Source: a virus. From it: a stretch of 64,000 nucleotides of DNA. The stretch lies in IMG/VR virus record IMGVR_UViG_3300045988_183746. One strand, given 5' to 3'. Below, piece by piece: positions 1 to 64,000 of the stretch (positions within the stretch are counted from its first letter, which is position 1; the number at the start of each line of letters is the position of its first letter). The notes under the pieces were generated by a model. That model worked only from the letters and a program-made list of their open reading frames with translations. It searched no databases and was not told the DNA's origin. The position numbers were made by a program, and so were the translations under genes.

Positions 1-188
1 ATCGCTGTTTGTGCTATAGTTTGTTGTACTCATGATATCAATATATAACTATTTATATGCAAATATAACGATAATTATCCATATATAGATATATAATTCC
101 TCTTTTTAGCTTCCATCTGTCTTTTCTACCGTTTTCAGGTATTCATATTCTCTCCTGTTAGGCTTTCCTGTCCGTCACCGCATAGGTT

Positions 189-2157
189 GTCGAGTAAGTG
201 GAGGGAATTTCACCCTCCCTTCTCTCGGAACCGTGCTTGACAGTCTCCCATCACACGGCTCTTCGTACTTAACTCTTTTGTTTATTAATTAATATTCTTT
301 ATTAACCTAGACGTGGATAGGGTACAAATCCCTTCGCCCAGTGTGAAAACTCATTTCTGTTATGTACCGCATACTCTACAAGCCATTCATACGCTCTACT
401 AAACTTCTTACCCTTGGAGAAGCGCTTATACTTACGCATCACCCATCGGGTTAGTCGCTCATTAATGTAATTCAACACCTTACGGAACTCAGACCTACCA
501 AACTTCATATAGTAGTTCATCCATCCACTAATCTGCGTATCAACCTCATTGCTTATGTCTAGCAGGCAAGCAAAAGTCTTACGATTCAGTTTCCAAGCCC
601 TTACAGCTTCTTTAATCCTTTTCAACGACTTCTTGCTTATTGCAGGGAGAAAAGCAGTAAAGTTTTGACCCGTCTTTCTGTTTCTTGCACTTCTAGGTCT
701 GAAGGTAAAGCCAAGGAAGTCAAAGGAAGTATGCTCCGAGTCACCTCTTCGATTACTATCCTTACAATAGACTATCTTTGTCTTTTCTTCATTCAATTTC
801 AATCCACACTCCTCAAAGCGTTTCATTAGAACAGCTTTCAAGAACTGGGCTTGCTTCTCCGATACGCAGTGACAGATGGTGTCATCAGCATAACGCTCGA
901 ACGGAATCGTTGGATAGTTACGCGACATCCATTCATCAAAGACATAATGAAGGAACAAGTTTGCCAAAACCGGACCTATCACAGAACCTTGGGGAACTCC
1001 CATCGTTCGCTCTATCACTTCACCCTTCGATGTCTGATAGGGAACTTTGAGCCACCGCTCAATGTATAGAAGTACCCATTTCTCCTCTGTATGCTTGCGG
1101 ACAGCCTTCATCAGCAAATCATGATTGATTGTGTCGAAGAACTTACTGATGTCCATATCAAGCACCCAGGGGTTCACATAGCAGCGCTCCTTAGCCTTGG
1201 CTATGGCTTGGTGCGCTCCCTTACCTGGACGATAGCCGTAGGAATCTTCCTTGAAGATAGGTTCGAGAATAGGAGTCAGTACTGATACTACTACCTGCTG
1301 CGCTATTCTATCTTCAATCGTTGGTATGCCCAAAGGGCGAGTACCCCCATTGGATTTTGGTATTTCTACCAGCTTCACCGCTTTGGGAAAGTAGCAACCG
1401 GAACTCATGCGATTCCATATCTTATAAAGGTTCTTGGACATTTCTTTATCAAATGTCTTTTGGTCAACCTTATCGATACCCGCACTACCCTTGTTTTCTT
1501 TCACCTTGTGGTAAGCTTCCCACACCAATCGCTTGTCTATTACAAAAGGTTTTGCCTCGTTCATTGTTTCATCCTCAATTTCTTAAGTTGGACTTTAAAT
1601 TTGGCTAAGCACGCTACCCCCTTCACTCCATCCCCATTACAGAGACTTCAACACTACTACGAGGTAGTCCGCCACAGACATGGACATCGGTACTTTCTGC
1701 CTTGCGTGTCACGGCTCTCGGCATTTTCCCTTGGCATTCCATGCCTATTTCTCCTGTTCCTCTAAAGAGCCCATGTCAAGTTCATGCCACCTTTACACCG
1801 CACACCCAGCAGACAGTAAACAGGTTTCCTCTGCCATTATCCCAAGATTCAATAAACACCTTGGTTCTGATGTGACTTGCTAAATTTGCTAACGATGCTT
1901 CATCAATGGTTCACTTGCGTTCATCTCCTTGACACATACCTTGCCAACCTTACGGAAGACTTTCAATTGTCGTTCACTACCCATCAGTTTCCATCAGAGC
2001 AGCACAAAGTGGTTTGCAATCAGCACCTGCATGCCGAATGCGGTGGGTCTGCCACCATCTCTTTAGAAGTTACGACAGAAGTCTATCAAATATAGCCAAT
2101 ATCAGACTTCATTCTGTCTCAGGACACACTTATCGGTGCAAATATGGGCTGTCGCAC
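189..2157 (-). mobile_element. Group II intron (complete; ORF in domain IV, domains V and VI recognisable)
   Basis: Minus-strand 5' end reads GTGCGACAG (rc of plus 2149-2157), matching the GUGYG intron 5' consensus. Domain V-like GAGCCGTGTGATGGGAGACTGTCAAGCACGGTTC lies at rc of plus 228-261. Domain VI hairpin with a bulged A follows (rc of plus ~191-226) and the intron ends ...CGAC at plus 189. The IEP ORF lies between domains. Confidence 0.72.
302..1564 (-). CDS. Group II intron-encoded reverse transcriptase/maturase (no obvious endonuclease domain)
   Basis: 420 aa with RT motifs GGTRPLGIP, FFDTINHDLL and YADD, followed by a maturase/X domain; typical bacterial group II IEP. Confidence 0.93.
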   Translation of the reverse strand: MNEAKPFVIDKRLVWEAYHKVKENKGSAGIDKVDQKTFDKEMSKNLYKIWNRMSSGCYFPKAVKLVEIPKSNGGTRPLGIPTIEDRIAQQVVVSVLTPILEPIFKEDSYGYRPGKGAHQAIAKAKERCYVNPWVLDMDISKFFDTINHDLLMKAVRKHTEEKWVLLYIERWLKVPYQTSKGEVIERTMGVPQGSVIGPVLANLFLHYVFDEWMSRNYPTIPFERYADDTICHCVSEKQAQFLKAVLMKRFEECGLKLNEEKTKIVYCKDSNRRGDSEHTSFDFLGFTFRPRSARNRKTGQNFTAFLPAISKKSLKRIKEAVRAWKLNRKTFACLLDISNEVDTQISGWMNYYMKFGRSEFRKVLNYINERLTRWVMRKYKRFSKGKKFSRAYEWLVEYAVHNRNEFSHWAKGFVPYPRLG

Positions 2158-2230
2158 CTGATTCCGTCGTTTTGAAGTATATTTCTTGCAAATTCTTCCT
2201 TCTGCGAAGTGTAATTGGTAATATACTGTA

Positions 2231-2266
2231 AAACGGCATCTGAATTGTCTCTGGTGCCGTTTTTTT
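2231..2266 (+). terminator. Putative rho-independent terminator (stem AAACGGCA/TGCCGTTT plus T-run)
   Basis: 8-bp perfect stem with a 16-nt loop followed by TTTTTTT; lies about 75 nt from the intron 5' end. Confidence 0.4.
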
Positions 2267-2476
2267 CAATCCTAATGTTTTCTAGTCTGTCAGGTTGCCC
2301 ACAAAGCCCGACCACGAGCTTTTCCCCGTCCTATATGCCAATACTAAGTGGGTCGAAGGGAATAACTAATTACGATTGATGAATTGTTCCTGTGAAATGC
2401 TAAAATGGAAAAGTATGAACCCTCTATTCAAGTGAGTGTATCTATCTATGTATTATAACATTAGAGCAAATACAGA

Positions 2477-2484
2477 TATCTTTG
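2477..2484 (+). promoter_or_regulatory. Bacteroidota -7 promoter element TATCTTTG upstream of 2529 gene
   Basis: TAnnTTTG consensus about 45 nt upstream of the ATG. Confidence 0.5.
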
Positions 2485-2528
2485 TATCAGAGAATTAAAG
2501 AGATATGTAACCAATAGACCTAAAGAAT

Positions 2529-4313
2529 ATGGAATATATGAGACCCTTATTTGAGAATATGACTACCGATGTAAACCAATCAGCAAAAATCGGAGATTAC
2601 GGTATCCATATTGGTGGTGCACGCAAGGAGCAAGTAACCGGCAGAAGTACCAAAACGTCGGATAAAGAAGGACTGGTAAAATTTACACACCCATTCTGGC
2701 TGCCTGTGGGTTATATGGTTGATCATCTGGATCATGTAAAAGTTAATCCGTACTACGAAGAATGTTCAAACCGCAACAAGGTCGGTGATGGGAAATATTG
2801 CATTATCTACCGGAAAGGCAGATATGACCGTATTATCAAATTCGGCTATACTGACATGACAGAAGCCGTGAATGCTCTTCCGACCGAATTTGTTGATTCG
2901 GTAATAAAAATAGGTGAGTCTGAAGGGGCTTACTATCTTTATAAGATCTTGAAAACTGCCAAGGAGAGATTGACAGTCAAGTCCGGATTTGCCACAGCAG
3001 AAGAGGCAAGGCAATATCGGGCTGAGAATGCGCTTTCTTTGCTTGAATTCAAGTTCGTCGCACCGGAGTTGCCGCATCTGAAATCAATCGAGCGTACCGG
3101 AACAGATTACCGCAATGGTAAGAACATTACCGCAAAAGATCTTTGCGATATATTCGGATTTCCCGGCATTGAATTTGGGAATTGGCTGACACAAAAGGAA
3201 CGTCAGGCGGTGCTGAATTATGCTTTTGACGCATTTATGGATTTGGCACACGTCACCGGACTGCCCTACCGTGCCATGAGTTTTAACGGATTGTTGGCAG
3301 CTGCGTTCGGAAGCCGTGGCAAAGCAAATGCGTTGGCTCATTTTGAATCAGGCAGATATGTTTTCAACCTGTCAAGACTGAAAGGCGCAGGCTCCTTGGC
3401 GCATGAGTGGTTTCACGCATTGGATAATTTCGTAGGGGCATCCGCTGAAGGTATCCGGCTTTCAAGAAACGCCAAAGGGCTTATCTATGGTAATGAATCG
3501 GGTATTTTTGCTACCGACAGATATAAGACCGAATGCGATGAAAACTGGAAAGCTGTAGTAACTGAATTCACGTCACTTAGAGACATCATGCGCTTCCGTA
3601 TGACAGAAGTTGACATGAATGAGACAGGCGAAATAGCCCAATTACAGAAACAGGCCGATAGATATCAGAGAATCGTGAAAGAACGCGGGGAGTCTATTCT
3701 GAATGAGCTGAAAGCAGATCACAGCAAATATTACAGACGTGGCGGGAAATCGGCTACTCCGGAGCAGTTGGCAGAGACAGAAGCAATCCTGCAAGAGATC
3801 TATGCAGGGAATCAGGGTGCAGAGTGTATCCATCCAAACCGCTCATTGTATCAACATGCGTGGTATTACCGTTCTTACGAGCAAGTGGAGAAACTTGCAA
3901 AGGTGGTCAAGGCTGTCCGTAATACGGATTACTTTGGAGATAACAAGATGATGTCGAATTTCTCAAACGCTATTTTCTGGAGAGAAAAGACCAAATCAGA
4001 AATTTCCCAAAAGAGCGAGCAAAAGACAGAGGTCAGAAGGGTAAGCACTGATTATTATAGTAACTCCCGTCAGATAGACAGATATCGTACATCCCCATAT
4101 TGGGCAACAACAATCGAGATGGCGGCACGTGCGTTTGGCGCATATGTTCAGGATCGTTTGGAAGAAAAGGACAACAAATCTCAATATCTGGTGCACAGTC
4201 ATCGCGATAAAGAGGGCAGCGAGTTGAAGGCATACCCAAGCGGTGAAGAAAGAGCTACCATAAACGCTCATTTCGACCATTTGTTTAAGCAGGTGAGAGA
4301 GTTGTTTGAGTGA
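2529..4313 (+). CDS. Zincin-like metallopeptidase domain protein (HExxH), possibly anti-restriction/polyvalent-protein-associated
   Basis: 594-aa ORF containing LAHEWFHALDNF (HExxH) in a helical context; no signal peptide; a promoter motif lies upstream. Confidence 0.6.
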   Translation: MEYMRPLFENMTTDVNQSAKIGDYGIHIGGARKEQVTGRSTKTSDKEGLVKFTHPFWLPVGYMVDHLDHVKVNPYYEECSNRNKVGDGKYCIIYRKGRYDRIIKFGYTDMTEAVNALPTEFVDSVIKIGESEGAYYLYKILKTAKERLTVKSGFATAEEARQYRAENALSLLEFKFVAPELPHLKSIERTGTDYRNGKNITAKDLCDIFGFPGIEFGNWLTQKERQAVLNYAFDAFMDLAHVTGLPYRAMSFNGLLAAAFGSRGKANALAHFESGRYVFNLSRLKGAGSLAHEWFHALDNFVGASAEGIRLSRNAKGLIYGNESGIFATDRYKTECDENWKAVVTEFTSLRDIMRFRMTEVDMNETGEIAQLQKQADRYQRIVKERGESILNELKADHSKYYRRGGKSATPEQLAETEAILQEIYAGNQGAECIHPNRSLYQHAWYYRSYEQVEKLAKVVKAVRNTDYFGDNKMMSNFSNAIFWREKTKSEISQKSEQKTEVRRVSTDYYSNSRQIDRYRTSPYWATTIEMAARAFGAYVQDRLEEKDNKSQYLVHSHRDKEGSELKAYPSGEERATINAHFDHLFKQVRELFE

Positions 4314-4366
4314 GGTCTAAGCATCCGGCACGGTTAATAGCCGTGTCGGTGTTCCCAGTTGTGTCC

Positions 4367-4390
4367 GGACCCCGACCATCGGGCTCCTAT
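4367..4390 (+). terminator. Hairpin element GGACCCCGACCATCGGGCTCC-TAT (family 2 palindromic element) downstream of the zincin gene
   Basis: Near-identical to the element at 53066-53089 and similar to the one at 51270-51293. Confidence 0.45.
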
Positions 4391-4514
4391 GTGTTAGTGC
4401 CTGGTGCGCTTCAATGAGAGAGTCTGGGTTACCACTGTGTGATATTACACCTAATATTCTGTTTGTCATATTGTTATAAATGAGTAAATTTGTATAGATA
4501 AAAAATCAAATAGT

Positions 4515-5108
4515 ATGGATTTAAAAAATATAGCAGCAAATTTTAATTCATTCAGCAGGTTACTGGACGATGAAATCCGGTCAAGAATTCCTGAAAGTGG
4601 CCAGATTGATATTGAACCGGAAGATAAATGTGTGTTCCACGATGATAATGACGATCGTCCGGAACACAGAATCGTCAAAGCCGTTTTTTTATCATCAGAC
4701 GGCACCGGTTACGGACTGATAACAGAGGACGAGTATTGCCGTGAAGCAACGGTCTGCAGTGCGGAGTGTTGTTTGTCCATTGATGACAAATACAACATCC
4801 TGAGAGCGGTAGATGATAAAACCAAACCATATGGAAAAACCCAAAAGCCAATGGTATGTCTGGGGGTCGTTGTTGGCAGACCGATTAATGGTATCTCCCT
4901 GAATGGACTTGAATATTTGCTTGACGAGGATGGAGAAATCGAGATTTTTCCGTCACTTGAAGAAGCACATCAGGTACTGATAAACGGTGGAGTCTGGGAA
5001 GAGGATTTGGACGAATTTGAATACCGAAAGGTCATGGAGTGTCCCAATTGCAAACAACGGACATTCGTCCACCTGAATGAGAATGTAACAGGATGTACAG
5101 ACTGTTAA
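4515..5108 (+). CDS. Hypothetical protein with C-terminal CxxC...CxxC zinc-ribbon
   Basis: 197-aa ORF ending in CPNCKQRTFVHLNENVTGCTDC. Confidence 0.55.
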   Translation: MDLKNIAANFNSFSRLLDDEIRSRIPESGQIDIEPEDKCVFHDDNDDRPEHRIVKAVFLSSDGTGYGLITEDEYCREATVCSAECCLSIDDKYNILRAVDDKTKPYGKTQKPMVCLGVVVGRPINGISLNGLEYLLDEDGEIEIFPSLEEAHQVLINGGVWEEDLDEFEYRKVMECPNCKQRTFVHLNENVTGCTDC

Positions 5109-5118
5109 TCCCAAGGCT

Positions 5119-5313
5119 ATGAACAAAAAGGAACAACTCAAATTTGTACATCGATATGTGAAAGGAATCACATGTCAGGTGATTGAACAGACCAGGACTG
5201 GATTCCGGGTAGTGGAAACGACTTTGGTTCACGGACGGAGAATAATCAAAGAAAAAGTGTTTGACAATATGGATTTTGACCCGGAATTTGGCTGTTGGGT
5301 CAAAGTGGAGTAA
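5119..5313 (+). CDS. Hypothetical small protein
   Basis: 64-aa ORF immediately downstream on the same strand. Confidence 0.35.
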   Translation: MNKKEQLKFVHRYVKGITCQVIEQTRTGFRVVETTLVHGRRIIKEKVFDNMDFDPEFGCWVKVE

Positions 5314-5510
5314 GATATACAATAATGCATGAAGTAAATGCCTGATTCTTTGGCTATTTCAATATGGATATATAATTTTGTGGTATAAATAAAACCGACT
5401 ATGGACAAATAGTCAGAAATAACTCATTACACGCTAAATGCCTAACTTGCATTGTGTTTTCAAAACAACACTGAGATATATAACATATTATTAATTAAAA
5501 CCTTAATCAA

Positions 5511-6938
5511 ATGGATGTAACTTTTGTATCCGTAGCTGTATTGCTACTTTTGTTGTTGTTGTTTGCTTCTTATGTCAAGACTTCACCGAACATCGCCATG
5601 GTGATTTCAGGATTAACCAAAAAGCCCCGATATTTGGTGGGAAAAGGTGGATTCCGTGTACCGTTCCTCGAAAAGACAGACAAACTGTATCTGGGGCAGG
5701 TTACTGTGGACATCAAGACCAAGGAGGCTATTCCCACAAACGACTTCATCAATGTGAAAATCGACGCTGTAGCCAAAGTGCAGGTTGATATGTCCGATGA
5801 AACCTTTGTCTGTGCCATTAAAAACTTCCTGAACGTCGGTCCGGCAATCATTGCACAAGAAGTTCAGGATACCTTTGAAGGTAACTTACGTGAATCTGTG
5901 GGAGCAGTTTGTCTGAAAGAGTTGAATGTGGATCGGGATGCCTTCTCTGATCAGGTTCTTGCCAAAGCAACGAAAGACTTGTCTACCCTTGGTCTGAAAG
6001 TGCTTTCCTGTAATATCCAGAACATCAGCGACGAGAATGGATTGATCAAGGCCTTGGGTGCAGATAACACTTGGAAAATCCGTCAGGATGCCGCCATCAC
6101 CAAAGCAAATGCCGAGAAAGCCATCGCTATTGCAGAAGCCAATGCAGCTCAAGAAGCCAACGATGTAAGAGTATTAAGCGAGACAGCTATCGCCGAGAAA
6201 AACAATAGTCTGGAGATTCGAAAAGCCGAACTGCAAAAGTCTGCTGACACCAAAAAGGCAGAAGCGGATGCTGCTTACGAAATACAGAAACAGGAGCAAC
6301 AGGCAACCATTTACCAAAAGACCATCAATGCTGAAATCGAGAAAACCCAACGTGAACAGGTTCTTTCTCAAGAGAAAATCAAAATCAAGGAGAATGAACT
6401 GACTGCCGAAGTGAACAAACAGGCAGATGCACATAAATACGAGGTGGAGAAAAAAGCAGAAGCGGAGCGATACGAAGCGGAACAAAAGGCACAGGCAGAA
6501 GCAGCCAAATATGCCAAATTACAGGAAGCCGAAGGTATCCGTACCGTCGGTGAAGCCAACGCATCAGCCGCACAAGCCATGTTTATCGCAGAAGCGGAAG
6601 GTCTGGAGAAGAAAGCTGATGCTTATGAACGATTCGGGCAGGCTGCCATTCTGGACATGGTTGTTAAGATTCTGCCACAGGTCGCAGCCGAAGTTGCCAA
6701 ACCGATTTCTTCCATCGACAGCGTAAATATCTACGATGGTGGTGTGGACAGAGTTTCCGGAAACGTCCCTGTTGTACTCAAACAGACATTCGACACAATT
6801 GAGTCGGCTACAGGCGTAAACCTAACTGACATTGTTCGCGCTAAGACCATCACTGCCAAGACAGACCGTAATATCAACATTTCTGGAGACTTGATTGGAG
6901 GTCGTAAAGAAACAGCGGAAGAAGAACCACATAATTGA
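5511..6938 (+). CDS. Flotillin-like / SPFH (band 7) domain membrane protein
   Basis: N-terminal TM helix (VAVLLLLLLLFASYV), an SPFH-like region, then a long Ala/Glu/Lys-rich coiled-coil (AEKAIAIAEANAAQEAN...) typical of bacterial flotillins (YqiK/FloT-like). Confidence 0.8.
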   Translation: MDVTFVSVAVLLLLLLLFASYVKTSPNIAMVISGLTKKPRYLVGKGGFRVPFLEKTDKLYLGQVTVDIKTKEAIPTNDFINVKIDAVAKVQVDMSDETFVCAIKNFLNVGPAIIAQEVQDTFEGNLRESVGAVCLKELNVDRDAFSDQVLAKATKDLSTLGLKVLSCNIQNISDENGLIKALGADNTWKIRQDAAITKANAEKAIAIAEANAAQEANDVRVLSETAIAEKNNSLEIRKAELQKSADTKKAEADAAYEIQKQEQQATIYQKTINAEIEKTQREQVLSQEKIKIKENELTAEVNKQADAHKYEVEKKAEAERYEAEQKAQAEAAKYAKLQEAEGIRTVGEANASAAQAMFIAEAEGLEKKADAYERFGQAAILDMVVKILPQVAAEVAKPISSIDSVNIYDGGVDRVSGNVPVVLKQTFDTIESATGVNLTDIVRAKTITAKTDRNINISGDLIGGRKETAEEEPHN

Positions 6939-7244
6939 TAGACTAGTTAACCCTCTCCTAATTTCATTAAGGTTTCATTCCTGAAATGGGATGCTGGAAT
7001 ACATATATGCCGGACAACTGGATGTGCAATGTTGTCCGGCATATTTGTTATCAGAGACCTACAAAAGGTCTCTTCTGTAGCCCGGATGTACAACACGGAA
7101 TACACCTTGGCTTTTATTTTTGTCTAATGTAGAATGACGGGGAGTACAACAATAAAATACATGCACGCTATATTGGAAAAGTTCGTTCTGTGCCGTCTTC
7201 AGGATTCATTCCTGGATGCGCGATAGATATAGGGATAGATTTTG

Positions 7245-7252
7245 TATCTTTG
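7245..7252 (+). promoter_or_regulatory. Bacteroidota -7 promoter element TATCTTTG
   Basis: TAnnTTTG motif 37 nt upstream of the ATG at 7289. Confidence 0.45.
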
Positions 7253-7288
7253 TAATAAAGATAGACAACTGATAATCAACATTTAATT

Positions 7289-7666
7289 ATGAATAGACCA
7301 GATGAAATACTAAAAGAAATCGCCAATGTGATTTGGGAACAGATATGGGCATCTACCGAATGGAATGTTGTCGGTTCATGGGGGACTAATAAGTTGGCTT
7401 ACACAGAAATTCAGGATTACCCAGCTCTGACGTTTCTTGTAAGAGGAATAAAATTCCAAGGACGTGTATTCGTTGCTTTGGATGAAAGTAACGATACTTA
7501 CAAACTCTTCCTTATGAAAGAGGAGGGTGAGGAGCCCCAGTTGGTATGCGAAACAATCAACTGCGACCAGTTGGGAGAAATTATTGACCAATATGTCGAA
7601 TCAGGAGATGATGAAGATGAATATCAGGCATCTCTTGCCAAAATTTTGGAAGATCTGATAATGTGA
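7289..7666 (+). CDS. Hypothetical acidic protein
   Basis: 125-aa ORF with a strongly acidic C-terminus (ESGDDEDEYQASLAKILEDLIM). Confidence 0.55.
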   Translation: MNRPDEILKEIANVIWEQIWASTEWNVVGSWGTNKLAYTEIQDYPALTFLVRGIKFQGRVFVALDESNDTYKLFLMKEEGEEPQLVCETINCDQLGEIIDQYVESGDDEDEYQASLAKILEDLIM

Positions 7667-7682
7667 TTAACAACAAATATTT

Positions 7683-7883
7683 TTGAATATGAGAAAGAAA
7701 ACTGTAACGCTTACCGTCAAGCTGACGGTAGAAGTAAAAGACGGATATGACGAGATGAATGCCGAAGAACTGGAAGGCGTTCTGCAAGATATGGATTACC
7801 GGTTCACCCCGTCGGACGAACATCAGGCATCCGGAATCTCATTCAACGAGATGGAAACAGAAATTACGGATTGGGAATATTAG
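7683..7883 (+). CDS. Hypothetical small acidic protein
   Basis: 66-aa ORF rich in D/E. Confidence 0.4.
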   Translation: MNMRKKTVTLTVKLTVEVKDGYDEMNAEELEGVLQDMDYRFTPSDEHQASGISFNEMETEITDWEY

Positions 7884-8412
7884 AGTACAACAATGAAATT
7901 TGCAAAATGTAAGACACCAAAGAAGCTCATTAGTTCGCTCTACTCTCCTACCATGAGGAAAGAGCCGGCTAATCCGTTGGAAACTCCTTCGGCTGTGTTC
8001 TGGAGGCAGATGTGCAGAAAATACCTGCCAATATCCCATTGCAATCCAAGATTTCAAGGGAGAGGCTTGCATGAGTTCATAGATCGTAGGTATCGTAGAT
8101 GCTGCCGATACCAACGCGAGCAGCGCGTTGTGCTGACAGACGAACGCTTTGGCAGACTTATCGGAGAGATAGTCGAGATACAATCCTGTTGGAGTTATTT
8201 TGAATTAAGAATTCGTGTTTCGCAAGGTAGGTTCAAAAACATGGCACTTAAAGTCGGCAAAGATGTCACCGAAATTCGGTTGGCAAAGCCTACCCCCCTC
8301 TCCCCTACTTTGTTCTGAGCATTTCCTTGGTTACCGTGGAAATGCCATAGATCGGAAACGCACCTACGTTTCTTATTCAGAAGAAGATAATAACAATCAA
8401 AACTTAACAATC

Positions 8413-8850
8413 ATGTCAAAGAATAAAGAGAATCCTGTGAAACTTGATTTGGAACGTTTCGAACAGCTGTACCCGAATGAGGAAGCCTGTGTCAAAGTGC
8501 TGGAAACCCATCTTTGGGATGGAGTGCTCCGGTCGCCTGTTGACGGGAATACCAGAGTGATCCGCATTAAAGGCAACCCAGGTTTTTATCGGGACCTTAA
8601 ACATAGACGAAATTTCAGTATTAGAAAAGGAACGGTGTTTGAGGACAGCTAGTTGAAACTGAAAGTATGGTTCCGCGCAATTCACGAGTTCTGTATTTCC
8701 CCGAACGGCATAACCTCATACGATCTGGCGCGTTGCTGTGGTGTAACGCAAAAAACTGGGTGGTATATGAAAAGGCGTATAGTAAAGAACCTCGAACAGT
8801 GCCGCAAAATACTGACGTATGGCTATAATGGGAATGCGCAGGTTGAATAA
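8413..8850 (+). pseudogene. IS1595-family transposase remnant (N-terminal zinc-ribbon/HTH part only; in-frame TAG at 8650-8652; DDE domain absent)
   Basis: Reads ...RNFSIRKGTVFEDS*LKLKVWFRAIHEFCISPNGITSYDLARCCGVTQKTGWYMKRRI, matching the IS1595 N-terminal region (TGTIFE..KLPL.KWF.AI.L.....KGIS...L.R.LGVTQKTAW). The Cys ligands are degenerate and the ORF stops after 65 more codons. Confidence 0.7.
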
Positions 8851-8932
8851 TACAATCTAATCTCTTGAATTATAATTGGTTGAAAAGACAAATCTTCGTA
8901 TCTTTGAGTATTGAAATTAAAACCTATGAAAT

Positions 8933-9709
8933 ATGAACAAAGCGATTTTCATCCCCGACTCATGGGGCATTCCAAAGAACATTGGCACTACCGAACTGGT
9001 AAGACAAGTACAGGAAAAGCGATCTCTCAATAGAAAAGACCACGAGATCGCACTTGAATGCTGGCTTACTGATTTGAATGCTAAGTCGAAGCAGACATCG
9101 GATAATAAGTGGATCTGTTTCTTCGATACGGTAAGCCACTTCACAGAATTGATTCGTGAAGCCAACGACCTGTTGTATAAACAGCCTGTAGGGTTCAAGG
9201 TGGTCTTTAACGAGGCTGACGAAATTGCCTCCTTGGTGCAGATGGACGAAGGCTTCCTGTACAAGGTCGGCAAGGACTTCGGCATCACGACCGATTTGAC
9301 ATCGGTAGTCCGCAAGCTGGAAGAATATGTCTGCAAGGCAGACATTCGGGTGCTGGACATTATAACCACAACCGCCATGCCGGACGATTTTCTTTTTGAC
9401 ATTCATATGTTTGCAGAGGAAATGGAAATCAAGATGCTGAACCATGTCTTTGAAAAGCACCAGCAAGACGGCAAGATGTCGCTCATAGATGCGGAACGTA
9501 ATGTGGGCGAGGACGATTTGCTCAGACTGGCCGTCCTGTCCGGGCTGGACTTTGAATCATTCAGCATTGAGTCCATAGAGAGGGAAAAAGACTTTTTCTT
9601 CTTTTGCGGAAAAACTGAATGCAGCAAGGCGATTCGGGTGGGCTACGATTTAATGCCCCCGAAAGGTATCTCGTACCTGATTGAATGGTTCTACCAACAC
9701 AATTTCTAA
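8933..9709 (+). CDS. Hypothetical protein
   Basis: 258-aa ORF with a promoter motif at 8899-8906. Confidence 0.6.
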   Translation: MNKAIFIPDSWGIPKNIGTTELVRQVQEKRSLNRKDHEIALECWLTDLNAKSKQTSDNKWICFFDTVSHFTELIREANDLLYKQPVGFKVVFNEADEIASLVQMDEGFLYKVGKDFGITTDLTSVVRKLEEYVCKADIRVLDIITTTAMPDDFLFDIHMFAEEMEIKMLNHVFEKHQQDGKMSLIDAERNVGEDDLLRLAVLSGLDFESFSIESIEREKDFFFFCGKTECSKAIRVGYDLMPPKGISYLIEWFYQHNF

Positions 9710-9785
9710 ATCATCGGATATGGGGATGGCTCAGCCGGTTGTTCCCTATCCAAATTCATAAACCATAAATTGTTAGCTTGTAGAT

Positions 9786-9971
9786 ATGAAAAAGTTCGAT
9801 TTTATTAAACCCGGGAGAAAGGTTTTTTGGCGTGATCCGGATCATGGAATTTCCAGTGGAGAATATGAGGTTGTATCGGTTCCGGAGGTGATTGAAAAGG
9901 ACAGCGTTATCATGATTGCATCAGAGTTTTCAGAAGCGGAAGTCTATCCCAGTGAGTTGCAACCCACATAA
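9786..9971 (+). CDS. Hypothetical small protein
   Basis: 61-aa ORF. Confidence 0.4.
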   Translation: MKKFDFIKPGRKVFWRDPDHGISSGEYEVVSVPEVIEKDSVIMIASEFSEAEVYPSELQPT

Positions 9972-10203
9972 TCCGGTTATCCTAAAGTATCCAGTTCGTC
10001 CGGCATAGCTTGGCGATTGGATACTGACCGGAACCAGATCCACTGGTTCCTAAAAGCAGCACAGTTTCTATATTGAATGGGACGCTTCATTGGCAAAGTC
10101 TGTGTCGTTCCCTAAAAGTGTACTATCCTGCCCACAATTAGATTATCCTGTAGTTAATTTGTACCTTTGAGTATTGAAAATCAGCTGATAACAAAAAAAG
10201 GCT

Positions 10204-10623
10204 ATGAAGATTATTTGTACAAAGTGCGGAAGCACAAACATAATTTGCGAGGTATGGATGAATCCTAACACTGGTGAGATCCATCATTTTTCAGACGAAT
10301 CCTTGGAATATGAGGCTTGCTGGGATTGCAATGAATATTGCCTTCTCACGGATGTGGATGACACCAAAGAAACCCTACAGGAATTATACAAGTCCTTTAA
10401 GGGATCCAACAAACGCGAGCCGGGCTATCTCCACTGTGACGTGATGAAGAAGGACGGCATGAAAGGCGTAAATGTATATATCAAGATTGGCAAGACTGGC
10501 ATCGCGGACAAGACATATGGAATTGACTCCATTTATACCTGCAAAGATCTCGATGAACTGTCAAGTTTGTGCGATTTCAACAAGCACGGATTTTCAATTG
10601 TAAATTGTATATGCTTTATGTGA
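10204..10623 (+). CDS. Hypothetical protein with N-terminal zinc-ribbon (CTKCGS...CEVW)
   Basis: 139-aa ORF whose promoter motif at 10162-10169 sits in a cassette near-identical to the one upstream of 8933. Confidence 0.55.
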   Translation: MKIICTKCGSTNIICEVWMNPNTGEIHHFSDESLEYEACWDCNEYCLLTDVDDTKETLQELYKSFKGSNKREPGYLHCDVMKKDGMKGVNVYIKIGKTGIADKTYGIDSIYTCKDLDELSSLCDFNKHGFSIVNCICFM

Positions 10624-10723
10624 TCCTTTGGAGTTCCAATCGCTAAAAAAGATATGAATATTATTGAATATTATAACGCAAAGGTAGCCTATTTCAAAAG
10701 AATGAGTTATCTTTGCTCCATAA

Positions 10724-10993
10724 TTGAAAAACAAAATTTTAACCAAAATAATAGCTATGGCAGCAACGAAAGATTCTAAAAAGCTCCTTATCCGGTGCTT
10801 AACTCAAGAAATACCCGTGTTTGTTCTGACCGGTTCAGACAAGTGTGCAATGGCAGCGTTGAATGCATATCTCGCCGAAGCAAAACGCTTGGGTTGTGTT
10901 CCCGAATTTATCAAGGATTTGGAAACCAATGTCCTTCCCGATTTTAATGATTTTCAGGAACAGGAACCAGAGAAAGTAAAATTGCCTGACTGA
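10724..10993 (+). CDS. Hypothetical protein
   Basis: 89-aa ORF. Confidence 0.45.
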   Translation: MKNKILTKIIAMAATKDSKKLLIRCLTQEIPVFVLTGSDKCAMAALNAYLAEAKRLGCVPEFIKDLETNVLPDFNDFQEQEPEKVKLPD

Positions 10994-11188
10994 CGATATA
11001 TTGGGTGGGAAACCGCCTGATCCTTTGTTGACCTTGACCGGGAGCAGCGGCTTCCGGGTTATTTTCCGTGAAGGGAGGGCGCTTAAATGGAGAAGTATTA
11101 TCCCTAACCTTACACACAGAATACATTTAACAATGTATATATCAAAAGATTAAATAGTTATCTTTGTATAAAGATAATAGGAAAGGCA

Positions 11189-11446
11189 ATGGAAACAATA
11201 AAAATCAAAGATTTCACCGGCAGTTGCTTCGGTTTGTTCATGGAAGGGGAATTTGTATGCTCCGATGATTGGCAGGCGATGCGGGAACAGGCAGTCCGTT
11301 TGGCTTATAGACAGGAGAAAAAGGTATCCATCTCGGCTATCAAATATGAAGGGACGGATGAAGATCCAGTCATAAAGGAAGGACAGCCCATCATGCAGTT
11401 CAGCAAGCACAACGATACAGTGTATATCGTAGGTGGAATAGACTAA
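11189..11446 (+). CDS. Hypothetical protein
   Basis: 85-aa ORF with a promoter motif at 11169-11176. Confidence 0.5.
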   Translation: METIKIKDFTGSCFGLFMEGEFVCSDDWQAMREQAVRLAYRQEKKVSISAIKYEGTDEDPVIKEGQPIMQFSKHNDTVYIVGGID

Positions 11447-11469
11447 GTAGAATATTAAACAATAATACA

Positions 11470-11946
11470 ATGGGGAATACTTTAACTTTTGAAAGAATGA
11501 CCGAAAAATCGGTGATGAATCTCGTTGAGAGAATTGCGGACTCCAATAAAGATGCAGGCGATCAACTCCATCGGTTGAAGAAGTCAATGCTTAAGAGTTT
11601 GCACTCTTTGGTACATTCCTTCCCTAATGAGTCCTTCAGCTTCAAGGAGCTGGTGGAAAACGAGCGATTCAGCCTCTATATGGGCGGTTCACTGGACTAT
11701 CCGGTGGCACAACCGGATCCGTTAAAAGACCCGCAGCCGGTCTATCGTGTGTTCATAGATGACGGAAAACTCTGGTTTAACCAACCGGACGAATATATTA
11801 TTCCGGCGAACAAACTCTCAGTAGAAGCAATCTGTGAGATACAGAACTCTCTGCATGAGTTCTGTCATACCTATTTCGAGTTTATGCAGCAGGACGAACC
11901 TGAGGGTATGGACATTTACGAAGAAGAAACAATATTCGAATATTAA
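11470..11946 (+). CDS. Hypothetical protein
   Basis: 158-aa ORF. Confidence 0.55.
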   Translation: MGNTLTFERMTEKSVMNLVERIADSNKDAGDQLHRLKKSMLKSLHSLVHSFPNESFSFKELVENERFSLYMGGSLDYPVAQPDPLKDPQPVYRVFIDDGKLWFNQPDEYIIPANKLSVEAICEIQNSLHEFCHTYFEFMQQDEPEGMDIYEEETIFEY

Positions 11947-11956
11947 AGAAACCGTT

Positions 11957-12136
11957 ATGAAAACCATACAAACCTCTATCAGTGTAGGTGAATCTATTAG
12001 GGTTGCCGGAATCGACATGAACGTCATATCCGTTGATCATAAGTACAGCTTTGCCAAACTTCAAGCAACAGATAAAAGCGAAATGGCAACCATCAATATC
12101 AGTGTGTTGGAAGAAATCAAAAACAGGATGAAATAA
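11957..12136 (+). CDS. Hypothetical small protein
   Basis: 59 aa, starting from an internal ATG of the 11834 ORF located after the 11946 stop. Confidence 0.35.
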   Translation: MKTIQTSISVGESIRVAGIDMNVISVDHKYSFAKLQATDKSEMATINISVLEEIKNRMK

Positions 12137-12146
12137 ACAAACAATC

Positions 12147-12617
12147 ATGGTAGAAGCAATAGTCAACATAAGTACTTTCAGAGGAAGTTGTGTGGAAGCC
12201 ACACATTACTACGGATCGCTTCATGTGATAAGCTCGGAGTTTATCGAATTGAAGCGTCCCATCACCCAAGAAGAAATAGACAAGAATCCGGATCGTTGGT
12301 ATAATTACGATGAAGGTGATCTGACGAACTGCTTCAAGTCATGGCGCGATGTCATTATCGCAGCTGGCAAGAAAGCCAAGGAGATCGGTCTGGACCTTGA
12401 TACGATTGCGGTAGTGGGGATTCCCAATACAGAGAGGTTGTCTTACCGCGATTCTTTGAAGCCACTGGATACACGCCCGAAGTGCAAGCGGTGTGGAAAG
12501 GTATTCAAACCCGGTGAACCATGCTACAACACTCCCAGCGGGTTGTTTTGTGTAACATGCTATGAAACAAGAAATGATACTCACAACAGAAAAACTGGTA
12601 TTTGTCACCGATCCTGA
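12147..12617 (+). CDS. Hypothetical protein with C-terminal Cys-rich zinc-binding motif
   Basis: 156 aa; contains CKRCGKVFKPGEPCYNTPSGLFCVTCY. Confidence 0.5.
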   Translation: MVEAIVNISTFRGSCVEATHYYGSLHVISSEFIELKRPITQEEIDKNPDRWYNYDEGDLTNCFKSWRDVIIAAGKKAKEIGLDLDTIAVVGIPNTERLSYRDSLKPLDTRPKCKRCGKVFKPGEPCYNTPSGLFCVTCYETRNDTHNRKTGICHRS

Positions 12618-12819
12618 CGAATCGGACAAGAATATAGAGAATCTGGTCACTGAGTTCAACACGAACCTGTACCGGATTAAGATAGACAGGACTCTCAAGC
12701 CTCCTTATTATGAATTGTTTCATGAATGGAAAGAAGGCAGGAGAGTTCTGCATAACCGTTTGTTTGCATCAGGCAAACTGGAGAAAGTGGTGGATTTCAT
12801 TAACCTAAACATACAGTAA
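12562..12819 (+). CDS. Hypothetical protein
   Basis: 85-aa ORF overlapping the previous gene by 56 nt. Confidence 0.4.
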   Translation: MKQEMILTTEKLVFVTDPDESDKNIENLVTEFNTNLYRIKIDRTLKPPYYELFHEWKEGRRVLHNRLFASGKLEKVVDFINLNIQ

Positions 12820-12821
12820 AG

Positions 12822-13232
12822 ATGGGAGTCAAACTTAAGTTCCGTCCCTCTTCTTCCAAGGGGAAGAAAGGATCAGTCCATTTTCAGTTTATTTACAGGA
12901 ATGAAATAAGGCATGTCCCGTCCGGATACAATGTATATCCGGATGAATGGCATGATTCTTTTGCATGTATTGTCATACCTGAAAATACAGATTCTGAACG
13001 GAAAGAATATCTGAGGGAGGCGTTCAAGGACTTATCAGAAAAGTTAGCCACTTTCAAAAAGGTTTTTGCTGCACTGAAATGGCAGAAGCGGATTATACCG
13101 TCGATCAGATCATTGAATTATGCTTCAAACCGGCGGCAAACTTTCACTTCCTTGCTTTTGCTCACAAGCTGGTCGGTGAGACCAAACTTGCCGGCAAGAC
13201 AAGAACGGTCGAGACATACCAGACCGCTTTGA
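12822..13232 (+). CDS. Tyrosine recombinase, N-terminal arm-DNA-binding domain ORF (frame 3; part of a frameshifted integrase)
   Basis: MGVKLKFRPSSSKGKKGSVHFQFIYRNEIRHV... resembles the N-terminal arm-binding domain of Bacteroides integrases. The protein-like sequence ends around 13078, where the frame 2 ORF begins. Confidence 0.55.
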   Translation: MGVKLKFRPSSSKGKKGSVHFQFIYRNEIRHVPSGYNVYPDEWHDSFACIVIPENTDSERKEYLREAFKDLSEKLATFKKVFAALKWQKRIIPSIRSLNYASNRRQTFTSLLLLTSWSVRPNLPARQERSRHTRPL

Positions 13233-14029
13233 ACAGTTTCGAGCGGTTCTTGAAAGAAACAGATCGTAACGGGCTGGAAGAGATGGGTAGCGGGCTGGTT
13301 GGTAAATACGGTGAATGGCTCCAGAGAAACGGCATTTGCCTTAACACGATGTCGTTCTATATGAGAAATCTGCGGTCAATGTACAATCAGGCTGTTGCCA
13401 AAGGTGTATTGGAACAACAGCAGCCTTTCAGCAATGTCTATACCGGTTCCAAGGAGGTGGTAAGATTTGCCGTTCCTTTGGATACAATCAGGAGAATACG
13501 CGACTTAGATCTGTCCGCTGATCCCCGTCTGGATTTTGCAAGGGATATTTTCATGTTCAGTTTCTATACCCGTGGCATGTCTTTTATAGATATCGCCAAC
13601 CTGAAAAAGGAGGATTTGAAAAACGGTTTCCTGACGTATCATCCCAGAGAGTCGAACAAGATACTGTCAATCAAATGGGAAAAGCCAATGGCAGACATCG
13701 TAGCCAAATACGCCAAGCATGAAACTCCTTTTCTGTTGCCTATTATCAGCGAGCCAGTGAGTGTCAACAGGAAAGAATACACAAATATACTTCACGCCAT
13801 CAATACAAGGTTGAAAAGAATAGGGCTGATGCTAAATCTGGATGTGCCCTTACAAACAAATATGGCCCGGCACGCATGGGCTTTGACAGCCAAGAACATG
13901 AACATACCCATACCGGTTATCTGCGAAGCTCTGGGGCAGAATTCCGAGAACACCACTTTGAGCTATCTGGCGACGATTGAAACGTCTCAGTCAGACAAAG
14001 CGAACAAGAATATTCTTGACTCCCTATAA
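13079..14029 (+). CDS. Tyrosine recombinase / integrase, SAM-like plus catalytic domains (frame 2)
   Basis: 316 aa with the catalytic-region signature HxxR (NMARHAWAL) and the C-terminal Tyr in TLSYLATIE. Fusing it with the upstream ORF gives about 402 aa, typical of Bacteroides integrases. Confidence 0.8.
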   Translation: MAEADYTVDQIIELCFKPAANFHFLAFAHKLVGETKLAGKTRTVETYQTALNSFERFLKETDRNGLEEMGSGLVGKYGEWLQRNGICLNTMSFYMRNLRSMYNQAVAKGVLEQQQPFSNVYTGSKEVVRFAVPLDTIRRIRDLDLSADPRLDFARDIFMFSFYTRGMSFIDIANLKKEDLKNGFLTYHPRESNKILSIKWEKPMADIVAKYAKHETPFLLPIISEPVSVNRKEYTNILHAINTRLKRIGLMLNLDVPLQTNMARHAWALTAKNMNIPIPVICEALGQNSENTTLSYLATIETSQSDKANKNILDSL

Positions 14030-14105
14030 AGGAATGTAGAAACACTGAACAATAACTAATATCAGACACTCGGTATTATTCATTGGCTTTCTATTTTATG
14101 TGTGT

Positions 14106-14130
14106 CGGGAACGTACCAAACGTTCCCTAT
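14106..14130 (+). repeat. Palindromic element CGGGAACG-N7-CGTTCCCTAT (family 1), copy 1 of 4
   Basis: Other copies at 47516, 49016 and 54599; all lie downstream of + strand gene ends. Confidence 0.6.
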
Positions 14131-14239
14131 TAGGTATAGCCTGCTTAAATGAAGAAGCCTGAACCCTATTCCTTGCCTATTTATATCTATCTGATTATGT
14201 GTAATGTAGCTACAATTTAGTATCTTTACATATCAATAA

Positions 14240-14500
14240 ATGAGTATGAGTTACTACGAAATCAAACCAGAGACGCTAAGGTCAAACCTTGAGTTTATCC
14301 GGCAGGAAATAGGCAGGTTCCAACAGGCTCATGATGAACTTAACAACAAACCTGACGAAAGCCGTTCGGATGATGCTGACACCCTGCTTAGAGGGTATTC
14401 GAGAGTGTTGAATGAATTAAAAGCGCTTATCCGACATGATTATGATGTGGAAAATAATAAAGTCAAACAATATGAACAAGAAAGTTTTCAAAGGAGTTGA
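14240..14500 (+). CDS. Hypothetical protein
   Basis: 86-aa ORF with a promoter-like TATCTTTA upstream. Confidence 0.5.
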   Translation: MSMSYYEIKPETLRSNLEFIRQEIGRFQQAHDELNNKPDESRSDDADTLLRGYSRVLNELKALIRHDYDVENNKVKQYEQESFQRS

Positions 14501-14528
14501 TCTGAAAGAGAATAATCAAATTTAGCCT

Positions 14529-15614
14529 ATGAAATCAAACAAACATATAGTGACCGGTGGCAAGCCGGTCCTGCCTGAGATTCTTTTTCCGGATACTCAT
14601 CTGACATTCGCCGATTTTTTCTGCGGATGTGGTGGACTCTCTTTGGGCATGATTCAGTCTGGCATGAAATGTGTCTCGGCAATGGATTTTTCGCCTGAAG
14701 CCATCTGTACATACTGGCTGAACCTTTGTGTTAAAGGATGGAGTCATCTTTGGATCTCTCCCGAGAATGAAAAGGGAGCCAAGACTTTGCTGAAGATTCT
14801 AAAGACCGGTGAGACCGCAAACTGGTTCTTCCAACATGAAATCCCCGATAACTGGTTGCAATCGCCCAAACCGATGCCCTGCCTGAACCTGTTCCTGTAT
14901 AGTATTCTGGATTTGGAACCGGAAGAATGGTTGGAAATTATGGGACTTCGTCCCGGAGATATATCGGTCTTTGTCGGCGGCCCTCCCTGCCAGGGATTCA
15001 GCACGGCAAACACCAACCGGAGTGTATTTGACGAACGGAACCAGTTGCCGCTTCGCTATATATACTATGCAAAGGTCTGCAAACCCAACTATGTGATAAT
15101 CGAGAATGTTCCGGGACTGATAACACTAGGCAAGACTAAAGACAAGAAAACCGGCCCGTTTGTCGATTGGATAGCACAGGCTTTTGACGAAGCAGGATAT
15201 GATATGACATACAAAGTCCATAAATGTGAAGAATATGGTATTCCTCAGACGCGCAAAAGGGTCATATTTTGCGGCATACGGAAAGATGCCAACCTACCGG
15301 CCATAGAATTTCCTGAGGGTGAGTATGGCGGGAGGAGCGGTAAACAGCCCGTACAGACAGTACGTGAGGCCATCGGGCACTTGCCTCCTATCAGAGCCGG
15401 AGAGTCGTGGACCGGCGACAAGGTAAAACCCTATGGATATGATGCAGCGGACGGGTATGTCATCTGTCCACACTGTCTTCAATATAATTTGGAGCAACGG
15501 AAAAAATGTATCCATTGCGGTACGTCTCTGGAGAACCCGATTCGAGGGGGTGTCTTTGTAGTTCCCGGCATGGGTGTGATGGCGAATATGACCAAGCCGA
15601 TAAACAGGGTATAA
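14529..15614 (+). CDS. dcm: DNA (cytosine-5)-methyltransferase with C-terminal zinc-ribbon
   Basis: Motif I FFCGCGGLSLG (FxGxGG), motif IV GGPPCQGFS, motif VI ENVPGL and motif VIII QTRKRV; C-terminal CPHC...CIHCG. Confidence 0.9.
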   Translation: MKSNKHIVTGGKPVLPEILFPDTHLTFADFFCGCGGLSLGMIQSGMKCVSAMDFSPEAICTYWLNLCVKGWSHLWISPENEKGAKTLLKILKTGETANWFFQHEIPDNWLQSPKPMPCLNLFLYSILDLEPEEWLEIMGLRPGDISVFVGGPPCQGFSTANTNRSVFDERNQLPLRYIYYAKVCKPNYVIIENVPGLITLGKTKDKKTGPFVDWIAQAFDEAGYDMTYKVHKCEEYGIPQTRKRVIFCGIRKDANLPAIEFPEGEYGGRSGKQPVQTVREAIGHLPPIRAGESWTGDKVKPYGYDAADGYVICPHCLQYNLEQRKKCIHCGTSLENPIRGGVFVVPGMGVMANMTKPINRV

Positions 15615-15997
15615 AGTATTCCCATAATAGCTGGCAAAATTCCGGTGGTCAGGCATCATATAGATCTCCTGATTACCGGAGTTATATTATTCATGATATG
15701 GTTCCAATGTGGACGAGGGTGTGTCAAAACAGAAATGACAACTTCTAAAAGTTACAGATTGTAACGTATAACACTTAAAAGGGTCGTATCAAGCTCTGTA
15801 TGGAGTAATGATACGACCCTTTTGGGGATCTTTTAGGATGCTCAAATTTCAAATTATAAGTTCATCTTTTTAATAATTGAGTTTTGACACACCCTCTTGG
15901 TGTGCGATTAGTTGCTTTTGGCTTAAATGGAAATGCAGGATTCGAGATCTTCTTCCCGATATGCACGTGATATTTTTAACATGAATGTTTATTTAAT

Positions 15998-16005
15998 TAT
16001 CTTTG
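15998..16005 (+). promoter_or_regulatory. Bacteroidota -7 promoter element TATCTTTG
   Basis: About 30 nt upstream of the ATG at 16036. Confidence 0.5.
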
Positions 16006-16035
16006 TGTCAGATAAATAACCAACACTATAAAAAA

Positions 16036-17034
16036 ATGAACTACGAGGAAATATCCAAATTCAATGATGCCAACAAAATTGACTGTTGGCCGGGGAATAT
16101 CAAAAAGGTGAAGGCTGTATTCGATAGCCAGCCTTTGGAATTTGTAAAAGAATACTATCAGTTCTGGAAACAAGAATACGAAGTACGAAAGAAGAAAGGT
16201 GGATACGGCTGCTCCAGCCTGCACCGGTCCGTAGCCGTGATGGAAAAATACATCAGGGAGCGTGGCTTGGGAATTGATGTGTCTTACCAGAAGTTGATAG
16301 CACAGTTGGAAGATATATTGAGCAAGTTCAAAGATACGTATATTGGCAAAGTCAAAGGTTTTGCCGAAAAACAGTATGAATGGGCTTTAAAATTGAACTC
16401 ATGGAACGAACTGGACTGGATTGCGGACTCATTTACCCAGACGACACGCATACGATGTGGATATCTTCAATGTGCAGTAGTTCCTTATAAGGCGGCTAAC
16501 GGACAGACCATTTGGGTGAATTTTTGTTCTGCCTTAGGTAGATATGAGGTACGGAACCTGAAAGAAGTAGATCCGACAGCATCGTATATTTACTACAATG
16601 TCAGCGGAAAAGGAAAGACCAATATCATAGTAAGATCGCCTGAACTTGCCGAAGCCAGAATGTGTGACAGTGAGAAACTTGAGACCCCGGCACGGCCAAT
16701 TCCTAGTAAAAGACAAAAGCTATTTAAGAATATTGAGGGTACCACCAAATTTGCCATAAACGGAAAAGAAATATGGGTGGAGCAAGCCCTAAAGGATGCC
16801 GAAGACAAGTTCAAGGCTGACATTCGGGTGTTGGCAAACAAGATCCGCGAAAGAAGTATCAACGAAGAGAATCTTTCTTTGCTATATGCTAGTGATGATC
16901 CGAAACATATTCAAATCAGTATCTCGGATGGTAATATTACCCTGTACGCAAGGAGCATCTTTGCAGCAGCAAATTCCATATTGTTATCACCGCATTTTCG
17001 GTTCATAGTGACCGAAACCTCCAAAACAAAATAA
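16036..17034 (+). CDS. Hypothetical protein (possible cognate partner of the Dcm methyltransferase, unproven)
   Basis: ORF track 16003..17034 begins with a TTG that lies inside the promoter motif; the first ATG (MNYEEISKF) is at 16036. Confidence 0.6.
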   Translation: MNYEEISKFNDANKIDCWPGNIKKVKAVFDSQPLEFVKEYYQFWKQEYEVRKKKGGYGCSSLHRSVAVMEKYIRERGLGIDVSYQKLIAQLEDILSKFKDTYIGKVKGFAEKQYEWALKLNSWNELDWIADSFTQTTRIRCGYLQCAVVPYKAANGQTIWVNFCSALGRYEVRNLKEVDPTASYIYYNVSGKGKTNIIVRSPELAEARMCDSEKLETPARPIPSKRQKLFKNIEGTTKFAINGKEIWVEQALKDAEDKFKADIRVLANKIRERSINEENLSLLYASDDPKHIQISISDGNITLYARSIFAAANSILLSPHFRFIVTETSKTK

Positions 17035-17252
17035 CCCATTCCGACCGTCGGTTGCTTGTGAAAGTAGCCGGCGGTGTTTTTCGGATGTATGCTCAGGGCG
17101 ATGCCCCCCACTACCTAACAAACCAAATTCAACTAATCCCGCTTATTTAGGAAAGTACGAGCCTGCTGTTTACATACCATTAAACACCTGTATATCTATA
17201 TATTACACTCATTATAACTATATTTGTAGTAGAAATTAAAACCCCCAGTAAT

Positions 17253-17465
17253 ATGGCATGGTTAGCAGTAAATAAGAATGGAACAGAAATGGTTTTCCCC
17301 GAAAAGCCTGTATATGACGGCTGGGATTGGGAACATGTAGAGTTTATGGAGTTCGAGTGTGAGCAATTCTATGTCCCTACTGGGATTGAACTTCCCAAGG
17401 GCTCAATCCAAAAACTTGCCGGACGAATTATAACATTCAGTGACGGACCAATAGAAATCAAATGA
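17253..17465 (+). CDS. Hypothetical small protein
   Basis: 70-aa ORF. Confidence 0.45.
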   Translation: MAWLAVNKNGTEMVFPEKPVYDGWDWEHVEFMEFECEQFYVPTGIELPKGSIQKLAGRIITFSDGPIEIK

Positions 17466-17487
17466 TTCAAATAACCAAAACAGTAAT

Positions 17488-17973
17488 ATGGCAATAAATT
17501 TGAACAATTATGTAAAACAGGAAATAAAAACCTCCTATGCAATAAAGGTAGGCGATATTTTTTCCGACATGGGCGAGTCATTCGTCTTTCGGTGCGATAC
17601 AATAAAAGATGGTTTCCTGTATTGCACATTATTAGAGGGTGACGCGGACGGACTGAAGCCCGAAAAAGATGGCAAGTATATGTTATGTATTTGCGATGTA
17701 ATATGGCAAGTCCTGACTCCTGCCAAATATAAAGCGTATGTCCTTTTTGGGGATGATATTTGCATCGCATACAATAACGGATCATTGGAAGAATTATTGA
17801 ATGATCCCGATGGAAAGTGCTTTGACATTACAGTCCGTGAGTTTGAAACAGAAGCAGAACGCGATGCGTACCTGTTAGGAATCAATGATCATGAGGACTG
17901 GGTTGGTCATGCGGTGCTGACAGAGAAGTTTGACTCCGAAGAGATTAAACTTCTTGAGAGCAAAGGGTACTGA
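17488..17973 (+). CDS. Hypothetical protein
   Basis: 161-aa ORF. Confidence 0.6.
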   Translation: MAINLNNYVKQEIKTSYAIKVGDIFSDMGESFVFRCDTIKDGFLYCTLLEGDADGLKPEKDGKYMLCICDVIWQVLTPAKYKAYVLFGDDICIAYNNGSLEELLNDPDGKCFDITVREFETEAERDAYLLGINDHEDWVGHAVLTEKFDSEEIKLLESKGY

Positions 17974-18736
17974 CTAGTGAAGTCCGGGCAGTTATCCCTG
18001 CCCGGCAGCGTGTCCCTTTCCGGAATCTGAACACAGATTCCTATCTTACGATTTCGATAAAATATATTCAATAATAAATATTATTCAGAGTTATCGTATG
18101 TAACAAATTAATATTCATATAGTTAATAGCTTCAAGTATAACTTTTCAAGTTATATCCCCCTATATCTGATTTTCGACATATAACTGGACATTTTAATAA
18201 TTACCACATATAAGTTAACAGGGGAAATTGTGTTAATGTATAAATATTGTTATTTTTTGTTCCATGTGAATATACAAACTAACCGAAGTCGCTATATTTG
18301 CATAATAAGACCTTATAAGTAATTAGTATCTTAAGAACTTTGACCATGAATAAAATAAAAAAACACATTCCTAATAAGAAATGTTTGAGTAACAATCGTT
18401 TCGGAAATATAAAAATAAAGATTCTAAATATGCCCCAATATACCGATAAGGAGTTAACTCAATCCTATATAAAAAACATGAAAAAAATAGAAGCCATTTT
18501 GAAATCATAATACAATAGCTTGTTCCAAAAAAGTATAGCCTACTATATAAGGAATATATTTTCTGTTTATCACCTTTATTCCTATCAGAAACAGGATTAT
18601 GGATTTTCGGTGTACTTAATGCTATATTCTTAATATATGCGACTTTATATTTTATGACTGAGAATAATGATAAAGAATGAGTTTGTTGTAACGAATAATA
18701 TATTTTTTAGCAATTAGTATCATAAAAACTTACACT

Positions 18737-18925
18737 ATGGACATCATTTCTATTTTTTCGTCAGTTGCAGGATTAGAAGAACTCATTGTCTTTTTAGTAT
18801 TTATTGTGCTTCCCCTTGTTATTTTATGTTCAAGTCGTCCCACCTGTAGCTTTGAAGAAAGTGCATGGAAAGAGATCACTGAGGATGATGATAAGAATGA
18901 ACACCCAAATGATGATAAAAAATAG
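18737..18925 (+). CDS. Hypothetical small membrane peptide (hydrophobic N-terminus, acidic C-terminus)
   Basis: 62 aa, lying in a very AT-rich island. Confidence 0.3.
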   Translation: MDIISIFSSVAGLEELIVFLVFIVLPLVILCSSRPTCSFEESAWKEITEDDDKNEHPNDDKK

Positions 18926-18940
18926 TAAGCTTAATATTAG

Positions 18941-19213
18941 TTATTTCTTCCAATTATTACACGATTTAACAGCTTTAATTATAAGAATACCAAAACCTGT
19001 AAGCAAAAATAGAAGGATTATTAAGTAATCATTACTACAGCCTTTTTCTTCTAAAAGAAAGAAATACTCAGAATACATAATGATGGAAGAAATATAGGCC
19101 AACACAAGATATTCCGGCATCTTTGATTTCAAATGTATTTTTTTATTTCCCATACTAAAGAAAACTAAAAAGAATGGGACTGTACTTAGTGAATATAATA
19201 TTGAATTTCGCAA
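18941..19213 (-). CDS. Hypothetical small membrane protein (about 3 TM helices)
   Basis: 90-aa ORF in the AT-rich island; one of the few minus-strand ORFs. Confidence 0.3.
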   Translation of the reverse strand: MRNSILYSLSTVPFFLVFFSMGNKKIHLKSKMPEYLVLAYISSIIMYSEYFFLLEEKGCSNDYLIILLFLLTGFGILIIKAVKSCNNWKK

Positions 19214-19925
19214 GGAAACAATAATATTATGGATGAATATATATATTATCAGTATTGTAATTATCTATATTAGCGAAAATAAAAATTGTATATATTATTA
19301 TACATAGCAAATGAAGTTTTGGGATTTCATTTCTGCTTAATACACTGTTAAAGAAAACAAATAAGCGAATGATATTGTCCATAGTGTAAGTTCTATATAG
19401 ACTTTGCCTAGCGTTTTAACGAGTCATAAGCCAATATGCCATCAAACGGCCATCAAATATTATGCGTTGTATATTAACGGTTTACGATTCGTCAAACAAT
19501 ATGTTTTCTACCTAATATATCCTCCTTATTAATTCTGTATGATGGGCTAAGATCGTTTTATTTGGTAAAAAATAAAATCAGGTGATACTTATATTCTATC
19601 GGCAAGATGTTTTCTATGAATTTTTCCAACAGGCCGTCCCTGTCAGTCATAAGGCCCCTGAATACTATAATCCCTTCCACCTTCCATATCACTTTGCAAA
19701 ACAGCAGAACAAGGGAATAAGGTTGGAATGAAGGAAATAGGTTAAGACAACATACTGATTGCTTCCGTTTTCATGCAGCGTCCCGCATATCCTTTCACAA
19801 TAGCAGGCTGAATCTTATATTCTCCTTTCATCAAAAAACGAGCAGGTACGCAAACTTTCCGTGGCAATTATTTGTATATATAATAAATCACAGGTATTTT
19901 TGCCACAGGATTAAAGAAGACACGC

Positions 19926-20279
19926 ATGAAGACAATGAATCAAATTATTGGCGATAATCTGAAAAGAATCAGAGAATTGTCCGGCTTCACGCAGGAGCAG
20001 ACAGCAAAGTCTGTCGGCATCGAGCGTTCGGCATACAGCAATTATGAGGGAGGGACAAGGGAAGTCCCTTATGATGTCTTGGAACGGATTTCAAATATAT
20101 TCGGCTGTGAGCCTTTCATCCTATTTGAGGATAATATTCAAGCGGACAATGAGATTCTGGCCGCTGCCTTTAGAATCTCCGATTTGGAGGATGATGACTT
20201 AAAGGAAATTGCGAATTTCAAGGATATTGTGAAATCATACCTGAAAATGGAACGGATAGCCCAAAATGAAGCCGAATAA
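19926..20279 (+). CDS. XRE-family helix-turn-helix transcriptional regulator
   Basis: IGDNLKRIRELSGFTQEQTAKSVGIERSAYSNYEGG is a classic Cro/C1-type HTH. Confidence 0.85.
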   Translation: MKTMNQIIGDNLKRIRELSGFTQEQTAKSVGIERSAYSNYEGGTREVPYDVLERISNIFGCEPFILFEDNIQADNEILAAAFRISDLEDDDLKEIANFKDIVKSYLKMERIAQNEAE

Positions 20280-21000
20280 GTTTGTTATAGAAAAACAGGT
20301 GGCAGCCTTTCGTATGGACAACGGGCTAGGAGCGTCCGAACCTGTCACACTGAAAAGCCTGCTTCTGAAACTGAATGTGCTTACAGTGTTCAGACCCCTC
20401 TCCGACAGCTTTTCCGGAATGTGCCTGAAGGACAATTCCGGACATCGGTTCATGCTTGTCAATTCCAACCAGCCCATGGGAAGGCAGCACTTTACCATAG
20501 CACACGAATTATATCATTTGTTTATCGAGGAAAAGCCCACACCCCATAAATGCAATCCCGGCAACAGTAAAAATGTCGTGGAACAAAGTGCCGACATGTT
20601 CGCTTCTTCATTTCTGATGCCAGAAGCCGGCATTTGTCAGTTGACACCGGAAGACGAGTTAAGGGGCAAAAACGTTTCTTTAGGAACGATATTGAGACTT
20701 GAGCACTATTTCTCCGTTTCCCGTTCGGCTTTGTTGTACAGGCTGCTGAACCTTGGCATTATAACGGAATCCGCCCGTTCCAAATTGGCGGAAACAAGTG
20801 TGAAATACTCTGCAAGATGTTTTGGGTACGATACAGCTCTGTATGAAGCCGCCAACGAGGGTCTGGTGATAGGTGATTTCGGAGAAAAAGCCCGTAATTT
20901 GTTTGACCGGGGCAAAATCTCAGAGGGTCATTACATGGAATTACTTCATAAAATCAATGTCGATGGAATGCAGGAAAACGAAAATAGTACTGGATGCTGA
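20266..21000 (+). CDS. ImmA/IrrE-family zinc metallopeptidase (DUF955)
   Basis: FTIAHELYHLF HExxH motif; overlaps the XRE gene by 14 nt. Confidence 0.85.
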   Translation: MKPNKFVIEKQVAAFRMDNGLGASEPVTLKSLLLKLNVLTVFRPLSDSFSGMCLKDNSGHRFMLVNSNQPMGRQHFTIAHELYHLFIEEKPTPHKCNPGNSKNVVEQSADMFASSFLMPEAGICQLTPEDELRGKNVSLGTILRLEHYFSVSRSALLYRLLNLGIITESARSKLAETSVKYSARCFGYDTALYEAANEGLVIGDFGEKARNLFDRGKISEGHYMELLHKINVDGMQENENSTGC

Positions 21001-21487
21001 TGTGATTATCCACTTCATCGAGGCAGACTGCTTTTCATTGCTTCCTGACATATTCCCTGAATATGAGTATGTGGTTCTGGATGTAGTCTATAATGAGGTT
21101 GCCAAAAACAATAAGACCAAGGGCTTCATTGACAATTACCTTCATTTCTTCCCAAAACTGAAAAAAGAGGAATTTGCGCCCAAGGGGGAATCCATAAAGG
21201 AATACTTCCTGCTGCAACGGACATTGGGAAAAGGGGAAAGCGCATGTATGGTATATTGCAGGGACAATCAGGATGTTTTAGGGAGCAGCAATTTGAGGGA
21301 CATAAATAGCTACTGCCTGGCAAACAACATAACCTATCTGACTACAATCGATTTCCTGTATTACGCCTATTGCCGAAAGAAAATGACAGGGCAGGAATGT
21401 GCCGAATTTATGCAAGCCGTCAATGATGCGGGCAGCAAGCTTCCCATGATTGACATAACCCAATATGTATGCACCGTGCAAATCTGA
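20963..21487 (+). CDS. PIN-like domain protein (putative nuclease/effector)
   Basis: Starts MECRKTKIVLDADVIIHFIEAD (PIN-like N-terminal acidic motif), with a later GKGESACMVYCRDNQD...LTTIDFL region. Begins inside the ImmA 3' end in another frame (ORF track 20873..21487). Confidence 0.55.
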   Translation: MECRKTKIVLDADVIIHFIEADCFSLLPDIFPEYEYVVLDVVYNEVAKNNKTKGFIDNYLHFFPKLKKEEFAPKGESIKEYFLLQRTLGKGESACMVYCRDNQDVLGSSNLRDINSYCLANNITYLTTIDFLYYAYCRKKMTGQECAEFMQAVNDAGSKLPMIDITQYVCTVQI

Positions 21488-21931
21488 CCGTATCCGGTTT
21501 GACGGTCATCAACATCTTAAGTAATTTGCCATGGATACTAATTCAAACAGACTGACTGCGGAAGAAATCAGGAAACTCCGTGAGATGAATTTCTGCAAAG
21601 AACCGGGGTTTGTAAAGGCTGAAGCTGTGTTGGCATCGGAAGCCGGAGAGCCGGGAAGTCCTGAACGCAAAGACTTCGATGCGAAAGCACGCGCCTGGTA
21701 TAATGGAGAGTCCTTGTGTGACAGAAATATGGAGGCTAGAACCGGCTCCCCCAAATGATACTGAAAAACCGAGTATCACCTACACATATACCAATTCTAT
21801 AAAGAAGGAGAGGCTGATTTGCAGTTGCCCTCCTTCATGTCCATAGCAGACAATCGGTGTCCGATTCTACGTCCTGGTATGGACCCGATATGAATCCTAC
21901 TCCGACTTCTGCTGTTTTTTTCTAAAAAAAA

Positions 21932-21962
21932 TCCAAATTTCCTCCTTGAAATTTGGATTTTT
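21932..21962 (+). terminator. Bidirectional rho-independent terminator (10-bp perfect stem TCCAAATTTC/GAAATTTGGA flanked by A-run and T-run)
   Basis: Perfect inverted repeat with a 6-nt loop, A8 upstream and T5 downstream. Confidence 0.55.
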
Positions 21963-22744
21963 GGATTGGAACTCTTTTTTATAGATTACTCTTCTCTCCT
22001 TTTTCTTTATTAATTTCTTTTTGCTCTCTTCGGGAGTGAATTTCTGAATCTATGATTCATCAATAATTTGGAAAGGAATAGTGTTATTTATTGTATTACT
22101 CTATATAGTATATTTCTACACATGCGGACATCTATTTTATAGGTTTTCTGCTTATATGGTAAAGTAATTTATAAATGGTAATATATATAATATACATATA
22201 TACAATAAGTTATTGTTAGATTATAACTATATTTGTATATCAAATTAAACGAATTATCAACTATTTAAAATCGAAATTATATCAGTTATGAACTATTTAC
22301 TTCTGTTTTTATTTATTGCTTGCTTTGTAAGCATGTCATTGGGTTTTGCATGCTCATTATGCCATTGATTGCAGCCGCTATTTGTAAAGGCATATTAGGT
22401 TATTATAATGATGAATTACTTAGACCAGAAAGACTTTTCGGAGCGTTCTGCCTAATGATAGCAGGGTTGGTCGGTACACTAATATTTATTTATTAAACAT
22501 AACCAGAATATATATTTTAAATAGTTATGAAGAGTCTATTGACTTTTATCATCAAAAGAAATAGACTCTTTATACTATAATTATATTCAAAAACAGTGTC
22601 AATAAAATAGTTTTTCATTTATCCTGATTGATCCTTTTGTATCGCTTTCTCAATTTCACTAAATCTTTTTCCAAAGTATTTAAATTTTTCTGTATCAACT
22701 GTATATTCTGATTGTTGCTTTAATATTGTTTTACTAATTCGCCT

Positions 22745-23332
22745 ATGGTCAATATAGCGTTAGCATATAGTAGATTTAAGGGATATGTCCCCTATACGCA
22801 ACAGGAAACAAGAATGAACCGGGAGATAAAGAATGTGGTCAGAAATGCAAGGGAGGTTAACCGCCGGCTTCATTACCACCGGTTGATGACCGGATCATAC
22901 AAGGCCCTGTTCCTTATGTTCGGGCAATACATATCCCGGGAAGACCAGAAGATGACCCTGAGGACGCTGCAAGGGGAGTCACCGGAGGACCTGGGAAATG
23001 AAACAGGGCATAGCAAAAGCTTCGTGGTCCATTCCTGCGAACGTGCCATTAACGAGATCCATTACTATTGTTCCCTTTTACGTGGCAATCCGGAGGGCAT
23101 GGGAATCCTGGTGGACCTGATTGGAGAGATTATCGAGAAGGAAGAGGAAAAGAAGAAGAAGGAAGTCTGCAATGGGGTCCTCAAAAGGAAGGAACCGTTG
23201 ACCGACGGAAGAAAAGAGCAAGCATTCACCTATCCTACGGATGTGGAATACCGGGAAGATGATTTGTGGATGGATACAGGCTGTCAGGAATTTGCCGGGG
23301 ACAGCAGCATTACTGAAATGGAAGAAGAATAG
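22745..23332 (+). CDS. Hypothetical protein
   Basis: 195-aa ORF; an alternative start lies at M23. Confidence 0.5.
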   Translation: MVNIALAYSRFKGYVPYTQQETRMNREIKNVVRNAREVNRRLHYHRLMTGSYKALFLMFGQYISREDQKMTLRTLQGESPEDLGNETGHSKSFVVHSCERAINEIHYYCSLLRGNPEGMGILVDLIGEIIEKEEEKKKKEVCNGVLKRKEPLTDGRKEQAFTYPTDVEYREDDLWMDTGCQEFAGDSSITEMEEE

Positions 23333-23828
23333 CCGGGCACCTTTCATTCCCTTCTGGAAAACAGTATGCCGGGCAACCGTTGTTTCAAGCGGTTGTCCGG
23401 CAGCTTTTATTCTGGAACAAGGCCGCTTCCTTCAGACAAAAGACGGGATATCCTCCATCACTTCCGGGAACGCACCCACGTTCCCTTTTCCCTTGTCTGT
23501 ATGTTTATACCGCATATATATCCATCTATGCAAACTTGTGATTTCCGAATTCATTACATTTCCATTCAAGCCAAATGTTAAAAGCGGAAGGTCATGCCAA
23601 GCTCTATCATTGTCAACAAATTTTCAAATTTGATTTTTTCGGACTGAATTGTTAGTTATACCCAATTGATGGTTTGGTACTAAAAAGTATATTTTTCCCG
23701 CTTGAATGGAAAAGTTTTAACCATCCGTTATCATACTGATATTATGATAGTTACCGTATATTCACATATTATATAGCTACCTTTGTAGTATAAGATAATA
23801 GAATACTAACCGCCTAAAATTAAGGAAT

Positions 23829-24722
23829 ATGAATGATTTGCTTAGTCTGTTTGACGAAATAGAAACCAAGCCCGTAAACATGATTCCAGAAACTGACCGG
23901 ATGATTGTCGATAATTACTGGAACCTGTTTATGGAAAAATTCAACGGATTGCGGGCTATGTGGGCTGAATTTGTGGAGAGAGACAAATCCAATACAAACG
24001 ACAAGTTCAAAATCAACTCTTTGAACTATATATCAAGTCCTTTCTATTCTCATGTATGGGAAGAGAATTTGGATCGTTTCGATTATACGTTCAAATATGA
24101 CATAGTAAATTGCGAAAAGTTGATTCAAAAACTATTACGAAGTATCGAATCAAAGGTTTGCGATTATTTCTCCAAAACTTATGGCTGTAATATAGAATCT
24201 GATCACTGCCTTTCAGAATCTTTATTTAAAGAAGAACGATATAATGGTGAGTTACCTTCATTAGATTTGATTCTGGAGCATATTATCAGTCAGAATGACG
24301 GTATGTCATTTGAAGATAAGGGCGATCATGACACAAAATTGAATATTGGCAATCACCTTAAACATAAAAACATCAAATTGACATCAAAAACAGTAACAAT
24401 CGAATATGCTTTCCATACAAGGTATTACAGTTTTGAACCGCATTGGGAGGATGTGGAAAAAATACTGGATGCCGTGGTTTACTGTTTCTTCCAAAGTCAC
24501 GATTTATTTCATATCCTCTCAAATGCGGATGAATCACTTTTAAGGCGTATGGAAGCCGGAAGTGCGTTATCCATTTCCAGTGAAGCGTCCAAAATGGAAC
24601 AGATTAAATTATTCAAGAACCAAAAAATGTCCATCAAATTTCGAAAAGCCGAAGAAGCCCAGCTCTTTTACAATTTTGCTACCGAGATTAAAGAGATGGC
24701 AAACAAAAAATATCAACGATAA
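23829..24722 (+). CDS. Hypothetical protein
   Basis: 297-aa ORF immediately upstream of the MTase-helicase gene (13-nt gap). Confidence 0.65.
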   Translation: MNDLLSLFDEIETKPVNMIPETDRMIVDNYWNLFMEKFNGLRAMWAEFVERDKSNTNDKFKINSLNYISSPFYSHVWEENLDRFDYTFKYDIVNCEKLIQKLLRSIESKVCDYFSKTYGCNIESDHCLSESLFKEERYNGELPSLDLILEHIISQNDGMSFEDKGDHDTKLNIGNHLKHKNIKLTSKTVTIEYAFHTRYYSFEPHWEDVEKILDAVVYCFFQSHDLFHILSNADESLLRRMEAGSALSISSEASKMEQIKLFKNQKMSIKFRKAEEAQLFYNFATEIKEMANKKYQR

Positions 24723-24734
24723 TCATTCCTTAGC

Positions 24735-27700
24735 ATGTACAAAGATTTACAACAGATAGTTCCGACCCAAAAACGTGCAGAGATAAACGATAAGATTCTC
24801 TATTGTATTGACACACATAACAAGGCTGTCACTTCCGAGGTAGTATATAACTGCTACACGGGAGCCGGAGGGCTGCACAATCTGTCATTTAATGATTTCA
24901 ACAACTTCCACGATTATACGGAGGCTAAAAAAGAGTTTGAAATGGGGCAGTTCTTTACCCCTCATGCGGTTTGTCAGCTTATGGTTGAAATGGCGGCTCC
25001 CTCCCAGTCCGATCGGGTGGCCGATTTCTGCTGTGGCATGGGCAATTTCTTCAACTGGCTGCCGGATGGGACGTACACCTACGGTTCCGAACTTGACCCA
25101 AAGGCGGTAAAGGTGGCACGCTTCTTGTATCCGGACGCACATATCGAATGCCGGGATATTCTCTATGCCGCCCCGGAAGGCAAGTTTGACTTTGTTTTTG
25201 GCAATCCCCCATTTAATCTGAAATGGCAAGTGAACAACCTGCCTGTTTTGTCACAACTCTATTATTGCCAGAAAGCTGCCGAATATCTCAATCCGGGTGG
25301 ACTGTTGCTGCTTGTTGTTCCGGCTTCATTCCTCGCTGACGGGTTTTGGAACAAGTCTATGATATCCGAGATAAACGACAGGTTCAACTTTATCGGGCAG
25401 TGTAAGCTGGAATCCGATACGTTCGGCGAATACCAGGTGACCATTGAGACTAAGATAATGGCTTTTCAGCGAAAATCCGACCATCTGGAGAATGTGGCAT
25501 ACTCTTCTGCATTTGTTTCCCTTATGGATCTTCGTACCCGTGTGGCACAAGCCCGTGAGACCAAGCATGAGTTACGCCTGAAACTTGCTCGTGAAGCTAA
25601 GGAGAATTCAGAGCTTCCTGAATTTGAATACAAGCTGGCCAAGTATATGTATGAGATACGCATCCAGCCAAGCATCAAGGACAAGTACGGTCAATGTCTG
25701 GCTTTTGTCGAGAAGTTCCGTACACAGAAACCGCCAGAGAATGCGACCGAGAAAGAATACAAACATTGGTTGCAGCACGTGAGAATTTCCGAGAAGCAAG
25801 TACTTAACCGTTTGCGCAAGATTGTAAGAGGACAAAACGACATCAAGACTGACCGCATTGCACTTGTAAGACAGTCTTCCGGTTTTGCCATCAAAACATA
25901 CAGTTCCAGGATGGGCAAGGTTCTGAAGGAACTGAATGTTTCCCCGAAACTCTTCCTGAATATTCACGACTTGTTGCTGTGGGGTGATACCGTAAAGTCC
26001 TACTTTTCTCCTATGGCACAGACTGTCATAGAAGGGGTGGATGCCTGCGAGAAAGTTCTTTCCCGTAAACGCAAGGAAATGGAACGCCAACAACAGGCAT
26101 TCTGCGACATGCTGCCATCCGAAAACATGAAAGTGTATGTCGATAAGCTGACATTCAAGAAAGCGGACGGTACTCAGTATGCACTTACTCCCCTTCAAAA
26201 GAGCGATGCCATAAAGCTGTTCTCCAAAAGATACAGCCTAGTAAACTGGCAACAGGGGTGCGGAAAAACAGTCGTGTCTTTCCTCTATGGCAAAATGCTG
26301 TTGGACAATCAGAAGGTACGCAACGTCATCGTGGTGGCTCCGGCGGTGGCTACCAACCTTACATGGTCGGAGTTCCTGACCGTTCAGGGTGTGGCTTTCC
26401 GTAACATCAACCGTAAGGACGAAATCAACACCGCACAGCCAGGCGAGTTCCTGATCCTATCGACATCCATGCTTGGAAAAAGAAAGCGTGAGCTGAGACA
26501 GTTCCTCAGGCTGACCGCCCGGAAGCACTGCCTGATTTTTGATGAATCAGACGAAATCTCCAATGCGGCCAGCAAGCGGACACGGCATATGCTAAATCTG
26601 TTCCGACACCTGCCGTACAAGATGCTGTGTACCGGAACAACAACACGTAACGATATATCAGAGATCTATTCCCAACTGTCCTTACTGTACAATAACTCCT
26701 ACAATTTCATATCCATGAGCAGGTATCGGTACGAGCAGGACGAGGACGGGGATTTTGTTCCGGTTGACAATGAATATCTGTACCGACCCCTTCCCGTCAA
26801 ACAGGGGAACCGGATTTTCCGTTCGCTGTTCTCACCGGGCAAGAAATCGGTTTTTGGCATCCGCAAGAACTCACAGGACATCTACAACAGCGATGACTTG
26901 AAGAAGATTCTGGATTATACTATCATTACCAGACGGTTTAAGGAGGTGGCCGGCGACAAGTACGAGGTAATCAATGACCAGATTCTCCCCGGAGTAGGAG
27001 AAAAGGCGGTATATGACAAAATCCTGAATGATTTCTACGAGATTCTGCCACGATATTTTCAGTCAACAGGTGACAGCCGGAAAGATGCCGCCCTCAGACT
27101 GGTGCGCATCATAGAGCTGTTGCGTCGGGCTTGTTCCACAGCTCACCTGATGCCGGGGTATTTCGGATCGGAGTTTCCGGCAAAGGCCGGCAAGATTATG
27201 GGACTGGTGCGTGAAAGCAAAGGTCTGGTTGCAGTAGGATGCATCTCTTTGGAATCTCTGTCTTTCTATACGGATCTGTTCAAACGGTTCATTGACCGTC
27301 CGCTGTTTGTCATTGACGGCAGTGTGCCCTTTAACCGCCGCAAGAAAATCATTGCGGAGTTCCAGCAGTCGGGCAACGGTGTTTTGTTGAGCACCCAACA
27401 AAGTTTGAGTTCATCAGTAAATATTCCGAGCTGCAACGAAGTAATCATTGAAGCCTTACAGTGGAATATTCCACGGATGGAGCAATACTACATGCGTTTT
27501 ATCCGGTTCGACAGCACGGATTACAAGCACGTACATTTTGTGACTTATGCGGACACGATTGAACAGAATATACTTGCTCTGGTCATGTGCAAGGAGAAGC
27601 TGAACGAATTTATCAAATCTGGTTCTATACATGAGGACGAAGAGATTTTTTCCGAGTTCGGTATATCAGCCGATCTGTTCGACAACCTCATGCAAAAGCA

Positions 27701-27755
27701 ATATGACGAAAAAGGCCAGCTGTATCTTAGTTGGGGTGAGCAGAAGGTAGTTTGA
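24735..27755 (+). CDS. N6-adenine DNA methyltransferase fused to SNF2-family helicase (DarB/polyvalent-protein-like)
   Basis: N-terminal motif I VADFCCGMGNFF and motif IV FGNPPFN. C-terminal half has Walker A GCGKT, DExD-like LIFDESDE, SNF2 motif III LCTGTTTRND and helicase-C motifs (LLSTQQS...QYYMRFIRFDS). Confidence 0.9.
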   Translation: MYKDLQQIVPTQKRAEINDKILYCIDTHNKAVTSEVVYNCYTGAGGLHNLSFNDFNNFHDYTEAKKEFEMGQFFTPHAVCQLMVEMAAPSQSDRVADFCCGMGNFFNWLPDGTYTYGSELDPKAVKVARFLYPDAHIECRDILYAAPEGKFDFVFGNPPFNLKWQVNNLPVLSQLYYCQKAAEYLNPGGLLLLVVPASFLADGFWNKSMISEINDRFNFIGQCKLESDTFGEYQVTIETKIMAFQRKSDHLENVAYSSAFVSLMDLRTRVAQARETKHELRLKLAREAKENSELPEFEYKLAKYMYEIRIQPSIKDKYGQCLAFVEKFRTQKPPENATEKEYKHWLQHVRISEKQVLNRLRKIVRGQNDIKTDRIALVRQSSGFAIKTYSSRMGKVLKELNVSPKLFLNIHDLLLWGDTVKSYFSPMAQTVIEGVDACEKVLSRKRKEMERQQQAFCDMLPSENMKVYVDKLTFKKADGTQYALTPLQKSDAIKLFSKRYSLVNWQQGCGKTVVSFLYGKMLLDNQKVRNVIVVAPAVATNLTWSEFLTVQGVAFRNINRKDEINTAQPGEFLILSTSMLGKRKRELRQFLRLTARKHCLIFDESDEISNAASKRTRHMLNLFRHLPYKMLCTGTTTRNDISEIYSQLSLLYNNSYNFISMSRYRYEQDEDGDFVPVDNEYLYRPLPVKQGNRIFRSLFSPGKKSVFGIRKNSQDIYNSDDLKKILDYTIITRRFKEVAGDKYEVINDQILPGVGEKAVYDKILNDFYEILPRYFQSTGDSRKDAALRLVRIIELLRRACSTAHLMPGYFGSEFPAKAGKIMGLVRESKGLVAVGCISLESLSFYTDLFKRFIDRPLFVIDGSVPFNRRKKIIAEFQQSGNGVLLSTQQSLSSSVNIPSCNEVIIEALQWNIPRMEQYYMRFIRFDSTDYKHVHFVTYADTIEQNILALVMCKEKLNEFIKSGSIHEDEEIFSEFGISADLFDNLMQKQYDEKGQLYLSWGEQKVV

Positions 27756-27763
27756 TAAGATTT

Positions 27764-27789
27764 GGGTAGGGTACATCCCCTACCCTTTT
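27764..27789 (+). terminator. Rho-independent terminator (GGGTAGGG/CCCTACCC stem plus TTTT)
   Basis: 8-bp perfect stem with a 6-nt loop and a T-run, directly after the 27755 stop. Confidence 0.7.
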
Positions 27790-27813
27790 CTGATCTCCCG
27801 CAAAATATGAGCC

Positions 27814-27834
27814 AAAGCCCGACTACGGGCTTTT
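27814..27834 (+). terminator. Second tandem terminator (AAAGCCCG/CGGGCTTT stem plus T-run)
   Basis: 8-bp stem with a 4-nt loop and TTTT. Confidence 0.6.
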
Positions 27835-27952
27835 ATGAGCACTCTCGCTTAAATGAAGATGTCGGTTTGAGCTGTTATCCGGAATAAGACATCACATCTT
27901 TAGGAAATTGATATATAATTAATTACCTTTGGCATACAGATAGATAACAAAT

Positions 27953-29833
27953 ATGAACATGGATATAACCAAAACAAACAACCTTCAGGAGATACCGGCA
28001 ACCGAAGAGCTGAACAAACTGTGCCGGACTGCCGACACCATACGCCCGGGTGATTATTTCCTGCATGGAAGCGACCTTCTTAGGGTAGCCAGTCTAAACA
28101 GCGACGACCAAAAGACCGTTGTCCGATATGAGCTTGTATGGGACATCGAGAATGAGGGGGTGTACTCTTCTTATGGTGCGGAGGAAGTAAATGCCTTTCT
28201 TAAAAACAAGTCTTACGTGCCCGACCCTCACAAGCTGTATAGTCAGGCGGTAGGAATCATGGACGGTACTTACACACCTGAAATTCCAGAAGAAGATGCC
28301 GGACCGGATGATTGTACGGATGACAGCACCATGCTGATTGGCCGGAACTCTCCCCAGTCTCTCATAGCACTGGCCCAGAAGAAGCAGCTTCTTGCCAGAC
28401 AGCTATCCGATTTAAAGCAGATGGCCGACTACCACCGGTCAGTGCTTGAAAACCGAATGCGCAATAAATTGTCCAAACTGGCAGAAACACGCAACCGTAT
28501 CATGTCCCAGCTTACCAACATACAGAAAGCATTGAGCATGTTGCAATTGTACATGGGTGATGAACATTGCGTCGAACAACTTTCCTCCGGAGCCAATGCC
28601 CCCGAAAACGAACCGTTTGCCATCCATCAGCAATTATTGTTTATGGATGAAGAGTGCGGCATCATCAGTGATGGCGGCATCGACATCGAACGCATAAACG
28701 AGTTTGAAGAGTGGTTGATGAAGGAAGACCATTTGGATGCTATTCTGCCGGATACAAAGGGTATTGTAGCACTCAAGCCAAGGCGGTTCCGCAAGGACTA
28801 CGGAAGCTCCTACTACACTGCGGTAATGGAACATTGGAACCGGCATACATTCTTCCTGATTCGGAATGGTGAGAATGTATATCTTATCGACTCCAATCAT
28901 ATTGAAATAACCGACCGCCTCTTTCCCTTACGTTCCGAAATGCAGGAACTCTACGACAAGGCGGCACAGACAAAAATGGAGTATGAGAAAGAAGATTCTG
29001 CAAAACGCATCCAAAGTGCAAACGAGCGGTACCACCGGATTATCTTTTTCATACAAGGGCTTACAGATAATACCGAAGTCCTACATCCTATACCACAGGG
29101 AGTAAACCTGTTCAACCCTGATTCGTATGCCGGATGGGTAAGACTGGTGTATGATGACGAAGCAGCGTTGACAGATGGCAGGATGTCGTATCGTGATTGG
29201 GTCAAAGAAATCAATGCTTCTGTCAAACGAGGCAGCCGTATTGCGTACTGCCCGGACAACCGATGGAATTATAGTGGCAAAGGCGAGTTATGGCGGTATG
29301 CCAACAAGCACTTTATCCGGGACTACTATAATGATTATGCTGTACCGGATTTGCCAACATCAGGAATCTATACGCTGGATACGGTTTCCAAATACGGAGT
29401 GGAACATCTGGCATTCAAATACAAACCAGGCGATACCATTTTCTCTTCTGATTATTACGGCAAACGGAGAAACAGACTGGCCTTCATTGTCGGAGAAAGC
29501 GATATCTATCTGAATTATGACCGTATCTCGTTGGATGACATCGAATACTACCTACACTCCCGGATTGAGAGGAAGCACTACCTCGATATTCTCCCTGTCT
29601 TGCTGGAGGTGCGCAAAAACCTGAGAGCAGAGCAACAGCAGGAAAATGCCTTCCGTCTGATGCTGTTGGGAGAACTGCTGCAACAGGGTATATCCGAAGA
29701 AATGGCGAACAGGCACATTACCGAGGCGATTGACTGGTGGAAATACAAGAACATCTGGAAGCGGCCAATCTGTAATGATGACGCCAAGGCTCTGCGTATG
29801 ATCAAGAGCCGCGTATTGAAAATTATTAAATAG
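27953..29833 (+). CDS. Hypothetical protein (large, no recognised motifs)
   Basis: 626-aa uninterrupted ORF on the same strand. Confidence 0.7.
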   Translation: MNMDITKTNNLQEIPATEELNKLCRTADTIRPGDYFLHGSDLLRVASLNSDDQKTVVRYELVWDIENEGVYSSYGAEEVNAFLKNKSYVPDPHKLYSQAVGIMDGTYTPEIPEEDAGPDDCTDDSTMLIGRNSPQSLIALAQKKQLLARQLSDLKQMADYHRSVLENRMRNKLSKLAETRNRIMSQLTNIQKALSMLQLYMGDEHCVEQLSSGANAPENEPFAIHQQLLFMDEECGIISDGGIDIERINEFEEWLMKEDHLDAILPDTKGIVALKPRRFRKDYGSSYYTAVMEHWNRHTFFLIRNGENVYLIDSNHIEITDRLFPLRSEMQELYDKAAQTKMEYEKEDSAKRIQSANERYHRIIFFIQGLTDNTEVLHPIPQGVNLFNPDSYAGWVRLVYDDEAALTDGRMSYRDWVKEINASVKRGSRIAYCPDNRWNYSGKGELWRYANKHFIRDYYNDYAVPDLPTSGIYTLDTVSKYGVEHLAFKYKPGDTIFSSDYYGKRRNRLAFIVGESDIYLNYDRISLDDIEYYLHSRIERKHYLDILPVLLEVRKNLRAEQQQENAFRLMLLGELLQQGISEEMANRHITEAIDWWKYKNIWKRPICNDDAKALRMIKSRVLKIIK

Positions 29834-29883
29834 AAAGTGAAAACAGCAACAAAACAATAACGAACAATTAAAACGTAACAATT

Positions 29884-30225
29884 ATGGAAACAAACGGATT
29901 AATTTACAATGTAGAAAAGATTTATATTGAAAACGGCACTACCTTCAAAATGAAGGTGAACATCAGACTGAATGACGAATGCAAGAATAATATATGCGAA
30001 TGGACTATAACCGCTGATATTTACGAAAAACAAGGCGACGGACGCTACGTTTATTGCTGTGACGGCTGTTGCCACGAAGAAATATTAAAACATTTCCCGC
30101 AATTTAAAAGATTTGTTGATTTGCATTTTTCTAACCATTACGGGCAACCTCCTTACCCTGTTAAAGGCGGTGGCTTTTATTATATAAACAAAAAGACGAA
30201 AAAGCAATCAACTATCTACGCATAA
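29884..30225 (+). CDS. Hypothetical Cys-rich small protein
   Basis: 113 aa; contains YVYCCDGCCHEE. Confidence 0.5.
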   Translation: METNGLIYNVEKIYIENGTTFKMKVNIRLNDECKNNICEWTITADIYEKQGDGRYVYCCDGCCHEEILKHFPQFKRFVDLHFSNHYGQPPYPVKGGGFYYINKKTKKQSTIYA

Positions 30226-30245
30226 CCGAAAACGAGTATAATATA

Positions 30246-30761
30246 TTGTGCAATGCAGAGGACGAACAATACTTTACATACCTATTGCATGAATTAGGTA
30301 TCGTGGAACGTTGGAAAAGAGAATCAGACGAAGCAATTAAAGTCCTAGAAGAGCTAACCGGGCAAACATGGGTAAACCCGTATAAGCCCGAAGAAGAACG
30401 CCTTGTTTTGAAGTTCACGGACGAGGAACGCACATTAATCAAAAACAGACTTAAGGAAGGCTATTATACACCCGAAGCCATACAGGCACGCAAGGAACGG
30501 GAAAAGCGTGAGAAGTACGAGAAAAAGCGCAACGAAATAATTGCAGATTGCGAAAAAGCTATGCAGAAAGCGGAAAATAAAAAACTTGTTATGTTAGCCG
30601 TACTTGATGCTGGGATATCACTGGTGTATTATGATTCTAGCAATGAATTTGTGTTTAATTGGAGAAATTCCGAAACAAAAATAACGCAAGAAGAGTTAGA
30701 CAATTTCGTAAAAACGGTTGATAAGACAAAATTGCCTAAAGACATAACCTTTAGATTATAA
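30246..30761 (+). CDS. Hypothetical protein (start uncertain; ORF-track start is TTG)
   Basis: 171-aa ORF with a Lys/Glu-rich central region. Confidence 0.45.
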   Translation: MCNAEDEQYFTYLLHELGIVERWKRESDEAIKVLEELTGQTWVNPYKPEEERLVLKFTDEERTLIKNRLKEGYYTPEAIQARKEREKREKYEKKRNEIIADCEKAMQKAENKKLVMLAVLDAGISLVYYDSSNEFVFNWRNSETKITQEELDNFVKTVDKTKLPKDITFRL

Positions 30762-31070
30762 GAACGTACATAGAACAATGATACAGACCACCTATATAGA
30801 CGGACACACCTATTATATAGTGAGTACCCGTACCGTTACAACGAACAAGAAACACGCTCAAGAACTTGCCTTGATACTAATTCAAAAATGAGCGCATTTA
30901 CGTTTTAGAGAATAATTTTAATACCCAATAGCTCACTCATTATCGGTATTTTACCTATCATTAAACATTTATTACCAAAAAATATTTTCCCGAAGTAGTT
31001 GCTATTTCGGTTTTTATAACTACTATTTCAGAAACAAATAACAATAACAAACAATTAAAAACGTAACATT

Positions 31071-31340
31071 ATGGAATTCCGAGACCTGCAAATCGAATAT
31101 GGCGTTGCCAAAGAGGATTTCCCTGAATGGTACAAAAGATACCGTGTCTTCCTGCATGAACAGGCAGAGCTGAAGCATATCGAAATGATTCTTAAATACG
31201 GAGATGGAACGCCGCCCATGACACACGAAGAGGCATACGACATTCTGTCTTGTACAGGTATATTCCATGATTTCTGCACGGACGAATACGAGCAGGAAGA
31301 GGTGACAGAACAGTTTGTTGCCATGTGCAACGGATACTAA
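31071..31340 (+). CDS. Hypothetical small acidic protein
   Basis: 89-aa ORF. Confidence 0.5.
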   Translation: MEFRDLQIEYGVAKEDFPEWYKRYRVFLHEQAELKHIEMILKYGDGTPPMTHEEAYDILSCTGIFHDFCTDEYEQEEVTEQFVAMCNGY

Positions 31341-31396
31341 GTTCAGAGTGCGGATGCCGGTCAAGCAACAGGCCGGTGTCCGCGCTTGTTGCCGCC

Positions 31397-31464
31397 TCCG
31401 TGATACGCGGGAGATGACCAACATCTTCCTGAATATTCCAGTGTGTGAAGCAACTCCTGCAGGG
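31397..31464 (+). repeat. Conserved ~65-nt element with internal palindrome GGAGATGACCAACATCTTCC and ...GAAGCAACTCCTGCAGGG, copy A
   Basis: About 75% identical to 34768-34834; the two copies flank the IS1182 element plus the 33554 gene. Confidence 0.6.
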
Positions 31465-31569
31465 TCTCAGGGCGGCCTTGATGTTTTGGAGAAGGACGTC
31501 TCCCTATGGGGCAATGTTCAATGCCCTTTCATCCCCAAAACAGTCCGCTCAGATCCCCTGTAGGGGTTG

Positions 31570-33415
31570 GACGGGGGTGTGTCGTAATGCACGATGCACC
31601 CCCTTCTTTTTTCGTTAGCTATAAAAATCAGTTACTCTTCTTTAAGCTGCGATATTTTGACTATTACTTCGGTTTATGTGTTCCCAGCATCTAAATAGAG
31701 CAGCTGTAAGCTCATGAAACAGTTTAATCAGCCAGTTTATACCTTCTTCTTTCATTTTAGCACACATTTTCTTTATATTGAAGGCCATGGCAAAGAAGCA
31801 AAAGTCCATGAAAACCTTATCCTTTCCAAAATGACGGAAACGTTGGTAGTTCATATTGTATTTTATTTGTCCGAACACAGCTTCCGGTTCTATACATCTT
31901 TGTTTTCTATGTTTCAGCCCTTCCTCGGAACAGAGCAACTCTTTGGCTTTCTGCTTGTATCTTCTGAGCCTGTGATTCAGTTCTATCGTTCTGTTTCCTT
32001 TTGCTTTAAAACATCGGCATCTTAGCGGACAGCCTTCACATCTGATAGCTCTGTACCTGGCATTTTCGCTTACATATCCAGATGCAGTTTTCTGATGTCT
32101 GGTCCCTATCCTCTGCATCCTTTGTCCCATGGGGCAGATACAATAGTCATGTTCTTCATTGTAGTAGAAGTTTTCTGCCTTGAACGGATCCGGTTTGAAT
32201 CTCGGCCGCTGCTCCATGTGGAAATAGTTATATTTGACGTAAGCTTCCATGCCGTTCTCTGACATGAAGCGGTAATTCTCCTCGGAACCATAGCCGGAAT
32301 CGGCAACCACCGTATGAGCCATCCGGTCATACCTGTTTGAAAAAGATTGCAGGAAAGGGATCATGGTCAGTGTATCCGTAGGGTTCGGGAAGAGTGCAAA
32401 ATCGGTGATGAACTGGTTCTCGGTGCCGATCTGAAGGTTGTAACCGGGCTTCGTCTGCCCGTTACGCATGGCATCCTCCTTCATTCTCATGAAAGTTGCG
32501 TCCTTGTCCGTCTTGGAATAGGAATTCCTTTCTTGCAGCGTGTCCAGATGACTGTCGTATTCCTGGAGTTTGTCCCTATGTTCTTCCAGCTCCTTCAGCT
32601 GTTTGCGTCTCTTTTTCAGCTCAGTCTTTTCCTCCTTGGTGGAAGGCTCGGGAACCTGTTCCAGCACATGACGTAATTCTCCCGCCATTTCGGTCAGCAT
32701 GGCCGGAGTGAACTCAACCTCCTCATTACTTTCCGAAGACTTTTCTTGGGCGATGACATCGTCTATCTGCCCTAGCAGGACATGTATCTTCTTCATCAGG
32801 CGTTCACGGTTCCGCTCAACCGTTTTTCGCCAAACGAAAGTATACTTGTTGGCTTTGGATTCAATCTTTGTCCCGTCAATGTATTCCACGTTCAGGCTGA
32901 TGAAGCCTTTGGAAGAGAGAAGGAGTACGGTTTGGGTAAACACCTCGTTGATTTCCTTCTTCACCCGATTGCGGAAACGGTTGATGGTAATGAAATCCGG
33001 TTTCTCATATCCGGCAAGCCAGATATAATGAATGTCACGATGAAGGAGTTTCTCTATTTTCCGGCAGGAGTAGATGTTGTTCATGTAGGCATACAGAATG
33101 ACCTTGAGCATCATTTTGGGATGGTAAGGGCTACGACCGCATTCTTTATATAACTTCCTGAAACTTTCAAGATTCAAGCTTTCAACCAGAGCGTCAACCA
33201 TGCGCACCGGATCGTTTTCTGCAATATCCTCATCAATTCTTTGAGGAAATAGCACTGTTTGATTGGGGATGTAAGGACGATAATGTATCTTTGCCATAGT
33301 AAAATTTGTATGCTTAAAGATACAAAATCTTTAGGTAATAACAAAGCCCCAGCTTGTGAAAGTCGGGGCTTTGTGCATAAACAACAAGAAGGTGTGCTTT
33401 TTGACACACCTTCTT
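31570..33415 (-). mobile_element. IS1182-family insertion sequence (ends approximate)
   Basis: A single 551-aa transposase. Both flanks carry GGTGTGTC..GCAC-containing palindromic ends (31573-31600 and the palindrome AAGAAGGTGTG...CACACCTTCTT at 33386-33415). Confidence 0.65.
31642..33297 (-). CDS. IS1182-family DDE transposase
   Basis: MAKIHYRPYIPNQTVLFPQRIDEDIAENDPVRMV... N-terminus and overall architecture typical of IS1182/IS5-superfamily transposases. Confidence 0.88.
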   Translation of the reverse strand: MAKIHYRPYIPNQTVLFPQRIDEDIAENDPVRMVDALVESLNLESFRKLYKECGRSPYHPKMMLKVILYAYMNNIYSCRKIEKLLHRDIHYIWLAGYEKPDFITINRFRNRVKKEINEVFTQTVLLLSSKGFISLNVEYIDGTKIESKANKYTFVWRKTVERNRERLMKKIHVLLGQIDDVIAQEKSSESNEEVEFTPAMLTEMAGELRHVLEQVPEPSTKEEKTELKKRRKQLKELEEHRDKLQEYDSHLDTLQERNSYSKTDKDATFMRMKEDAMRNGQTKPGYNLQIGTENQFITDFALFPNPTDTLTMIPFLQSFSNRYDRMAHTVVADSGYGSEENYRFMSENGMEAYVKYNYFHMEQRPRFKPDPFKAENFYYNEEHDYCICPMGQRMQRIGTRHQKTASGYVSENARYRAIRCEGCPLRCRCFKAKGNRTIELNHRLRRYKQKAKELLCSEEGLKHRKQRCIEPEAVFGQIKYNMNYQRFRHFGKDKVFMDFCFFAMAFNIKKMCAKMKEEGINWLIKLFHELTAALFRCWEHINRSNSQNIAA

Positions 33416-33553
33416 TTGTTGCCCCGATTGATATGGGCGCTTATATGGAAATGTATGATGTGTATCCTCTGGTTTTTAATCCCTGCCTTTTAGTGTGATT
33501 CACACCTCATTTTCAGTAACTTTACGTCAGTAAACAATTAAACACCCAGCCTT

Positions 33554-34645
33554 ATGAATATAGATGAACTAGTAAAAGAGCAAAGAGCCAAAGAAGAAAC
33601 ATATGACAATGAAAGAACAGATGTGAGAAATAGAATTGCTCACTTGGAACAACGATTGAAAGATATGAAGTTTCCCCACTGGAGCGATATGCTGTCCCAG
33701 ATTATGAAAGAGGTGAACAAAATAACAGAACCTAGGGGTATAGTGTTCAAAACTAGTAATTACCGTACTTTGGGTTTAGACCCAGGCATATTGGTATTTC
33801 AAGATTACATGCATAGCAAGAAGCAGATGTATGGGAATCTGAAATTTGAATTTTATGAAGCTTTGTTCTATACTTATGACCGTAGGCGTATTGCCATCCA
33901 TTCTGTAGATGATATTATCAAAATTATAGATGGGTTTGAAAAGAAGCATGAGGAAGAGTTAGACGAAACATTACAAAAATATGGCAGCTGGGAAAAGGCA
34001 AAAGAGGCTGTGTTCAACAAACAGTTATATTATGGTATGGTTCCGGATAGCGAACAGACCGAGGACTATTTTATTGAATGCGTCCGTCGTGGTATTGATC
34101 TATGTTCCTTTCCGGCAGGTATGATGACATACAAAATTTTGGAAGAGATATTGAAGGAAGGCAGTAACAAATTTGGGTTGTACGTTGCAGATAGCGAACA
34201 TGTCCGGAATCTGTTCGACAAGCGTCTGTTCGATCTTGCCTTTGAACATAAAGAGAATATTTCTGATCGCTTTAGCCCTGAGAAGTTAAAGGAGTTCGGA
34301 TTTTATCAACATGAAAATCTGATGAAAAGGATATTGAAATTTCCAGAAACTATATTGGAAATTCCTTTGAATATGATGCGAGAGGATTATTTTATCCAGC
34401 TTTCAAAATGCAAACGCTCTTTAGAATATTTTGAATGGGACAAGATCAAAGGTTGGGGACTGGTATCACAGCCTACCGCACAGCTCCTATGTGATATTAC
34501 TTACCGAGTATTCCCCTACTTGCCCGATAAGAGCAAAACCCACCGTATGTGCAAGGGAGCAGTGAAATTCGATAAGAATTACATGAAACATGTACCCAAG
34601 AAGTTTCTCACTCCGGCAGGTAACCTGAAACGTTCAGGCGAATAA
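33554..34645 (+). CDS. Hypothetical protein
   Basis: 363-aa ORF. Confidence 0.6.
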   Translation: MNIDELVKEQRAKEETYDNERTDVRNRIAHLEQRLKDMKFPHWSDMLSQIMKEVNKITEPRGIVFKTSNYRTLGLDPGILVFQDYMHSKKQMYGNLKFEFYEALFYTYDRRRIAIHSVDDIIKIIDGFEKKHEEELDETLQKYGSWEKAKEAVFNKQLYYGMVPDSEQTEDYFIECVRRGIDLCSFPAGMMTYKILEEILKEGSNKFGLYVADSEHVRNLFDKRLFDLAFEHKENISDRFSPEKLKEFGFYQHENLMKRILKFPETILEIPLNMMREDYFIQLSKCKRSLEYFEWDKIKGWGLVSQPTAQLLCDITYRVFPYLPDKSKTHRMCKGAVKFDKNYMKHVPKKFLTPAGNLKRSGE

Positions 34646-34767
34646 GACTTGACTATACTCCCACTCCACATAGGAAGGCTGCTTTGCGAGCAACTGGTTC
34701 TCCTTATGTGGTGTGGACGGATAACCGCTATTTATTCAGGTTACAGACAGGTTCAGATTTACCTGCA

Positions 34768-34834
34768 TCCGTAATGCGCGGAAGATGACAACATCTTCCT
34801 TATTTTCCTTGCACAGGAAGCAACTCCTGCAGGG
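34768..34834 (+). repeat. Conserved ~65-nt palindrome-containing element, copy B
   Basis: TCCGTAATGCGCGGAAGATGACAACATCTTCCT...GAAGCAACTCCTGCAGGGG. Confidence 0.6.
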
Positions 34835-35035
34835 GAGATGCCCCCATCTCCCTTTATCCATATTCAAACACCCTTATTTTCTGTCACACAATTCCCCCAT
34901 AGAAGGTGATATTTCAAAGTTTTAGGCCAATGCTTCAATAGGAAAGTCAGCTTCTGGGATCCTGAAAAATAATAGCTCTTAATACTTTATTATTCAATAT
35001 TTTATCATTATATTTGCAATAGAAATCAAACATCA

Positions 35036-35290
35036 TTGACTATGACAAAAAAAGAATACAAGATCATTGACAGTATCCAGCGTGCATGTACTGAAGACTG
35101 GGGATTAGAAACTGATGTTCTGTCAACCAAGGAACACTTCGGAACAGAACAGGATATGGAACTGCCCGGACAATGGGTATGGGTGTGCAGATTAAAAGAT
35201 GACACACTCGCTTTCATCGACGAATCGGAAGCAGATGCTACCTTGACAGCAGACAATTCCGTATATTTATTGTTCAAACTTGGAGAATGA
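35036..35290 (+). CDS. Hypothetical small acidic protein
   Basis: 84-aa ORF; overlaps the next gene by 4 nt (ATGA). Confidence 0.5.
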   Translation: MTMTKKEYKIIDSIQRACTEDWGLETDVLSTKEHFGTEQDMELPGQWVWVCRLKDDTLAFIDESEADATLTADNSVYLLFKLGE

Positions 35291-36060
35291 TGGATACGGA
35301 CAAGATTCTCCAGAAGTTGCGGAAGCTCATGAATCTGAAAGAGTCCGCAGCTGCTGTCGGAAACGTCGGCGAGGCAAATGCGGCGGCAGCGGGAATAACC
35401 CGCCTGCTGCTCGAATACAACCTGTCCGAGAAAGACATTCCTGAACAGGACAAGATTGACAACCCTATAGCGGTTGAAGATATTCCGTACCGGACTTCAG
35501 TCGAAAACGGTGTTTGGTATAGGGAATTAGTACAAACGGTGTGTTATTTCAATTTTTGCAAACTGCTGATTTGCCTGAAAATGAACTCTAAAACAGGGAA
35601 ACGCGAAAGGGACAAATTTAAGATTGTCGGTCGGAAGAACAATGTTGAGACAGTCCTGTACCTCATTTCCTTTCTATCGAACAAATTTGTTGTTTTAGGA
35701 AGAAAAGAATACCCTGCTTATCACCGCAAATGTATCCTTGAATTGGGAAAGTCCCCTTTGAGCCAGAAGGCGTTTCTCCGCTCGTTTCTTATCGGATGCA
35801 TAGTCGGAATAAGGGAAAAATTCGAGCGGGATCAGAAGGAGTTTGGAGAAAGTATCACTGCACTTATCGTTTCTAACAACGACATGATTGACGAATTCTT
35901 GAAGAAAGAGATGGGTGATATAAAAAATGCCCGAAAGTCGAAGAAACCTGACATTGACATGATATCTGGCAAGCAGGGCTTTATAGCAGGCTACAATGTC
36001 GAGATCAATAAAGGAATATACAGTAAGGATGGAGAGCATAAGACGCTTACTGACAAATAA
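35287..36060 (+). CDS. Hypothetical protein with DUF2786-like N-terminus
   Basis: KILQKLRKLMNLKESAAAVGNVGEANAAAAGITRLLLEYNL resembles the DUF2786 N-terminal helix pair found in phage/plasmid proteins. Confidence 0.55.
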   Translation: MMDTDKILQKLRKLMNLKESAAAVGNVGEANAAAAGITRLLLEYNLSEKDIPEQDKIDNPIAVEDIPYRTSVENGVWYRELVQTVCYFNFCKLLICLKMNSKTGKRERDKFKIVGRKNNVETVLYLISFLSNKFVVLGRKEYPAYHRKCILELGKSPLSQKAFLRSFLIGCIVGIREKFERDQKEFGESITALIVSNNDMIDEFLKKEMGDIKNARKSKKPDIDMISGKQGFIAGYNVEINKGIYSKDGEHKTLTDK

Positions 36061-36165
36061 GTCTGATGAAATAACACCTATCACACTGAACCCCGACCTG
36101 GATGCAGGAAATTCGCTCCCTGCGGTAAAATATCCCTCCATAAATGCCGCAAGTACAAAGGCAAG

Positions 36166-36423
36166 TTGGAAGAATGCAAGGGATGCACGTTAGTTAAACG
36201 CAAGGCAAAGACCATAACATATGTTCAGATTGGTCAGAAAGTATGTCCACACTGTGGGAGGTCATTGCCTTTACATCGGTTCTATACTCGAATTATCAAA
36301 CATAACGATAAGGAATATCACTGCCTCACATCATGGTGTAAGATGTGCATGAGTGAAGCGGCAAAAATTAGAAACCAAATAAAAATAAGAAATAGCTATG
36401 AAGAAAATAGTTCAATTGGATGA
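36166..36423 (+). CDS. Hypothetical zinc-ribbon protein
   Basis: 85 aa; contains CPHCGRSL...C..WCKMC. Confidence 0.45.
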   Translation: MEECKGCTLVKRKAKTITYVQIGQKVCPHCGRSLPLHRFYTRIIKHNDKEYHCLTSWCKMCMSEAAKIRNQIKIRNSYEENSSIG

Positions 36424-36826
36424 ATACGAATATAACAAGTTGGCGGAACTTGCTAAACTCAATGAAGAACAGATAAACCAGAAAGCTGCCGATTTGTGGG
36501 AGAAAAAAGGAGTCGCAGAGATTGAGATAAATATAGAGACCGGCCATGATACCCGCCATGTTTTTCGCATAGATTGCAGACCGTATATCAAGTATCGGTC
36601 TGAAAGGTTCTTTATTCCCGACAAGTTGAGAGAAAGATTCAGAAAGATAGTCAAGAGTGAGTTGAATAATTCCGTTGAACAGAAGTTCGGCAAGGCTGTA
36701 GATATGATCAATATATGCAACAACAAAATTGATTCCGTGAATAAAACGCGATTTTTATGGATGCTTGTTGCAGCATCCGGATGGGCAGTGGCCGCTGTTA
36801 CACTGCTATGGTATTTTACGAAGTAA
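36398..36826 (+). CDS. Hypothetical protein with C-terminal transmembrane helix
   Basis: 142 aa ending in FLWMLVAASGWAVAAVTLLWYF. Confidence 0.5.
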   Translation: MKKIVQLDEYEYNKLAELAKLNEEQINQKAADLWEKKGVAEIEINIETGHDTRHVFRIDCRPYIKYRSERFFIPDKLRERFRKIVKSELNNSVEQKFGKAVDMINICNNKIDSVNKTRFLWMLVAASGWAVAAVTLLWYFTK

Positions 36827-37032
36827 GGCAACCTACAAATTATGGATACTAATCTTACCATTGAGCAAATCCACCTTGCCCTCCGGAACAGTGGGTCCCG
36901 CTTAATTGGAGAAGTATCATCTGACCCCGAATCTTTATTTCCCTTTTGGGGTTGTATAACTATCTGGCTTATAATTAGTATCTTTACATTGTTTCAAAGA
37001 GGAAACTTAATCAGGAACCTACTAAAAAACTT

Positions 37033-37641
37033 ATGGACATAAAGACAATAGAACGTGAAGCTGTATCTTCAGCAGTGATTGATTTCGGAATCTTTAATTC
37101 CGAGAAGAACGATTATTATATCAAAGGATTCCTAACCGGTGCCCTCTGGCGCATCAACTCAGTTTGGCATGAACCGTTCGAACATCCGGCAGACGGCCAG
37201 TATTTGACTATCCTAAGACAGGGAGATCAGATACTTTCGGAAATCGCTCCTTGGAAAGACGGTAAATATCATGGCAAGGTACACTCACAGATCTCCAGCA
37301 AAGGATACGAGGTGATTAAATATGCAGACGTATGCGATCTGATTCCGGAAATGAAGGGTATCGATTTGAATATGTCTGACAGATCCGCAGAGTCTGATTC
37401 GAATGGCAAAGAGAAAATGGTAGAGAAAAAGATTCATAGAATCCTGATATGTCAGATAAATGAAGAGGTGAATCTGAACGAAACGCTGCTTAACCAAGGA
37501 TTCGACAGTCTGGATGTCGTGGAAATCTGTATGAAAATAGAGAATGAATTTGATACCTCTTTCGACTTCAACTGGGTCAACGACGAAACGACAGGTTCGG
37601 AGATTATCAATTATGTGAATCAAACATTAGCCAACAAATAA
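37033..37641 (+). CDS. Hypothetical protein with C-terminal acyl-carrier-protein-like (phosphopantetheine-binding) domain
   Basis: NETLLNQGFDSLDVVEICMKIENEFDTSFDF matches the ACP helix II motif (G-x-DSLD-x-VEL) around the conserved Ser. Confidence 0.55.
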   Translation: MDIKTIEREAVSSAVIDFGIFNSEKNDYYIKGFLTGALWRINSVWHEPFEHPADGQYLTILRQGDQILSEIAPWKDGKYHGKVHSQISSKGYEVIKYADVCDLIPEMKGIDLNMSDRSAESDSNGKEKMVEKKIHRILICQINEEVNLNETLLNQGFDSLDVVEICMKIENEFDTSFDFNWVNDETTGSEIINYVNQTLANK

Positions 37642-37864
37642 ATGGAATATGGAAAGATTTGAAATAGATAAAGAATCAGCAAAATATGCTGAACATAAAA
37701 CCACTTTCAGAAAAGAGGTATTGAAGGAGGTCAACAATGATGACTACGAGCGCCGGCGTTCTGATTGTAGAGAGGATTTCAAAGCTGGTGCTGAATGGGC
37801 AATTAAATCCTTGCGTAAAAGTCTTTAAAAGAAAAAGAGATTTAGAAACTAATAAAGGGGAAAG

Positions 37865-38278
37865 ATGGATATGGAAAAGCTGAAAGTTTATTACGGGTGG
37901 TCTAAGATAAATGCAGTACGCAAGAAACGCTCACTTTCTGTCATGTTTGAAAATGACCTCTCATGTCGCAGGGAGAGAGGACAGCGCGTGCTGTCTGCAA
38001 CTCAGGATACGGTGTTTGTGAGATATCAGGATGAAGAAGAAATGACGGACGCCAAAGCCCAGAACCGCATTTTCACCGGATACGACTTGTTTCTGGATGA
38101 GAAACCGTTTAACGGCAGTCTGGAGCTTTTATTGGAGTCAAACAGCGAAGCGGATAAGAACCACGTATCCAAGAACATGCGCGAGCGTATCACCGAAGCT
38201 CTTCGGAAAGCGTTCATGCTAGCCAATCCTGACTATAGAGAACCTGGCGGCCAGTTAAGCCTGAAATTCGGTGAATGA
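37865..38278 (+). CDS. Hypothetical protein
   Basis: 137-aa ORF. Confidence 0.55.
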   Translation: MDMEKLKVYYGWSKINAVRKKRSLSVMFENDLSCRRERGQRVLSATQDTVFVRYQDEEEMTDAKAQNRIFTGYDLFLDEKPFNGSLELLLESNSEADKNHVSKNMRERITEALRKAFMLANPDYREPGGQLSLKFGE

Positions 38279-38651
38279 CAATTTTGTTGTTCACTTGTGG
38301 GCACCCTGCCCGGAAGCCAACACCGGCTTCCTATGTAGTTTAATATATAATCCTATAAGAATTAAAATTGATAGAAATGGGGAAATTAGCTTACCGCTGC
38401 AAACGGCCACACAACAAACCATTATGGCTTTTGCGCATTCAGTGTGACATATCTGTGGATTTTATCAATGAAGAGTATTCGGAAGAAGTTCTGCCGGAAC
38501 TTAAACAGTATATTGATAAAAAGATTCTGGATTTGGTTTAAGCAGGAGGAATCAAACGGAGTTTTGTCACTACTATGCTGAAAAAGGAGGGACAGAAAAC
38601 CGTGTTGTGGATTGTCCGTAATGATATTCCACTCCAGCAATATTATATAGA

Positions 38652-39334
38652 GGGAGTAACTCCCTAAAAATGGTGTCCGCTTCAATGGTAAAGTAGGGTT
38701 GTAAGTTAAAATCAAACCTCTTTACTCATTATGTAAGTGTCTGAAAAAGAATTAGTATCTTTACATCAGTAAAGAAAATCAAAGACAATATGGAAGAATT
38801 TAATATTCACGAAGTAGCAGAGGAAAACAATCTGGATGTGATTAGTACCACAACCGGGAAAAATGGATATCCACAGTCGGTTAGATATGCAATCACCGGT
38901 TTCCCTAATTTTTCAGAGGCAGAGAAATTGGCCGAGAAATACGGATTGCGTATCACTACTTTCTGGAAAAAAGCAGGTTGGCAACTCTATGTCAGAGACC
39001 GCAATACGACATTCGAGCCGATGGGCATTTCAGCCGAAAATTATGGCGATGATTACATGGCATTCGATTCAAGCAGTGCGGAATCGTTTTATGAAGACGA
39101 AGTGAAACCATTGCTGGATGACATCAATAGCCTTGAAGACTTGGAGAAATTTGTGTCTGGCCGCAAAGAATTGCTTGACGAGATCAAGAGTATCGACGAA
39201 ACCCAATTGGTAATAGCCTGCCATGGCCATTATTATGAGACGATAGATAAGGAAACAATGGAATGGTCGTTCGATTCGAATACTTATGTTATCGGAGTTA
39301 TCAAAGACTAATAATTAAGCGTATGAAAACATAT
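38652..39334 (+). repeat. 683-bp direct repeat, copy 1 (promoter plus acidic-protein gene plus first 12 nt of next gene)
   Basis: About 98-99% identical to 54704-55386. Confidence 0.9.
38790..39311 (+). CDS. Acidic hypothetical protein, possible ArdA-like anti-restriction DNA mimic (speculative)
   Basis: 173 aa with a net strongly acidic D/E-rich central region (GDDYMAFDSSSAESFYEDEVKPLLDDINSLEDLEKF); a duplicate lies at 54842. Confidence 0.65.
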   Translation: MEEFNIHEVAEENNLDVISTTTGKNGYPQSVRYAITGFPNFSEAEKLAEKYGLRITTFWKKAGWQLYVRDRNTTFEPMGISAENYGDDYMAFDSSSAESFYEDEVKPLLDDINSLEDLEKFVSGRKELLDEIKSIDETQLVIACHGHYYETIDKETMEWSFDSNTYVIGVIKD

Positions 39335-39625
39335 AGTGTATATTTTACAGAGCCTGTCACCCGCCACTACAAAGGGGACAAGTTCAACCAAAAGACCAAA
39401 CAGTGGGAACATGACGTAGATTGCGAAGAAACCAAAGACACCTTCACTTTCTACTCTCTCCCTCCGGCCAAGAAGCTTATTAAGGCAAACATGGACAAAT
39501 ACAAGGGTTCAAGTATCACAAAAACATGGGCCAACGGTGATTGGGAAAACCTTGGTGAAATCAAGCTTACCGGGAACAACAAGACCTTCGTGGCAAATTC
39601 CCGCCAGAAGAAAGCCGGATATTGA
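39323..39625 (+). CDS. Hypothetical protein
   Basis: ATG at 39323 (MKTYSVYF...); the ORF-track entry 39263..39625 starts inside the upstream gene's end. Confidence 0.5.
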   Translation: MKTYSVYFTEPVTRHYKGDKFNQKTKQWEHDVDCEETKDTFTFYSLPPAKKLIKANMDKYKGSSITKTWANGDWENLGEIKLTGNNKTFVANSRQKKAGY

Positions 39626-39936
39626 TTACCAAAACATTAAAGACGAAGATTATGAAATTAAACAATAGTGACTGTTACGATTCAATCATGGTGACCCTGG
39701 CTCCGGACAAGTATCCTACTGCATTCGCCAATAAGGTGGACGAACTGATAGAACAGAATCAGTTCAAGACTAGGGAAGAAGCCGAAGCGTATGTTTCCGG
39801 CACTCCCATTGAGTTGGAACTGTATTACGAGAAAGGGACCGGATTGTTTGCAGTGGAAGCGGAAGCCGTCGAATCCGGAACAATCTACTCCCCTTATACC
39901 AAGGAACTGCTGGAAGATGCAGATTGCGATTGTTAA
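39622..39936 (+). CDS. Hypothetical protein
   Basis: 104 aa; 4-nt overlap with the previous gene. Confidence 0.5.
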   Translation: MITKTLKTKIMKLNNSDCYDSIMVTLAPDKYPTAFANKVDELIEQNQFKTREEAEAYVSGTPIELELYYEKGTGLFAVEAEAVESGTIYSPYTKELLEDADCDC

Positions 39937-39969
39937 ATCACTCACTTTAACCATTAAAAAACAAGACCT

Positions 39970-40146
39970 ATGAAACGTATTACTTCAAACGATATTATCC
40001 CGGGATTCCAGTTTATGCATGCGGGTATCCCTGCAACCGTGAAACATGTATCGGACGGCTTTGCCCGTTTCATCTCTGACGATGGATCAGAAGCCGGTTC
40101 CATCGCCGTAATCGCATTGGTCAATATGGCCAACCGTACTATCTAA
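39970..40146 (+). CDS. Hypothetical small protein (58 aa, below the ORF-track cutoff)
   Basis: ATG at 39970 through TAA at 40144-40146, in the gap before the helicase gene. Confidence 0.3.
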   Translation: MKRITSNDIIPGFQFMHAGIPATVKHVSDGFARFISDDGSEAGSIAVIALVNMANRTI

Positions 40147-40157
40147 AAACTGAAATT

Positions 40158-42590
40158 ATGAGTCGTATATTAGAATCACTGAATGACAGACAGCGTGAGG
40201 CTGTCCAGGCTACAGAAGGCTACTTCCGTATCATTGCCGGAGCAGGCAGTGGCAAAACTAAGACTTTGACACATCGCTTTGCCTATCTGGTGCAGGAAAT
40301 CGGTGTTCCTTCCAACCGAATCCTCTGTGTTACCTTCACCAACAAGGCGGCAGCTGAAATGCGTGGCAGAGTAAAGCAGCTTTTGGGCGAGAACATCACT
40401 GACGAATACATCTGTACTTTCCACAGTTTCTGTGTGAAGGTTCTCAGACGCGAGATCCAGCGATTGGGATACCAGCAGACATTCAGCATCCTGGATATGA
40501 CTGACCAGAAATCATTGATCAAAGAGGTATTCGAAGAAATGGGTCTTTCATCCAATGACGGCATTACAGCCAAGGATGCCCTGAAACACATAGAGATGTG
40601 CAAGACCGGAGAGGGATGGGAACATGTTGTCAAGCTGCTTGTCGCTCCCAATGACCCTGTCATCCCGGCAGAAGCAGAAGTGAAAGACAGGATCCTGCTG
40701 AATTACCTGACCCTGCAGCGCAAGAACTTGTCCTTGGATTTCAATGACCTGATTTCCTTTACGCTGTATCTTCTTCAGACAAACCATCAGGTGCTTGACA
40801 CTTGGTCAAACGCTTTCAGCTATATCATGGTTGACGAGACACAGGACAACTCCAGACGTCAATGGGCCATGCTGGAATTGTTGGCTAAAGCTTGCCGGAA
40901 CTTGTTTGTCGTAGGAGATCCTGACCAGGCCATCTATTCTTTTAGAGGGGCACGTCCCGAGGGGTTGGTCAAGTTTGACAAGGTGTTCTCCCCATGCACC
41001 ACGATAGTGCTGGACCAAAATTACCGTTCAACACCTACTATCCTTGGAGCGGCCAACGACATCATTGTACACAACCGTTTACGTGTGAAGAAGGAATTAT
41101 ACACCGACAACGTTGATCCGGGCAGCCCGATTGAATGGATTCATGCCGATAATGACAAGAACGAGTCACTATATGTGGCATCCAAGGTACAGAGTTTACT
41201 TGAAAATGGAGCCAAGTCTGATGACATCGCCGTATTGTTCCGTGTGTCTGCCCTCTCCCGTTCCGTCGAACAGGCGTTCATCCAAAATGGTATCAAGTAT
41301 CAGGTGTTTGGTGGTATGCGGTTCTTCGAACGCAAGGAGATTAAGGATGTCATGGCTTATCTGACCATGGCCGAGACTCCCGACAATGACATGGCTTTCC
41401 TTCGGACATACAACTATCCGTCCCGTAAGTTGGGAAAGGCTTTTATCAACCGGATTAAGGAACTGGCCAAAGCGGACGGAAGCTCATACTTTGCCGCCCT
41501 GCTCAAGCATTATGGTTCTGTCAAGGAGGTCACCCGCTCCGGTGCTGCCGAATACATCAAACTGGCCAATCAGATTCAGGGACTAAAAGGCGGCTCAATT
41601 TCTGACTTGGCAACATATATTTTGGACCAGACCGGTATCATGAAAGAATTACGGGAATCTGAGGATACCGAAAGGCTGGACAACGTAGTAGAGCTTCAGA
41701 ACTCCATCCTGTCTTATGAAAACGAGCATAAGGATGATGAAGATTTTTCATTGAAGACATACCTTCAGGACATTTCCTTGTACACCAACGTGGATGCCAA
41801 GGATAAAGAAGACAGCATCAAACTGATGACCATACACCAGTCCAAGGGACTGGAATTTCCCTATGTGTTCCTTATCGGATGCAACGAGGGTGTCATGCCC
41901 AACCAGCGGTGTGTGTCTGAGACCCGTCGTGAAGGGTTGGAAGAGGAACGCCGGTTAGCGTACGTGGCCGTAACCCGTGCCAAACTGCAACTGTTTATCA
42001 CCGAGAACGAAGGACAATTCTACGGTGGCGGCAACAGGGTGCCGTCCAGGTTTATCTTTGAGATAGACAGCAAACGCATCCAACGTAATGGGTATGTGCC
42101 CGAATACCTGGCAGAGATGACCCGGAAAATCATCCAAAATGAAGGACTGGAATTTGATTCCAATGGAGATTATGATGTGCTGACAATCGGAACACGTGTC
42201 AAACATCCGGCATTTGGTGACGGTACCATTGAAAAGGTGGAAAGTTCCCGTAATGAGTATCTTATCCGGATGGACCGTACTGACAGCCTGATGCATATCC
42301 GTATGGACTATAAGGGACTCACAGTGATTACAGACGCTCCCAAAGACGATAATACGACTGACTGTTTACCTGCCGATGAACCGGAATCCCAACCAACGGA
42401 AGAGGTGGTTGAACCCACTGCCCCGGCTCTCATGTGGAAAGCCGGAGACGAAGTAATACACCCGCTTTTCGGTCTGGGAAAAATCATGGAGGTGAACCCA
42501 GACAGCAGGGAGTATTCTATCTATGTGAACCAAGGTGGGTTTACCATCTCCGTAGATTTCAATTTTGACGGGCTGAGAGCCAAATCTTGA
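40158..42590 (+). CDS. UvrD/PcrA/Rep-family superfamily-1 DNA helicase with two C-terminal Tudor-like repeats
   Basis: Walker A AGAGSGKT, canonical UvrD motifs (VTFTNKAA, VDETQD, ...), and a C-terminus with GTRVKHPAFGDGTIEKV and GDEVIHPLFGLGKIMEV repeats. Confidence 0.92.
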   Translation: MSRILESLNDRQREAVQATEGYFRIIAGAGSGKTKTLTHRFAYLVQEIGVPSNRILCVTFTNKAAAEMRGRVKQLLGENITDEYICTFHSFCVKVLRREIQRLGYQQTFSILDMTDQKSLIKEVFEEMGLSSNDGITAKDALKHIEMCKTGEGWEHVVKLLVAPNDPVIPAEAEVKDRILLNYLTLQRKNLSLDFNDLISFTLYLLQTNHQVLDTWSNAFSYIMVDETQDNSRRQWAMLELLAKACRNLFVVGDPDQAIYSFRGARPEGLVKFDKVFSPCTTIVLDQNYRSTPTILGAANDIIVHNRLRVKKELYTDNVDPGSPIEWIHADNDKNESLYVASKVQSLLENGAKSDDIAVLFRVSALSRSVEQAFIQNGIKYQVFGGMRFFERKEIKDVMAYLTMAETPDNDMAFLRTYNYPSRKLGKAFINRIKELAKADGSSYFAALLKHYGSVKEVTRSGAAEYIKLANQIQGLKGGSISDLATYILDQTGIMKELRESEDTERLDNVVELQNSILSYENEHKDDEDFSLKTYLQDISLYTNVDAKDKEDSIKLMTIHQSKGLEFPYVFLIGCNEGVMPNQRCVSETRREGLEEERRLAYVAVTRAKLQLFITENEGQFYGGGNRVPSRFIFEIDSKRIQRNGYVPEYLAEMTRKIIQNEGLEFDSNGDYDVLTIGTRVKHPAFGDGTIEKVESSRNEYLIRMDRTDSLMHIRMDYKGLTVITDAPKDDNTTDCLPADEPESQPTEEVVEPTAPALMWKAGDEVIHPLFGLGKIMEVNPDSREYSIYVNQGGFTISVDFNFDGLRAKS

Positions 42591-42629
42591 AAAATTAGTT
42601 TCTTTCGGTTTATTTTTAACAATAGAATT

Positions 42630-42998
42630 ATGAATCGAAAAGAAGTATTTCTCAAGTGCCAGCAATGTATCAATGACATTCAAACGGCAGCAAACTCAAA
42701 GACTTTTATCAAATACCGCAAAGAACAAATTACTTTGCGGTATTTTTTTGTCCGTAACAGACAAATGCTGTCCGTTATACAGACAGATGCAGATATGGTT
42801 CCCGTCCTTCACTTTGTCTTTCTGACGAATGACATAAGGGCTGTGCCGGTCTATATGTACCAACTGCTACCCGGTGATTTCCCGTTTACAGTCCCCCCCT
42901 ACCCTTCCCTTCATCGTTCTCTGGAGATTGCCAGTACGTTCATCCGGTGGCACGAGCTGTCCGCAAATTTCCAGTTTGACATCAGATGGTATGACTGA
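42630..42998 (+). CDS. Hypothetical protein
   Basis: 122-aa ORF. Confidence 0.45.
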   Translation: MNRKEVFLKCQQCINDIQTAANSKTFIKYRKEQITLRYFFVRNRQMLSVIQTDADMVPVLHFVFLTNDIRAVPVYMYQLLPGDFPFTVPPYPSLHRSLEIASTFIRWHELSANFQFDIRWYD

Positions 42999-43518
42999 TA
43001 CGCCATAGGAGCCGACACCGGCTCCTTCCTCCTACTCCGAACAATAAATGGCCTGCATGAAAAAGTTCGAACTCAGGTGCACACAGACATTCAACAACAA
43101 TATAATAGCTTGCTACACAAATAAAAAGTATTTTTGTATAAATCAAAAGTTTAGATTATGAAAAAGAGCAAGAAAAGGCGTAATGCCCCATCCACCCCTC
43201 TGGCAGCATTTCACAAAGGTAGCCGGGATGCGGAGATACAGGCTTTCGGCAAACCGGTACCACGGCACAATGTAGTCACCTCAAAGAAGGTGTATCGTCG
43301 GAATCGCCGGGTAGATTTCGATTGACACGGTTGTCTTCCTTCTTCCACCCGGAGAACCATACTGTCCTCCTATAGATCGTTATTGATAGCTTGAATGAAA
43401 GAGTTTCACTCCCCTATCCTAAATGCTAATATTCTGTATAGGTTAGGAAAACTTATATAAATATACTATATTTGTGATTATTAATGAATTAGAATATTAA
43501 CCATCAAACTTTAAGAAT

Positions 43519-43998
43519 ATGAACATTAACGTAGAGATCTTCAAGAGATACTCCCCGAAGAAGAAAATAGAAATCATCAACAAGCTTACTCCAGCCGAGC
43601 TTTCCATGGTGGAATATGCGACCTTGGTAAGAGTCGTGAAGGAAGCCGGTTATGGCAGAGACAAGTCAAGAAGTAAAGATTTGAATATTCATCCCGACAG
43701 AAGAAAAGGCAATAATTGGGACAGCTTAGTCGAAAGGCTGTCATGGTGCAACGGGAAATTATATGTAGATGTGTATTTTCAATATGAGAACACAGACACA
43801 ACGGTGTGTGTGATAGCCCAAGAGTTTTTCAGCCGAGGGGAATATAAAGGCAGGGTGAAACGTCTGAATCACCATTGTGACGAACAGACTTATTACTTCA
43901 ATTATTCGGAGGAAGAGAAAAGAGAGGTAATGAGAAGTATCCTTCTCGAATATGTCTATAAAAAGTACAAGGACAAACTATCCGAAGGGGAAGAATAG
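43519..43998 (+). CDS. Hypothetical protein
   Basis: 159-aa ORF. Confidence 0.6.
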   Translation: MNINVEIFKRYSPKKKIEIINKLTPAELSMVEYATLVRVVKEAGYGRDKSRSKDLNIHPDRRKGNNWDSLVERLSWCNGKLYVDVYFQYENTDTTVCVIAQEFFSRGEYKGRVKRLNHHCDEQTYYFNYSEEEKREVMRSILLEYVYKKYKDKLSEGEE

Positions 43999-44267
43999 TC
44001 TATATTGGAATCCGGACAAGGCAGGCTGACACAGCTTTCCTTGTTCGGCAACAACTCACACAGAGGGGTATCGGCATGTTTTCTTGCCAACGCAGACCGA
44101 CCACGGTCTGCTGAAATATGGGTGAAATATCGCCGATCGTGGGGTATTTATGGTATCCGCAATAATGGAAAAGTCCGACCTGATACTACTCTTTCCCTTT
44201 TGTTTTCCGGAACTATGAAGACTCCCTATATTTCTGTATATTTGCATCATAATCAATGAGATAAAAG

Positions 44268-44474
44268 ATGATAAACTTCAAGAAACTTAAAAGCCAGATT
44301 AAGCCCTTCAAACCGGAGGCCAAACATAAGGGTTACATCTTCATCGCAACAGATGAACAGATTGCCAACGGTGGATTTACCGTAGCTAAAGTAGGCTCAA
44401 AACGGAGCCTGATAGATTGTATGGCATTCTACATCAAGAAAGAACCGGATGTATGGGCAGATTTGATACTCTAA
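44268..44474 (+). CDS. Hypothetical small protein
   Basis: 68-aa ORF. Confidence 0.35.
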   Translation: MINFKKLKSQIKPFKPEAKHKGYIFIATDEQIANGGFTVAKVGSKRSLIDCMAFYIKKEPDVWADLIL

Positions 44475-44485
44475 AAACAATAACT

Positions 44486-45337
44486 ATGGGACAGTTTAGC
44501 TGGTTTACACAAGACACCAAGCGTAGAATCCGGAACGGAGTTCCGTTTACGGTATATATGACGGATGATAAGGGCAACAAGTACAAAGAGACTTGTTACG
44601 GAGGTTATGGTGTGTTCGGTGGCAAGGATTATTATGAATTGCTTGCAGAGATGAACGGTATCGTGGATAGAAATAAAGAGTATCTTCGTCAGATAGGCAT
44701 CGAACTGGCTTTCAAGAACTCTCCACAGGGATACAACCCGGAAGTGAAGCACCCCTCACTGACCGAGAATGGTTCCTATTACCAAGGGGTAGCACCGATT
44801 TCAGACCCGGACCAAGGTTTTCCATTAGATTACCACTTGGCCGGGGTACCTTCCCATGTCCTTACAGAAGGTATGGAGGTTCTATTGCCAAAGGATGCGA
44901 CCTTTATTGACGTGAATGGCGTTAGTATGTTCTTGCCGACATTGAATCTCTATGAAACTATCACTGTAGATGATATGTATCCGTTCGGGAATTGTCTGGT
45001 GCAGTCAATCAGGGAGGACAAATCAATCATGCTGAAAGACCTTACTTCCGGACTTGAATTTCGGTATTCTGGAAATGTGTTGATTCGGTCAAACGAGATT
45101 GTTCATTCCTACATGGGAAACAATAATAAAGGTGATCTGGTATTGTGTAACGATTGTGAGACCCTTTTGTTGGTTCCCATGGGTACAGACATCTGTCCGG
45201 ATTGCCACTCCGATGGCTGTCTGACTTACCCGGATGATCGTACCGATCACGTTCACGCCACGCAATCAGAATTAAGAGAACAAGGCAACATTGTCATAAC
45301 CCATGATCGTCCGACAGACGAAATGCTATATTCTTGA
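44486..45337 (+). CDS. Hypothetical protein with C-terminal Cys cluster
   Basis: ATG at 44486 (MGQFSWF...) after the 44474 stop; contains CNDCETLLLVPMGTDICPDCHSDGC. Confidence 0.55.
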   Translation: MGQFSWFTQDTKRRIRNGVPFTVYMTDDKGNKYKETCYGGYGVFGGKDYYELLAEMNGIVDRNKEYLRQIGIELAFKNSPQGYNPEVKHPSLTENGSYYQGVAPISDPDQGFPLDYHLAGVPSHVLTEGMEVLLPKDATFIDVNGVSMFLPTLNLYETITVDDMYPFGNCLVQSIREDKSIMLKDLTSGLEFRYSGNVLIRSNEIVHSYMGNNNKGDLVLCNDCETLLLVPMGTDICPDCHSDGCLTYPDDRTDHVHATQSELREQGNIVITHDRPTDEMLYS

Positions 45338-45340
45338 ATT

Positions 45341-45676
45341 ATGGAAAAGGTTCACATTTTAATTAATTCCGGATACGGTCGGTTATCCGGACATTCGGAC
45401 AACCAACATAGGGCGTTCGTACAAGAGGTTACCGCCATATTTGAGTCATTAGGTTGGCAGGTGCCCCAACAGAAGCAAACACCGTTGGCAAAGTCAGGAT
45501 ATAACAGGTTTTTCCTGCATCCCTGTTTCTTTACCGGCTACATCAATGACAAGAAGATTGTGCAAACCATTATGGATGCAGCCAAAAATGCCAAGACCTT
45601 TAGCATATACGGGGTCGAATACAATTATACCGGAAATATATCCGGTCTCTATTTCCCATCTCTGACTCTCAATTAA
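45341..45676 (+). CDS. Hypothetical protein
   Basis: 111-aa ORF. Confidence 0.5.
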   Translation: MEKVHILINSGYGRLSGHSDNQHRAFVQEVTAIFESLGWQVPQQKQTPLAKSGYNRFFLHPCFFTGYINDKKIVQTIMDAAKNAKTFSIYGVEYNYTGNISGLYFPSLTLN

Positions 45677-45898
45677 CTGCTAGGGTGATCCGGTCATTCG
45701 GAACACCCTACTCCCCTATTTGCAGAACCTGACCATCAGGTTCTTATCTGCCAGTAATATGGAGTGGCTTTAATGGAAATGTTTCAACCATATAGGGTGA
45801 AAGAGCTTTCTTAATTTCTATTTCATAAACACATTGAATTTAAGTAACTTTGTGTATATCAAATAGATAGATATAATAAAGAACATAATTAAATAGTT

Positions 45899-46396
45899 AT
45901 GAAAAAGATAATATTCTCCACCGAAATCACAGATGAAGATCTGAAATGCGCAGAAGAATGGTTACAGGAACAAGGCTATCCATCCAGTGAAATGGCTATT
46001 TGTGAAGAAGCCGCTGAACAAAAGCGGAATTGGCAGGATGACGAAATAAGCAATCTCGATATGTTTTTGGAAGGAAACATCCTTCTGATAGCGGATTTAG
46101 GCTTGTGGAACGGACGAAAATCGGGATACCGGATAATTGACAATAATGTTGGCAATATATTGTCTTCACTATCTGAAGGTGAAATAGAATACTTTGCAGA
46201 CACTCAGACCAAACAGGTGAAAGCAGTCCAACATCATCATGACGGAACAAACTATATTACATTCCGGGAGATTAAGCCAGGTGTGAACATAGATAACCTG
46301 ACAGAAAAGATTTACAACGGTACATACACACAAAAGGATATTTCTCGATACACCCGGAGCTTGTACCCTCATGTTGCCAAGGTTTATGGATGGTAA
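45899..46396 (+). CDS. Hypothetical protein
   Basis: 165-aa ORF. Confidence 0.6.
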   Translation: MKKIIFSTEITDEDLKCAEEWLQEQGYPSSEMAICEEAAEQKRNWQDDEISNLDMFLEGNILLIADLGLWNGRKSGYRIIDNNVGNILSSLSEGEIEYFADTQTKQVKAVQHHHDGTNYITFREIKPGVNIDNLTEKIYNGTYTQKDISRYTRSLYPHVAKVYGW

Positions 46397-46651
46397 CGCA
46401 TTCCAGCCGCTTTTTAGCGGCTGCAGTATAAAAGTCTGGTGGAGGAGCCAAAAAAATAAAGCCGGAACACTCGTACAGGGACGGGGAAAAGTCGAAGCAA
46501 GGCACTAAGAAAGAACCTGTCCCACAAACAACACACACGCCAAAACGACACAAACGGCTGAATAAAACAGGACCTGAAATTGTAATGCGCATTACAAAAG
46601 CATAAAAACAGATTTCCTGCTTGTACTTCCGGAATAATAGCCTTTCTTTTT

Positions 46652-46678
46652 ATGTGTACCAACTTTGGTACACATAAA
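46652..46678 (+). promoter_or_regulatory. Perfect 11-bp inverted repeat TATGTGTACCA-actt-TGGTACACATA, putative antitoxin operator
   Basis: Lies 15 nt upstream of the antitoxin ATG at 46693. Confidence 0.5.
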
Positions 46679-46692
46679 AAGAAAAGAACAGT

Positions 46693-46947
46693 ATGCTACA
46701 AGTAACATCAAGGGAATTTAGGGACAAGCAAGCCTCTTGGGTTGACATGGCAGATCAAGGCTAACAAATTGTTATCAGACGCAGAGGCAAACGCTCCTAC
46801 ATGCTGACACCCGTCTACGACAGTGATATTACAACCACCCACAAATTTGAACAGAAGATAGAGGAAGCACGTAGGCAATACAAAAACCGGGAAACAATCG
46901 TCTGCAATACCAAAGAAGAACTTCACGACTTATTGGATACGTTATGA
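46693..46947 (+). pseudogene. Phd/YefM-family antitoxin with in-frame TAA at 46762-46764
   Basis: MLQVTSREFRDKQASWVDMADQG*QIVIRRRGKRSYMLTPVYDSD... matches the Phd/YefM N-terminal pattern; its stop overlaps the toxin ATG (TGATG). Confidence 0.65.
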
Positions 46948-47214
46948 TGTACAAGATTGAATTTTCAAAGGGTGCGACAAAACCACACCCAAATACAAAA
47001 AGTCCAATCTTGTACTCTACAAAAAACTGGTGAGTCTTCTTGAAGAAATCATGGCCCCCGTACAGGGACCGGACACCCGGAACCTTTAAAGGCAGGAAAC
47101 TCTGTCAGCTATTCAAGACGGACAACGGCACATGACAGGTTGATATATGACATCTATGATGAAACCGTTACCGTCATGGTTATTGAAATAGAAGGACACT
47201 ATAAAGATAAGTAA
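46947..47214 (+). pseudogene. RelE/ParE-family toxin disrupted by at least two frameshifts
   Basis: N-terminal MYKIEFSKGATK in frame A, then ...KKLVSLLEEI in a second frame, then C-terminal ...HDRLIYDIYDETVTVMVIEIEGHYKDK (classic RelE/ParE C-terminus) in a third frame. Confidence 0.65.
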
Positions 47215-47472
47215 ATGGGAATGATAAAGACACAATTCCCCTGCGGTATGTTATGGCTAAGTGAAACTGATACCATCTGCGGCCATGACGGAAAGATTTG
47301 CGGTGCTGTTAAATACCAAGATGAACAGTTCAAAATCATCCAGCCGGAAGAATGCATGGGGCACAAAAGGGACATAATGAAGGAATTAAAAGAAGCTTTG
47401 CAACAGGTCAAAGATCACCTAGACGGTAAAATACAACTCAAATCGATAGAAGCCTTGTTAGATGAACTTTGA
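47215..47472 (+). CDS. Hypothetical protein
   Basis: 85-aa ORF; its start overlaps the toxin stop (TAAATG). Confidence 0.45.
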   Translation: MGMIKTQFPCGMLWLSETDTICGHDGKICGAVKYQDEQFKIIQPEECMGHKRDIMKELKEALQQVKDHLDGKIQLKSIEALLDEL

Positions 47473-47515
47473 GTTTGTTTCATCTGATTTATTCGACCCA
47501 TTTAATTTGCCCTTT

Positions 47516-47539
47516 CGGGAACGCGCTCACGTTCCCTAT
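47516..47539 (+). repeat. Palindromic element CGGGAACG-N6-CGTTCCCTAT (family 1), copy 2
   Basis: Reads cgggaacgcgctcacgttccctat. Confidence 0.6.
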
Positions 47540-47667
47540 CAAGTATTTTTACCAAAGTAAATGGATTGGCTTCAATGAGAGAGTCACGACCTACTTGCTT
47601 GATATTATAATCCGTTTGGTTTTCTTTTATGTCCAATGTTTTTTATATTTTTGCATAGAATAAAACA

Positions 47668-48081
47668 ATGATTATGGACACCTTAACACTCAAAGAAAGA
47701 TATTTCTCTGCCATTCATAGCATGAGAGAAGCACTTAAATATTACGTTTCCGAGAATGGAAACGATTATTCGGATTCTCCCGAATATTACGCAAACGAGT
47801 TCGGCATTTATCCGGACAAAAAGGAACGACCATCTAAAATGTTGGAACTAAATTGTACTTATGCCCATTATGTAGAGGGCAAAGGAGTAGAATCTGTCCA
47901 AATCCAACTATTATATACGGTTGCTGATGACGAAGGTAATGAGGAACTGATGTATTATGGCTTCTATAACGGTAGAGAAGAAATCGAAGATGATTGTGAA
48001 CCTATTCACGCTAAAGCCATAACTTTAGCAGATGAAGAACTGATGAATATAATAAAGGGTATCGACAATCCTGCCAACTGA
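47668..48081 (+). CDS. Hypothetical protein
   Basis: 137-aa ORF. Confidence 0.55.
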   Translation: MIMDTLTLKERYFSAIHSMREALKYYVSENGNDYSDSPEYYANEFGIYPDKKERPSKMLELNCTYAHYVEGKGVESVQIQLLYTVADDEGNEELMYYGFYNGREEIEDDCEPIHAKAITLADEELMNIIKGIDNPAN

Positions 48082-48144
48082 GATACCCCCTTCGGGGGGG
48101 TATGATATAAATTTGTCCTGTAGAACAAGCAAATAGCACTAATA

Positions 48145-48879
48145 ATGAACCGATTGAAATACAATAATAATAATTGGCACGAAAGAGACAACCACATCTT
48201 TTTCGATGAAGAACCGCATATTTATACCCATGACAGACTAGGTAAGATGGATAGCTGGACGGAAATCATTGCGTCCTATTTTGCTCCTTTCGATAAGGAA
48301 CGGGTAGCCTCATTTGTAGCCCAGAGACGGGGTTGCTCACCGGAGGAACTGATTGCCGAATGGGAACACCAGACCCATTTGGGCACCAAGCTCCATGCCA
48401 ATATCGAAAACTATTTGCTTTCTTTGCCGCATGACGAGTCAGATGTTTTCTGGCAGTTCAAGAATTTCATCACAGAGCATCCGATGGTTCCTTATCGTAC
48501 CGAGTGGACTATCTATGACGAAGAAAGCCGAGTGGCAGGTACAATTGATTCATTGGATTTCCATGTATGTAACCTGATGTTGGACTGGAAGCGGAGCAAG
48601 AACCTGATAGACCAGGATGGGAACGTCATCCGGGATTCCTACAATCATACTATGGGATTGGGAGTACTCTCACACCTCCCGGATTGTTCCTACTATCACT
48701 ATGCCATGCAACAGTCCGGGTACCGGTATATTCTCAAGAAGAATTACGGCATCGAAATCGAAGCCTGTTGGCTGGCAGTGTTCCATCCGACACTCCTTAA
48801 CTACAAATTGATAAGACTCCCCTATCTGGAGGAAGAAGTAAAAGCAGTACTGGCTGAACGTGCTGCCAGATTTAGATAA
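48145..48879 (+). CDS. PD-(D/E)XK-family nuclease (Cas4/RecB-nuclease-like fold, putative)
   Basis: GTIDSLDF ... LMLDWKRSK fits the D...(D/E)xK catalytic pattern; C-terminal YYHYAMQQSGYRYIL. Confidence 0.55.
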   Translation: MNRLKYNNNNWHERDNHIFFDEEPHIYTHDRLGKMDSWTEIIASYFAPFDKERVASFVAQRRGCSPEELIAEWEHQTHLGTKLHANIENYLLSLPHDESDVFWQFKNFITEHPMVPYRTEWTIYDEESRVAGTIDSLDFHVCNLMLDWKRSKNLIDQDGNVIRDSYNHTMGLGVLSHLPDCSYYHYAMQQSGYRYILKKNYGIEIEACWLAVFHPTLLNYKLIRLPYLEEEVKAVLAERAARFR

Positions 48880-49015
48880 GCTAATATGAATTACTACAAC
48901 TCAAAAGTTGTAATAATAAAAGTCAAATGCCTATCCCTTTCATCCCCTTTGAGAATACATTATGCCAAGACAACTCTGCTCACGGCAGTTTTCCAGTACG
49001 CTTTATTTGTTCTCC

Positions 49016-49039
49016 CGGGGACGTACTCACGTCCCCTAT
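49016..49039 (+). repeat. Palindromic element CGGGGACG-N6-CGTCCCCTAT (family 1), copy 3
   Basis: Reads cggggacgtactcacgtcccctat. Confidence 0.6.
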
Positions 49040-49322
49040 GATCCCCCTCCTTATAAAGTAGATGCAGGCATTGTGACTGCTCTGCTTATATGAGAATGTA
49101 TGAACCTGAACATTCACCGGAGGCATTTCATTATCTATATCATTATAATACAGCATTTTAGTATCTTTGAATATGAAAGATAACCAAAATTAGTCATGGG
49201 AATAGGAAGAGAAAAAATAGACTGGGATGATTTCTTACTAAATGAAATTTTCAGCCCTCATTGAGGGAGCGATGATGTAAGACCGGAAGATAACAGCGAG
49301 TATTCTTGCACTACAGCTAAGT

Positions 49323-50108
49323 ATGTATGCAATTTTTGTGAAACAGAATTTTTTAAAGAACATTGATATGGGAAACATGGAAATAAAGAACTTGGATGAA
49401 GCACGTAGAATTCAAGAAGGGGTATTGAATTATTATATTGGAGTCATTTGCTCCGGACTCTACCCGCAGAACAACTTGCCACACCTGATTTTCTTTGAAG
49501 ACGTGGACGATAAGGGTGAACCTGTGTTCCGCAAAGCCGAGGTTATCGAAATCCTTGGTGCAACTAAAGAAGTTGTCATTAAGTACAAGAATGGAGAAAA
49601 GGAAACGATCAATCTTTCAGCCATCAATATTGACTGGCTTCAGGACTTGGCAAACTACCAGTTCCGAATGTACGATTTACTGGAACAAGGAGAGCCAGAC
49701 ACTTTACCGGGATGCATAACATATCAGATTATCCTTTCTGAATTCATCGACAAATATGGATGTGATGACCATGAAGGAAGAGTCTTAATCGGCAATAAAA
49801 CCAATGGAGAGATTATAACGCTCATGAAAGAGCTGGATGATCTTAGCATCGACAACCAGTCTGACATTACATTTGAATGTGGATCATTCCGGGTATTGGA
49901 ATATTCCCAAGGTGATGCGCACTATAAACTATCCGAAGAGAGTTTAAGCCAGAAACTGATTGATCCTGGGATCAGCGAGCCATACAACAAAAAATGTACA
50001 GCGTTGGATGATGAATTCCAATTCTACGTTGGCAATGATTTTTGGGAGAAATCCACCTTGCAGAAAAAGCTGTTCATCCTTCAAGAAATATTCGATGTAA
50101 AGCTGTGA
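49323..50108 (+). CDS. Hypothetical protein
   Basis: 261-aa ORF; an alternative start is M16. Confidence 0.55.
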   Translation: MYAIFVKQNFLKNIDMGNMEIKNLDEARRIQEGVLNYYIGVICSGLYPQNNLPHLIFFEDVDDKGEPVFRKAEVIEILGATKEVVIKYKNGEKETINLSAINIDWLQDLANYQFRMYDLLEQGEPDTLPGCITYQIILSEFIDKYGCDDHEGRVLIGNKTNGEIITLMKELDDLSIDNQSDITFECGSFRVLEYSQGDAHYKLSEESLSQKLIDPGISEPYNKKCTALDDEFQFYVGNDFWEKSTLQKKLFILQEIFDVKL

Positions 50109-50330
50109 TTTTTTATATATACGGTTGTTCCATACAAAGTACGGTGCAACCAGTTTCACTCTGCATTCCAATTCTGGCGAAACTTGAACCCAAGTTTCTT
50201 TCAGTGTCCCCTATTTCCCTTTTGCTTATATGGAATAGTAGAACCCTGCCACAGAGTTCTGATATGGTGATATATATTGGGTAATGTGCTGGGATTTCTG
50301 TAACTTTACAATGTTGAAAGACAAAGAATT

Positions 50331-51117
50331 ATGAAATATTACATCGTTGTATCATCGGCAGGAGACACAAAGGTTGTCGTTTTGCCAGCAAACTGGGACA
50401 ATGGCAGTTTGAACGTCTGCCTGTCAAGATTAAAGACAGATGCCCAAGGCGAATTCAGAGGTGGGATGAAAATTTTCACAGAGATAAATCAAGACGAGTA
50501 CCGTAAGGTAACAGGTGATTCCTATCTGAGTAGTAATTATGCAAGCCATCCAAATTTTTTTAGAGGGGATATCTTGCCAGAAGACTGGAGAGAACAGGCG
50601 ATGGCTGTCCTGACATCAGGCGGTTGGATTGACCAGTTAGGCTGGGAGGATGACCTTGCCAAGCTGGTGGACGAACAGATTGATTCAGCCCCAAATGTTC
50701 GACCTCATGCAGGCACACATGACAGGACTGGATCCCGTTTTGGAACTGGAGGCATACGACAGGTGGTTATATGGAGAGGCTCTGGCAGCCCAAAGAAAAG
50801 AGACCGAACAATCAGTTTCAAAGGAAGAACAATCCGTCTTCACCTTCTTGGTCGATTGCCAGTACAAGGTGTGGGAACGCCATACCGTTACCGTAAATGC
50901 CGACACCTATGAAGAAGCCAAGCAACGAGTAATCAACTTGGCAAAGAATCACCCTGTAAGTATGGATGACGGCGAGCCTGGACTGGAAATGACCTTTGAG
51001 ACTCTTTACGAAACAGAAGAACTGATTGAACCCGAAAATGGTAAAGAAGCAACAGTTCAAGTAATGAACTATGCACCATTCAGTGAGAGAAAGGTCTTAT
51101 ACGAGAACGCCAAATAA
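50331..51117 (+). pseudogene. Hypothetical protein apparently split by a frameshift near 50690-50700 (ORFs 50331..50912 and 50650..51117)
   Basis: The first ORF is protein-like for about 120 aa and then becomes Arg-rich low-complexity. The frame 1 ORF is protein-like from about 50690, and the junction sits at a CCCC/AAA run. Confidence 0.45.
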
Positions 51118-51269
51118 CTATTCTTCAAATGAGATAAAGGGGGTCAACGGTGTGCGAACATAGTTGACCGCACAAACACTACAAAGTGTTTGGTATTTAG
51201 TTAATTGTGAAATGGACTGCCTGTATGTGAATATGGGCAGTTTTTTCTTTTTGACTTAGGTATATCCCC

Positions 51270-51293
51270 GGAGTCCCACAACGGACTCCTATT
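51270..51293 (+). repeat. Hairpin element GGAGTCC-CACAAC-GGACTCC-TATT (family 2), immediately followed by an iteron-core copy CCACCTATGGGG (51288-51299)
   Basis: 7-bp perfect stem, plus a Rep-iteron core motif about 50 kb away from the origin. Confidence 0.5.
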
Positions 51294-51434
51294 GTTACCA
51301 CCTATGGGGATAAAGATTGAGATCCTTTAAGAGGGAGAACTTAAGCATTTGGTTTTGCTTAAATGAGAATGTTTTCATCGCCCACCATTAGATCTTTCTT
51401 ATTGATGTCATTATTTAATAGAACCATATTTATG

Positions 51435-51442
51435 TATCTTTG
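51435..51442 (+). promoter_or_regulatory. Bacteroidota -7 promoter element TATCTTTG
   Basis: The ORF-track start (TTG, 51440) lies inside this motif; the real ATG is at 51467. Confidence 0.5.
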
Positions 51443-51466
51443 TATCAAACGATTAACAATAAACAC

Positions 51467-53008
51467 ATGAGACATTTAACATTAAATCAAGAATACCAAA
51501 ACCAGACAGCGCAACTTATGTTTTCCTTTGGAGAGGAACAGCAATATGATATACCAGTTAGACAGGTTACTACCTGTTCAAAGACTGATACAAAATTATC
51601 TACCGTACCAGAGTACCTTAATAATCTGAGCAAGGACTGTTTTTCTTTAGAAGAGTTGCTTGGCAAAATAAATGCAGATACGGTATATTTTGGTCGTAAC
51701 AAACGTGGACAAATTGCCAATGTTAATGGAAATGTTATTTTTGCGGGCGGTATGGCAAGCCGAATATTGCCCAATGCCCTTTTACGGTCAGTTCCTAATG
51801 CTCTGGCTCAAGGCGAGGGATATTTGGAATTTGACACATTTGTGGTTACTCTTGGCTATTTTGATGATTGTGCAAGATTGTGGAATGCAAAATTAAATAT
51901 TGTACTTGACAAAAAAATGAAATTGAGTTCATTCTATAGTTCCACTTACCCTTATAATTGCACTGAGTTTTCATTGGGGAAATGGTCAATGGTAAAGAAG
52001 CAAAAATTTACAATATACCACTATTTCATTCAGTCCAAAGAGGAACTTACAGGAATTCTTGAAAAGAACGCTCCCTATACTGCGAAATGGGCAGCAGAAA
52101 AAGGTGCTGATGTACGTTGTATGCTCCTTGCTCCTCAAATAGAAATACTTAGCAAAGCCGGATATTTGTTTGCTGACTCATTCATTGAATATGACTCTAT
52201 TTCCGAAGAAAATTGTGTAATTTTCAACAGGCTCTGCCAACAGGGGACAAAACCAAAGGATATATTTAAAACCAGCAAAATGGTGTATTCTATATTAAAG
52301 GGGGAATTGGATCTTGAAATTTGGGATTGCTATCGTAAACTGGCTAAGCTCGGAAAGATTGACGCAGACCATATCCAACAGGCTTACGACCAAAATTTCA
52401 AAAAGGCAGATTTAGAGGGGTTAAACTCCATTCTTAGCAAACAATATGACGGAAAACCAGTGTTTACTTGGAATAGTCTGATGCAGTATTTAGTTAGACT
52501 TGACACCTTTGAAGCAATAGAGAAAAAGGAAGCTTTCATGTTGCTTAATGATTATTTGTCCATGTGCAACCAACTCAAAATGCAGCCCCGCATCAACGGA
52601 GATAGTCTGAAAAGGGAACACGACATTGCAGCACGTAACTGCCGTAACCGAAAAAACAAAATCATGGCTGAACGTATGCAGAACAACTGCGAGAAAATGA
52701 AGAAATACGACTACACAGAGGGAGTCTATTTTGTTCGGGGCATCCGAAGTCACGATGATCTTTTGGACGAAGCCAACCAGCAACATAACTGCGTGGCAGC
52801 GTATGGATCAAGAATTGCCAACGGCTCTTCATACATCTACGTGCTGAGAGAAGTCGCCAAACCGGACAAGAGCTTAATCACCATAGAGCTTTCTCCGGAC
52901 GGACGGAACATCAGACAAAAGTACCTTGCCTACAACCAGCCTGTCCGGAACAGGTCGCAAAGTGAGTTCATAGACCGCTGGATGAAACACAACAGACTGG
53001 TAGGTTAA
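51467..53008 (+). CDS. PcfJ-like domain protein
   Basis: C-terminal ...DEANQQHNCVAAYGSRIANGSSYIYVLREVAKPDKSLITIELSPDGRNIRQKYLAYNQP matches the PcfJ-like HCV-containing domain. Confidence 0.65.
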   Translation: MRHLTLNQEYQNQTAQLMFSFGEEQQYDIPVRQVTTCSKTDTKLSTVPEYLNNLSKDCFSLEELLGKINADTVYFGRNKRGQIANVNGNVIFAGGMASRILPNALLRSVPNALAQGEGYLEFDTFVVTLGYFDDCARLWNAKLNIVLDKKMKLSSFYSSTYPYNCTEFSLGKWSMVKKQKFTIYHYFIQSKEELTGILEKNAPYTAKWAAEKGADVRCMLLAPQIEILSKAGYLFADSFIEYDSISEENCVIFNRLCQQGTKPKDIFKTSKMVYSILKGELDLEIWDCYRKLAKLGKIDADHIQQAYDQNFKKADLEGLNSILSKQYDGKPVFTWNSLMQYLVRLDTFEAIEKKEAFMLLNDYLSMCNQLKMQPRINGDSLKREHDIAARNCRNRKNKIMAERMQNNCEKMKKYDYTEGVYFVRGIRSHDDLLDEANQQHNCVAAYGSRIANGSSYIYVLREVAKPDKSLITIELSPDGRNIRQKYLAYNQPVRNRSQSEFIDRWMKHNRLVG

Positions 53009-53019
53009 CGAATAAGGTT

Positions 53020-53048
53020 CCTGCCCAATTCGGGCAGGTTTCTTTATG
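53020..53048 (+). terminator. Rho-independent terminator (CCTGCCC/GGGCAGG stem plus TTTCTTTAT)
   Basis: 7-bp stem with a 5-nt loop and a T-rich tail right after the 53008 stop. Confidence 0.65.
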
Positions 53049-53065
53049 TCCGTATGCCGTGTTCG

Positions 53066-53089
53066 GAGCCCCACCATTGGGCTCCTTTT
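53066..53089 (+). terminator. Hairpin element GGAGCCCC-ACCAT-TGGGCTCC-TTTT (family 2)
   Basis: Perfect stem plus T-run; near-identical to the element at 4367. Confidence 0.6.
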
Positions 53090-53221
53090 AGCTTATAAAA
53101 GGATAGGAAAGCTTAAATGAAAGAGTAGGTATCATCCCCTATCCTACTATTCCCTTTGGCTATATTTCGTTATGAGAGACCATTTATATATCTTTGTATC
53201 AAAGAATTAAATCAAACAAAT

Positions 53222-53587
53222 ATGGAATATAAAGAATTAGTGGAGCAGGAAAGCCAGCTAAAAAAGAGCCAAGTCTTGTACATCAAAGAGGTTCTCGCCC
53301 AAAACAACGGACGGGTGGAAATGAAATACAAGCCCCAAGAAGAGTTTGAGGACGAAAGTGACAATGAAACAGACTGTTTCTACGATCAGTTCCCGGTCAT
53401 GATTGCCGTTCCGGGTAGACACGGTACGTTCAATCTCCATGTAACTGCGGTTTATGAGGATCATAACGGAAGCCTTCGTTGCGAAGGTATCAACGACAAT
53501 ACCGACTCTTTGGAAAAGAAGATATACTTCTGCGACGAATCCTATTCCTCCATCGCATATTTTCTGCATCAAATAACAAACAAATAA
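53222..53587 (+). CDS. Hypothetical protein
   Basis: ATG at 53222 (MEYKELVEQ...) downstream of the promoter motif at 53189-53196. Confidence 0.5.
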   Translation: MEYKELVEQESQLKKSQVLYIKEVLAQNNGRVEMKYKPQEEFEDESDNETDCFYDQFPVMIAVPGRHGTFNLHVTAVYEDHNGSLRCEGINDNTDSLEKKIYFCDESYSSIAYFLHQITNK

Positions 53588-53597
53588 TCCTTATTGT

Positions 53598-53819
53598 ATG
53601 AACAAGAAAGAGATTTTACCACAGCAAGTTGTTCCTGGAAAGACCTATTCATTTTCCGGTGACATCAAGAACGGATGCTATGCCGACGGTACACCACGTA
53701 TCTCTCATGAAGAGGTCACCAGAGAGGTGTCCTATGTAAAAGATAACCTGATTGTCTGCGTGTGCGGACGCCAATTTATCATTAACGAGAACTTGAAAAT
53801 CCAAAAGTTCCCTTATTAA
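53598..53819 (+). CDS. Hypothetical small protein
   Basis: 73-aa ORF. Confidence 0.45.
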   Translation: MNKKEILPQQVVPGKTYSFSGDIKNGCYADGTPRISHEEVTREVSYVKDNLIVCVCGRQFIINENLKIQKFPY

Positions 53820-53847
53820 AATCCAAGACAAACAAATAAGCATAAGT

Positions 53848-54324
53848 ATGAATATCGAGAATTTGAGAAATAGAGTGGATGCTCTTCAAAAGACAGAAAA
53901 TACACTCTTAGTTCTGGCAATGCACAAAGCGGGATTGAAAAATGTGAATTGTTCCGACAAACAACTGAATCTTTGTGCCGTTCTTGCAGGGAATCCTGTC
54001 ATCTTCAAAGTCAAGGAATTTTGGATGGAGGGTGATTCTGGTAAGGAAACAGTATTCTTTTTAGGATGTTGCGACCCGATTGAACATATCACCCTCAAAT
54101 GCGAGGATATTCTTCCCGGAATGGTATCTAATATTCTGGAACACATACCCAATGTGAATGTTTCCGATTTGTCTGTGTTGCCACAGGGTACAGATGATGA
54201 TATTGACGAAGCATTAGTATCATCGTTAGAGTATTTGGAGCAAGAAAGAGACTGCATTTGTGACACGGAATTATACGAAAGATGCTGTAAATTAGAAAAG
54301 TCCAGACAGCATTTCTGGGACTGA
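53848..54324 (+). CDS. Hypothetical acidic protein
   Basis: 158-aa ORF. Confidence 0.55.
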   Translation: MNIENLRNRVDALQKTENTLLVLAMHKAGLKNVNCSDKQLNLCAVLAGNPVIFKVKEFWMEGDSGKETVFFLGCCDPIEHITLKCEDILPGMVSNILEHIPNVNVSDLSVLPQGTDDDIDEALVSSLEYLEQERDCICDTELYERCCKLEKSRQHFWD

Positions 54325-54598
54325 TTACCTTATTCGATTTAACCAATCCTTCCTGTCCGGATTTCCTGGACAGGAATCAAACATATCTATAGCATGAACA
54401 TAAATGTACTCACGATCCGGAGAACATCTACACAGGTGTGATGGTTTCGGATGAATCTCTCATTCAGGATTATATCGAAACAAACGAATATACCGAGACT
54501 GCCGAGCATATCATGCGTCTCCAGAAAGCACAGGCCGTTGCTTTCATTGCAGACGCATGGGAACTGACACTTGTTCCTTGCGTCTGATCTTCATCGAC

Positions 54599-54622
54599 CG
54601 GGAACGCACACCCGTTCCCTAT
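54599..54622 (+). repeat. Palindromic element CGGGAACG-N6-CGTTCCCTAT (family 1), copy 4
   Basis: Reads cgggaacgcacacccgttccctat; a degenerate copy (GGGAAC..GTTCC) lies just upstream at 54559-54579. Confidence 0.6.
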
Positions 54623-54703
54623 CCCCTAATCTGGTGACATTTGGAAATAAGCATAACGAACACAGAAAGAACGCAACCTGAAACTTTGCGATTTAGTTAT
54701 ACC

Positions 54704-55386
54704 GGGAGTAACTCCCTAAAAATGGTGTCCGCTTCAATGGTAAAGTAGGGTTGTAAGTTAAAATCAAACCTCTTTACTCATTATGTAAGTGTCTGAAAAA
54801 GAATTAGTATCTTTACATCAGTAAAGAAAATCAAAGACAATATGGAAGAATTTAATATTCACGAAGTAGCAGAGGAAAACAATCTGGATGTGATTAGTAC
54901 CACAACCGGGAAAAATGGATATCCACAGTCGGTTAGATATGCAATCACCGGTTTCCCTAATTTTTCAGAGGCAGAGAAATTGGCCGAGAAATACGGATTG
55001 CGTATCACTACTTTCTGGAAAAAAGCAGGTTGGCAACTCTATGTCAGAGACCGCAATACGACATTCGAGCCGATGGGCATTTCAGCCGAAAATTATGGCG
55101 ATGATTACATGGCATTCGATTCAAGCAGTGCGGAATCGTTTTATGAAGACGAAGTGAAACCATTGCTGGATGACATCAATAGCCTTGAAGACTTGGAGAA
55201 ATTTGTGTCTGGCCGCAAAGAATTGCTTGACGAGATCAAGAGTATCGACGAAACCCAATTGGTAATAGCCTGCCATGGGCATTACTATGAAACGGTAGAT
55301 AGGGAAACAATGGAATGGTCGTTCGATTCGAAAACATATGTTATCGGAGTTATCAAAGACTAATAATTAAGCATATGAAAACATAT
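54704..55386 (+). repeat. 683-bp direct repeat, copy 2
   Basis: Matches 38652-39334 with a few substitutions clustered near the 3' end. Confidence 0.9.
54842..55363 (+). CDS. Acidic hypothetical protein (duplicate of the 38790 gene; possible ArdA-like)
   Basis: 173 aa, differing from copy 1 at 3 residues (I/V, K/R, N/K). Confidence 0.65.
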   Translation: MEEFNIHEVAEENNLDVISTTTGKNGYPQSVRYAITGFPNFSEAEKLAEKYGLRITTFWKKAGWQLYVRDRNTTFEPMGISAENYGDDYMAFDSSSAESFYEDEVKPLLDDINSLEDLEKFVSGRKELLDEIKSIDETQLVIACHGHYYETVDRETMEWSFDSKTYVIGVIKD

Positions 55387-55427
55387 CAGACATCGTGTAT
55401 GTGGCGATGTCATAAAACCACTATAAT

Positions 55428-55964
55428 ATGGAGTTACCTAAAAAAGCAGCCAAACTTTTTGCAGATAATGCCAAATTACAAAAAATGGCATACAACATGA
55501 TGGTCGAAATTTGTAAAGGACACGGTGGAAAGTTTAGATTTTCATCTGATCTTTGCATTGATTTAGACTATGGGGTTATCGGAGTAACGACCTGTAACTT
55601 GAAAGGAATGTATCTTAAAGATGATTATCTTTTGGTTGAAAGCACTACTACTGACGGTGGATGTAGCAAAGATGTACATGTACTCAACAAGCAAAGCCTT
55701 GAGATTCTTGAAATTTTACAGGATGCAACCATCTTAGGTAATGAAGAGGTATTTTTAAAGGAACATCCCAGCCCGGAGACAGTAACGGATGATGATATAG
55801 AAAGTGCATGGGTGATGCTGGCAGATGTACCTGTCAATTCAAAAGGAAAAATTGACCGGGATTTCCTATATTGGGAAAAGGGAACAGATCGGAAAGTTAT
55901 CTGGAACTGGTTTGACCAAAATCACAGCCTGGGAATTGGATTTCATATAGACAACTATGGATAA
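55428..55964 (+). CDS. Hypothetical protein
   Basis: 178-aa ORF; a truncated paralogue lies at 56548. Confidence 0.55.
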   Translation: MELPKKAAKLFADNAKLQKMAYNMMVEICKGHGGKFRFSSDLCIDLDYGVIGVTTCNLKGMYLKDDYLLVESTTTDGGCSKDVHVLNKQSLEILEILQDATILGNEEVFLKEHPSPETVTDDDIESAWVMLADVPVNSKGKIDRDFLYWEKGTDRKVIWNWFDQNHSLGIGFHIDNYG

Positions 55965-56163
55965 GACAGCAGCAGAAGTATTAGGACAGGCAATGAACCG
56001 GAAGCCCTCAAACGGTAAAAGTGTTTGGTGTACTATGGTGTTGAGACTCATGGACACCGAAGAGTATAGCAATAATTATTGCCGTTCATTGGCACTGGTT
56101 CTTGAACTCTTTCCTGAGGTAAACAGGAAAGAATTGGAAAAGGAACTGGATAAATACATCTAA
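55957..56163 (+). CDS. Hypothetical small protein
   Basis: 68 aa; 8-nt overlap with the previous gene. Confidence 0.45.
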   Translation: MDKTAAEVLGQAMNRKPSNGKSVWCTMVLRLMDTEEYSNNYCRSLALVLELFPEVNRKELEKELDKYI

Positions 56164-56173
56164 AAATAAGGCT

Positions 56174-56497
56174 ATGGGAAAGACAGTAAACATAAAGGAT
56201 TTAAGAGAAAAAGGGGATATTGTTCTTGTGGTGTTCAAAGAGCACACACTGGGCTATATCAACCTTGAACGACCGGGCACGCTGGCAGTATTACGTGCTT
56301 GCGTATGGAAAGGGGCAGACTGGAGCAGTTCACCTACAGTTCCGTTACCGCCCGCAGAATATAAGGTAAGGATTGCTACCCCAAAAGACTTTGACGATTA
56401 TAATGTAGCCTTTGTGGGATACAACAATGACCCGGTATATAAGTATATCTATAATTCTGGTAATGAGCCAGTGTATGCTGAGTACAAGGTAAAATAA
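56174..56497 (+). CDS. Hypothetical protein
   Basis: 107-aa ORF. Confidence 0.55.
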   Translation: MGKTVNIKDLREKGDIVLVVFKEHTLGYINLERPGTLAVLRACVWKGADWSSSPTVPLPPAEYKVRIATPKDFDDYNVAFVGYNNDPVYKYIYNSGNEPVYAEYKVK

Positions 56498-56547
56498 CAG
56501 AAATGTGATGCTAAAAAACCAAATAAACTATAGAGTTACCACAAACA

Positions 56548-56802
56548 ATGAAAAATCTTTTCATCAAAAATGAAAAGTTACAGGAGGAAGCATATAATAC
56601 CCTTCTTGAATTATGTAAGAACAACGGCAATAAATTAAAAATTTCGTTTTCCACCTGCAATCTAAAAGGACTGTATATCTAAGATAACAGCCCCTTTGTG
56701 GAATGCTTTAGTATCTGTGGAGGAAACTCTAAAGACGTGCCCGTAAACAAATACCAGAGCCTCGAAATTCTTGATATTTTGCAGGATGCAGTTATAGAGT
56801 GA
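56548..56802 (+). pseudogene. Truncated paralogue of the 55428 gene with in-frame TAA at 56680-56682
   Basis: MKNLFIKNEKLQEEAYNTLLELCKNNGNKLKISFSTCNLKGLYI*DNSPFVECFSICGGNSKDVPVNKYQSLEILDILQDAVIE aligns to residues ~15-100 of the 55428 product (CNLKGMYLKDDYLLVE...SLEILEILQDATI). Confidence 0.55.
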
Positions 56803-57032
56803 TAGAAACTGGTTTTCCTGCGCCCACTTCCTGTTGAAGTCCGGGCACGGGAAGATCTGAAAACGGAATAATTTTGCCGAAAGCCGCCCCCGGTTTTCTT
56901 TAGGCTCCACAAAAATGGCATTTTGCTTATATGGAAAAGTTGTGGCTTGTTTTGCTTATTCAATTATATATCAGCATATTATGCAACAGAATAATAAATG
57001 ATTATCTTTGTATAAACCAAAAAGATGAAGAC

Positions 57033-57368
57033 ATGAAAAAACTTTCAGTTGAGATATTGAAGAAATTGATCCTAGAGGCAATCAATGCCGGATACCACCA
57101 TACTGGTGATATTATACAGGTTTGCGAAGCCGAGATCTCTTACCACAATTTCTGCCAAGCCATTGCGGGGCTTAAGCCTGTCATCATAGAGGACAACATC
57201 ACTTACCGGTTGCGGTTTGGGGTATATCCGGACGAAAACGGTGAAAACAAATGGTTGGCAGGTTATCTGTCTGAGAAGCCGTACAATCAGTACCTGACCA
57301 TCGGCGAGGGTAAGACCTTGTTTCAAGCAGCGTTCCACCTGAAACGATTGCTCAAAATTAAAGATTAA
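57033..57368 (+). CDS. Hypothetical protein
   Basis: ATG at 57033 (MKKLSVEILKK...) 23 nt downstream of the promoter motif at 57003-57010. Confidence 0.5.
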   Translation: MKKLSVEILKKLILEAINAGYHHTGDIIQVCEAEISYHNFCQAIAGLKPVIIEDNITYRLRFGVYPDENGENKWLAGYLSEKPYNQYLTIGEGKTLFQAAFHLKRLLKIKD

Positions 57369-57372
57369 AGAT

Positions 57373-57948
57373 ATGAACAAACAGATAGACCTCAATGACG
57401 TCGTTCACGCTATACTCCGTGGAATGATGGATCAACACCCCAGCGAAATCACGATAGGTGACTTCAAACTGAACTGCTTCTACATCGCTTCGGCTGCAGG
57501 AAAGAAACATCTTGCCCCTACGTTCCAGCAGGCTACCCTTAAGCTTGCTGAATGGATCGAGATGTATGGTCTCGACCACCTATCCTTTTCCCTTTGGTCT
57601 ATTGACGAGGAAGGGCAACCAGCCAAATGGACAGATTTGTCATCCAACGAAATATTCTACCTGTCTGTTTACAACTATCTGTTGAAATCACGGACGCCAT
57701 TCGAAAGCAAAGGAGTGGTGAAGTTCATTGATGACAAAATTATACCTGCCGTAATGATCGATAATTACGAAGAGGTGTACAAGGACGAGATTCTTTTCCG
57801 GTTCTTTATGGATGCTCCGGCTATGCTGTGCCAAGACGGGATTATCCGTTCCCGCCGTGAACTTTTAGAACAGTATGAGTTTGAAGAAGATGATGAAATC
57901 TATGAGAGACTAATGAGTTCTAGGGCTAGTTATACCGCTGCATTATAA
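57373..57948 (+). CDS. Hypothetical protein
   Basis: 191-aa ORF. Confidence 0.6.
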   Translation: MNKQIDLNDVVHAILRGMMDQHPSEITIGDFKLNCFYIASAAGKKHLAPTFQQATLKLAEWIEMYGLDHLSFSLWSIDEEGQPAKWTDLSSNEIFYLSVYNYLLKSRTPFESKGVVKFIDDKIIPAVMIDNYEEVYKDEILFRFFMDAPAMLCQDGIIRSRRELLEQYEFEEDDEIYERLMSSRASYTAAL

Positions 57949-57987
57949 CACAACCTTTGACAAATAAACAATCAAATACCTCTAGCT

Positions 57988-58611
57988 ATGATATTACCCA
58001 ACATGAGTTACCAGGAGATAGCGACACACCTTTCTTCCGACATGGATGAAGCGTTGGCTTTCTCAAAAAAAATAAAGTTTGCCCGGTACCGGAGCGAAGC
58101 TATTAAGCTGAAACGATACCCGCTGTTTTTTAAGCCGGTAGGATTTACGTCCTCTCAGCATAACAAGTGGTTTATCTTTCCACATGTGAGAAACCGCGCT
58201 GACTTGGTCAGTATCCCTTTTTATGTAGGATGCACATTCACCAAGTACAATCGTCTCTGCCTTTTTATCCAAATGGATCTGGAAGGGGAAAACTCCTCAC
58301 TCAAATTCATATTCACAAACAGGTTCTTCGAGAGATATGCCGACCGAAAAGGCATAACTGGTTCTTTAACTCAAGAAGAGATTGTCTATTCTTTCATCAA
58401 AGAGCTTGGACAACTCGGACTTAGGAATATGGAAAACAAAGATCCGCTTCATGCAATTCTATTCTATGAGACCGGAATGGCATTGGGACATTACGATTCG
58501 GTTGACCGGAACCTGGTGGTATTCCATTCTTATGTGTCGGTTCTAAACGGGCCGAATGATCTGAAGAAAATGCACCACGATTGGCTCTTATTCAGATCCG
58601 TATTCAACTAA
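57988..58611 (+). CDS. Hypothetical protein
   Basis: 207-aa ORF. Confidence 0.6.
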   Translation: MILPNMSYQEIATHLSSDMDEALAFSKKIKFARYRSEAIKLKRYPLFFKPVGFTSSQHNKWFIFPHVRNRADLVSIPFYVGCTFTKYNRLCLFIQMDLEGENSSLKFIFTNRFFERYADRKGITGSLTQEEIVYSFIKELGQLGLRNMENKDPLHAILFYETGMALGHYDSVDRNLVVFHSYVSVLNGPNDLKKMHHDWLLFRSVFN

Positions 58612-58632
58612 TAACTATAAACATTTAATGAA

Positions 58633-59070
58633 ATGACAAATAACCCAATTATATTCAGTTCTTTCATTCATTCAGACTTGAAAGAGAAAATGGATAGATT
58701 TCATTCAATCTACAAGGCGATGGATCAGTCAACCAACGGAAACATCATCTCGTTCCTAATGGATGACAACGGGGAGATTATCGGATATAACTTGCACGGA
58801 AACAAATTGAACAGTCTCTTTTTCGGTCCCTCCCACCCTTGCGTCTGGCATTTCGAGAACAAGGATGTCGTTTCAGTGGAACACCTGCCTGACGGTCGGG
58901 TGATTCGTCGCCTGTTCCGCAGATTACATCCTAGAAAGAAATGCGACAGGTTCCTGACCGCAATTCTGAATGGCACATCCATATCGGAGAAGAGCATCAA
59001 TTACTATACAGCATCATTGTATGATAGCGTCTCACAATTTGTAGAAGAACAGGAAATGGATGCAAATTGA
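58633..59070 (+). CDS. Hypothetical protein
   Basis: 145-aa ORF. Confidence 0.55.
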   Translation: MTNNPIIFSSFIHSDLKEKMDRFHSIYKAMDQSTNGNIISFLMDDNGEIIGYNLHGNKLNSLFFGPSHPCVWHFENKDVVSVEHLPDGRVIRRLFRRLHPRKKCDRFLTAILNGTSISEKSINYYTASLYDSVSQFVEEQEMDAN

Positions 59071-59178
59071 GATAATTTTTCGAATATTTTCAGCTGTTAG
59101 TTTGCTGATTTACAAAAACAAACTTATCTTTACGCAATTATTAACCGACCGGATAACCGGTCACCAAAACCAAATAAC

Positions 59179-59664
59179 ATGAAAGAGCAACATCTTTACA
59201 TCGGTCGCTTGGTCAAAGACGCTGACCAACGTGAAATCGGCGAGAACGTAGTATTTAACTTTACCATTGCAGTCGATTGTGGCTATACCGACAAGCAAGG
59301 ACAATGGGTAGACCAAGCCAAATTTATTGAATGTGCTTTCTGGAGAAGCAAAAAATCCACTTCCGGTATCCGCTACAGTTCAGAAAGACTGGTAAAAGGC
59401 AATCTGGTGCAAATAACATCCCACAGCATGTCAGCACGTGCCTATCAGGAACGCGAGAATGACCAACTTAAATATGACAACAATGGTGATCCCGTATTGC
59501 GCACTGTCCAGACAGCAAAAGTGTCTGAAATTGAGTTTCTAATCGTAGACAAGAGTCGTCTCAGCCAGCAGAATACACAACAGCCTGCACACTCCAATCA
59601 GTCACCAGTCGTTGTGGCACAGTCCGAGACAGCAGACAATATCAAGGATGACTTGCCATTCTAA
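59179..59664 (+). CDS. ssb: Single-stranded DNA-binding protein
   Basis: OB-fold N-terminus (LYIGRLVKDADQREIGENVVFNFTIAV...), a Gln/Pro-rich linker and the acidic C-terminal tail DDLPF. Confidence 0.85.
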   Translation: MKEQHLYIGRLVKDADQREIGENVVFNFTIAVDCGYTDKQGQWVDQAKFIECAFWRSKKSTSGIRYSSERLVKGNLVQITSHSMSARAYQERENDQLKYDNNGDPVLRTVQTAKVSEIEFLIVDKSRLSQQNTQQPAHSNQSPVVVAQSETADNIKDDLPF

Positions 59665-59760
59665 AAATCAGGATTACTGAAAAAGTTGTTTTGTTGTTCA
59701 TAAAGAGAAAGAGGAAAGTTGGTTGTGAAACCAGTTTCCTCTTTATCATTAATCACTCAT

Positions 59761-61002
59761 TCATTTATAGTAAGTCCCCTTACTTTCATCGTACTTATAG
59801 CCCATCCTTTTGGCAAACTTGCCTACAGTATTGATTTCACCAGGTACATTACTACCATAAGCATTTACATAGGCAATCCATTTTTGTTTCATCTGGTCGA
59901 AATTCAGTTCCTCTCTCTCAGCCGGTGGCATATCCCGCAAAATGTCTTCCGGTTTGATGTCAAATGCCATCTTATCAAAGAGATTCGCCATGTACTCAGC
60001 TTCTTCTTTGACTTTGGCATGATTTCTTTTGACACAATCAATTTCAGCATGCTTTTTAGTCTTATTGGCAGGAGATGGAATGCTGATAATGTTGATTTCA
60101 CTGGGTTGTTCCACGTAATTTTCCTTCATTTTGACATCAAATGCCAGACCGACATATTTTCGGCACTTACGTTTGGCCCATACAGCTACAGTGATATCGG
60201 TAAGCTCATTGATGTAGTTGATGGATTTAGAGCTGACCTGGTTATTGTTAATGATCTCCATTTCAACATAGGTAACATCTATTTTCACAAATGTTCTCCC
60301 TTTTGGTTTTTTCCGAATTCCCAAGACTTTGTTAAAGAATCGGGTTACCGCATTTGGATATTGCGTTTCGTCATAGGTTTTGTCGGTGGCTTTGACTAAC
60401 TGGGCCTTCAGTTCGTCCACGCTGACTTCCATCATTGTTTTCAGGTTTGCAGCTGACTTTAACCATGGATAGAGCCATGCCTGTACCTCATTATTCAACA
60501 AGTTGGCTATGGTGGGAGTAACCTTATTGTACCGTTGGAGAGAAGTGATAAAAGGCTTGGCTGATTCAGTCAGCTTATACATGATGTAGTCAGTCTCGGC
60601 ATTGTATCCAAAGTACTCAAACCAATAGATATTCATAAAACTGACACCTTTGGGGCCTTGCTTCACAATCTTAAAGTAAGGCATGCAGGTCTTTATTTCT
60701 TCTTCCAGCTCCTTTATCAGATTATAGTTTATCTTTGTGGTCGTCAGTCCCAGATACTTGATAAGGTCTTTGCGTTTTATAGCATAGTCACTGTATTTAA
60801 ATAGTTCCGGATTGCTTTCTTGTAGAGTAACATTTTGGCTGATTGTAATCAGCAAGCGGAAGTACCGGATGTTCCTGATCTCAAATTTGACATTTTTGAA
60901 ATCATAAAGGGCATCTGGAATCCTTGCTGGCTTTTTGCCGTCGTATCTCTCTATGCAGAATGTTTCCTTAGGCAAATCAGTTTTGGTTTCTTTATTTGAC
61001 AT
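59761..61002 (-). CDS. Putative plasmid replication initiator protein (Rep)
   Basis: 413-aa ORF transcribed divergently from the + strand array; its upstream region (61.06-62.5 kb) is packed with iterons. No confident family assignment from sequence alone. Confidence 0.6.
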   Translation of the reverse strand: MSNKETKTDLPKETFCIERYDGKKPARIPDALYDFKNVKFEIRNIRYFRLLITISQNVTLQESNPELFKYSDYAIKRKDLIKYLGLTTTKINYNLIKELEEEIKTCMPYFKIVKQGPKGVSFMNIYWFEYFGYNAETDYIMYKLTESAKPFITSLQRYNKVTPTIANLLNNEVQAWLYPWLKSAANLKTMMEVSVDELKAQLVKATDKTYDETQYPNAVTRFFNKVLGIRKKPKGRTFVKIDVTYVEMEIINNNQVSSKSINYINELTDITVAVWAKRKCRKYVGLAFDVKMKENYVEQPSEINIISIPSPANKTKKHAEIDCVKRNHAKVKEEAEYMANLFDKMAFDIKPEDILRDMPPAEREELNFDQMKQKWIAYVNAYGSNVPGEINTVGKFAKRMGYKYDESKGTYYK

Positions 61003-61349
61003 AAGTTTTTTATAATGAATGAGTTACGATTACTAAATTACTCCAATAATTTTAAATCAACAAAAAAGCAGTCAAAAAACGGGGATAATTTTGCACGTTT
61101 TAACAAAGCTGTCCTCACAGGACGTGAAATTCCACCGTTTTTCCACTACAGGTGAGATTTCCACCTGTGACCACTTTTTCATTTATAGTAACCACTAATA
61201 GGGCGAATAAGCTGTATTTTACCACATAATCGGGAACATTTCACGTTGATCCGGATATTTTCGGGCAATTATAACCATTCATGAGGTAATTGTGCTAGTC
61301 CGGGAACGCGATAATATGCCGCTGGCATCAGATGATAACCTATCGTAAT

Positions 61350-62530
61350 ATAAGCAGCTGTGGGGTAAATTAACCGATACCATCCCCCCCACCCCATAAA
61401 TAGGTACATTTCGTGAAGATTGCGATAGTATACACTTAATATACACAGTTGTAGGGATATAGACATAATTTGAATATACTGATAATCTGACAATTATAAA
61501 ATATGGGAGAATGTATTGTAACAACTTGAAGATGATATAATTTACCCCACAACTGAGTACATTACGAATCTCACAAAATGGCATTCAATCAAATATAACC
61601 TATCATAGGGCATAATATTCCCCACTAGAAATGTTCATCAGTCATGAGGAAAACCTCAAAAATTGTGGATATTTCCCCATTTATGCAAATATCTCTGGCT
61701 TTTCAGACTGTTTTTGTCCCAAAAATAATCACCTATGGGGATTTCTGAGTGATTGGTAGCATTAAAGAATGAAATATGATGATACTTTGAGGGGTTTATA
61801 ATGTAACCACCTATGGGGTAAAATGGGTAATTTCCGTTATACAGCCCACAGCTGGTGACATTTCAGCGCTCATTTTCTCTGTTTTTTCCATATATAACCA
61901 CTGATAAGGATAAAAGACTAAGAATCATAACAAACGGAAACTTTGATATTTAAGTCAATATATTGGAAAGATTTACAATCATATTGTACTCAATCATGGG
62001 GGATTAGGAATGTGAAAAGGATTTTTACAAATTACCATGGATGACGCCATTCTAAGGATACTGATAACAACAGGCAAATATCACCGATTGTGGGGAAAAA
62101 TATGCAATTTGGGGTTATTTTTCCCCATTACCGGTTACATTACATCCATATTGCCGATGCCGTTAAGTGTTAAGCGGAAGTAAATGCAATTTTGCATAAT
62201 ACTATATTTCAGAAATTTACAAAATACAATGGTTCCAATTTACCCCACAGCTGATGATATTACAGGCCGAAAACCGATGATATTAAAAGGTTCGTAATAT
62301 ATTATTACAAATCGTAACCCCACAATTGGGTACATTACGACCCCACAGTTGAGTACTTTTTATCCCCATAGGTGGTTATATCTTAAGCAAATTTACCCCA
62401 TAGGTGATGACATAATATCCCCACAGGTGGTGATATTATATATATTGTACATATTGATTATTAGACACTTACAACACCCTATACATATAGACATTTTTAT
62501 AGACACTAATAAGACAATAATAGACATACC
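61350..62530. repeat. Iteron-containing replication origin region (oriV-like)
   Basis: At least 12 copies of a ~22-25-bp iteron with core CCCCAYAG(S)TG-RTGAYATTA. Six are tandem and direct at 62239-62445; others in both orientations at 61355, 61539, 61728, 61807 and 61845. An AT-rich stretch with TAGACA repeats lies at 62460-62530. Confidence 0.75.
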
Positions 62531-62634
62531 GGTAGGAGAGAGTTCATTTTAAAATTTTCAAGAGCCTTCGGCACAAAATGTTATTTTAGTGTAAATTAGA
62601 TTGATTTACACTTGCGAATCATAATGAAAATTGA

Positions 62635-62642
62635 TATCTTTG
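62635..62642 (+). promoter_or_regulatory. Bacteroidota -7 promoter element TATCTTTG
   Basis: 23 nt upstream of the ATG at 62665. Confidence 0.5.
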
Positions 62643-62664
62643 CAAGAAACTAATAATCAATCTT

Positions 62665-63252
62665 ATGAACCAAAACGAAATAGATTTACTGTTTGGCAGA
62701 ATTTGTTCTGCTTCTGAAAAACTTCACTATCTTAGAAACAAACTGTATCAATTCATAAAAGTAACCGATGATGGGGAGTTAACCCAATTGACGGTTCCTT
62801 TGACTGTCGTTCCACAGCACAGCCAGGTGGACATTTCAAATGTTCGCATAATTGTTACGCACGCATACAAAAGCCAAGCCGAATTGCTGAATCTGGTACA
62901 TGACGATTTTCAAGTTAATGCAAACCTGGTTCCTCTGGAATGTCTCGTTTCCATTTCGGATGATCTTAAACTTGAATTGCAGAAAATCAAAGAGAACATC
63001 TACGACGTTGCCAAATCCCTTCTCGAGAAACAAAAGGAGACAGTATATTTTGATTTGACGAATGATTCCTCAGAGTGTCTTCGTACCAACGGCACTTACT
63101 TTAAAGTTTTTAATCTTACCTTGATCAATGACACACTCATATTGGGAGGTGCCGTTGAAAATGATACGCCAGAAGTCTGTCCTGCCGATGATGTCTTCAT
63201 TGAGGATTTCTGTGGTCTGTTGATGGCTCATTGTTCAGATCTCAAACCGTAA
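62665..63252 (+). CDS. Hypothetical protein
   Basis: 195-aa ORF. Confidence 0.55.
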   Translation: MNQNEIDLLFGRICSASEKLHYLRNKLYQFIKVTDDGELTQLTVPLTVVPQHSQVDISNVRIIVTHAYKSQAELLNLVHDDFQVNANLVPLECLVSISDDLKLELQKIKENIYDVAKSLLEKQKETVYFDLTNDSSECLRTNGTYFKVFNLTLINDTLILGGAVENDTPEVCPADDVFIEDFCGLLMAHCSDLKP

Positions 63253-63255
63253 ATT

Positions 63256-63645
63256 ATGAAATTCATAAATAATCTTCGTAATCTGCTGTCACTTGACCGC
63301 ATGCAGCAACAGCGTCAGCTTCGTCTTTGCGAAAGAATGATCGACGAAGCTGAAAATTGTTCTTCGTTCAAAGAACTGCTTGCTTGCCATCAGCATATAT
63401 TCAGCGAAGGGATTCATATACCCAATCTGGATTACCAGCCTACAGGCATGTTCCGTGCAGCTGCCGCCCAGCTGACTCTTGAGAAAGTCTATCTAGGAAA
63501 CATTTGCGGATTATTCATAAAGAATGCAAGATACTGGGAGTCTTCCAAGGATTATATTGCCCGGGATATCTGTCTGAGGCAATGGCAAAATGCACTCATA
63601 GCCAATCTAACCGATTATTCCCGATCACTCACTCAAAAGAGATAA
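63256..63645 (+). CDS. Hypothetical protein
   Basis: 129-aa ORF, 3 nt after the previous stop. Confidence 0.5.
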   Translation: MKFINNLRNLLSLDRMQQQRQLRLCERMIDEAENCSSFKELLACHQHIFSEGIHIPNLDYQPTGMFRAAAAQLTLEKVYLGNICGLFIKNARYWESSKDYIARDICLRQWQNALIANLTDYSRSLTQKR

Positions 63646-63752
63646 CGCTTTAATGGAATAGTTCCTTCTCGTCTTATTTTTTTAATATATATCTATTTAT
63701 CAACTTGTTACATATCGTTTGAGTATCTTTGTATTAGAAAATAATCAGAGAT

Positions 63753-64000
63753 ATGGAAGCGATATTAGTGAACAACAAGACCGGACAAAGACGGGTCGAA
63801 GATCTGTCCTTGGAAGAGTATTATTACTTTGGTTCCAAAGAGGAACATCTCACTCCCGGACACCCTGAAATTTTCCGGAAGGAGATTGAAGATGTACTGA
63901 AACACCTGATATGGGGCGTTATTCATTCCTTCCCGTCAGACTACCCGAAAACAGATTTGAATATTTCCAATGAAACCGTAAAACAAGATGCCGCAAAAAT
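63753..64000 (+). CDS. Hypothetical protein (5' partial at window end)
   Basis: ATG at 63753 (MEAILVNNKTGQRRVEDLSLEEYYYFGSKEEHLTPGHPEIF...) 22 nt downstream of TATCTTTG at 63724-63731; the ORF runs off the window. Confidence 0.45.
   Translation, partial: MEAILVNNKTGQRRVEDLSLEEYYYFGSKEEHLTPGHPEIFRKEIEDVLKHLIWGVIHSFPSDYPKTDLNISNETVKQDAAK

Follow-up and report, generated by a model that had tools for sequence, protein, structure and literature searches.

The window (the whole stretch of 64,000 nucleotides that was analysed) carries about 57 kb of one-way small genes, approximately 70 in number, which are grouped into about 24 units headed by a shared promoter module (Table 1). Between 2399 and 59664 the plus strand carries 69 ORFs with a length of 55 aa or more, which cover 71% of the bases (greedy ORF call, 2477-59664), and the sole convincing minus-strand gene is that of an inserted IS/DDE transposase. 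About 50 of the array ORFs have no family match. Both the GC and the AT skew stay above zero along the whole array, with a steady climb of the cumulative skew between 2 kb and 58 kb, and the GenBank protein numbering in Parabacteroides merdae CE91-St3, from GKH73434 (SSB) to GKH73508 (LPD1), implies 75 CDS. The strand bias stated in a preliminary description of this DNA is borne out and the one-way array is real, but its supposed end at ssb is not: plus-strand small genes restart at 62665 and, in other contigs, extend as far as about +85.6 kb.

Both boundaries were confirmed, the left one by Rfam and by Pfam matches of the RT/maturase and the right one, ssb with the rep/iteron module, by HMM and repeat searches. 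The group II intron consists of an RT/maturase ORF (302-1564, minus strand), domains V-VI (189-263) and D1-D4 (1939-2056), and sits in a divergent region with hipB on one side and the first array gene on the other; in three contigs which have no intron, the match to the window begins at 2130. The initiator beyond ssb is named "RepB family plasmid replication initiator" at NCBI, and the iterons at 62319-62441 are closely spaced, 23-32 nt.

Table 1. Features of the window, with the evidence on which each is based
Feature	Position	Strand	Evidence
Group II intron	1..2129	-	Rfam RF00029, RF01999; Pfam RVT_1 + GIIM
Co-directional array	2399..59664	+	ORF calls, module profile, skew
Module before ATG 2529: degenerate distal box, fixed spacer, TATCTTTG -7 box	2399..2496	+	nhmmer 3.7e-7, outside training set
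LPD1 + LPD5 polyvalent-protein-type protein	2529..4313	+	PF18796 5.5e-23, PF18799 3e-8
Module before 4515	4404..4505	+	pattern + profile search
SPFH/Band-7 flotillin-like membrane protein	5511..6938	+	Pfam Band_7 6.6e-17, Flot 3.8e-8
Module before 7289	7164..7262	+	nhmmer E 2.8e-5, outside training set
Module before 10204	10080..10181	+	pattern + profile search
Module before 11189	11077..11177	+	pattern + profile search
Tyrosine recombinase, Bacteroidetes Phage_int_SAM_5 type, within array	13079..14029	+	PF13102 1.4e-15, weak Phage_integrase
Module before 14240, directly 3' of recombinase gene	14139..14239	+	pattern + profile search
C5 cytosine DNA methyltransferase (Dcm)	14529..15614	+	Pfam DNA_methylase 3.2e-36; PADLOC MTase_II 5e-52
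Module before 16036	15919..16018	+	pattern + profile search
Module before 17253	17138..17236	+	nhmmer E 1.9e-4, outside training set
XRE-family HTH regulator	19926..20279	+	Pfam HTH_3 1.3e-10
ImmA/IrrE (M78) metallopeptidase, CapP-like	20266..21000	+	Peptidase_M78 8.3e-14; PADLOC capP 5.8e-25
Putative "PIN" ORF, 176 aa	20957..21487	+	sole match PADLOC PDC-S70 6.5e-5
Module before 23829	23697..23797	+	pattern + profile search
N6-adenine methyltransferase-SNF2 helicase fusion, 1006 aa	24735..27755	+	N6_Mtase 8.8e-12, SNF2-rel_dom 1.1e-6, Helicase_C 5e-8
Module before 27953	27844..27939	+	pattern + profile search
IS transposase, DUF772 + DDE_Tnp_1_6, interrupting array	31642..33297	-	Pfam 1e-35, 1.2e-22
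Module before 33554	33436..33537	+	nhmmer E 7.8e-5, outside training set
Module before 35042	34931..35025	+	pattern + profile search
DUF2786 + DUF7168 protein	35287..36060	+	Pfam; phrog_421 2.8e-26
Module before 37033	36897..36997	+	pattern + profile search
Protein with acyl-carrier-like domain at C-terminus	37033..37641	+	PP-binding 1.6e-6; phrog_5934 8.9e-7
689-bp direct repeat, copy 1	38646..39334	+	self-BLAST, 98.5% identity
UvrD/PcrA-type SF1 helicase	40158..42590	+	Pfam UvrD-helicase 3.4e-74, UvrD_C 1.6e-67
Module before 43519	43387..43485	+	pattern + profile search
Module before 44268	44164..44251	+	nhmmer E 5.6e-5, outside training set
Module before 45899	45765..45864	+	pattern + profile search
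Module before 47668	47567..47666	+	pattern + profile search
Probable PD-(D/E)XK-type exonuclease	48145..48879	+	phrog_298 "exonuclease" E 1.4e-17
Module before 49323	49082..49177	+	nhmmer E 9.7e-6, outside training set
Module before 50331	50222..50319	+	nhmmer E 0.002, outside training set
Module before PcfJ gene at 51467	51355..51454	+	pattern + profile search
PcfJ-domain protein	51467..53008	+	Pfam PF14284 4.6e-22
Module before 53222	53108..53209	+	pattern + profile search
689-bp direct repeat, copy 2	54698..55386	+	self-BLAST
Module before 57033	56924..57023	+	nhmmer E 1.3e-5
Single-stranded DNA-binding protein (ssb)	59179..59664	+	Pfam SSB 5e-7; TIGR00621 2e-9
Rep3/RepB-type replication initiator, convergent with ssb	59761..61002	-	Pfam Rep3_N 8.5e-5
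Iteron field, ~22-nt CCCCACAGNTGRTGAYATTA-like repeats, both orientations	61114..62441		repeat families D1-D4, D6; inverted pairs I1-I9
Module past rep/iteron block	63645..63744	+	pattern + profile search

A known plasmid was rejected as the identity of this DNA, which is a conserved element of P. merdae and other Bacteroidales: exact array proteins are named under P. merdae and "MULTISPECIES Bacteroidales" on contigs up to 911 kb, and 16 loci from other assemblies are 99.9% identical across 5-15-kb stretches with few indels. The element occurs in thousands of gut metagenomes (Rep in 8987 index blocks, the 197-aa ORF in 6617). Its placement within contigs of 0.2-0.9 Mb makes it probable that the element is integrated and does not exist as a free plasmid. 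Its plasmid-type maintenance genes, some of them right of the window, encode two initiators of the Rep3 type, each accompanied by iterons, along with two SSBs, ParA and a possible ParB-like partner, a phosphoesterase of the DHH family, a helicase of PIF1/RecD type and an ExoVII-like protein. The best explanation is that this stretch forms the long accessory arm, with genes in one direction, of a Bacteroidales mobile element that is very widespread.

TAnnTTTG, the standard -7 box of Bacteroidetes, occurs 86 times in the window versus 58 +/- 8 times in shuffled sequences. It lies on the plus strand 15-80 nt upstream of the ATG in 22 of the 69 genes, versus 3.3 +/- 1.7 by random placement (maximum 10 among 2000 trials). 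Many genes had been proposed to have their own promoters of this type, and the regularity exceeds that claim, because about 24-25 units share a module of about 100 nt, composed of a GC-rich hairpin (usually), a GCTTNAWTGRNRWNGT box, an unconserved spacer fixed at 61-63 nt, and the TAnnTTTG box, which lies 15-55 nt before the start codon. Strict matches to the bipartite pattern number 17, each 85-87 nt and all on the plus strand, versus 0.38 +/- 0.65 expected, and an nhmmer profile trained on 16 copies recovered 8 further full-length modules directly upstream of genes; no module copy of either kind is on the minus strand. The 65 nt upstream of the GCTTNAWTGRNRWNGT box fold better than shuffles (mean z -1.4, 25 modules). 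The copy before 37033 indicates that the 66-aa ORF 36842-37042 is not a real gene, the copy at 56924 sets the start codon of the following gene at 57033 (111 aa, the same call as in another contig), and the copy past the iterons extends the regulon rightward of ssb and rep.

Module copies are also found upstream of the SSB2 and DHH genes in a further contig, and in a relative of about 70% identity the orthologous SSB2 and DHH promoters conserve both boxes and the spacing, not the spacer sequence. In 596 Gb of species-representative genomes the strict pattern gave only single hits at about chance level. The fixed spacing and the two boxes conserved in the relative argue that a single DNA-binding factor may control all module-headed units as a regulon, with the GCTTNAWTGRNRWNGT box as the candidate regulator site. 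For a repressor, the distal box would be unusually placed, about 80 nt ahead of the -7 box.

Among the array products, the Dcm, N6-MTase-SNF2 and UvrD assignments made earlier agree with the Pfam HMMs, and the nuclease assigned to PD-(D/E)XK gained a match to a phage exonuclease family, the support being indirect only (Pfam DUF3799 only at E 0.21). The 332-aa ORF adjoining Dcm has no match in PADLOC, Pfam or PDB, and no nuclease partner was detected there. The predicted zincin peptidase is the LPD1/LPD5 protein, which carries an HEWFH (HExxH) zincin-type motif and matches NCBIfam CLCA_X (3e-44) and the giant phage polyvalent PHROGs 616 and 30335. XRE and ImmA were likewise both confirmed by HMM; the XRE gene has its own promoter, which an inverted repeat flanks (hairpin or palindrome in 19806-19925), and the pair resembles the type of switch controlling ICEBs1. 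The "PIN" assignment was not sustained: no Pfam or PDB match was obtained and the AlphaFold2 model failed (pLDDT 38). The recombinase in the array is named "tyrosine-type recombinase/integrase" at NCBI.

Because the products that can be recognised are DNA-modifying or DNA-processing proteins, carriers of LPD1/LPD5 domains or parts of the XRE/ImmA switch, an establishment and counter-defence programme is the most likely function. The array would then work through some 24 units with promoters of their own, many with a hairpin in front, co-regulated by one DNA-binding factor at the shared module and expressed, perhaps early, from ordinary double-stranded promoters upon entry or activation of the element in a cell; the approximately 50 family-less ORFs may counter host defences. 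The two methyltransferases without a detectable nuclease partner, the LPD1/LPD5 protein, SSB, UvrD, the exonuclease and XRE/ImmA fit an establishment or counter-defence set, and so does a 91-aa ORF with an Acb2/Tad1-like hairpin domain in the same element, outside the window at about +79.8 kb. Moreover, no metabolic or phage structural family, which would have refuted the earlier reading, was hit in Pfam or PHROGs. However, the SPFH/flotillin, ACP-like and recombinase proteins are off-theme, the MTase-SNF2, UvrD and CapP-like proteins are found in defence systems too (PADLOC), and the ArdA named twice as a member is unsupported. Searches of Pfam, PHROGs and PADLOC link none of the unassigned ORFs to an established anti-defence family, so the anti-defence reading is based on a minority of the genes. 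Furthermore, arms-race islands often turn over rapidly, whereas this element is nearly invariant between samples. An establishment or counter-defence regulon is thus plausible and the earlier interpretation partly supported; that the arm of an integrated element serves a co-regulated programme of both kinds we consider evenly balanced between true and false.

The leading-region part of the earlier proposal, by which the array would be transferred first, is unproven, and the geometry is awkward for it. Between about -9.4 kb and +85.6 kb (about 95 kb viewed), genes for a relaxase, a coupling protein or a T4SS were not found, and no oriT was located. Transfer is represented by one gene only, a divergent MobA-like accessory gene about 4-5 kb to the left, which is missing from the P. 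merdae CE91-St3 locus. If oriT lay beside it, the array would be on the leading side by position and its genes would be sense on the transferred strand, the reverse of what is reported as the rule for genes of leading regions (PMC11541004). Frpo-like hairpins were not found upstream of 20 array genes. With no conjugation machinery in view, the element may be mobilised in trans.

The protein described as ArdA-like, present twice, is an acidic 173-aa ORF (38790-39311 and 54842-55363) in each copy of the 689-bp repeat, copy 1 of which includes a promoter module. It matches no ArdA (Pfam E<=1, PDB sequences E<=10) and no other family either, and fold comparison with a weak model (pLDDT 63.6) found nothing. 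Only three diverged homologues (58-49% identity) were obtained from about 5.8 billion protein clusters. One contig of the element has a single repeat copy and lacks the intervening 16 kb.

The ~57-kb array between the group II intron and ssb consists almost entirely of small genes on one strand. A six-frame ORF list followed by a greedy non-overlapping call gave 69 ORFs of 55 aa or more on the plus strand in 2477-59664, which cover 71% of the bases. The structure proposed in the preliminary description is sound and more pronounced than had been stated. Minus-strand ORFs within the array are short and for the most part overlap plus-strand ORFs, the exception being a DDE transposase gene, which is an IS insertion in the array. 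GC skew and AT skew are positive over the entire array, and the cumulative skew climbs from 2 to 58 kb and turns at either end. The GC content is 40-48% in most 2-kb windows, with a mean of about 42%. The features of the array and its flanks are collected in the table.

Features of the array and its flanks (window coordinates unless a contig is named)
Feature	Position	Strand	Evidence or remark
Group II intron	189-263 (RF00029), 1939-2056 (RF01999)	minus	Rfam; left array boundary
Intron RT-maturase ORF	302-1564	minus	HMM search
LPD1 + LPD5 protein, HEWFH motif, 594 aa	2529-4313		HMM search
SPFH/flotillin	5511-6938		HMM search
Tyrosine recombinase, mid-array	13079-14029		HMM search
Dcm	14529-15614		HMM search
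XRE + ImmA	19926-21000		HMM search
N6-MTase + SNF2, 1006 aa	24735-27755		HMM search
IS transposase, DUF772 + DDE_Tnp_1_6	31642-33297	minus	HMM search
DUF2786 + DUF7168	35287-36060		HMM search
ACP-like domain	37033-37641		HMM search
689-bp direct repeat, two copies	38646-39334, 54698-55386		98.5% identical
UvrD	40158-42590		HMM search
Exonuclease family, phrog_298	48145-48879		PHROGs, E 1.4e-17
PcfJ	51467-53008		HMM search
ssb (SSB)	59179-59664	plus	HMM search; right array boundary
Rep3_N gene	59761-61002	minus	Rep3_N, 8.5e-5; convergent with ssb
Iteron field, ~22-nt CCCCACAGNTGRTGAYATTA-like repeats, about 12 copies	61114-62441		Repeat search
hipBA	left flank, most variants	minus
MobA-like gene, 286-298 aa	4-5 kb left of array, most variants	minus	NF041324, 2.4e-35; PF19514, 2e-35; pointing away from array
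MacB-like permease; IS; further HTH/HipA genes	left flank, most variants
Five small ORFs; ExoVII-like; second Rep3; SSB2; DHH phosphoesterase; PIF1/RecD helicase; ParA and possible ParB-like	right of rep	plus (second Rep3, minus)
91-aa Acb2/Tad1 hairpin-domain ORF	L019:3512-3787, ~+79.8 kb, outside the window		PF24729, E 5e-6, 27 bits (= gathering threshold)

In contigs without the intron, the match to the window starts at 2130. The intron is carried by most copies of the element and is missing from some (window 1-2129; loci L008, L011 and L013); its insertion point lies between hipB and the divergently oriented first gene of the array (LPD1), in a region that measures 555 bp without the intron, ~270 nt upstream of the promoter module of that first gene. 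On the other side, the Rep3 initiator gene adjoins direct repeats, and both features of an iteron-type Rep3 plasmid replicon are thus present. The ssb gene, Rep3 and the iterons, which had been described as closing the array, are all in place, but small plus-strand genes resume right of rep and go on to about +85.6 kb, the right limit of the region viewed. No tRNA genes were found in the window.

Two contigs end at about +82.5 to +82.8 kb, and these contig ends suggest that the right end of the element may lie there. The ExoVII-Rep3-SSB-DHH-PIF1 block is kept in a relative of ~70% identity, in which the SSB2-DHH interval holds different genes. The ORF with the Acb2/Tad1 domain is a candidate anti-CBASS/anti-Thoeris sponge encoded in the same element. 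Moreover, long non-coding stretches of 2.2 kb (beside the second Rep3 gene, L002:570-2763) and 1.5 kb (upstream of parA, L014:5260-6748) were observed, at which several contigs break; a second origin, a centromere or oriT may be located in them. In the left flank, the MobA-like gene is followed by a 111-aa ORF only, and the MobA/MobC_2 domain of its product (L009:4884-5780 and L078:2898-3758) makes up only the first ~144 residues; the C-terminal half gave no match, and no relaxase gene comes after it.

The regularity of the promoters, also pointed out in the preliminary description, was borne out and proved stronger, with enrichment of the TAnnTTTG box and a second box at a fixed distance from it. 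TAnnTTTG occurs 86 times in the window, compared with 58 +/- 8 in shuffles, and a plus-strand copy lies 15-80 nt upstream of the ATG in 22 of the 69 genes, compared with 3.3 +/- 1.7 by random placement. Reading of the upstream regions revealed the second conserved box, with the consensus GCTTNAWTGRNRWNGT, at a constant distance from the -7 box. Matches to GCTTNAWTR-N(55-80)-TANNTTTR number 17, all of them on the plus strand and all 85-87 nt long (shuffles, 0.38 +/- 0.65), and a profile built from 16 module copies gave 8 further full-length copies, all of which immediately precede a gene. In total, the module is present 24 times in the array and once more at 63645. A GC-rich hairpin tends to form in the 65 nt that precede the box (mean z -1.4, 25 modules), and these hairpins are probably the terminators of the preceding units.

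The module is also found upstream of SSB2 and of the DHH gene, right of the window. In the relative with a ~70%-identical SSB2 it stands at the orthologous promoters, where the boxes, their spacing and the 5' leader are kept and the spacer sequence is not. A search of 596 Gb of species-representative genomes for the strict module pattern gave 46 scattered single matches, about 22 being expected by chance as a rough estimate. Because the pattern is near chance in the representative genomes and is kept in the relative, the module is considered to be private to the element family. The promoters are of the ordinary Bacteroidetes -33/-7 type with a private upstream box, and the module bears the signature of what would be a regulator site in phase with the promoter.

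The array is best read as a co-regulated arm, for establishment or counter-defence, of a Bacteroidales element that is very common and apparently undescribed. A more specific form of this reading is put forward tentatively: the ~25 module-headed units may constitute one regulon, in which the GCTT box would be the private operator and its reader would be encoded by the element, and the array may fire as a single burst when the element enters, or wakes in, a gut Bacteroidales cell. With no Frpo-like structures in the 20 upstream regions that were folded, early expression, if any, would need ordinary double-stranded promoters, and these promoters could be controlled by a regulator which is present in carriers and absent from naive recipients. 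If the burst reading is true, the array would be the double-strand-promoter, zygotic-induction counterpart of the single-strand-promoter leading regions of Proteobacterial plasmids and, in addition, a rich source of new Bacteroidales counter-defence proteins. In a variant of this reading, the modules would also serve as the junctions at which the tyrosine recombinase within the array acts on cassettes. A candidate reader of the GCTT box is the 195-aa product of an ORF at 22745-23332, the middle part of which resembles by eye a sigma-70 region-4/LuxR-type HTH; it gave no HMM match at E<=1.

For the assignment of families, all ORFs were joined by X linkers and searched with HMMs. The methylase, the N6-MTase-SNF2 protein, UvrD, the XRE/ImmA pair and ssb, all named from the sequence earlier, were matched in this way, and the nuclease call corresponds to the exonuclease family of PHROGs. 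On the other hand, ~50 ORFs have no family match even with permissive thresholds (in 20 ORFs scanned permissively against Pfam, no credible match was obtained), and PDB sequence searches of the 332-, 626-, 176- and 244-aa ORFs were empty. The window contains no match to the ArdA, KlcA, PsiB, Ocr or Acr families, and no anti-restriction or structural category of PHROGs was matched, although the LPD protein does match the giant phage polyvalent proteins there. PADLOC gave generic methyltransferase matches, a score of UvrD against GajB and one of ImmA against CapP, and it found no complete known defence system; GajA is not beside UvrD, and the neighbours tested, ORFs of 297, 626 and 332 aa (the last of them next to Dcm), had no PADLOC match. 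Two methyltransferases without a detectable nuclease partner are thus found together with SSB in the window. PcfJ has homologues in 14 PLSDB records (24-66% identity over 12-35% of the protein), the only ones in that collection, most of which are plasmids of 90-150 kb, predicted non-mobilizable, from Clostridioides, Bacillus, Paenibacillus and Alicyclobacillus. Furthermore, the predicted pI is below 5 in 36% of the ORFs and below 4.5 in ten, figures that stand without a proteome baseline; besides the duplicated 173-aa protein, small acidic products are encoded at 7289-7666 and 39652-39936, among others.

Two earlier assignments found no support. Each copy of the 689-bp direct repeat holds a gene for a 173-aa acidic protein, which had been called ArdA-like; ArdA is absent from its Pfam matches at E<=1 and from its PDB profile matches at E<=10, NCBIfam gave no match, and Foldseek returned nothing at E<=0.001 from a weak AlphaFold2 model (pLDDT 63.6). 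A protein-cluster search gave only three diverged homologues, and a more distant relative of the gene also lies within an all-plus array of small ORFs. Similarly, the 176-aa ORF taken for a PIN protein has no Pfam or PDB match and only a weak one to the PADLOC candidate family PDC-S70 (6.5e-5); its single-sequence AlphaFold2 model is unusable (pLDDT 38), and the N-terminal 'IVLDADVII' is PIN-like by eye only. The repeats flank a 16-kb block with UvrD, the exonuclease and PcfJ, and the JGI contig L004 has one repeat copy and lacks the block; therefore, the block was gained or lost by recombination between the duplicated cassettes.

With regard to the identity of the element, the window proteins are exact matches to those of Parabacteroides merdae CE91-St3, from GKH73433 (Rep) to GKH73508 (LPD1), and also to 'MULTISPECIES [Bacteroidales]' entries. 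On the P. merdae CE91-St3 contig BQNZ01000003.1, the window corresponds to about 452.9-516.9 kb. Rep was found in 8987 index blocks and a 197-aa ORF in 6617. Sixteen fetched loci, which represent far fewer than sixteen independent sources, as two pairs share a contig, match 5-15 kb of the window at 99.9% identity, and they differ in the presence of the intron, in a 1052-bp insert at 55944 with two more modules (L002 and L006) and in the loss of the 16 kb between the repeats. Carrier contigs are 203-911 kb long, and one 660-kb P. merdae assembly contig has the window in its interior, so the element is likely to be integrated, although no junction was seen; contigs of this size speak against a free, circular replicon of plasmid size. 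What looks like a chromosome junction in L013 is situated within hipA; rather than an att site, it is probably a rearrangement or a chimera. A known plasmid or phage was sought by megablast of 40000-62000 against PLSDB and INPHARED (50,697 phage records) and gave no match. Rep is not in IMG/VR, its peptides are not in the GTDB representatives, and only one plasmid relative, 24.8% identical, was found. From the published descriptions, pMMCAT and pBAC were ruled out as the identity of the element. pMMCAT is a pervasive 98-kb Bacteroidales conjugative plasmid with a T4SS, a 24-kb EPS locus and Mfa fimbriae (10.1101/2024.04.29.590671); the present element is likewise highly conserved, multi-species and globally prevalent in gut Bacteroidales but is a different one, window 40000-62000 having no near match in PLSDB.

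No description of the element, and no leading-region or establishment programme for the phylum of the gut Bacteroidales, was found in the literature searched. Thousands of human gut metagenomes contain the element at 99.9% identity, and several Bacteroidales species carry it; the passage of mobile DNA through the defences of gut Bacteroidales is poorly known. The ~25 units predicted to be co-regulated and the ~50 proteins without a family match are a concrete catalogue in this respect, and the conserved box provides an experimental handle and a signature for related arrays.

The preliminary description regarded the array as a true leading-region anti-defence island, that is, the first DNA in the recipient, expressed before or just after complementary-strand synthesis; this is unlikely, and the label 'leading region' is used here as a hypothesis. 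Operationally, the leading side lies across oriT from the relaxase or accessory genes (10.64898/2026.01.13.699239), and with the MobA-like relaxosome accessory gene pointing away on the left, the array would be on the leading side by position. hipBA, the orphan-looking methyltransferases and SSB are typical leading-region contents, and the array resembles the islands of Samuel et al. (Nature 2024, PMC11541004) in its co-oriented small genes, including SSB and methyltransferases with no detectable nuclease partner, in its many uncharacterised ORFs, in the hipBA toxin-antitoxin alongside and in the relaxosome-type gene adjoining it in most variants. However, no relaxase, coupling protein, T4SS or identified oriT was found between -9.4 kb and +85.6 kb, and the MobA-like gene itself is missing in L008 and L010 (P. 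merdae CE91-St3 contig). In the F model, tra and leading genes are both transcribed from the transferred strand as template; therefore, leading genes point towards oriT and share the direction of the Mob/Tra genes. Here, the orientation of the array is away from the MobA-like gene, so if oriT adjoins that gene, the array would qualify as leading by position and not by orientation: with F-like polarity, the transferred strand would be its sense strand, against the rule that leading-region genes use the T-strand as template (PMC11541004). An oriT on the right would fit the orientation but would lie beyond +85.6 kb and put the array at least 26-83 kb away, outside the first ~30 ORFs in which enrichment is reported (PMC11541004). 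Single-strand folding of 20 upstream regions gave no Frpo-like hairpins (z mostly -1.4 to +2.2; four at about -2.6 to -3.1 with short terminator-like stems only). Unlike those islands, moreover, the array extends over 57 kb (more than 85 kb with its continuation) instead of a ~30-ORF zone, uses -33/-7 promoters with a private box rather than Frpo-type single-strand promoters, reverses the T-strand rule in its orientation to the sole Mob gene and belongs to an element that is probably integrated.

The remaining alternatives deny either the single programme or the kind of element. An integron-like or rAID-like platform, in which the recombinase assembles promoter-carrying cassettes of general cargo at the modules, is quite unlikely, even though the architecture fits the published rAID definition, in which a tyrosine recombinase accompanies short genes of one orientation with conserved motifs between them (Ross et al. 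2019, 10.1101/471110; PMC12247911), and both arrays are from Bacteroidales and very common in gut metagenomes. A module lies immediately 3' of the recombinase gene, the variation is cassette-sized (the 1052-bp insert, and the 16-kb block between duplicated cassettes), the SSB2-DHH anchors enclose different genes in the relative, and the array of the related element in L022 carries SUKH/SMI1 immunity genes. In rAID-1, a recombinase homologous to BF9343_RS08045 stands upstream of the array, the GC content is below 41% and the cargo is orphan immunity genes (10.1101/471110), whereas the present array runs on both sides of a mid-array recombinase gene, is not depressed in GC at ~42%, has no SUKH/SMI1 immunity families in the window and is joined to Rep, Par and SSB plasmid modules. 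Its units have no attC-like folding, ordinary homologous recombination between the 689-bp repeats accounts for the L004 deletion, and the strict module pattern is absent from the species-representative genomes, although rAID-1 is in more than half of sequenced Bacteroidales (10.1101/471110). It is very unlikely that the array is a defence island protecting the host and the element, or that it has no unity and its co-orientation reflects avoidance of head-on collisions with one-directional replication. The MTase-SNF2 protein resembles MhgA of the GA1 ICE, which is tied to ICE exclusion (PMC8102008), the GajB and CapP scores point the same way, and the monotonic GC skew is compatible with a single replication direction; yet the PADLOC results (no complete known system, no GajA beside UvrD, no match for the neighbours tested) speak against a defence island, the skew could arise from gene orientation alone, and the shared private promoter module favours functional or regulatory unity. 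Finally, it is highly improbable that the array belongs to a large temperate phage or a phage-plasmid as its early region or its region of replication and recombination. The abundance of small ORFs in one direction, the presence of SSB, an exonuclease, UvrD, methyltransferases, Rep and ParA, the polyvalent PHROGs matched by the LPD protein and the predicted non-mobilizable plasmids carrying PcfJ homologues would suit it, but capsid, portal, terminase and tail families, which would have spoken for a phage, are absent from the ~95 kb viewed, 40000-62000 has no near match among phage records, Rep is not in IMG/VR and a MobA-like conjugation accessory gene adjoins.

Returning to the co-regulated establishment or counter-defence arm, some of its genes have counterparts elsewhere. 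Polyvalent proteins of conjugative elements and phages were reportedly described by Iyer et al. in 2017. The array shares with polyvalent proteins and MhgA the LPD1/LPD5 domains, an HExxH motif and an N6-methyltransferase with an SNF2 helicase, although the domains are split over genes of 594 and 1006 aa and not fused in a giant protein; MhgA of the Bacteroidales GA1 ICE has 1659 aa (PMC8102008).

Several observations concern neighbouring or related DNA. L022 is a 141-kb human-gut metagenome contig with a related Rep-ParA element (ParA ~75% identical), the plus-strand array of which carries SMI1/KNR4 (SUKH), DUF4261 and DUF7668, that is, immunity-type cargo; the strict module pattern had no match in it. 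Within the window, 18000-19900 is a GC-poor segment (30% vs ~42% elsewhere) with tiny ORFs only, some of which lie on the minus strand and contain hydrophobic stretches. Calculated from the coordinates, the end of the 226-kb contig L002 is near this segment, which may represent inserted foreign DNA or a site of variation. As for the XRE/ImmA pair, the comparators are the ImmR/ImmA switch of ICEBs1 and the CapH/CapP regulators of CBASS. As in these switches, the XRE repressor gene overlaps the M78 metallopeptidase gene, a third gene follows, and a palindrome is present at the operon's own promoter, which lacks the GCTT-box module; a regulatory role over the array is putative. The palindrome is an inverted repeat, CCGTGGCAA...TTGCCACAGG, around the -7 box of the operon (19806-19925); it differs from the GCTT-box module and has the appearance of an operator for autoregulation.

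Follow-up and report, generated by a model that had tools for sequence, protein, structure and literature searches.

A 64,000-nucleotide stretch of viral DNA (IMG/VR record IMGVR_UViG_3300045988_183746), called the window here at its full length, carries short palindromes ending in CCTAT that recur behind + strand genes, which raises the question of what these elements belong to and in which form of nucleic acid they act. The initial annotation described two families of them. The first, CGGGRACG-N6/7-CGTYCCCTAT, was recovered exactly at four sites, all on the + strand (Table 1), and not once in 100 dinucleotide-preserving shuffles, and the copy at 49016 contains the compensatory A-T to G-C change that had been implied. 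A supposed degenerate copy at 54559 turned out to be a 5-bp GGAAC/GTTCC stem nested in a larger hairpin, CAGACGCA...TGCGTCTG, and was not counted as a member. The second family matched exactly at 51270-51289 and 53065-53085 (annotated at 53066), with no matches in shuffles, but the copy at 4367 (GGACCCCGACCATCGGGCTCCTAT), although real, has a C.C mismatch that places it outside the literal consensus. The hairpins follow the preceding + strand stop codon by about 44 to 275 nt, matching the range given earlier. Both families are real but are subfamilies of one class with about 20 hairpins in the window, and their description as palindromes alone was too narrow, since every hairpin is followed downstream by a 15-nt box and a -7 promoter box.

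The resulting module consists, in order, of the hairpin, 10 to 60 nt (mode about 18 to 25), the asymmetric 15-nt box (consensus cGCTTnAATGGaAAAGT), 62±1 nt, TAnnTTTG, an A-rich leader of 20 to 50 nt and ATG. The box had 17 matches in the window at no more than one mismatch, all on the + strand, compared to 0.39 expected, and its distance to TAnnTTTG was 77 to 79 nt in 18 of the 18 boxes examined. A position-weight-matrix (PWM) scan of the window returned 28 modules, all of them on the + strand and so none on the opposite one; shuffled sequences gave 0 to 2 each (about 0.5). Among 62 nonredundant modules from three lineages, the box-to-TA spacing was 77 (n = 26), 78 (n = 34) or 79 (n = 2), with no other values. 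TAnnTTTG is a -7 box of the Bacteroidetes sigma-A type and stands 19 to 52 nt ahead of start codons; measured center to center, the two boxes are about 74 bp apart, or about 7 helical turns, and the center of the 15-nt box lies about 85 bp ahead of the presumed start. Module start sites and hairpin 3' ends are putative, having been placed by consensus only. A TTTG at -33 was present in 6 of the 62 modules versus 37 of 75 TAnnTTTG sites in box-less relatives. Within the spacer between box and -7 box, no conserved column was found and no A-tract phasing at 10.5 bp was seen. Across 22 kb with called genes, a module was present in 12 of the 15 gaps between genes that measured 120 nt or more, and on the + strand the module block begins at 2.4 kb and continues for at least 10 kb past the window end, where at least five more modules were seen in L311. 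The module precedes almost every + strand operon of this plasmid-like Bacteroidales element.

Table 1. Coordinates of the modules and neighboring features in the window
Feature	Span	Strand	Hairpin	Box	-7 box	Remarks
Module 1	2303..2484	+	AAAGCCCGaccaCGAGCTTT 2303-2322 (one C.A mismatch), CCTAT	2399-2413 (GCTAAAATGGAAAAG)	2477-2484	heads LPD1/LPD5 gene at 2529
Separate hairpin	4325-4349					additional; directly after stop codon
Module	4367..4492	+	GGACCCCGAccaTCGGGCTCC-TAT 4367-4390	4408-4422	4485-4492	annotated family-2 copy
Module	7167..7252	+		GCTATATTGGAAAAG		spacing 78; no strong hairpin nearby
Weak module	8822..8906	+		GCTATAATGGGAATG		spacing 77; lowest-scoring of 28
Module	10030..10169	+	GGAACCAGatccaCTGGTTCC-TAA 10030-10050	10084	10162-10169	
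Module	11038..11166	+	CCGGGAGCagcgGCTTCCGG 11038-11057 (one G.T pair)	11081	11159-11166	
Tyrosine recombinase	13079-14029					
Module	14106..14228	+	family 1, 14106-14130	14143-14157	14221-14228	
Module	15888..16005	+	CACACCctcttGGTGTG 15888-15904	15921	15998-16005	
Module	17141..17226	+		GCTTATTTAGGAAAG		spacing 78; no hairpin
Module	22150..22235	+				within low-GC island; no GC-rich hairpin
Module	23700..23785	+		GCTTGAATGGAAAAG		spacing 78; no GC-rich hairpin
Classical terminator	27764-27785					TTTTCT; precedes next module
Module	27814..27931	+	AAAGCCCGactaCGGGCTTT-TAT 27814-27833	27847	27924-27931	
Module	33386..33524	+	11 bp, 33386-33415	33439	33517-33524	
Module	34780..35016	+	GGAAGATGacaaCATCTTCC (34780) and AGGGGAGATGccccCATCTCCCTT (34831)	34932 (GCTTCAATAGGAAAG)	35009-35016	
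Module	36900..36986	+		GCTTAATTGGAGAAG		spacing 79; no hairpin
Module	38646..38763	+	AGGGAGtaaCTCCCT 38651-38665	38679	38756-38763	opens duplicated cassette copy A
Module	43007..43136	+	AGGAGCCGacacCGGCTCCT 43007-43026, CCTAC	43051 (GCCTGCATGAAAAAG)	43129-43136	
Module	43351..43474	+	GGAGAACcatactGTCCTCC-TAT (one A.C mismatch)	43389	43467-43474	family-2-like hairpin
Module	44092..44244	+	GCAGACCGaccaCGGTCTGC 44092-44111	44159 (GCAATAATGGAAAAG)	44237-44244	
Module	45724..45852	+	AGAACCTGAccaTCAGGTTCT-TAT 45724-45744	45767	45845-45852	
Module	47516..47653	+	family 1, 47516-47539	47569	47646-47653	
Module	49016..49169	+	family 1, 49016-49039	49084	49162-49169	compensated G-C variant
Module	50179..50308	+	GAAACTTGaaccCAAGTTTC 50179-50198, CCCCTAT	50224	50301-50308	
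Classical terminator	51214-51243					TTTCTTTTT; precedes next module
Module	51270..51442	+	family 2, 51270-51292	51357	51435-51442	heads PcfJ
Classical terminator	53020-53038					TTTCTTT; precedes next module
Module	53065..53196	+	family 2, 53065-53088	53111	53189-53196	
Module	54599..54815	+	family 1, 54599-54622; second, GGGAGtaaCTCCC 54703-54717	54731	54808-54815	
Module	56879..57010	+	GAAAGCCGccccCGGTTTTC 56879-56898 (one G.T pair)	56925	57003-57010	
Module	63647..63731	+		GCTTTAATGGAATAG		spacing 77; no hairpin

The first base of the box was G in 37 of 37 window-type modules (GCTT) and A in 13 of 13 L137 modules (ACTT), and a third variant, GCTTNNNTGGRAWAG, occurs in L321. No locus with two or more modules was found among about 2 Mb of unrelated loci, and neither the flanks of the module block nor other PcfJ-bearing elements contained any. 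These results establish how the module is built, that it is strand specific and rigidly spaced, and that it is conserved across three lineages, whose boxes vary in a lineage-specific way.

Strong hairpins lay upstream of 56% of modules compared to 3.6% of shuffled controls, and about 40% of modules had no clear hairpin. In order, the class has a C, a GC-rich stem of 7 to 9 bp whose loop, usually ACNN and 4 nt long, is closed by a G:C pair, and then T-A-Y. Among the 31 strong module hairpins, the loop start AC and the G:C closing pair are conserved, C stands at -1 in 21 and T at +1 in 26, and in about 21 the sequence across the stem-tail junction is C-T-A or C-T-G. Relative to the box, CCTAY was enriched both from -70 to -11 (35 observed versus about 6.7 expected) and from +20 to +29 (10 versus 1.1). 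Selection on structure, proposed earlier, is borne out by double changes at all 8 of 8 stem pairs in 16 copies, which were chosen as hairpins. Near-identical stems also recur: the window has four copies of the family 1 stem and L311 a further one, L137 has three of GGAATCCG, and GGAAGATG likewise occurs three times. When 441 kb of other elements was compared, the class was confined to module-bearing elements; loops elsewhere were GNRA-like and accompanied by T-tracts, whereas those here begin with AC and lack T-tracts. The unpaired conserved C and T, the G:C closing pair and the AC loop suggest a partner that binds them specifically; an enzyme acting on single-stranded DNA (ssDNA) and an RNA-binding factor would fit equally well.

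The palindromes had been framed as lying downstream of genes, and two rearrangements speak against this framing. A 689-bp cassette is duplicated (copy A, 38646-39334; copy B, 54698-55386) and begins 5 nt ahead of a hairpin, and from this breakpoint onward L133 carries another cassette. The hairpin thereby travels with the downstream promoter and gene and not with the gene upstream. Such breakpoints would also be expected if the hairpins were sites or footprints of cassette recombination, either attC-like and served by the tyrosine recombinase, REP/RAYT-like palindromes, or linkers for homologous exchange, and the almost identical recurrence of stems and the integrase-like gene inside the block agree with this. 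We consider it unlikely, however, as the right-hand ends of the exchanged segments lie away from hairpins, attC sites have much longer stems, the hairpins differ from REP/BIME clusters in occurring as single copies in one orientation, the proteins scanned included no Y1 (RAYT) transposase, and the conserved loop and the constrained distance to the box are not accounted for by recombination alone.

The hairpins could instead be ordinary intrinsic terminators of the upstream genes, brought close to promoters only by compact intergenic regions. Their location at operon ends, the conserved T at +1, the T-rich tails of 8 of the 31 (5 or more T among the 8 nt that follow the stem) and the detection of two module hairpins by a loose terminator scan are in keeping with this. 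It is nonetheless very improbable: 23 of the 31 have no T-tract, loop and closing-pair composition differs from that of terminators in related elements, some hairpins come after a true terminator, they move with the downstream cassette, and the hairpin-to-box distance (13 to 21 nt in the 8 L137 modules measured) is far less variable than the distance from stop codon to hairpin (44 to 275 nt). A U-tract-poor terminator or RNA-stability hairpin, as first suggested, is retained as the leading reading of the hairpin, most copies having no U-tract. In 19 of the 31 cases the module hairpin is the sole hairpin in the stored upstream sequence (up to about 120 nt), so that the transcript from upstream must come to an end there by some means. 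Conversely, in about 6 to 10 cases a classical terminator comes after the stop codon and ahead of the module hairpin, so RNA would seldom reach the latter. Also against a terminator is the U-tract requirement for intrinsic termination by mycobacterial RNA polymerase (Czyz et al. 2014, as cited in PMC11685472).

A serious rival, possible although we would not call it probable, is that the hairpins are used while the DNA is single stranded, in a conjugatively transferred strand or a lagging-strand template, for priming or by another hairpin-recognizing enzyme. In phage G4-type origins a hairpin free of SSB is followed by the initiation trinucleotide 5'-CTR-3', which may not be the trinucleotide of a Bacteroidota primase, and the C-T-A or C-T-G junction resembles this order. 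The unpaired C and T, closing pair and AC loop would suit a sequence-specific partner better than host termination, the class is restricted to module-bearing elements, and several hairpins stand behind a classical terminator in DNA expected to be little transcribed. Genes of the ssDNA and establishment type abound on the element (an SSB at 59179, UvrD, an exonuclease, PcfJ, LPD1/LPD5 and orphan methylases, with further SSBs beyond the window), one variant carries a gene for MobC_2 about 4 kb to the left of the block, and recipient UvrD is reported to be active in single- to double-strand conversion (PMC10085688). If the hairpins were priming sites, one per cassette would let each promoter-gene unit become duplex quickly and be expressed. 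Weighing against an ssDNA role, neither the window nor the DNA next to it yielded an oriT, relaxase or primase, the origin of the element is of the iteron/Rep3 theta type, a degenerate terminator would equally give T at +1, and mismatches in imperfect stems (2 to 3 G.T versus 3 A.C) favor neither strand. The leading region suggested earlier is likewise only a candidate, no oriT or relaxase having been located. Modules cover the whole + strand block. The related suggestion of Frpo/ssi-type promoters, in which ssDNA folds into a mimic of a duplex promoter, draws on a setting that resembles an establishment or anti-defense region with all genes co-oriented (PMC11541004), but is already contradicted by structure and extremely improbable. 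Stems of 7 to 9 bp cannot hold both promoter elements and contain no -33/-7 motif; about 100 nt downstream of them comes a -7 box in ordinary sequence, and its leader is normal. Whole modules folded as ssDNA were no more stable than shuffles (z from -3.0 to +1.2, mostly near 0), and palindromy around the -7 box was only marginally above chance (mean, 5.0 versus 4.7 bp).

Hairpin and box together might also form a signal on the transcribing polymerase that loads an antitermination factor for transcription through many cassettes. The order of hairpin, 10 to 25 nt and conserved single-copy box would suit this, and the box core CUUnAA (CUUUAA or CUUGAA in L137) is similar to boxA cores such as GCUCUUUAACAA. 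The arrangement can be likened to rrn boxB-boxA, lambda nut and the opsX sites of Bacteroides UpxY, which combine a pause hairpin with extended DNA recognition. In Bacteroides, NusG paralogues are recruited via pause hairpins and about 40 bp of DNA recognition (PMC11685472). We find this quite unlikely, given that an RNA signal has no need of a rigid 62±1 nt between box and -7 box, that the signal lies upstream of the promoter rather than in the leader, that a hairpin-to-box distance of 10 to 60 nt is too loose for a hairpin-stabilized pause, which needs 10 to 12 nt, and that no NusG/KOW protein was present among the proteins scanned.

The explanation that we favor, with confidence somewhat short of even, is that the palindromes form the 5' end of a co-oriented promoter cassette head, in which the box is a duplex promoter element and the hairpin a single-strand, likely RNA, boundary. 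The box would be read on duplex DNA as an upstream promoter element by an element-encoded activator or RNA polymerase accessory protein, which could compensate for the missing -33 contact and place all operons under a single control. No candidate for a box-binding protein was found, with Pfam, PHROGs and NCBIfam silent for nearly all of the small proteins, and class-I-type activators can use several helical registers, whereas the ±1 nt spacing here is tighter, which counts against an activator. A comparison with Rfam gave no match, the searched literature contained no description of a hairpin-box-promoter module, and the module appears to be undescribed. Its carrier is a very widespread plasmid-like element of gut Bacteroidales. 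On the favored explanation, the hairpin would act in a single strand, most likely RNA read in from the unit upstream, and would end or trim the incoming transcript, as a U-tract-poor, probably factor-assisted terminator or as a hairpin protecting 3' ends, and it may thereby keep the box and promoter of every cassette insulated at any insertion site.

The initial annotation had described two families of dispersed palindromes with CCTAT tails lying after + strand genes, and as a set these were found to be genuine and to occur at a frequency far above chance. Exact matches to family 1 (CGGGRACG-N5-8-CGTYCCCTAT) were located at 14106, 47516, 49016, and 54599, all on the + strand, with no match in any of 100 dinucleotide-preserving shuffles, and exact matches to family 2 were located at 51270 and 53065, again with none in the shuffles. 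The family-2 copy at 4367, GGACCCCGACCATCGGGCTCCTAT, was also present, but its stem is imperfect and it does not literally fit the consensus that had been given for that family, and what had been taken for a degenerate family-1 copy at 54559 is a 5-bp stem nested inside a longer, different hairpin. The hairpins stand 44 to 275 nt after the preceding + strand stop codons, in keeping with the distances first claimed, and are, as in a terminator, GC-rich stems of 7 to 9 bp at the ends of transcription units. The U-tract of an intrinsic terminator is usually missing, as had been noted: after the stem, TAT or TAC usually leads into mixed sequence, and at least five T residues in the next 8 nt were present in only 8 of 31 strong hairpins. 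Genuine T-tract terminators exist separately at 27764, 51214, and 53020. The commonest hairpin has an 8-bp stem and a 4-nt loop, and its conserved bases are a C just 5' of the stem (21 of 31), a T just 3' of the stem (26 of 31, frequently with A-Y next), a G:C closing pair, and AC at the start of the loop, for a consensus of c-GGnnnCCG-ACnn-CGGnnnCC-TAY. Families 1 and 2 are two stem variants within this one hairpin class. Hairpins with 8-bp stems and 4-nt loops in 441 kb of other PcfJ-bearing elements carry GNRA-like loops and T-tracts, and the AC-loop, T-tract-poor class is therefore peculiar to the elements that bear the module described below.

When the flanking sequences were printed, a second motif was found a short distance downstream of every hairpin. 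This 15-nt box, with the pattern GCTTMAATGRDRRAG, occurs 17 times at no more than one mismatch, always on the + strand, compared to 0.39 occurrences expected, and in 18 of 18 boxes examined the sequence TAnnTTT[G/A] follows at a box-to-TA spacing of 77 to 79 nt. This is the -7 box of Bacteroidetes sigma-A promoters, whose consensus has been published (PMC7366714). Hairpin, box, and -7 box together are referred to here as a module. A two-block PWM scan of the window detected 28 modules on the + strand and 0 on the - strand, with 0 to 2 in block shuffles. Among 62 nonredundant modules from three lineages, the distance from box to TA was 77 nt in 26 cases, 78 nt in 34, and 79 nt in 2, and the hairpin lies 10 to 60 nt (mostly 18 to 26 nt) ahead of the box. 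TAnnTTT[G/A] was present in all modules, whereas the -33 TTTG, about 20 to 25 nt upstream of the -7 box, was present in 6 of 62, compared to 37 of 75 TAnnTTTG sites in box-less relatives. In the examples counted, the -7 boxes precede start codons by 19 to 52 nt and are followed by A-rich leaders. The 62-nt spacer contained no conserved column and no 10.5-bp or A-tract phasing. CCTAY is enriched between hairpin and box (35 observed versus about 6.7 expected) and again about 20 to 29 nt past the start of the box (10 versus 1.1). Palindromy across the -7 box, of the kind that an operator or a duplex-forming hairpin would have, was barely above chance, and no covariation between the box and the -7 region was seen on inspection by eye. 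A leader peptide beginning at an ATG within the box was rejected, the frames being 3 to 30 codons long and unconserved and two boxes having no ATG. No module matched any Rfam family even at E values up to 5; a group II intron alone passed the gathering score.

In 56% of modules, compared to 3.6% of shuffled controls, a strong hairpin was present in the 80 nt preceding the box. The earlier suggestion that selection acts on structure was borne out by a covariance check, in which double changes were found at all eight stem pairs among 16 copies, a set that had been selected as hairpins; because of that selection, it is the 56% versus 3.6% enrichment that provides independent evidence. Where genes were called, over 22 kb, a module was found in 12 of the 15 intergenic gaps measuring 120 nt or more, and modules run on for at least 10 kb past the window end. 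They are absent from the DNA flanking the block of co-oriented + strand genes and from the - strand genes (Rep3, insertion sequence [IS] element, and intron), and no locus with two modules was present in approximately 2 Mb of unrelated loci. As in a plasmid-wide regulon, one short motif is thus shared by most promoters of the element and is missing elsewhere, enrichment over host chromosomes being judged from the flanking DNA and these unrelated loci.

The boundaries of the module were revealed by rearrangements. A 689-bp segment that contains a hairpin, a box, a -7 box, and a 173-aa gene of unknown function occurs twice with 98.5% identity (38646-39334 and 54698-55386), starting 5 nt before the hairpin and ending approximately 23 nt past the stop codon of the gene. 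In comparison locus L133, another module and gene take the place of the cassette in the window, and the left breakpoint is the 5' edge of the same hairpin. This duplication and this swap demonstrate that the hairpin is the head of a promoter-gene cassette rather than the tail of the upstream gene. At 55944, the window is without a segment of 424 to 1,050 nt found in other copies (L133 9225-9648; L312 1637-2689), which holds an alternative gene end, a complete module, and an GGAAGATG hairpin; the genes on either side overlap in the window (ATGGATAA) and have no promoter between them. In other copies of the element (L002 to L004, 1-5900), the block begins at window position ~36.4 kb, after - strand genes (resolvase, bPH_2, and a Toprim_2 primase-like gene), and the element is therefore mosaic. 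Integron attC sites are imperfect palindromes of 57 to 141 nt with R and L boxes, located at the 3' end of promoterless cassettes beside intI and attI. This identity was rejected for the hairpins, whose stems span about 20 nt and which stand at the 5' end of cassettes that have their own promoters.

We compared the window with PcfJ-relative loci taken from metagenomes. The module was found only in close relatives and in one divergent element, L137 (PcfJ 45% identical), which has 13 modules with the same 77/78 spacing. Its boxes start with ACTT in 13 of 13 cases, whereas window-type boxes start with GCTT in 37 of 37, and in the eight modules measured, hairpins of like kind stand 13 to 21 nt upstream of the box, GGAATCCGactcCGGATTCC-TAC for example occurring three times. 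Through a conserved 94-aa protein, a third lineage (L321/L322) was reached; its 12 modules carry the box GCTTNNNTGGRAWAG, and AAAGCCCGacacCGGGCTTT is one of its hairpins. PcfJ relatives at 47 to 60% identity did not have the module, and its distribution therefore departs from the PcfJ tree. More distant relatives (L323 to L326) have no box and use ordinary -33/-7 promoters; they look phage-like (NUMOD4 and Kyano_Gp96), encode their own 237-aa sigma-70-family factor (L323 14817-15530, L324 10151-10864, and L326 17682-18395), and share the 94-aa protein and UvrD. In L309, a PcfJ-bearing relative without modules, the 163-aa protein encoded at 4371-4862 contains the C-terminal domain of RNA polymerase alpha (PF03118). 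In phylogenetic footprinting, the intergenic regions of locus L135 were 98 to 100% identical and hence too similar to be informative.

The element is very widespread in public metagenome assemblies from the gut: its UvrD-like protein recurs without change in 5,317 indexed assembly blocks and a 129-aa protein in 12,560, and contigs with exact copies of element proteins reach 660 kb. Assemblies GCA_003472185.1, GCA_022835275.1, GCA_024125345.1, and GCA_041336835.1 contain it, as does the 92-kb contig ERZ19211063 NODE_227. The full module pattern gave, among the matches listed from a genome collection, single chance matches in many phyla. In viral contigs, the exact family-1 hairpin and half-module patterns returned only singletons, none with a second module, and the element was not found in IMG/VR by these patterns. 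Queries of PLSDB with DNA, Rep3, and PcfJ returned no related plasmid, the best match being a 25%-identical Rep of a Bacteroides uniformis plasmid. From the promoter type and weak matches, we infer a Bacteroidota host.

Other features of the window and their coordinates
Feature	Position	Strand	Remarks
Group II intron	189-2056	-	Complete; Rfam domains at 1939-2056 and 189-263
Reverse-transcriptase/maturase ORF of the group II intron	302-1564	-	
Low-GC island	about 17200-23700		30% GC at 18-20 kb
HTH_3 gene	19926		Within the low-GC island
M78/ImmA-like peptidase gene	20266		Within the low-GC island
IS element with DDE_Tnp_1_6 transposase	31642-33297	-	Interrupts the block
Palindrome, near-perfect 20-bp stem	46641-46686		CTTTTCTTTTTATGTGTACCAAAGTTGGTACACATAAAAAGAAAGG; within a module-less 825-nt gap
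Rep3-family gene	59761-61002	-	Iterons upstream
Iterons	61216-62440	both	At least 12, about 18-22 nt, TTTACCCCAYAGSTGRTRAYAT

The iterons and the Rep3 gene form a theta-type plasmid origin, and a second Rep3/DnaA_N gene lies ~3 kb past the window end (13246-14616 of L311, a locus that extends beyond it). The group II intron sits just left of the first module and is missing from some copies of the element (L313). To the left of the block, a hipBA toxin-antitoxin pair is present, joined in a single variant by a MobC_2 mobilisation gene (L314 4884-5780; L313-L315 7800-9450); nothing else near the block hinted at a transfer origin. The HTH_3 and M78/ImmA-like genes are an ImmR/ImmA-type regulator pair, and modules within the low-GC island that surrounds them are without GC-rich hairpins. 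Beside the IS element, at 33204-33421, Rfam gave matches to two Bacteroides sRNAs, GibS and BTnc060, that were weak and below threshold. The long palindrome may be a site for a protein or a terminator working in both directions.

The box and the -7 box are fixed in both linear and helical register, their centres being about 74 bp or about 7 turns apart, and this arrangement can therefore be read on DNA only. Because the register is fixed, the -33 element is missing, and the box variants are lineage specific, we propose that an element-encoded protein probably binds the box and aids RNA polymerase at all module promoters. Scans of the element proteins against Pfam, PHROGs, and NCBIfam returned no DNA-binding candidate for this role. 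The hairpin, in contrast, would act in the single strand, since its stems vary yet stay compensated. The leading reading of the hairpin, put forward tentatively, is that of a boundary at the RNA level: a terminator or 3'-end hairpin that is U-tract-poor and probably factor-assisted and that would shield the box and the promoter from incoming transcription. Consistent with this, in 19 of 31 cases the upstream sequence examined, which extended up to about 120 nt, contained no structure other than the hairpin, and T is conserved at +1, with some tails being T-rich. However, the T-tract is missing from most copies, some hairpins come after a true terminator, and conservation of bases in the loop and flanks points to a specific partner.

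The main rival to an RNA-level boundary, which we regard as rather unlikely, is that the hairpin signals in single-stranded DNA, for example as a priming site in each cassette, made up of the hairpin plus C-T-R. The genes of the element for handling single-stranded DNA agree with this, although no primase, oriT, or relaxase was located in or next to the window. The initial annotation had raised single-stranded-DNA promoters of the Frpo/ssi kind as an alternative. Those of the F and ColIb-P9 leading regions are long stem-loops that rebuild -35/-10 elements in the duplex (PMC11541004), and they share with the modules an intergenic, co-oriented, structure-forming position ahead of establishment-type genes. 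This alternative was not supported: the hairpins have stems of only 7 to 9 bp in which no -33/-7 motifs were seen, palindromy at the -7 box is marginal, and single-stranded-DNA folds of 17 whole modules gave a mean z-score near 0 with no common long helix, which rules out a long hairpin spanning the module. A further reading, which we also regard as rather unlikely, is that the module represents a new promoter-recognition mode of Bacteroidota mobile elements, in which an element-encoded factor would use a rigidly placed, asymmetric box ~85 bp upstream of the presumed start instead of the -33 element, coupled to a protein-recognised C-stem-TAY hairpin acting in single-stranded DNA. Were this so, the hairpin could serve, for example, as a per-cassette priming or entry signal, and each cassette would be self-sufficient for fast duplex conversion and expression after transfer.

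No published description of the module was found in the literature searched by topic and by sequence string. Its nearest analogues are far-upstream activation of promoters without their upstream sigma contact, plasmid-wide operator regulons, the EGeRS of pLS20/p576 plasmids, and Bacteroides opsX sites. The phage phi29 protein p4 acts at -82 of promoter PA3, and class I CRP sites lie at -61.5 to -92.5; as with the box, a site centred ~80 to 90 bp ahead of the start and sharing its helical face serves a promoter without a -35/-33 element. Their sites are palindromic, whereas the box is asymmetric, and CRP works in several registers, whereas the spacing of the box is fixed to within 1 nt in 62 copies. 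The KorA/KorB operators of RP4 and the network of IncW plasmid R388 are global regulons of broad-host-range plasmids, in which, as here, one short site is repeated at most backbone promoters for coordinated, plasmid-wide control. Those operators are palindromes that repress from variable distances, in contrast to an asymmetric box at a fixed distance that is paired with a hairpin. The primase origins of G4-type phages, which need three hairpins, and the hairpin promoters of phage N4 are short single-stranded-DNA hairpins read by an enzyme on one strand, and the module hairpins resemble them in being short and stable with few conserved bases at the loop and 3' junction; no primase or virion-type polymerase was found. 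REPs, which are scattered over whole genomes in clusters and in either orientation and come with a GTAG head and a RAYT gene, are likewise dispersed extragenic palindromes after genes with a short conserved tail by the stem. The module hairpins are single, in one orientation, restricted in the DNA scanned to the block of the element, and tied to a promoter, and no Y1 transposase was found, so that a REP/RAYT origin was rejected.

The establishment-gene regulatory sequences (EGeRS1/EGeRS2) of the pLS20/p576 plasmid family are conserved regions repeated before several co-regulated operons, and those of the p576 type are about 140 bp long and combine a sigma-A promoter with an operator and with short inverted repeats to which RNA stabilisation is attributed (PMC8708921). 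Both EGeRS and the module are repeated before operons of a mobile element, the EGeRS-served genes being establishment and anti-restriction genes, but EGeRS are present in 4 to 5 copies per plasmid compared to at least 33 modules here, belong to Firmicutes hosts, have sigma-A -35/-10 promoters and no rigidly spaced far-upstream box, and carry an operator, recognised by a known repressor, within the promoter region that it overlaps (PMC8708921). Their sequences show no similarity to the module. The opsX element of the Bacteroides UpxY system, from the same phylum, also joins an RNA hairpin to an extended DNA recognition sequence that is operon-specific and varies in step with the protein it co-evolves with, but it lies in the transcribed leader at a pause site (PMC11685472), whereas the box is upstream of the -7 box at a fixed distance. 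No NusG paralogue was found among the element proteins scanned. A Bacteroides RNA polymerase for in vitro work, rBfrRNAP, is available (PMC11685472). The module differs from all four of its nearest analogues in its asymmetric box held to within 1 nt, its at least 33 copies per element, and its hairpin head, and we class it as a kind of element-wide promoter regulon.

Almost all genes of the element are of unknown function, and the repeated use of a single promoter design, more than 30 times, implies that the entire element has one control point, which could switch establishment, anti-defence, or maintenance genes in Bacteroidales. Knowledge of Bacteroidetes promoters has so far been based on the -33/-7 pair (PMC7366714), and a 15-nt element seven helical turns upstream of a -7 promoter that has no -33 element would widen what is known of promoter recognition in this phylum. 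The module is a precise marker of operon starts and cassette boundaries in poorly annotated elements, and it could give compact, insulated, co-regulated expression parts for gut-microbiome engineering. Should the hairpins prove to function in single-stranded DNA, they would be the first establishment signals described at the level of single operons outside the Frpo type.

What the first reader, a model, noticed from the sequence alone, without database searches (positions are those of the whole stretch)
19926..21487. Overlapping XRE-HTH / ImmA-IrrE peptidase / PIN-like triad preceded by a 2-kb AT-rich island
Three genes overlap each other (14-nt and ~38-nt overlaps), implying translational coupling. 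They are an XRE repressor, a DUF955 HExxH metallopeptidase (the anti-repressor protease logic of ICEBs1 ImmR/ImmA and of RosmerTA antitoxins) and a downstream PIN-like putative nuclease. An HTH plus peptidase pair controlling a PIN effector would be a compact damage- or invasion-sensing toxin or regulatory switch on this element. The module sits right after the most AT-rich non-coding stretch in the window (18.0-19.9 kb).
Basis: partly seen in the sequence, partly recalled or inferred. Interest (0 to 1): 0.6.

Follow-up and report, generated by a model that had tools for sequence, protein, structure and literature searches.

The report
Protease-gated PIN toxin cassette
Three overlapping genes form a self-contained cassette, common in gut Bacteroidales, in which a repressor and a partner protease probably control a PIN-type RNA-cutting toxin; this kind of system was predicted years ago, so it is a clear but fairly ordinary new example.

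Summary
Three co-directional genes overlap by 14 nt and 38 nt.

- g1 (19926-20279) is an XRE helix-turn-helix repressor.
- g2 (20266-21000) is an M78 ImmA/IrrE/CapP-type zinc peptidase.
- g3 (20963-21487) has a confidently predicted PIN nuclease fold, and its acidic residues are conserved.

The triad is conserved as a unit, overlaps included, in about 80 Bacteroidales loci and in three deeply divergent relatives. The flanks are unrelated and there is no conserved fourth gene. DNA homology to other copies runs only from 19847 to about 21490, so this is a mobile 1.65-kb cassette.

The cassette carries its own conserved operator, GTGGCA-N33/34-TGCCAC, which brackets a Bacteroides-type promoter.

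g1 keeps an invariant Phe82-Arg83, the site at which CapP cleaves CapH. g2 keeps HExxH, the zinc-binding Glu and a cysteine that aligns with the CapP cysteine switch. No GAF sensor domain is predicted in g2.

Most likely mechanism: an autorepressed module in which the peptidase cleaves the repressor and unleashes the toxin.

HTH + DUF955 + PIN systems were predicted in 2009 and 2017, and a fused version (VapBC52) was characterised in 2026. This is a new member of a known kind. The AT-rich island is context only and is not part of the module.

The parts
19847..21494 (+). Extent of the mobile three-gene cassette (promoter/operator plus g1-g2-g3)
   Evidence: blastn of window 18500-23000 against the other triad loci. 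Homology never starts before 19847 and never extends past 21494. Flanking genes are unrelated among 74 loci.
19861..19867 (+). Left operator arm GTGGCAA
   Evidence: The inverted repeat GTGGCA-N33/34-TGCCAC occurs once in the window, against 0.05 expected. It occurs once in 75 of 94 loci, always about 20 nt upstream of the g1 ATG. It is conserved in alignments of both divergent clades.
19871..19902 (+). Putative Bacteroides-type promoter: -33 TTTG (19871-19874) and -7 TATTTTTG (19895-19902), 20 nt apart
   Evidence: Read from the sequence and conserved. The match to the Bacteroides TTTG / TAnnTTTG consensus is from my own knowledge and is not a tool result.
19900..19906 (+). Right operator arm TTGCCAC, overlapping the -7 box
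19926..20279 (+). g1: CapH-like XRE helix-turn-helix repressor (117 aa). Predicted cleavage site is Phe82|Arg83 (codons 20169-20174).
   Evidence: Pfam HTH_19/HTH_3 at 1e-12. PADLOC capH at 2e-14 over the full length, and PDC-M69A at 2e-5. The 'aFR' motif is invariant in 74 distinct homologues and in distant triads. CapH is cleaved at Phe82|Arg83.
20266..21000 (+). g2: CapP/IrrE/ImmA-type M78 zinc peptidase (244 aa). Features: HELYH 20503-20517, Cys96 20551-20553, Glu106 20581-20583, and a conserved helical C-terminal module (about residues 165-230) where CapP has a GAF domain.
   Evidence: Pfam Peptidase_M78 at 5e-15. PADLOC capP at 6e-25 and PDC-M69B at 6e-18. Invariant H80 E81 H84 C96 E106. 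The model (pLDDT 85) is closest to CapP 7t5t at 3e-6, then PprI/IrrE, over 175 columns only. Cys96 and Glu106 align with the cysteine in CapP's FQC stretch and the Glu in its IEAQAD stretch.
20963..21487 (+). g3: PIN-domain nuclease (174 aa) of the COG2405/DUF3368-like clade, the predicted toxin/effector. Putative active-site residues are D11, E45, E92, D113 (plus D13, D130).

Best explanation
This is a self-contained, autoregulated three-component toxin module: a CapH-like repressor, a CapP/ImmA-like zinc peptidase and a PIN ribonuclease.

Proposed steps (all inferred, none demonstrated):
1. g1 oligomerises through its C-terminal helix. It binds the two arms GTGGCAA/TTGCCAC that bracket the promoter and represses the operon.
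2. g2 is held inactive by Cys96 occupying the zinc site, as in the CapP cysteine switch.
3. A stress or invasion signal releases the switch. In the relatives CapP, IrrE and VapB52 that signal is single-stranded DNA. Here it is unknown, because no GAF domain is predicted.
4. Active g2 cuts g1 between Phe82 and Arg83. This separates the DNA-binding domain from the oligomerisation helix.
5. The operon is derepressed, and any PIN held in a complex is freed. The PIN nuclease then cleaves cellular RNA and arrests growth. The outcome could be abortive infection or stabilisation of the carrying DNA.

Shown here: the gene identities, the fold, the conserved catalytic and cleavage-site residues, the conserved operator, the conserved overlaps, and the mobility of the cassette as a unit.
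For: Domain identities.

The triad is kept as a unit.
- g1 and g2 sit directly upstream of g3 in every locus that has upstream DNA.
- The same holds for relatives only about 30% identical: P0214, P0260, P0188.
- Overlaps are conserved.
- There is no conserved neighbour. Seventy-four loci give 696 flank clusters, and the largest spans 4 loci.
- Homology is limited to 19847-21494.

Operator.
- It occurs once in the window against 0.05 expected.
- It occurs once per locus in 75 loci, at a fixed distance from g1.
- Distant triads have arms of different sequence (TTGTTACA/TGTAACAA) in the same layout.

Cleavage site. Phe82-Arg83 is invariant and has the same numbering as the mapped CapH site.

Peptidase. 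HExxH, Glu106 and Cys96 are invariant. Cys96 aligns with the cysteine in CapP's FQC stretch, which I take to be the switch cysteine.

PIN acidic residues are conserved across the family.

Precedent.
- HTH + DUF955 + PIN three-component systems were predicted in PMC2701414 and PMC5499597.
- In VapBC52, a fused HTH-peptidase antitoxin self-cleaves at an FR motif in the presence of ssDNA.
Against: - No experiment exists on this triad. Toxicity of g3, cleavage of g1 and DNA binding are all inferred.
- No GAF domain is predicted in g2. In CapP and IrrE that domain forms half of the ssDNA-binding groove, so the trigger cannot simply be transferred.
- It is unknown which protein, if any, neutralises the PIN. 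A purely transcriptional switch would need leaky PIN expression to be harmless.
- The mapping of the acidic residues onto the VapC active site rests on their positions relative to the predicted secondary structure. It is not a residue-level structural alignment. hhalign matched only the first strand.
- Few flanking genes are defence genes, so a defence role is not supported by context.
Confidence: 0.7

Rival explanations
1. The module is an anti-phage defence system. It would be a CapH/CapP-type regulator whose only cargo is a PIN effector, acting by abortive infection, and equivalent to the PADLOC candidate PDC-M69. This is a claim about biological role and is compatible with the mechanism above.
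For: All three proteins hit the three PDC-M69 models. g3 also hits PDC-S70. CapH/CapP regulate many immune operons. RosmerTA, which has a Zn-peptidase antitoxin, defends against phage. Some copies lie next to BREX or methyltransferase genes, and one copy of this same element lies next to a type I R-M system.
Against: - The PDC-M69C hit is weak: E 0.008 over residues 6-59 only.
- PDC systems are candidates, and no paper in the library mentions PDC-M69.
- Most of the 95 sampled flanking genes are ordinary (SusD, TonB receptors, transporters, metabolism), and only a handful are defence genes.
- In CapH/CapP systems the regulator was not needed for phage protection.
Confidence: 0.3
2. g1 and g2 are an ImmR/ImmA-type switch that controls the life cycle (excision or transfer) of the mobile element in this window. 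On this reading the PIN gene is a passenger.
For: The window is a mobile element carrying an integrase-like gene, methylases, PcfJ and LPD1/LPD5. The best solved-structure sequence match of g1 is the ICEBs1 ImmR HTH domain at 1.4e-5. ImmR/ImmA belong to the same superfamily.
Against: - The same triad sits in dozens of unrelated contexts, including between housekeeping genes.
- Homology ends at the g3 stop codon and 79 nt upstream of g1.
- The operator pattern occurs only once in 64 kb, at the triad's own promoter.
- The PIN gene is never absent from the loci examined, though those loci were retrieved by searching for g3.
- Only 3 relatives were found in 2.9 million viral contigs.
Confidence: 0.07
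3. The peptidase itself is the antitoxin or sensor. Its conserved, GAF-less C-terminal module would bind and inhibit the PIN. The signal would be something other than ssDNA, for example a phage protein. g1 cleavage would be secondary.
For: - The C-terminal block (about residues 183-230) is almost invariant. It is shared with PDC-M69B (match to residue 232) but not with capP or RmrA models, whose matches end at 164-186.
- No GAF domain is predicted: the model is helical there and the structural match to CapP covers 175 of 244 columns.
- The g2 and g3 reading frames always overlap.
- In VapBC52 the peptidase-bearing protein is the PIN-binding antitoxin.
Against: No complex prediction could be run, so no interaction evidence exists. 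Model confidence in residues 201-244 is low (pLDDT 30-76). In VapB52 it is the N-terminal HTH domain, not the peptidase part, that binds the toxin.
Confidence: 0.2

Closest known systems
CapH/CapP regulators of CBASS and other immune operons (Lau et al. 2022, bioRxiv 10.1101/2022.04.27.489752; Calloji et al. 2026)
   Same: - Separate XRE repressor and M78 peptidase genes. g1 matches the capH model over its full length and g2 matches capP.
- CapP is the best structural match of g2.
- Phe82-Arg83 is conserved at the mapped CapH cleavage site.
- The cysteine and the zinc-binding Glu align.
   Different: - No GAF domain is predicted. A conserved helical module takes its place.
- The regulated cargo is a single PIN gene translationally overlapped with the peptidase gene, not a multi-gene immune operon.
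- ssDNA activation is untested.
VapBC52 of Mycobacterium tuberculosis (NAR 2026, PMC13273310)
   Same: It combines an XRE HTH, an IrrE/CapP-like peptidase with a cysteine switch, and a PIN toxin. A conserved FR motif is the cleavage site. Cleavage is proposed to free the toxin.
   Different: There the HTH and peptidase are fused in one antitoxin that cuts itself. Here they are two proteins, so cleavage would be in trans. The PIN proteins are not close relatives: the g3 profile found no solved structure by sequence.
Predicted three-component HTH + DUF955 (COG2856) + PIN-like systems (Makarova 2009, PMC2701414; Matelska 2017, PMC5499597)
   Different: Those were catalogue-level predictions. They did not define operators, cleavage sites or this Bacteroidales clade.
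RosmerTA (Millman et al. 2022) and PADLOC candidate PDC-M69
   Same: Both use a Zn-peptidase/HTH antitoxin logic. g1 and g2 match the N-terminal and middle parts of RmrA models. All three genes match PDC-M69A/B/C.
   Different: RmrA is a single fused protein, and g3 matches no RmrT model. The PDC-M69C match is marginal, and PDC-M69 is itself unvalidated.
ImmR/ImmA of ICEBs1 and IrrE/DdrO of Deinococcus
   Same: Same superfamily, and the same principle that a protease cleaves a repressor.
   Different: Those pairs control an element's life cycle or a DNA-repair regulon. Here the pair travels with a PIN gene as a closed cassette.

Membership tests
CapH/CapP-type regulator pair | XRE HTH repressor with a C-terminal oligomerisation helix that carries the Phe|Arg cleavage site | tested here: met
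   The capH model matches residues 3-102 at 2e-14. F82-R83 is invariant in 74 homologues and in distant triads. The CapH site is Phe82|Arg83. Oligomerisation itself was not tested.
CapH/CapP-type regulator pair | M78 zinc peptidase with HExxH and a downstream Glu ligand | tested here: met
   Peptidase_M78 at 5e-15. H80, E81, H84 and E106 are invariant. E106 aligns with the Glu in CapP's IEAQAD stretch, which I take to be the zinc ligand.
CapH/CapP-type regulator pair | Cysteine-switch loop (present in about a third of CapP proteins) | tested here: met
   Cys96 is invariant. It aligns with the cysteine in CapP's FQC stretch, which I take to be the switch cysteine Cys113. Its function was not tested.
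CapH/CapP-type regulator pair | C-terminal GAF domain forming the ssDNA-binding groove | tested here: not met
   The model beyond residue 165 is helical. The structural match to CapP and IrrE covers about 175 of 244 columns. The capP HMM match ends at residue 164.
CapH/CapP-type regulator pair | ssDNA-stimulated cleavage of the repressor | not testable with these tools
   This needs biochemistry.
ImmR/ImmA life-cycle switch of an ICE or prophage | Fixed position in the element, controlling its excision or transfer genes | tested here: not met
   Flanks are unrelated among 74 loci. The cassette is limited to 19847-21494. The operator occurs once in the window. Relatives are rare in viral contigs.
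PIN-domain nuclease (VapC-like; COG2405/DUF3368 clade) | PIN fold | tested here: met
PIN-domain nuclease (VapC-like; COG2405/DUF3368 clade) | Conserved acidic active-site residues | tested here: met
   D11 85/86, E45 84/86, E92 86/86 and D113 82/86 across cluster representatives. Their placement after strands 1, 2 and 4 follows. Residue-level superposition was not available.
PIN-domain nuclease (VapC-like; COG2405/DUF3368 clade) | Match to Pfam PF11848 (DUF3368) | tested here: inconclusive
   Precomputed PF11848 hits exist on about half of the homologues and on distant relatives. The local Pfam scan never returns PF11848, even for those proteins. P0188 gives a sub-threshold PF01850 PIN hit at E 0.001.
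RosmerTA | Single fused HTH-peptidase antitoxin RmrA with an RmrT toxin | tested here: not met
   g1 and g2 are separate genes that match different parts of RmrA models. g3 matches no RmrT model.
PADLOC candidate PDC-M69 | All three proteins match the A, B and C models | tested here: inconclusive
   A at 2e-5 (full length), B at 6e-18 (residues 35-232), C at only 0.008 (residues 6-59).
Type II toxin-antitoxin system | Antitoxin binds and neutralises the toxin; the toxin alone is growth-inhibitory | not testable with these tools

The most novel reading that the evidence does not exclude
The GAF-less peptidase uses its conserved C-terminal helical module as a direct clamp on the PIN toxin, as the sensor of a trigger other than ssDNA, or as both. 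That would make this a distinct, trans-acting, protease-centred tripartite toxin system. It would act as a widespread anti-phage or anti-invasion switch in human gut Bacteroidales.
Probability: 0.2. Interest if true: 0.55.

Novelty: new member of a known kind. Interest (0 to 1): 0.3.

Why it matters
The exact PIN protein is recorded in 5,934 blocks of the public assembly collection. Relatives occur across Bacteroides, Parabacteroides, Paraprevotella, Butyricimonas, Odoribacter, Prevotella and Muribaculaceae. It is therefore a very common small module of the gut microbiome that nobody appears to have tested.

The analysis gives unusually concrete handles for testing: an operator, a cleavage site, a switch cysteine and catalytic residues. 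These could be used to test the long-predicted three-component HTH-protease-PIN design with the parts on separate proteins. They could also be used to ask what replaces ssDNA sensing when the GAF domain is missing.

It does not change the current picture of such systems.

Tried and rejected
- Direct Pfam, PHROGs and NCBIfam scans of g3 gave nothing.
- A profile of g3 homologues against solved-structure sequences gave nothing at E <= 10.
- hhalign of that profile against Shigella VapC aligned only the first strand, at E 0.36. The active-site mapping therefore rests on the fold and on conservation.
- The AlphaFold-database fold library was not available.
- DNA searches found no match in phage records or plasmid records.
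- Rfam on 17000-24500 gave only one sub-threshold chance hit.
- The terminator scan found none, and sigma-70-type promoter hits were at chance level. That scan is not designed for Bacteroides promoters.
- I tested whether the small downstream ORF 21531-21758 belongs to the module. It occurs only in identical copies of this element, so I rejected it.
- I tested whether the AT-rich island belongs to the module. Homology starts at 19847, and an IS sits inside the island in one copy, so I rejected it.
- I tested whether the segment between the 17-nt inverted repeats in the island is inverted in other copies. It is not inverted in the six examined.
Full report
**1. The observation**

The + strand carries three ORFs: 19926-20279 (117 aa), 20266-21000 (244 aa), and one open from 20873 to 21487.

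- Homologues of the third protein are almost all 174 aa.
- Public gene calls on identical copies start at the equivalent ATG.
- The real start is therefore ATG 20963.

GC content is 0.28-0.29 over 18001-19500. Bin 22001-22500, on the other side of the triad, is slightly lower at 0.27. The triad (GC 0.43-0.46) therefore sits between two AT-rich stretches.

**2. What the three proteins are**

*g1* is an XRE-type helix-turn-helix protein.
- It matches HTH_19/HTH_3 at about 1e-12.
- It matches the PADLOC capH model over its whole length at 2e-14.
- Its closest solved relative by sequence is the ICEBs1 ImmR HTH domain at 1.4e-5.

*g2* is an M78 peptidase.
- It matches Peptidase_M78 at 5e-15 and PADLOC capP at 6e-25.
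- H80-E81-x-x-H84, Cys96 and Glu106 are invariant in 29 homologues.
- Its AlphaFold model has pLDDT 85. The closest structures are CapP 7t5t (E 3e-6), then PprI/IrrE.
- A profile search against solved structures aligns 'PHKC' of g2 with CapP's 'FQC' stretch. It also aligns Glu106 with the Glu in CapP's 'IEAQAD' stretch. From the spacing after HExxH, I take these to be the cysteine-switch residue Cys113 and the zinc ligand Glu129 described.

*g3* has no hit in the local Pfam, PHROGs or NCBIfam libraries.
- Its model is confident, with pLDDT 91.8 and pTM 0.88.
- All 50 best Foldseek matches are PIN domains: VapC, FitB, SMG6 and Utp24.

I aligned 86 full-length cluster representatives that are 26-49% identical to g3. 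Conservation of the candidate active-site residues is:

| Residue | Kept in (of 86) |
|---|---|
| D11 | 85 |
| D13 | 83 |
| E45 | 84 |
| E92 | 86 |
| D113 | 82 |
| D130 | 81 |

In the model these residues fall where the VapC acidic residues fall: D11 at the end of strand 1, E45 in the helix after strand 2, E92 at the start of the helix before strand 4, and D113 just after strand 4. This is an inference from positions, not a residue-level superposition. A sequence profile comparison with Shigella VapC aligned only the first strand.

**3. The triad is a unit**

The genome-collection scan found 229 relatives of g3, all in Bacteroidales or in MAGs from gut samples.
- Of the 80 loci kept, every one with upstream DNA has g1 and g2 directly upstream of g3.
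- Among the 82 triads measured, g1/g2 overlap by 4-20 nt in all. g2/g3 overlap by 4-167 nt in all but one.
- Much more distant relatives of g3 show the same three genes: P0214, P0260 and P0188, with profile E-values of 1e-22 to 1e-32. One of them lies between housekeeping genes.

Nothing else is conserved.
- ORFs within 3.5 kb of 74 loci fall into 696 clusters, and the largest is shared by 4 loci.
- The longest flanking genes are a mixed bag: SusD/TonB receptors, transporters, metabolic enzymes, PcfJ/PcfK, a few methyltransferases and BREX genes.
- At the DNA level, similarity between this window and other copies begins no earlier than 19847 and ends by 21494.
- The small ORF 21531-21758 occurs only in identical copies of this element.
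- Only three relatives turned up in 2.9 million viral contigs. No related DNA is in the phage or plasmid collections.

The module is therefore a 1.65-kb mobile cassette. It is not a regulator of neighbouring genes and not a fixed part of this element.

**4. Regulatory DNA**

Alignments of the 130 nt upstream of g1 show one conserved feature in both divergent clades: GTGGCAA, about 32 AT-rich bases, then TTGCCAC.
- The pattern GTGGCA-N28-45-TGCCAC occurs once in the 64-kb window (19861-19906), against 0.05 expected.
- It occurs exactly once in 75 of the 94 loci held, always about 20 nt before the g1 start codon.
- Between the arms lie TTTG (19871-19874) and TATTTTTG (19895-19902), 20 nt apart. 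From my own knowledge this fits the Bacteroides -33/-7 promoter consensus. The right arm overlaps the -7 element.
- In a distant triad (L087) the arms read TTGTTACA/TGTAACAA in the same layout. Partial or related motifs occur in L092 and L093. That is what one expects if operator and repressor co-vary.

This supports autoregulation by g1. Binding itself is inferred.

**5. Cleavage site**

g1 homologues share an invariant 'aFR' motif (74 distinct sequences). The distant triads keep 'FAFR'.
- In g1 these residues are Phe82 and Arg83.
- Lau et al. mapped CapP cleavage of E. coli CapH between Phe82 and Arg83, in the first helix of the C-terminal dimerisation domain. They showed that R83A blocks cleavage.
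- The M. tuberculosis antitoxin VapB52 is a fused XRE-HTH/IrrE-like peptidase paired with a PIN toxin. It self-cleaves at a conserved FR motif when given ssDNA.

**6. Where it departs from CapP**

[quoted passage not shown] In g2:
- the structural match stops after about 175 of 244 columns;
- the capP HMM match ends at residue 164;
- the model beyond residue 165 is helical.

The segment from about residue 183 to 230 is nevertheless almost invariant. It is shared with the PADLOC PDC-M69B model, whose match runs to residue 232. The trigger therefore cannot simply be assumed to be ssDNA. This module may bind the PIN or sense something else. I could not test this.

**7. Most likely mechanism**

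The most likely mechanism is an autorepressed operon. A signal releases the cysteine switch of g2. g2 cuts g1 at Phe82|Arg83. Repression is lost, and any complex with the PIN may also be lost. The PIN nuclease then cleaves RNA and stops growth. I put this at about 0.7.

| Reading | Confidence | Relation to the main mechanism |
|---|---|---|
| Biological role is anti-phage defence | 0.3 | Compatible; weakly supported by context |
| g2 itself is the antitoxin or sensor | 0.2 | A variant of it |
| g1/g2 are an ImmR/ImmA life-cycle switch for this element | 0.07 | A rival; contradicted by the cassette's independence |

**8. Comparison with what is known**

- Makarova et al. (2009) proposed a three-component system of Xre, COG2856 protease and a PIN or RelE toxin.
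- Matelska et al. (2017) listed COG2405/DUF3368 PIN domains co-transcribed with HTH and DUF955 genes.
- RosmerTA is a validated defence system with a Zn-peptidase antitoxin.
- VapBC52 supplies biochemistry for the fused design.
- PADLOC lists a similar triad as candidate PDC-M69. No paper in the library mentions it.

This triad is therefore a new member of a known kind. It is the split, trans-acting version in Bacteroidales, with no predicted GAF domain.

Membership in DUF3368 by Pfam is inconclusive. Precomputed hits exist, but the local Pfam copy never returns that family.

**9. Verdict**

The AT-rich island is only context. Interest is modest at 0.3. The design is already predicted and partly characterised elsewhere. 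What is new is a very prevalent gut version with precise, testable parts, and an open question about its trigger.

Noticed in passing
window 18313-19392: The 'non-coding' AT-rich island holds three small ORFs: 18346-18510 (+), 18737-18925 (+) and 19227-19382 (-). Their leaders and start codons are repeated. There is a 36-nt direct repeat at 18313/18704 and a perfect 17-nt inverted repeat at 18727-18743 / 19376-19392. No inversion of the enclosed segment was seen in six other copies.
   Followed up: partly
L004 6512-8202 (window position 19165-19168): One otherwise identical copy of the element carries an IS (DDE_Tnp_1_4 transposase) inserted in the AT-rich island. The window sequence 19165-19168 is present on both sides. 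The island tolerates disruption.
   Followed up: partly
window 21927-21962: A perfect 15-bp stem with a 6-nt loop, preceded by an A-run and followed by a T-run (AAAAATCCAAATTTC / GAAATTTGGATTTTT). It looks like a two-way terminator downstream of the triad and the small ORF 21531-21758. Its only Rfam hit is sub-threshold and probably chance.
   Followed up: no
window 1-64000: The window is a mobile element of gut Bacteroidales. It carries a group II intron RT/maturase (302-1564, -), an LPD1/LPD5 polyvalent protein (2529-4313), an integrase-like gene (13079-14029), a C5 methylase (14529-15614), an N6-methylase/SNF2 helicase fusion (24735-27755), an IS transposase (31642-33297, -), a UvrD helicase (40158-42590), PcfJ (51440-53008) and a weak Rep3_N match (59761-61002, -). 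The exact g3 protein is recorded in 5,934 blocks of the assembly collection.
   Followed up: partly
L005 13797-20525: In one copy of the same element, the region downstream of the triad is replaced. The methylase/SNF2 gene gives way to a NERD/Zn-ribbon gene and a type I restriction-modification system, so this is a variable defence-like slot.
   Followed up: no
window, 14 sites of TTGCCAC: The operator half-site TTGCCAC occurs 14 times in the window, against 7.0 +/- 2.7 expected. Only the pair at 19861/19900 forms the spaced inverted repeat. Whether g1 has secondary sites was not examined.
   Followed up: no
L017 and L035: Triad copies (65-78% identical in g3) lie on contigs of MAGs labelled Lachnospiraceae and Pseudoflavonifractor, the latter a 1.78-Mb scaffold. 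This is either mis-binning or chimeric assembly, or transfer outside Bacteroidales.
   Followed up: no
proteins P0166, P0234, P0214 and others: The precomputed annotations list PF11848 (DUF3368) for many family members. The local Pfam-A copy never returns that family for the same proteins, so the model seems to be absent or changed in that copy.
   Followed up: yes
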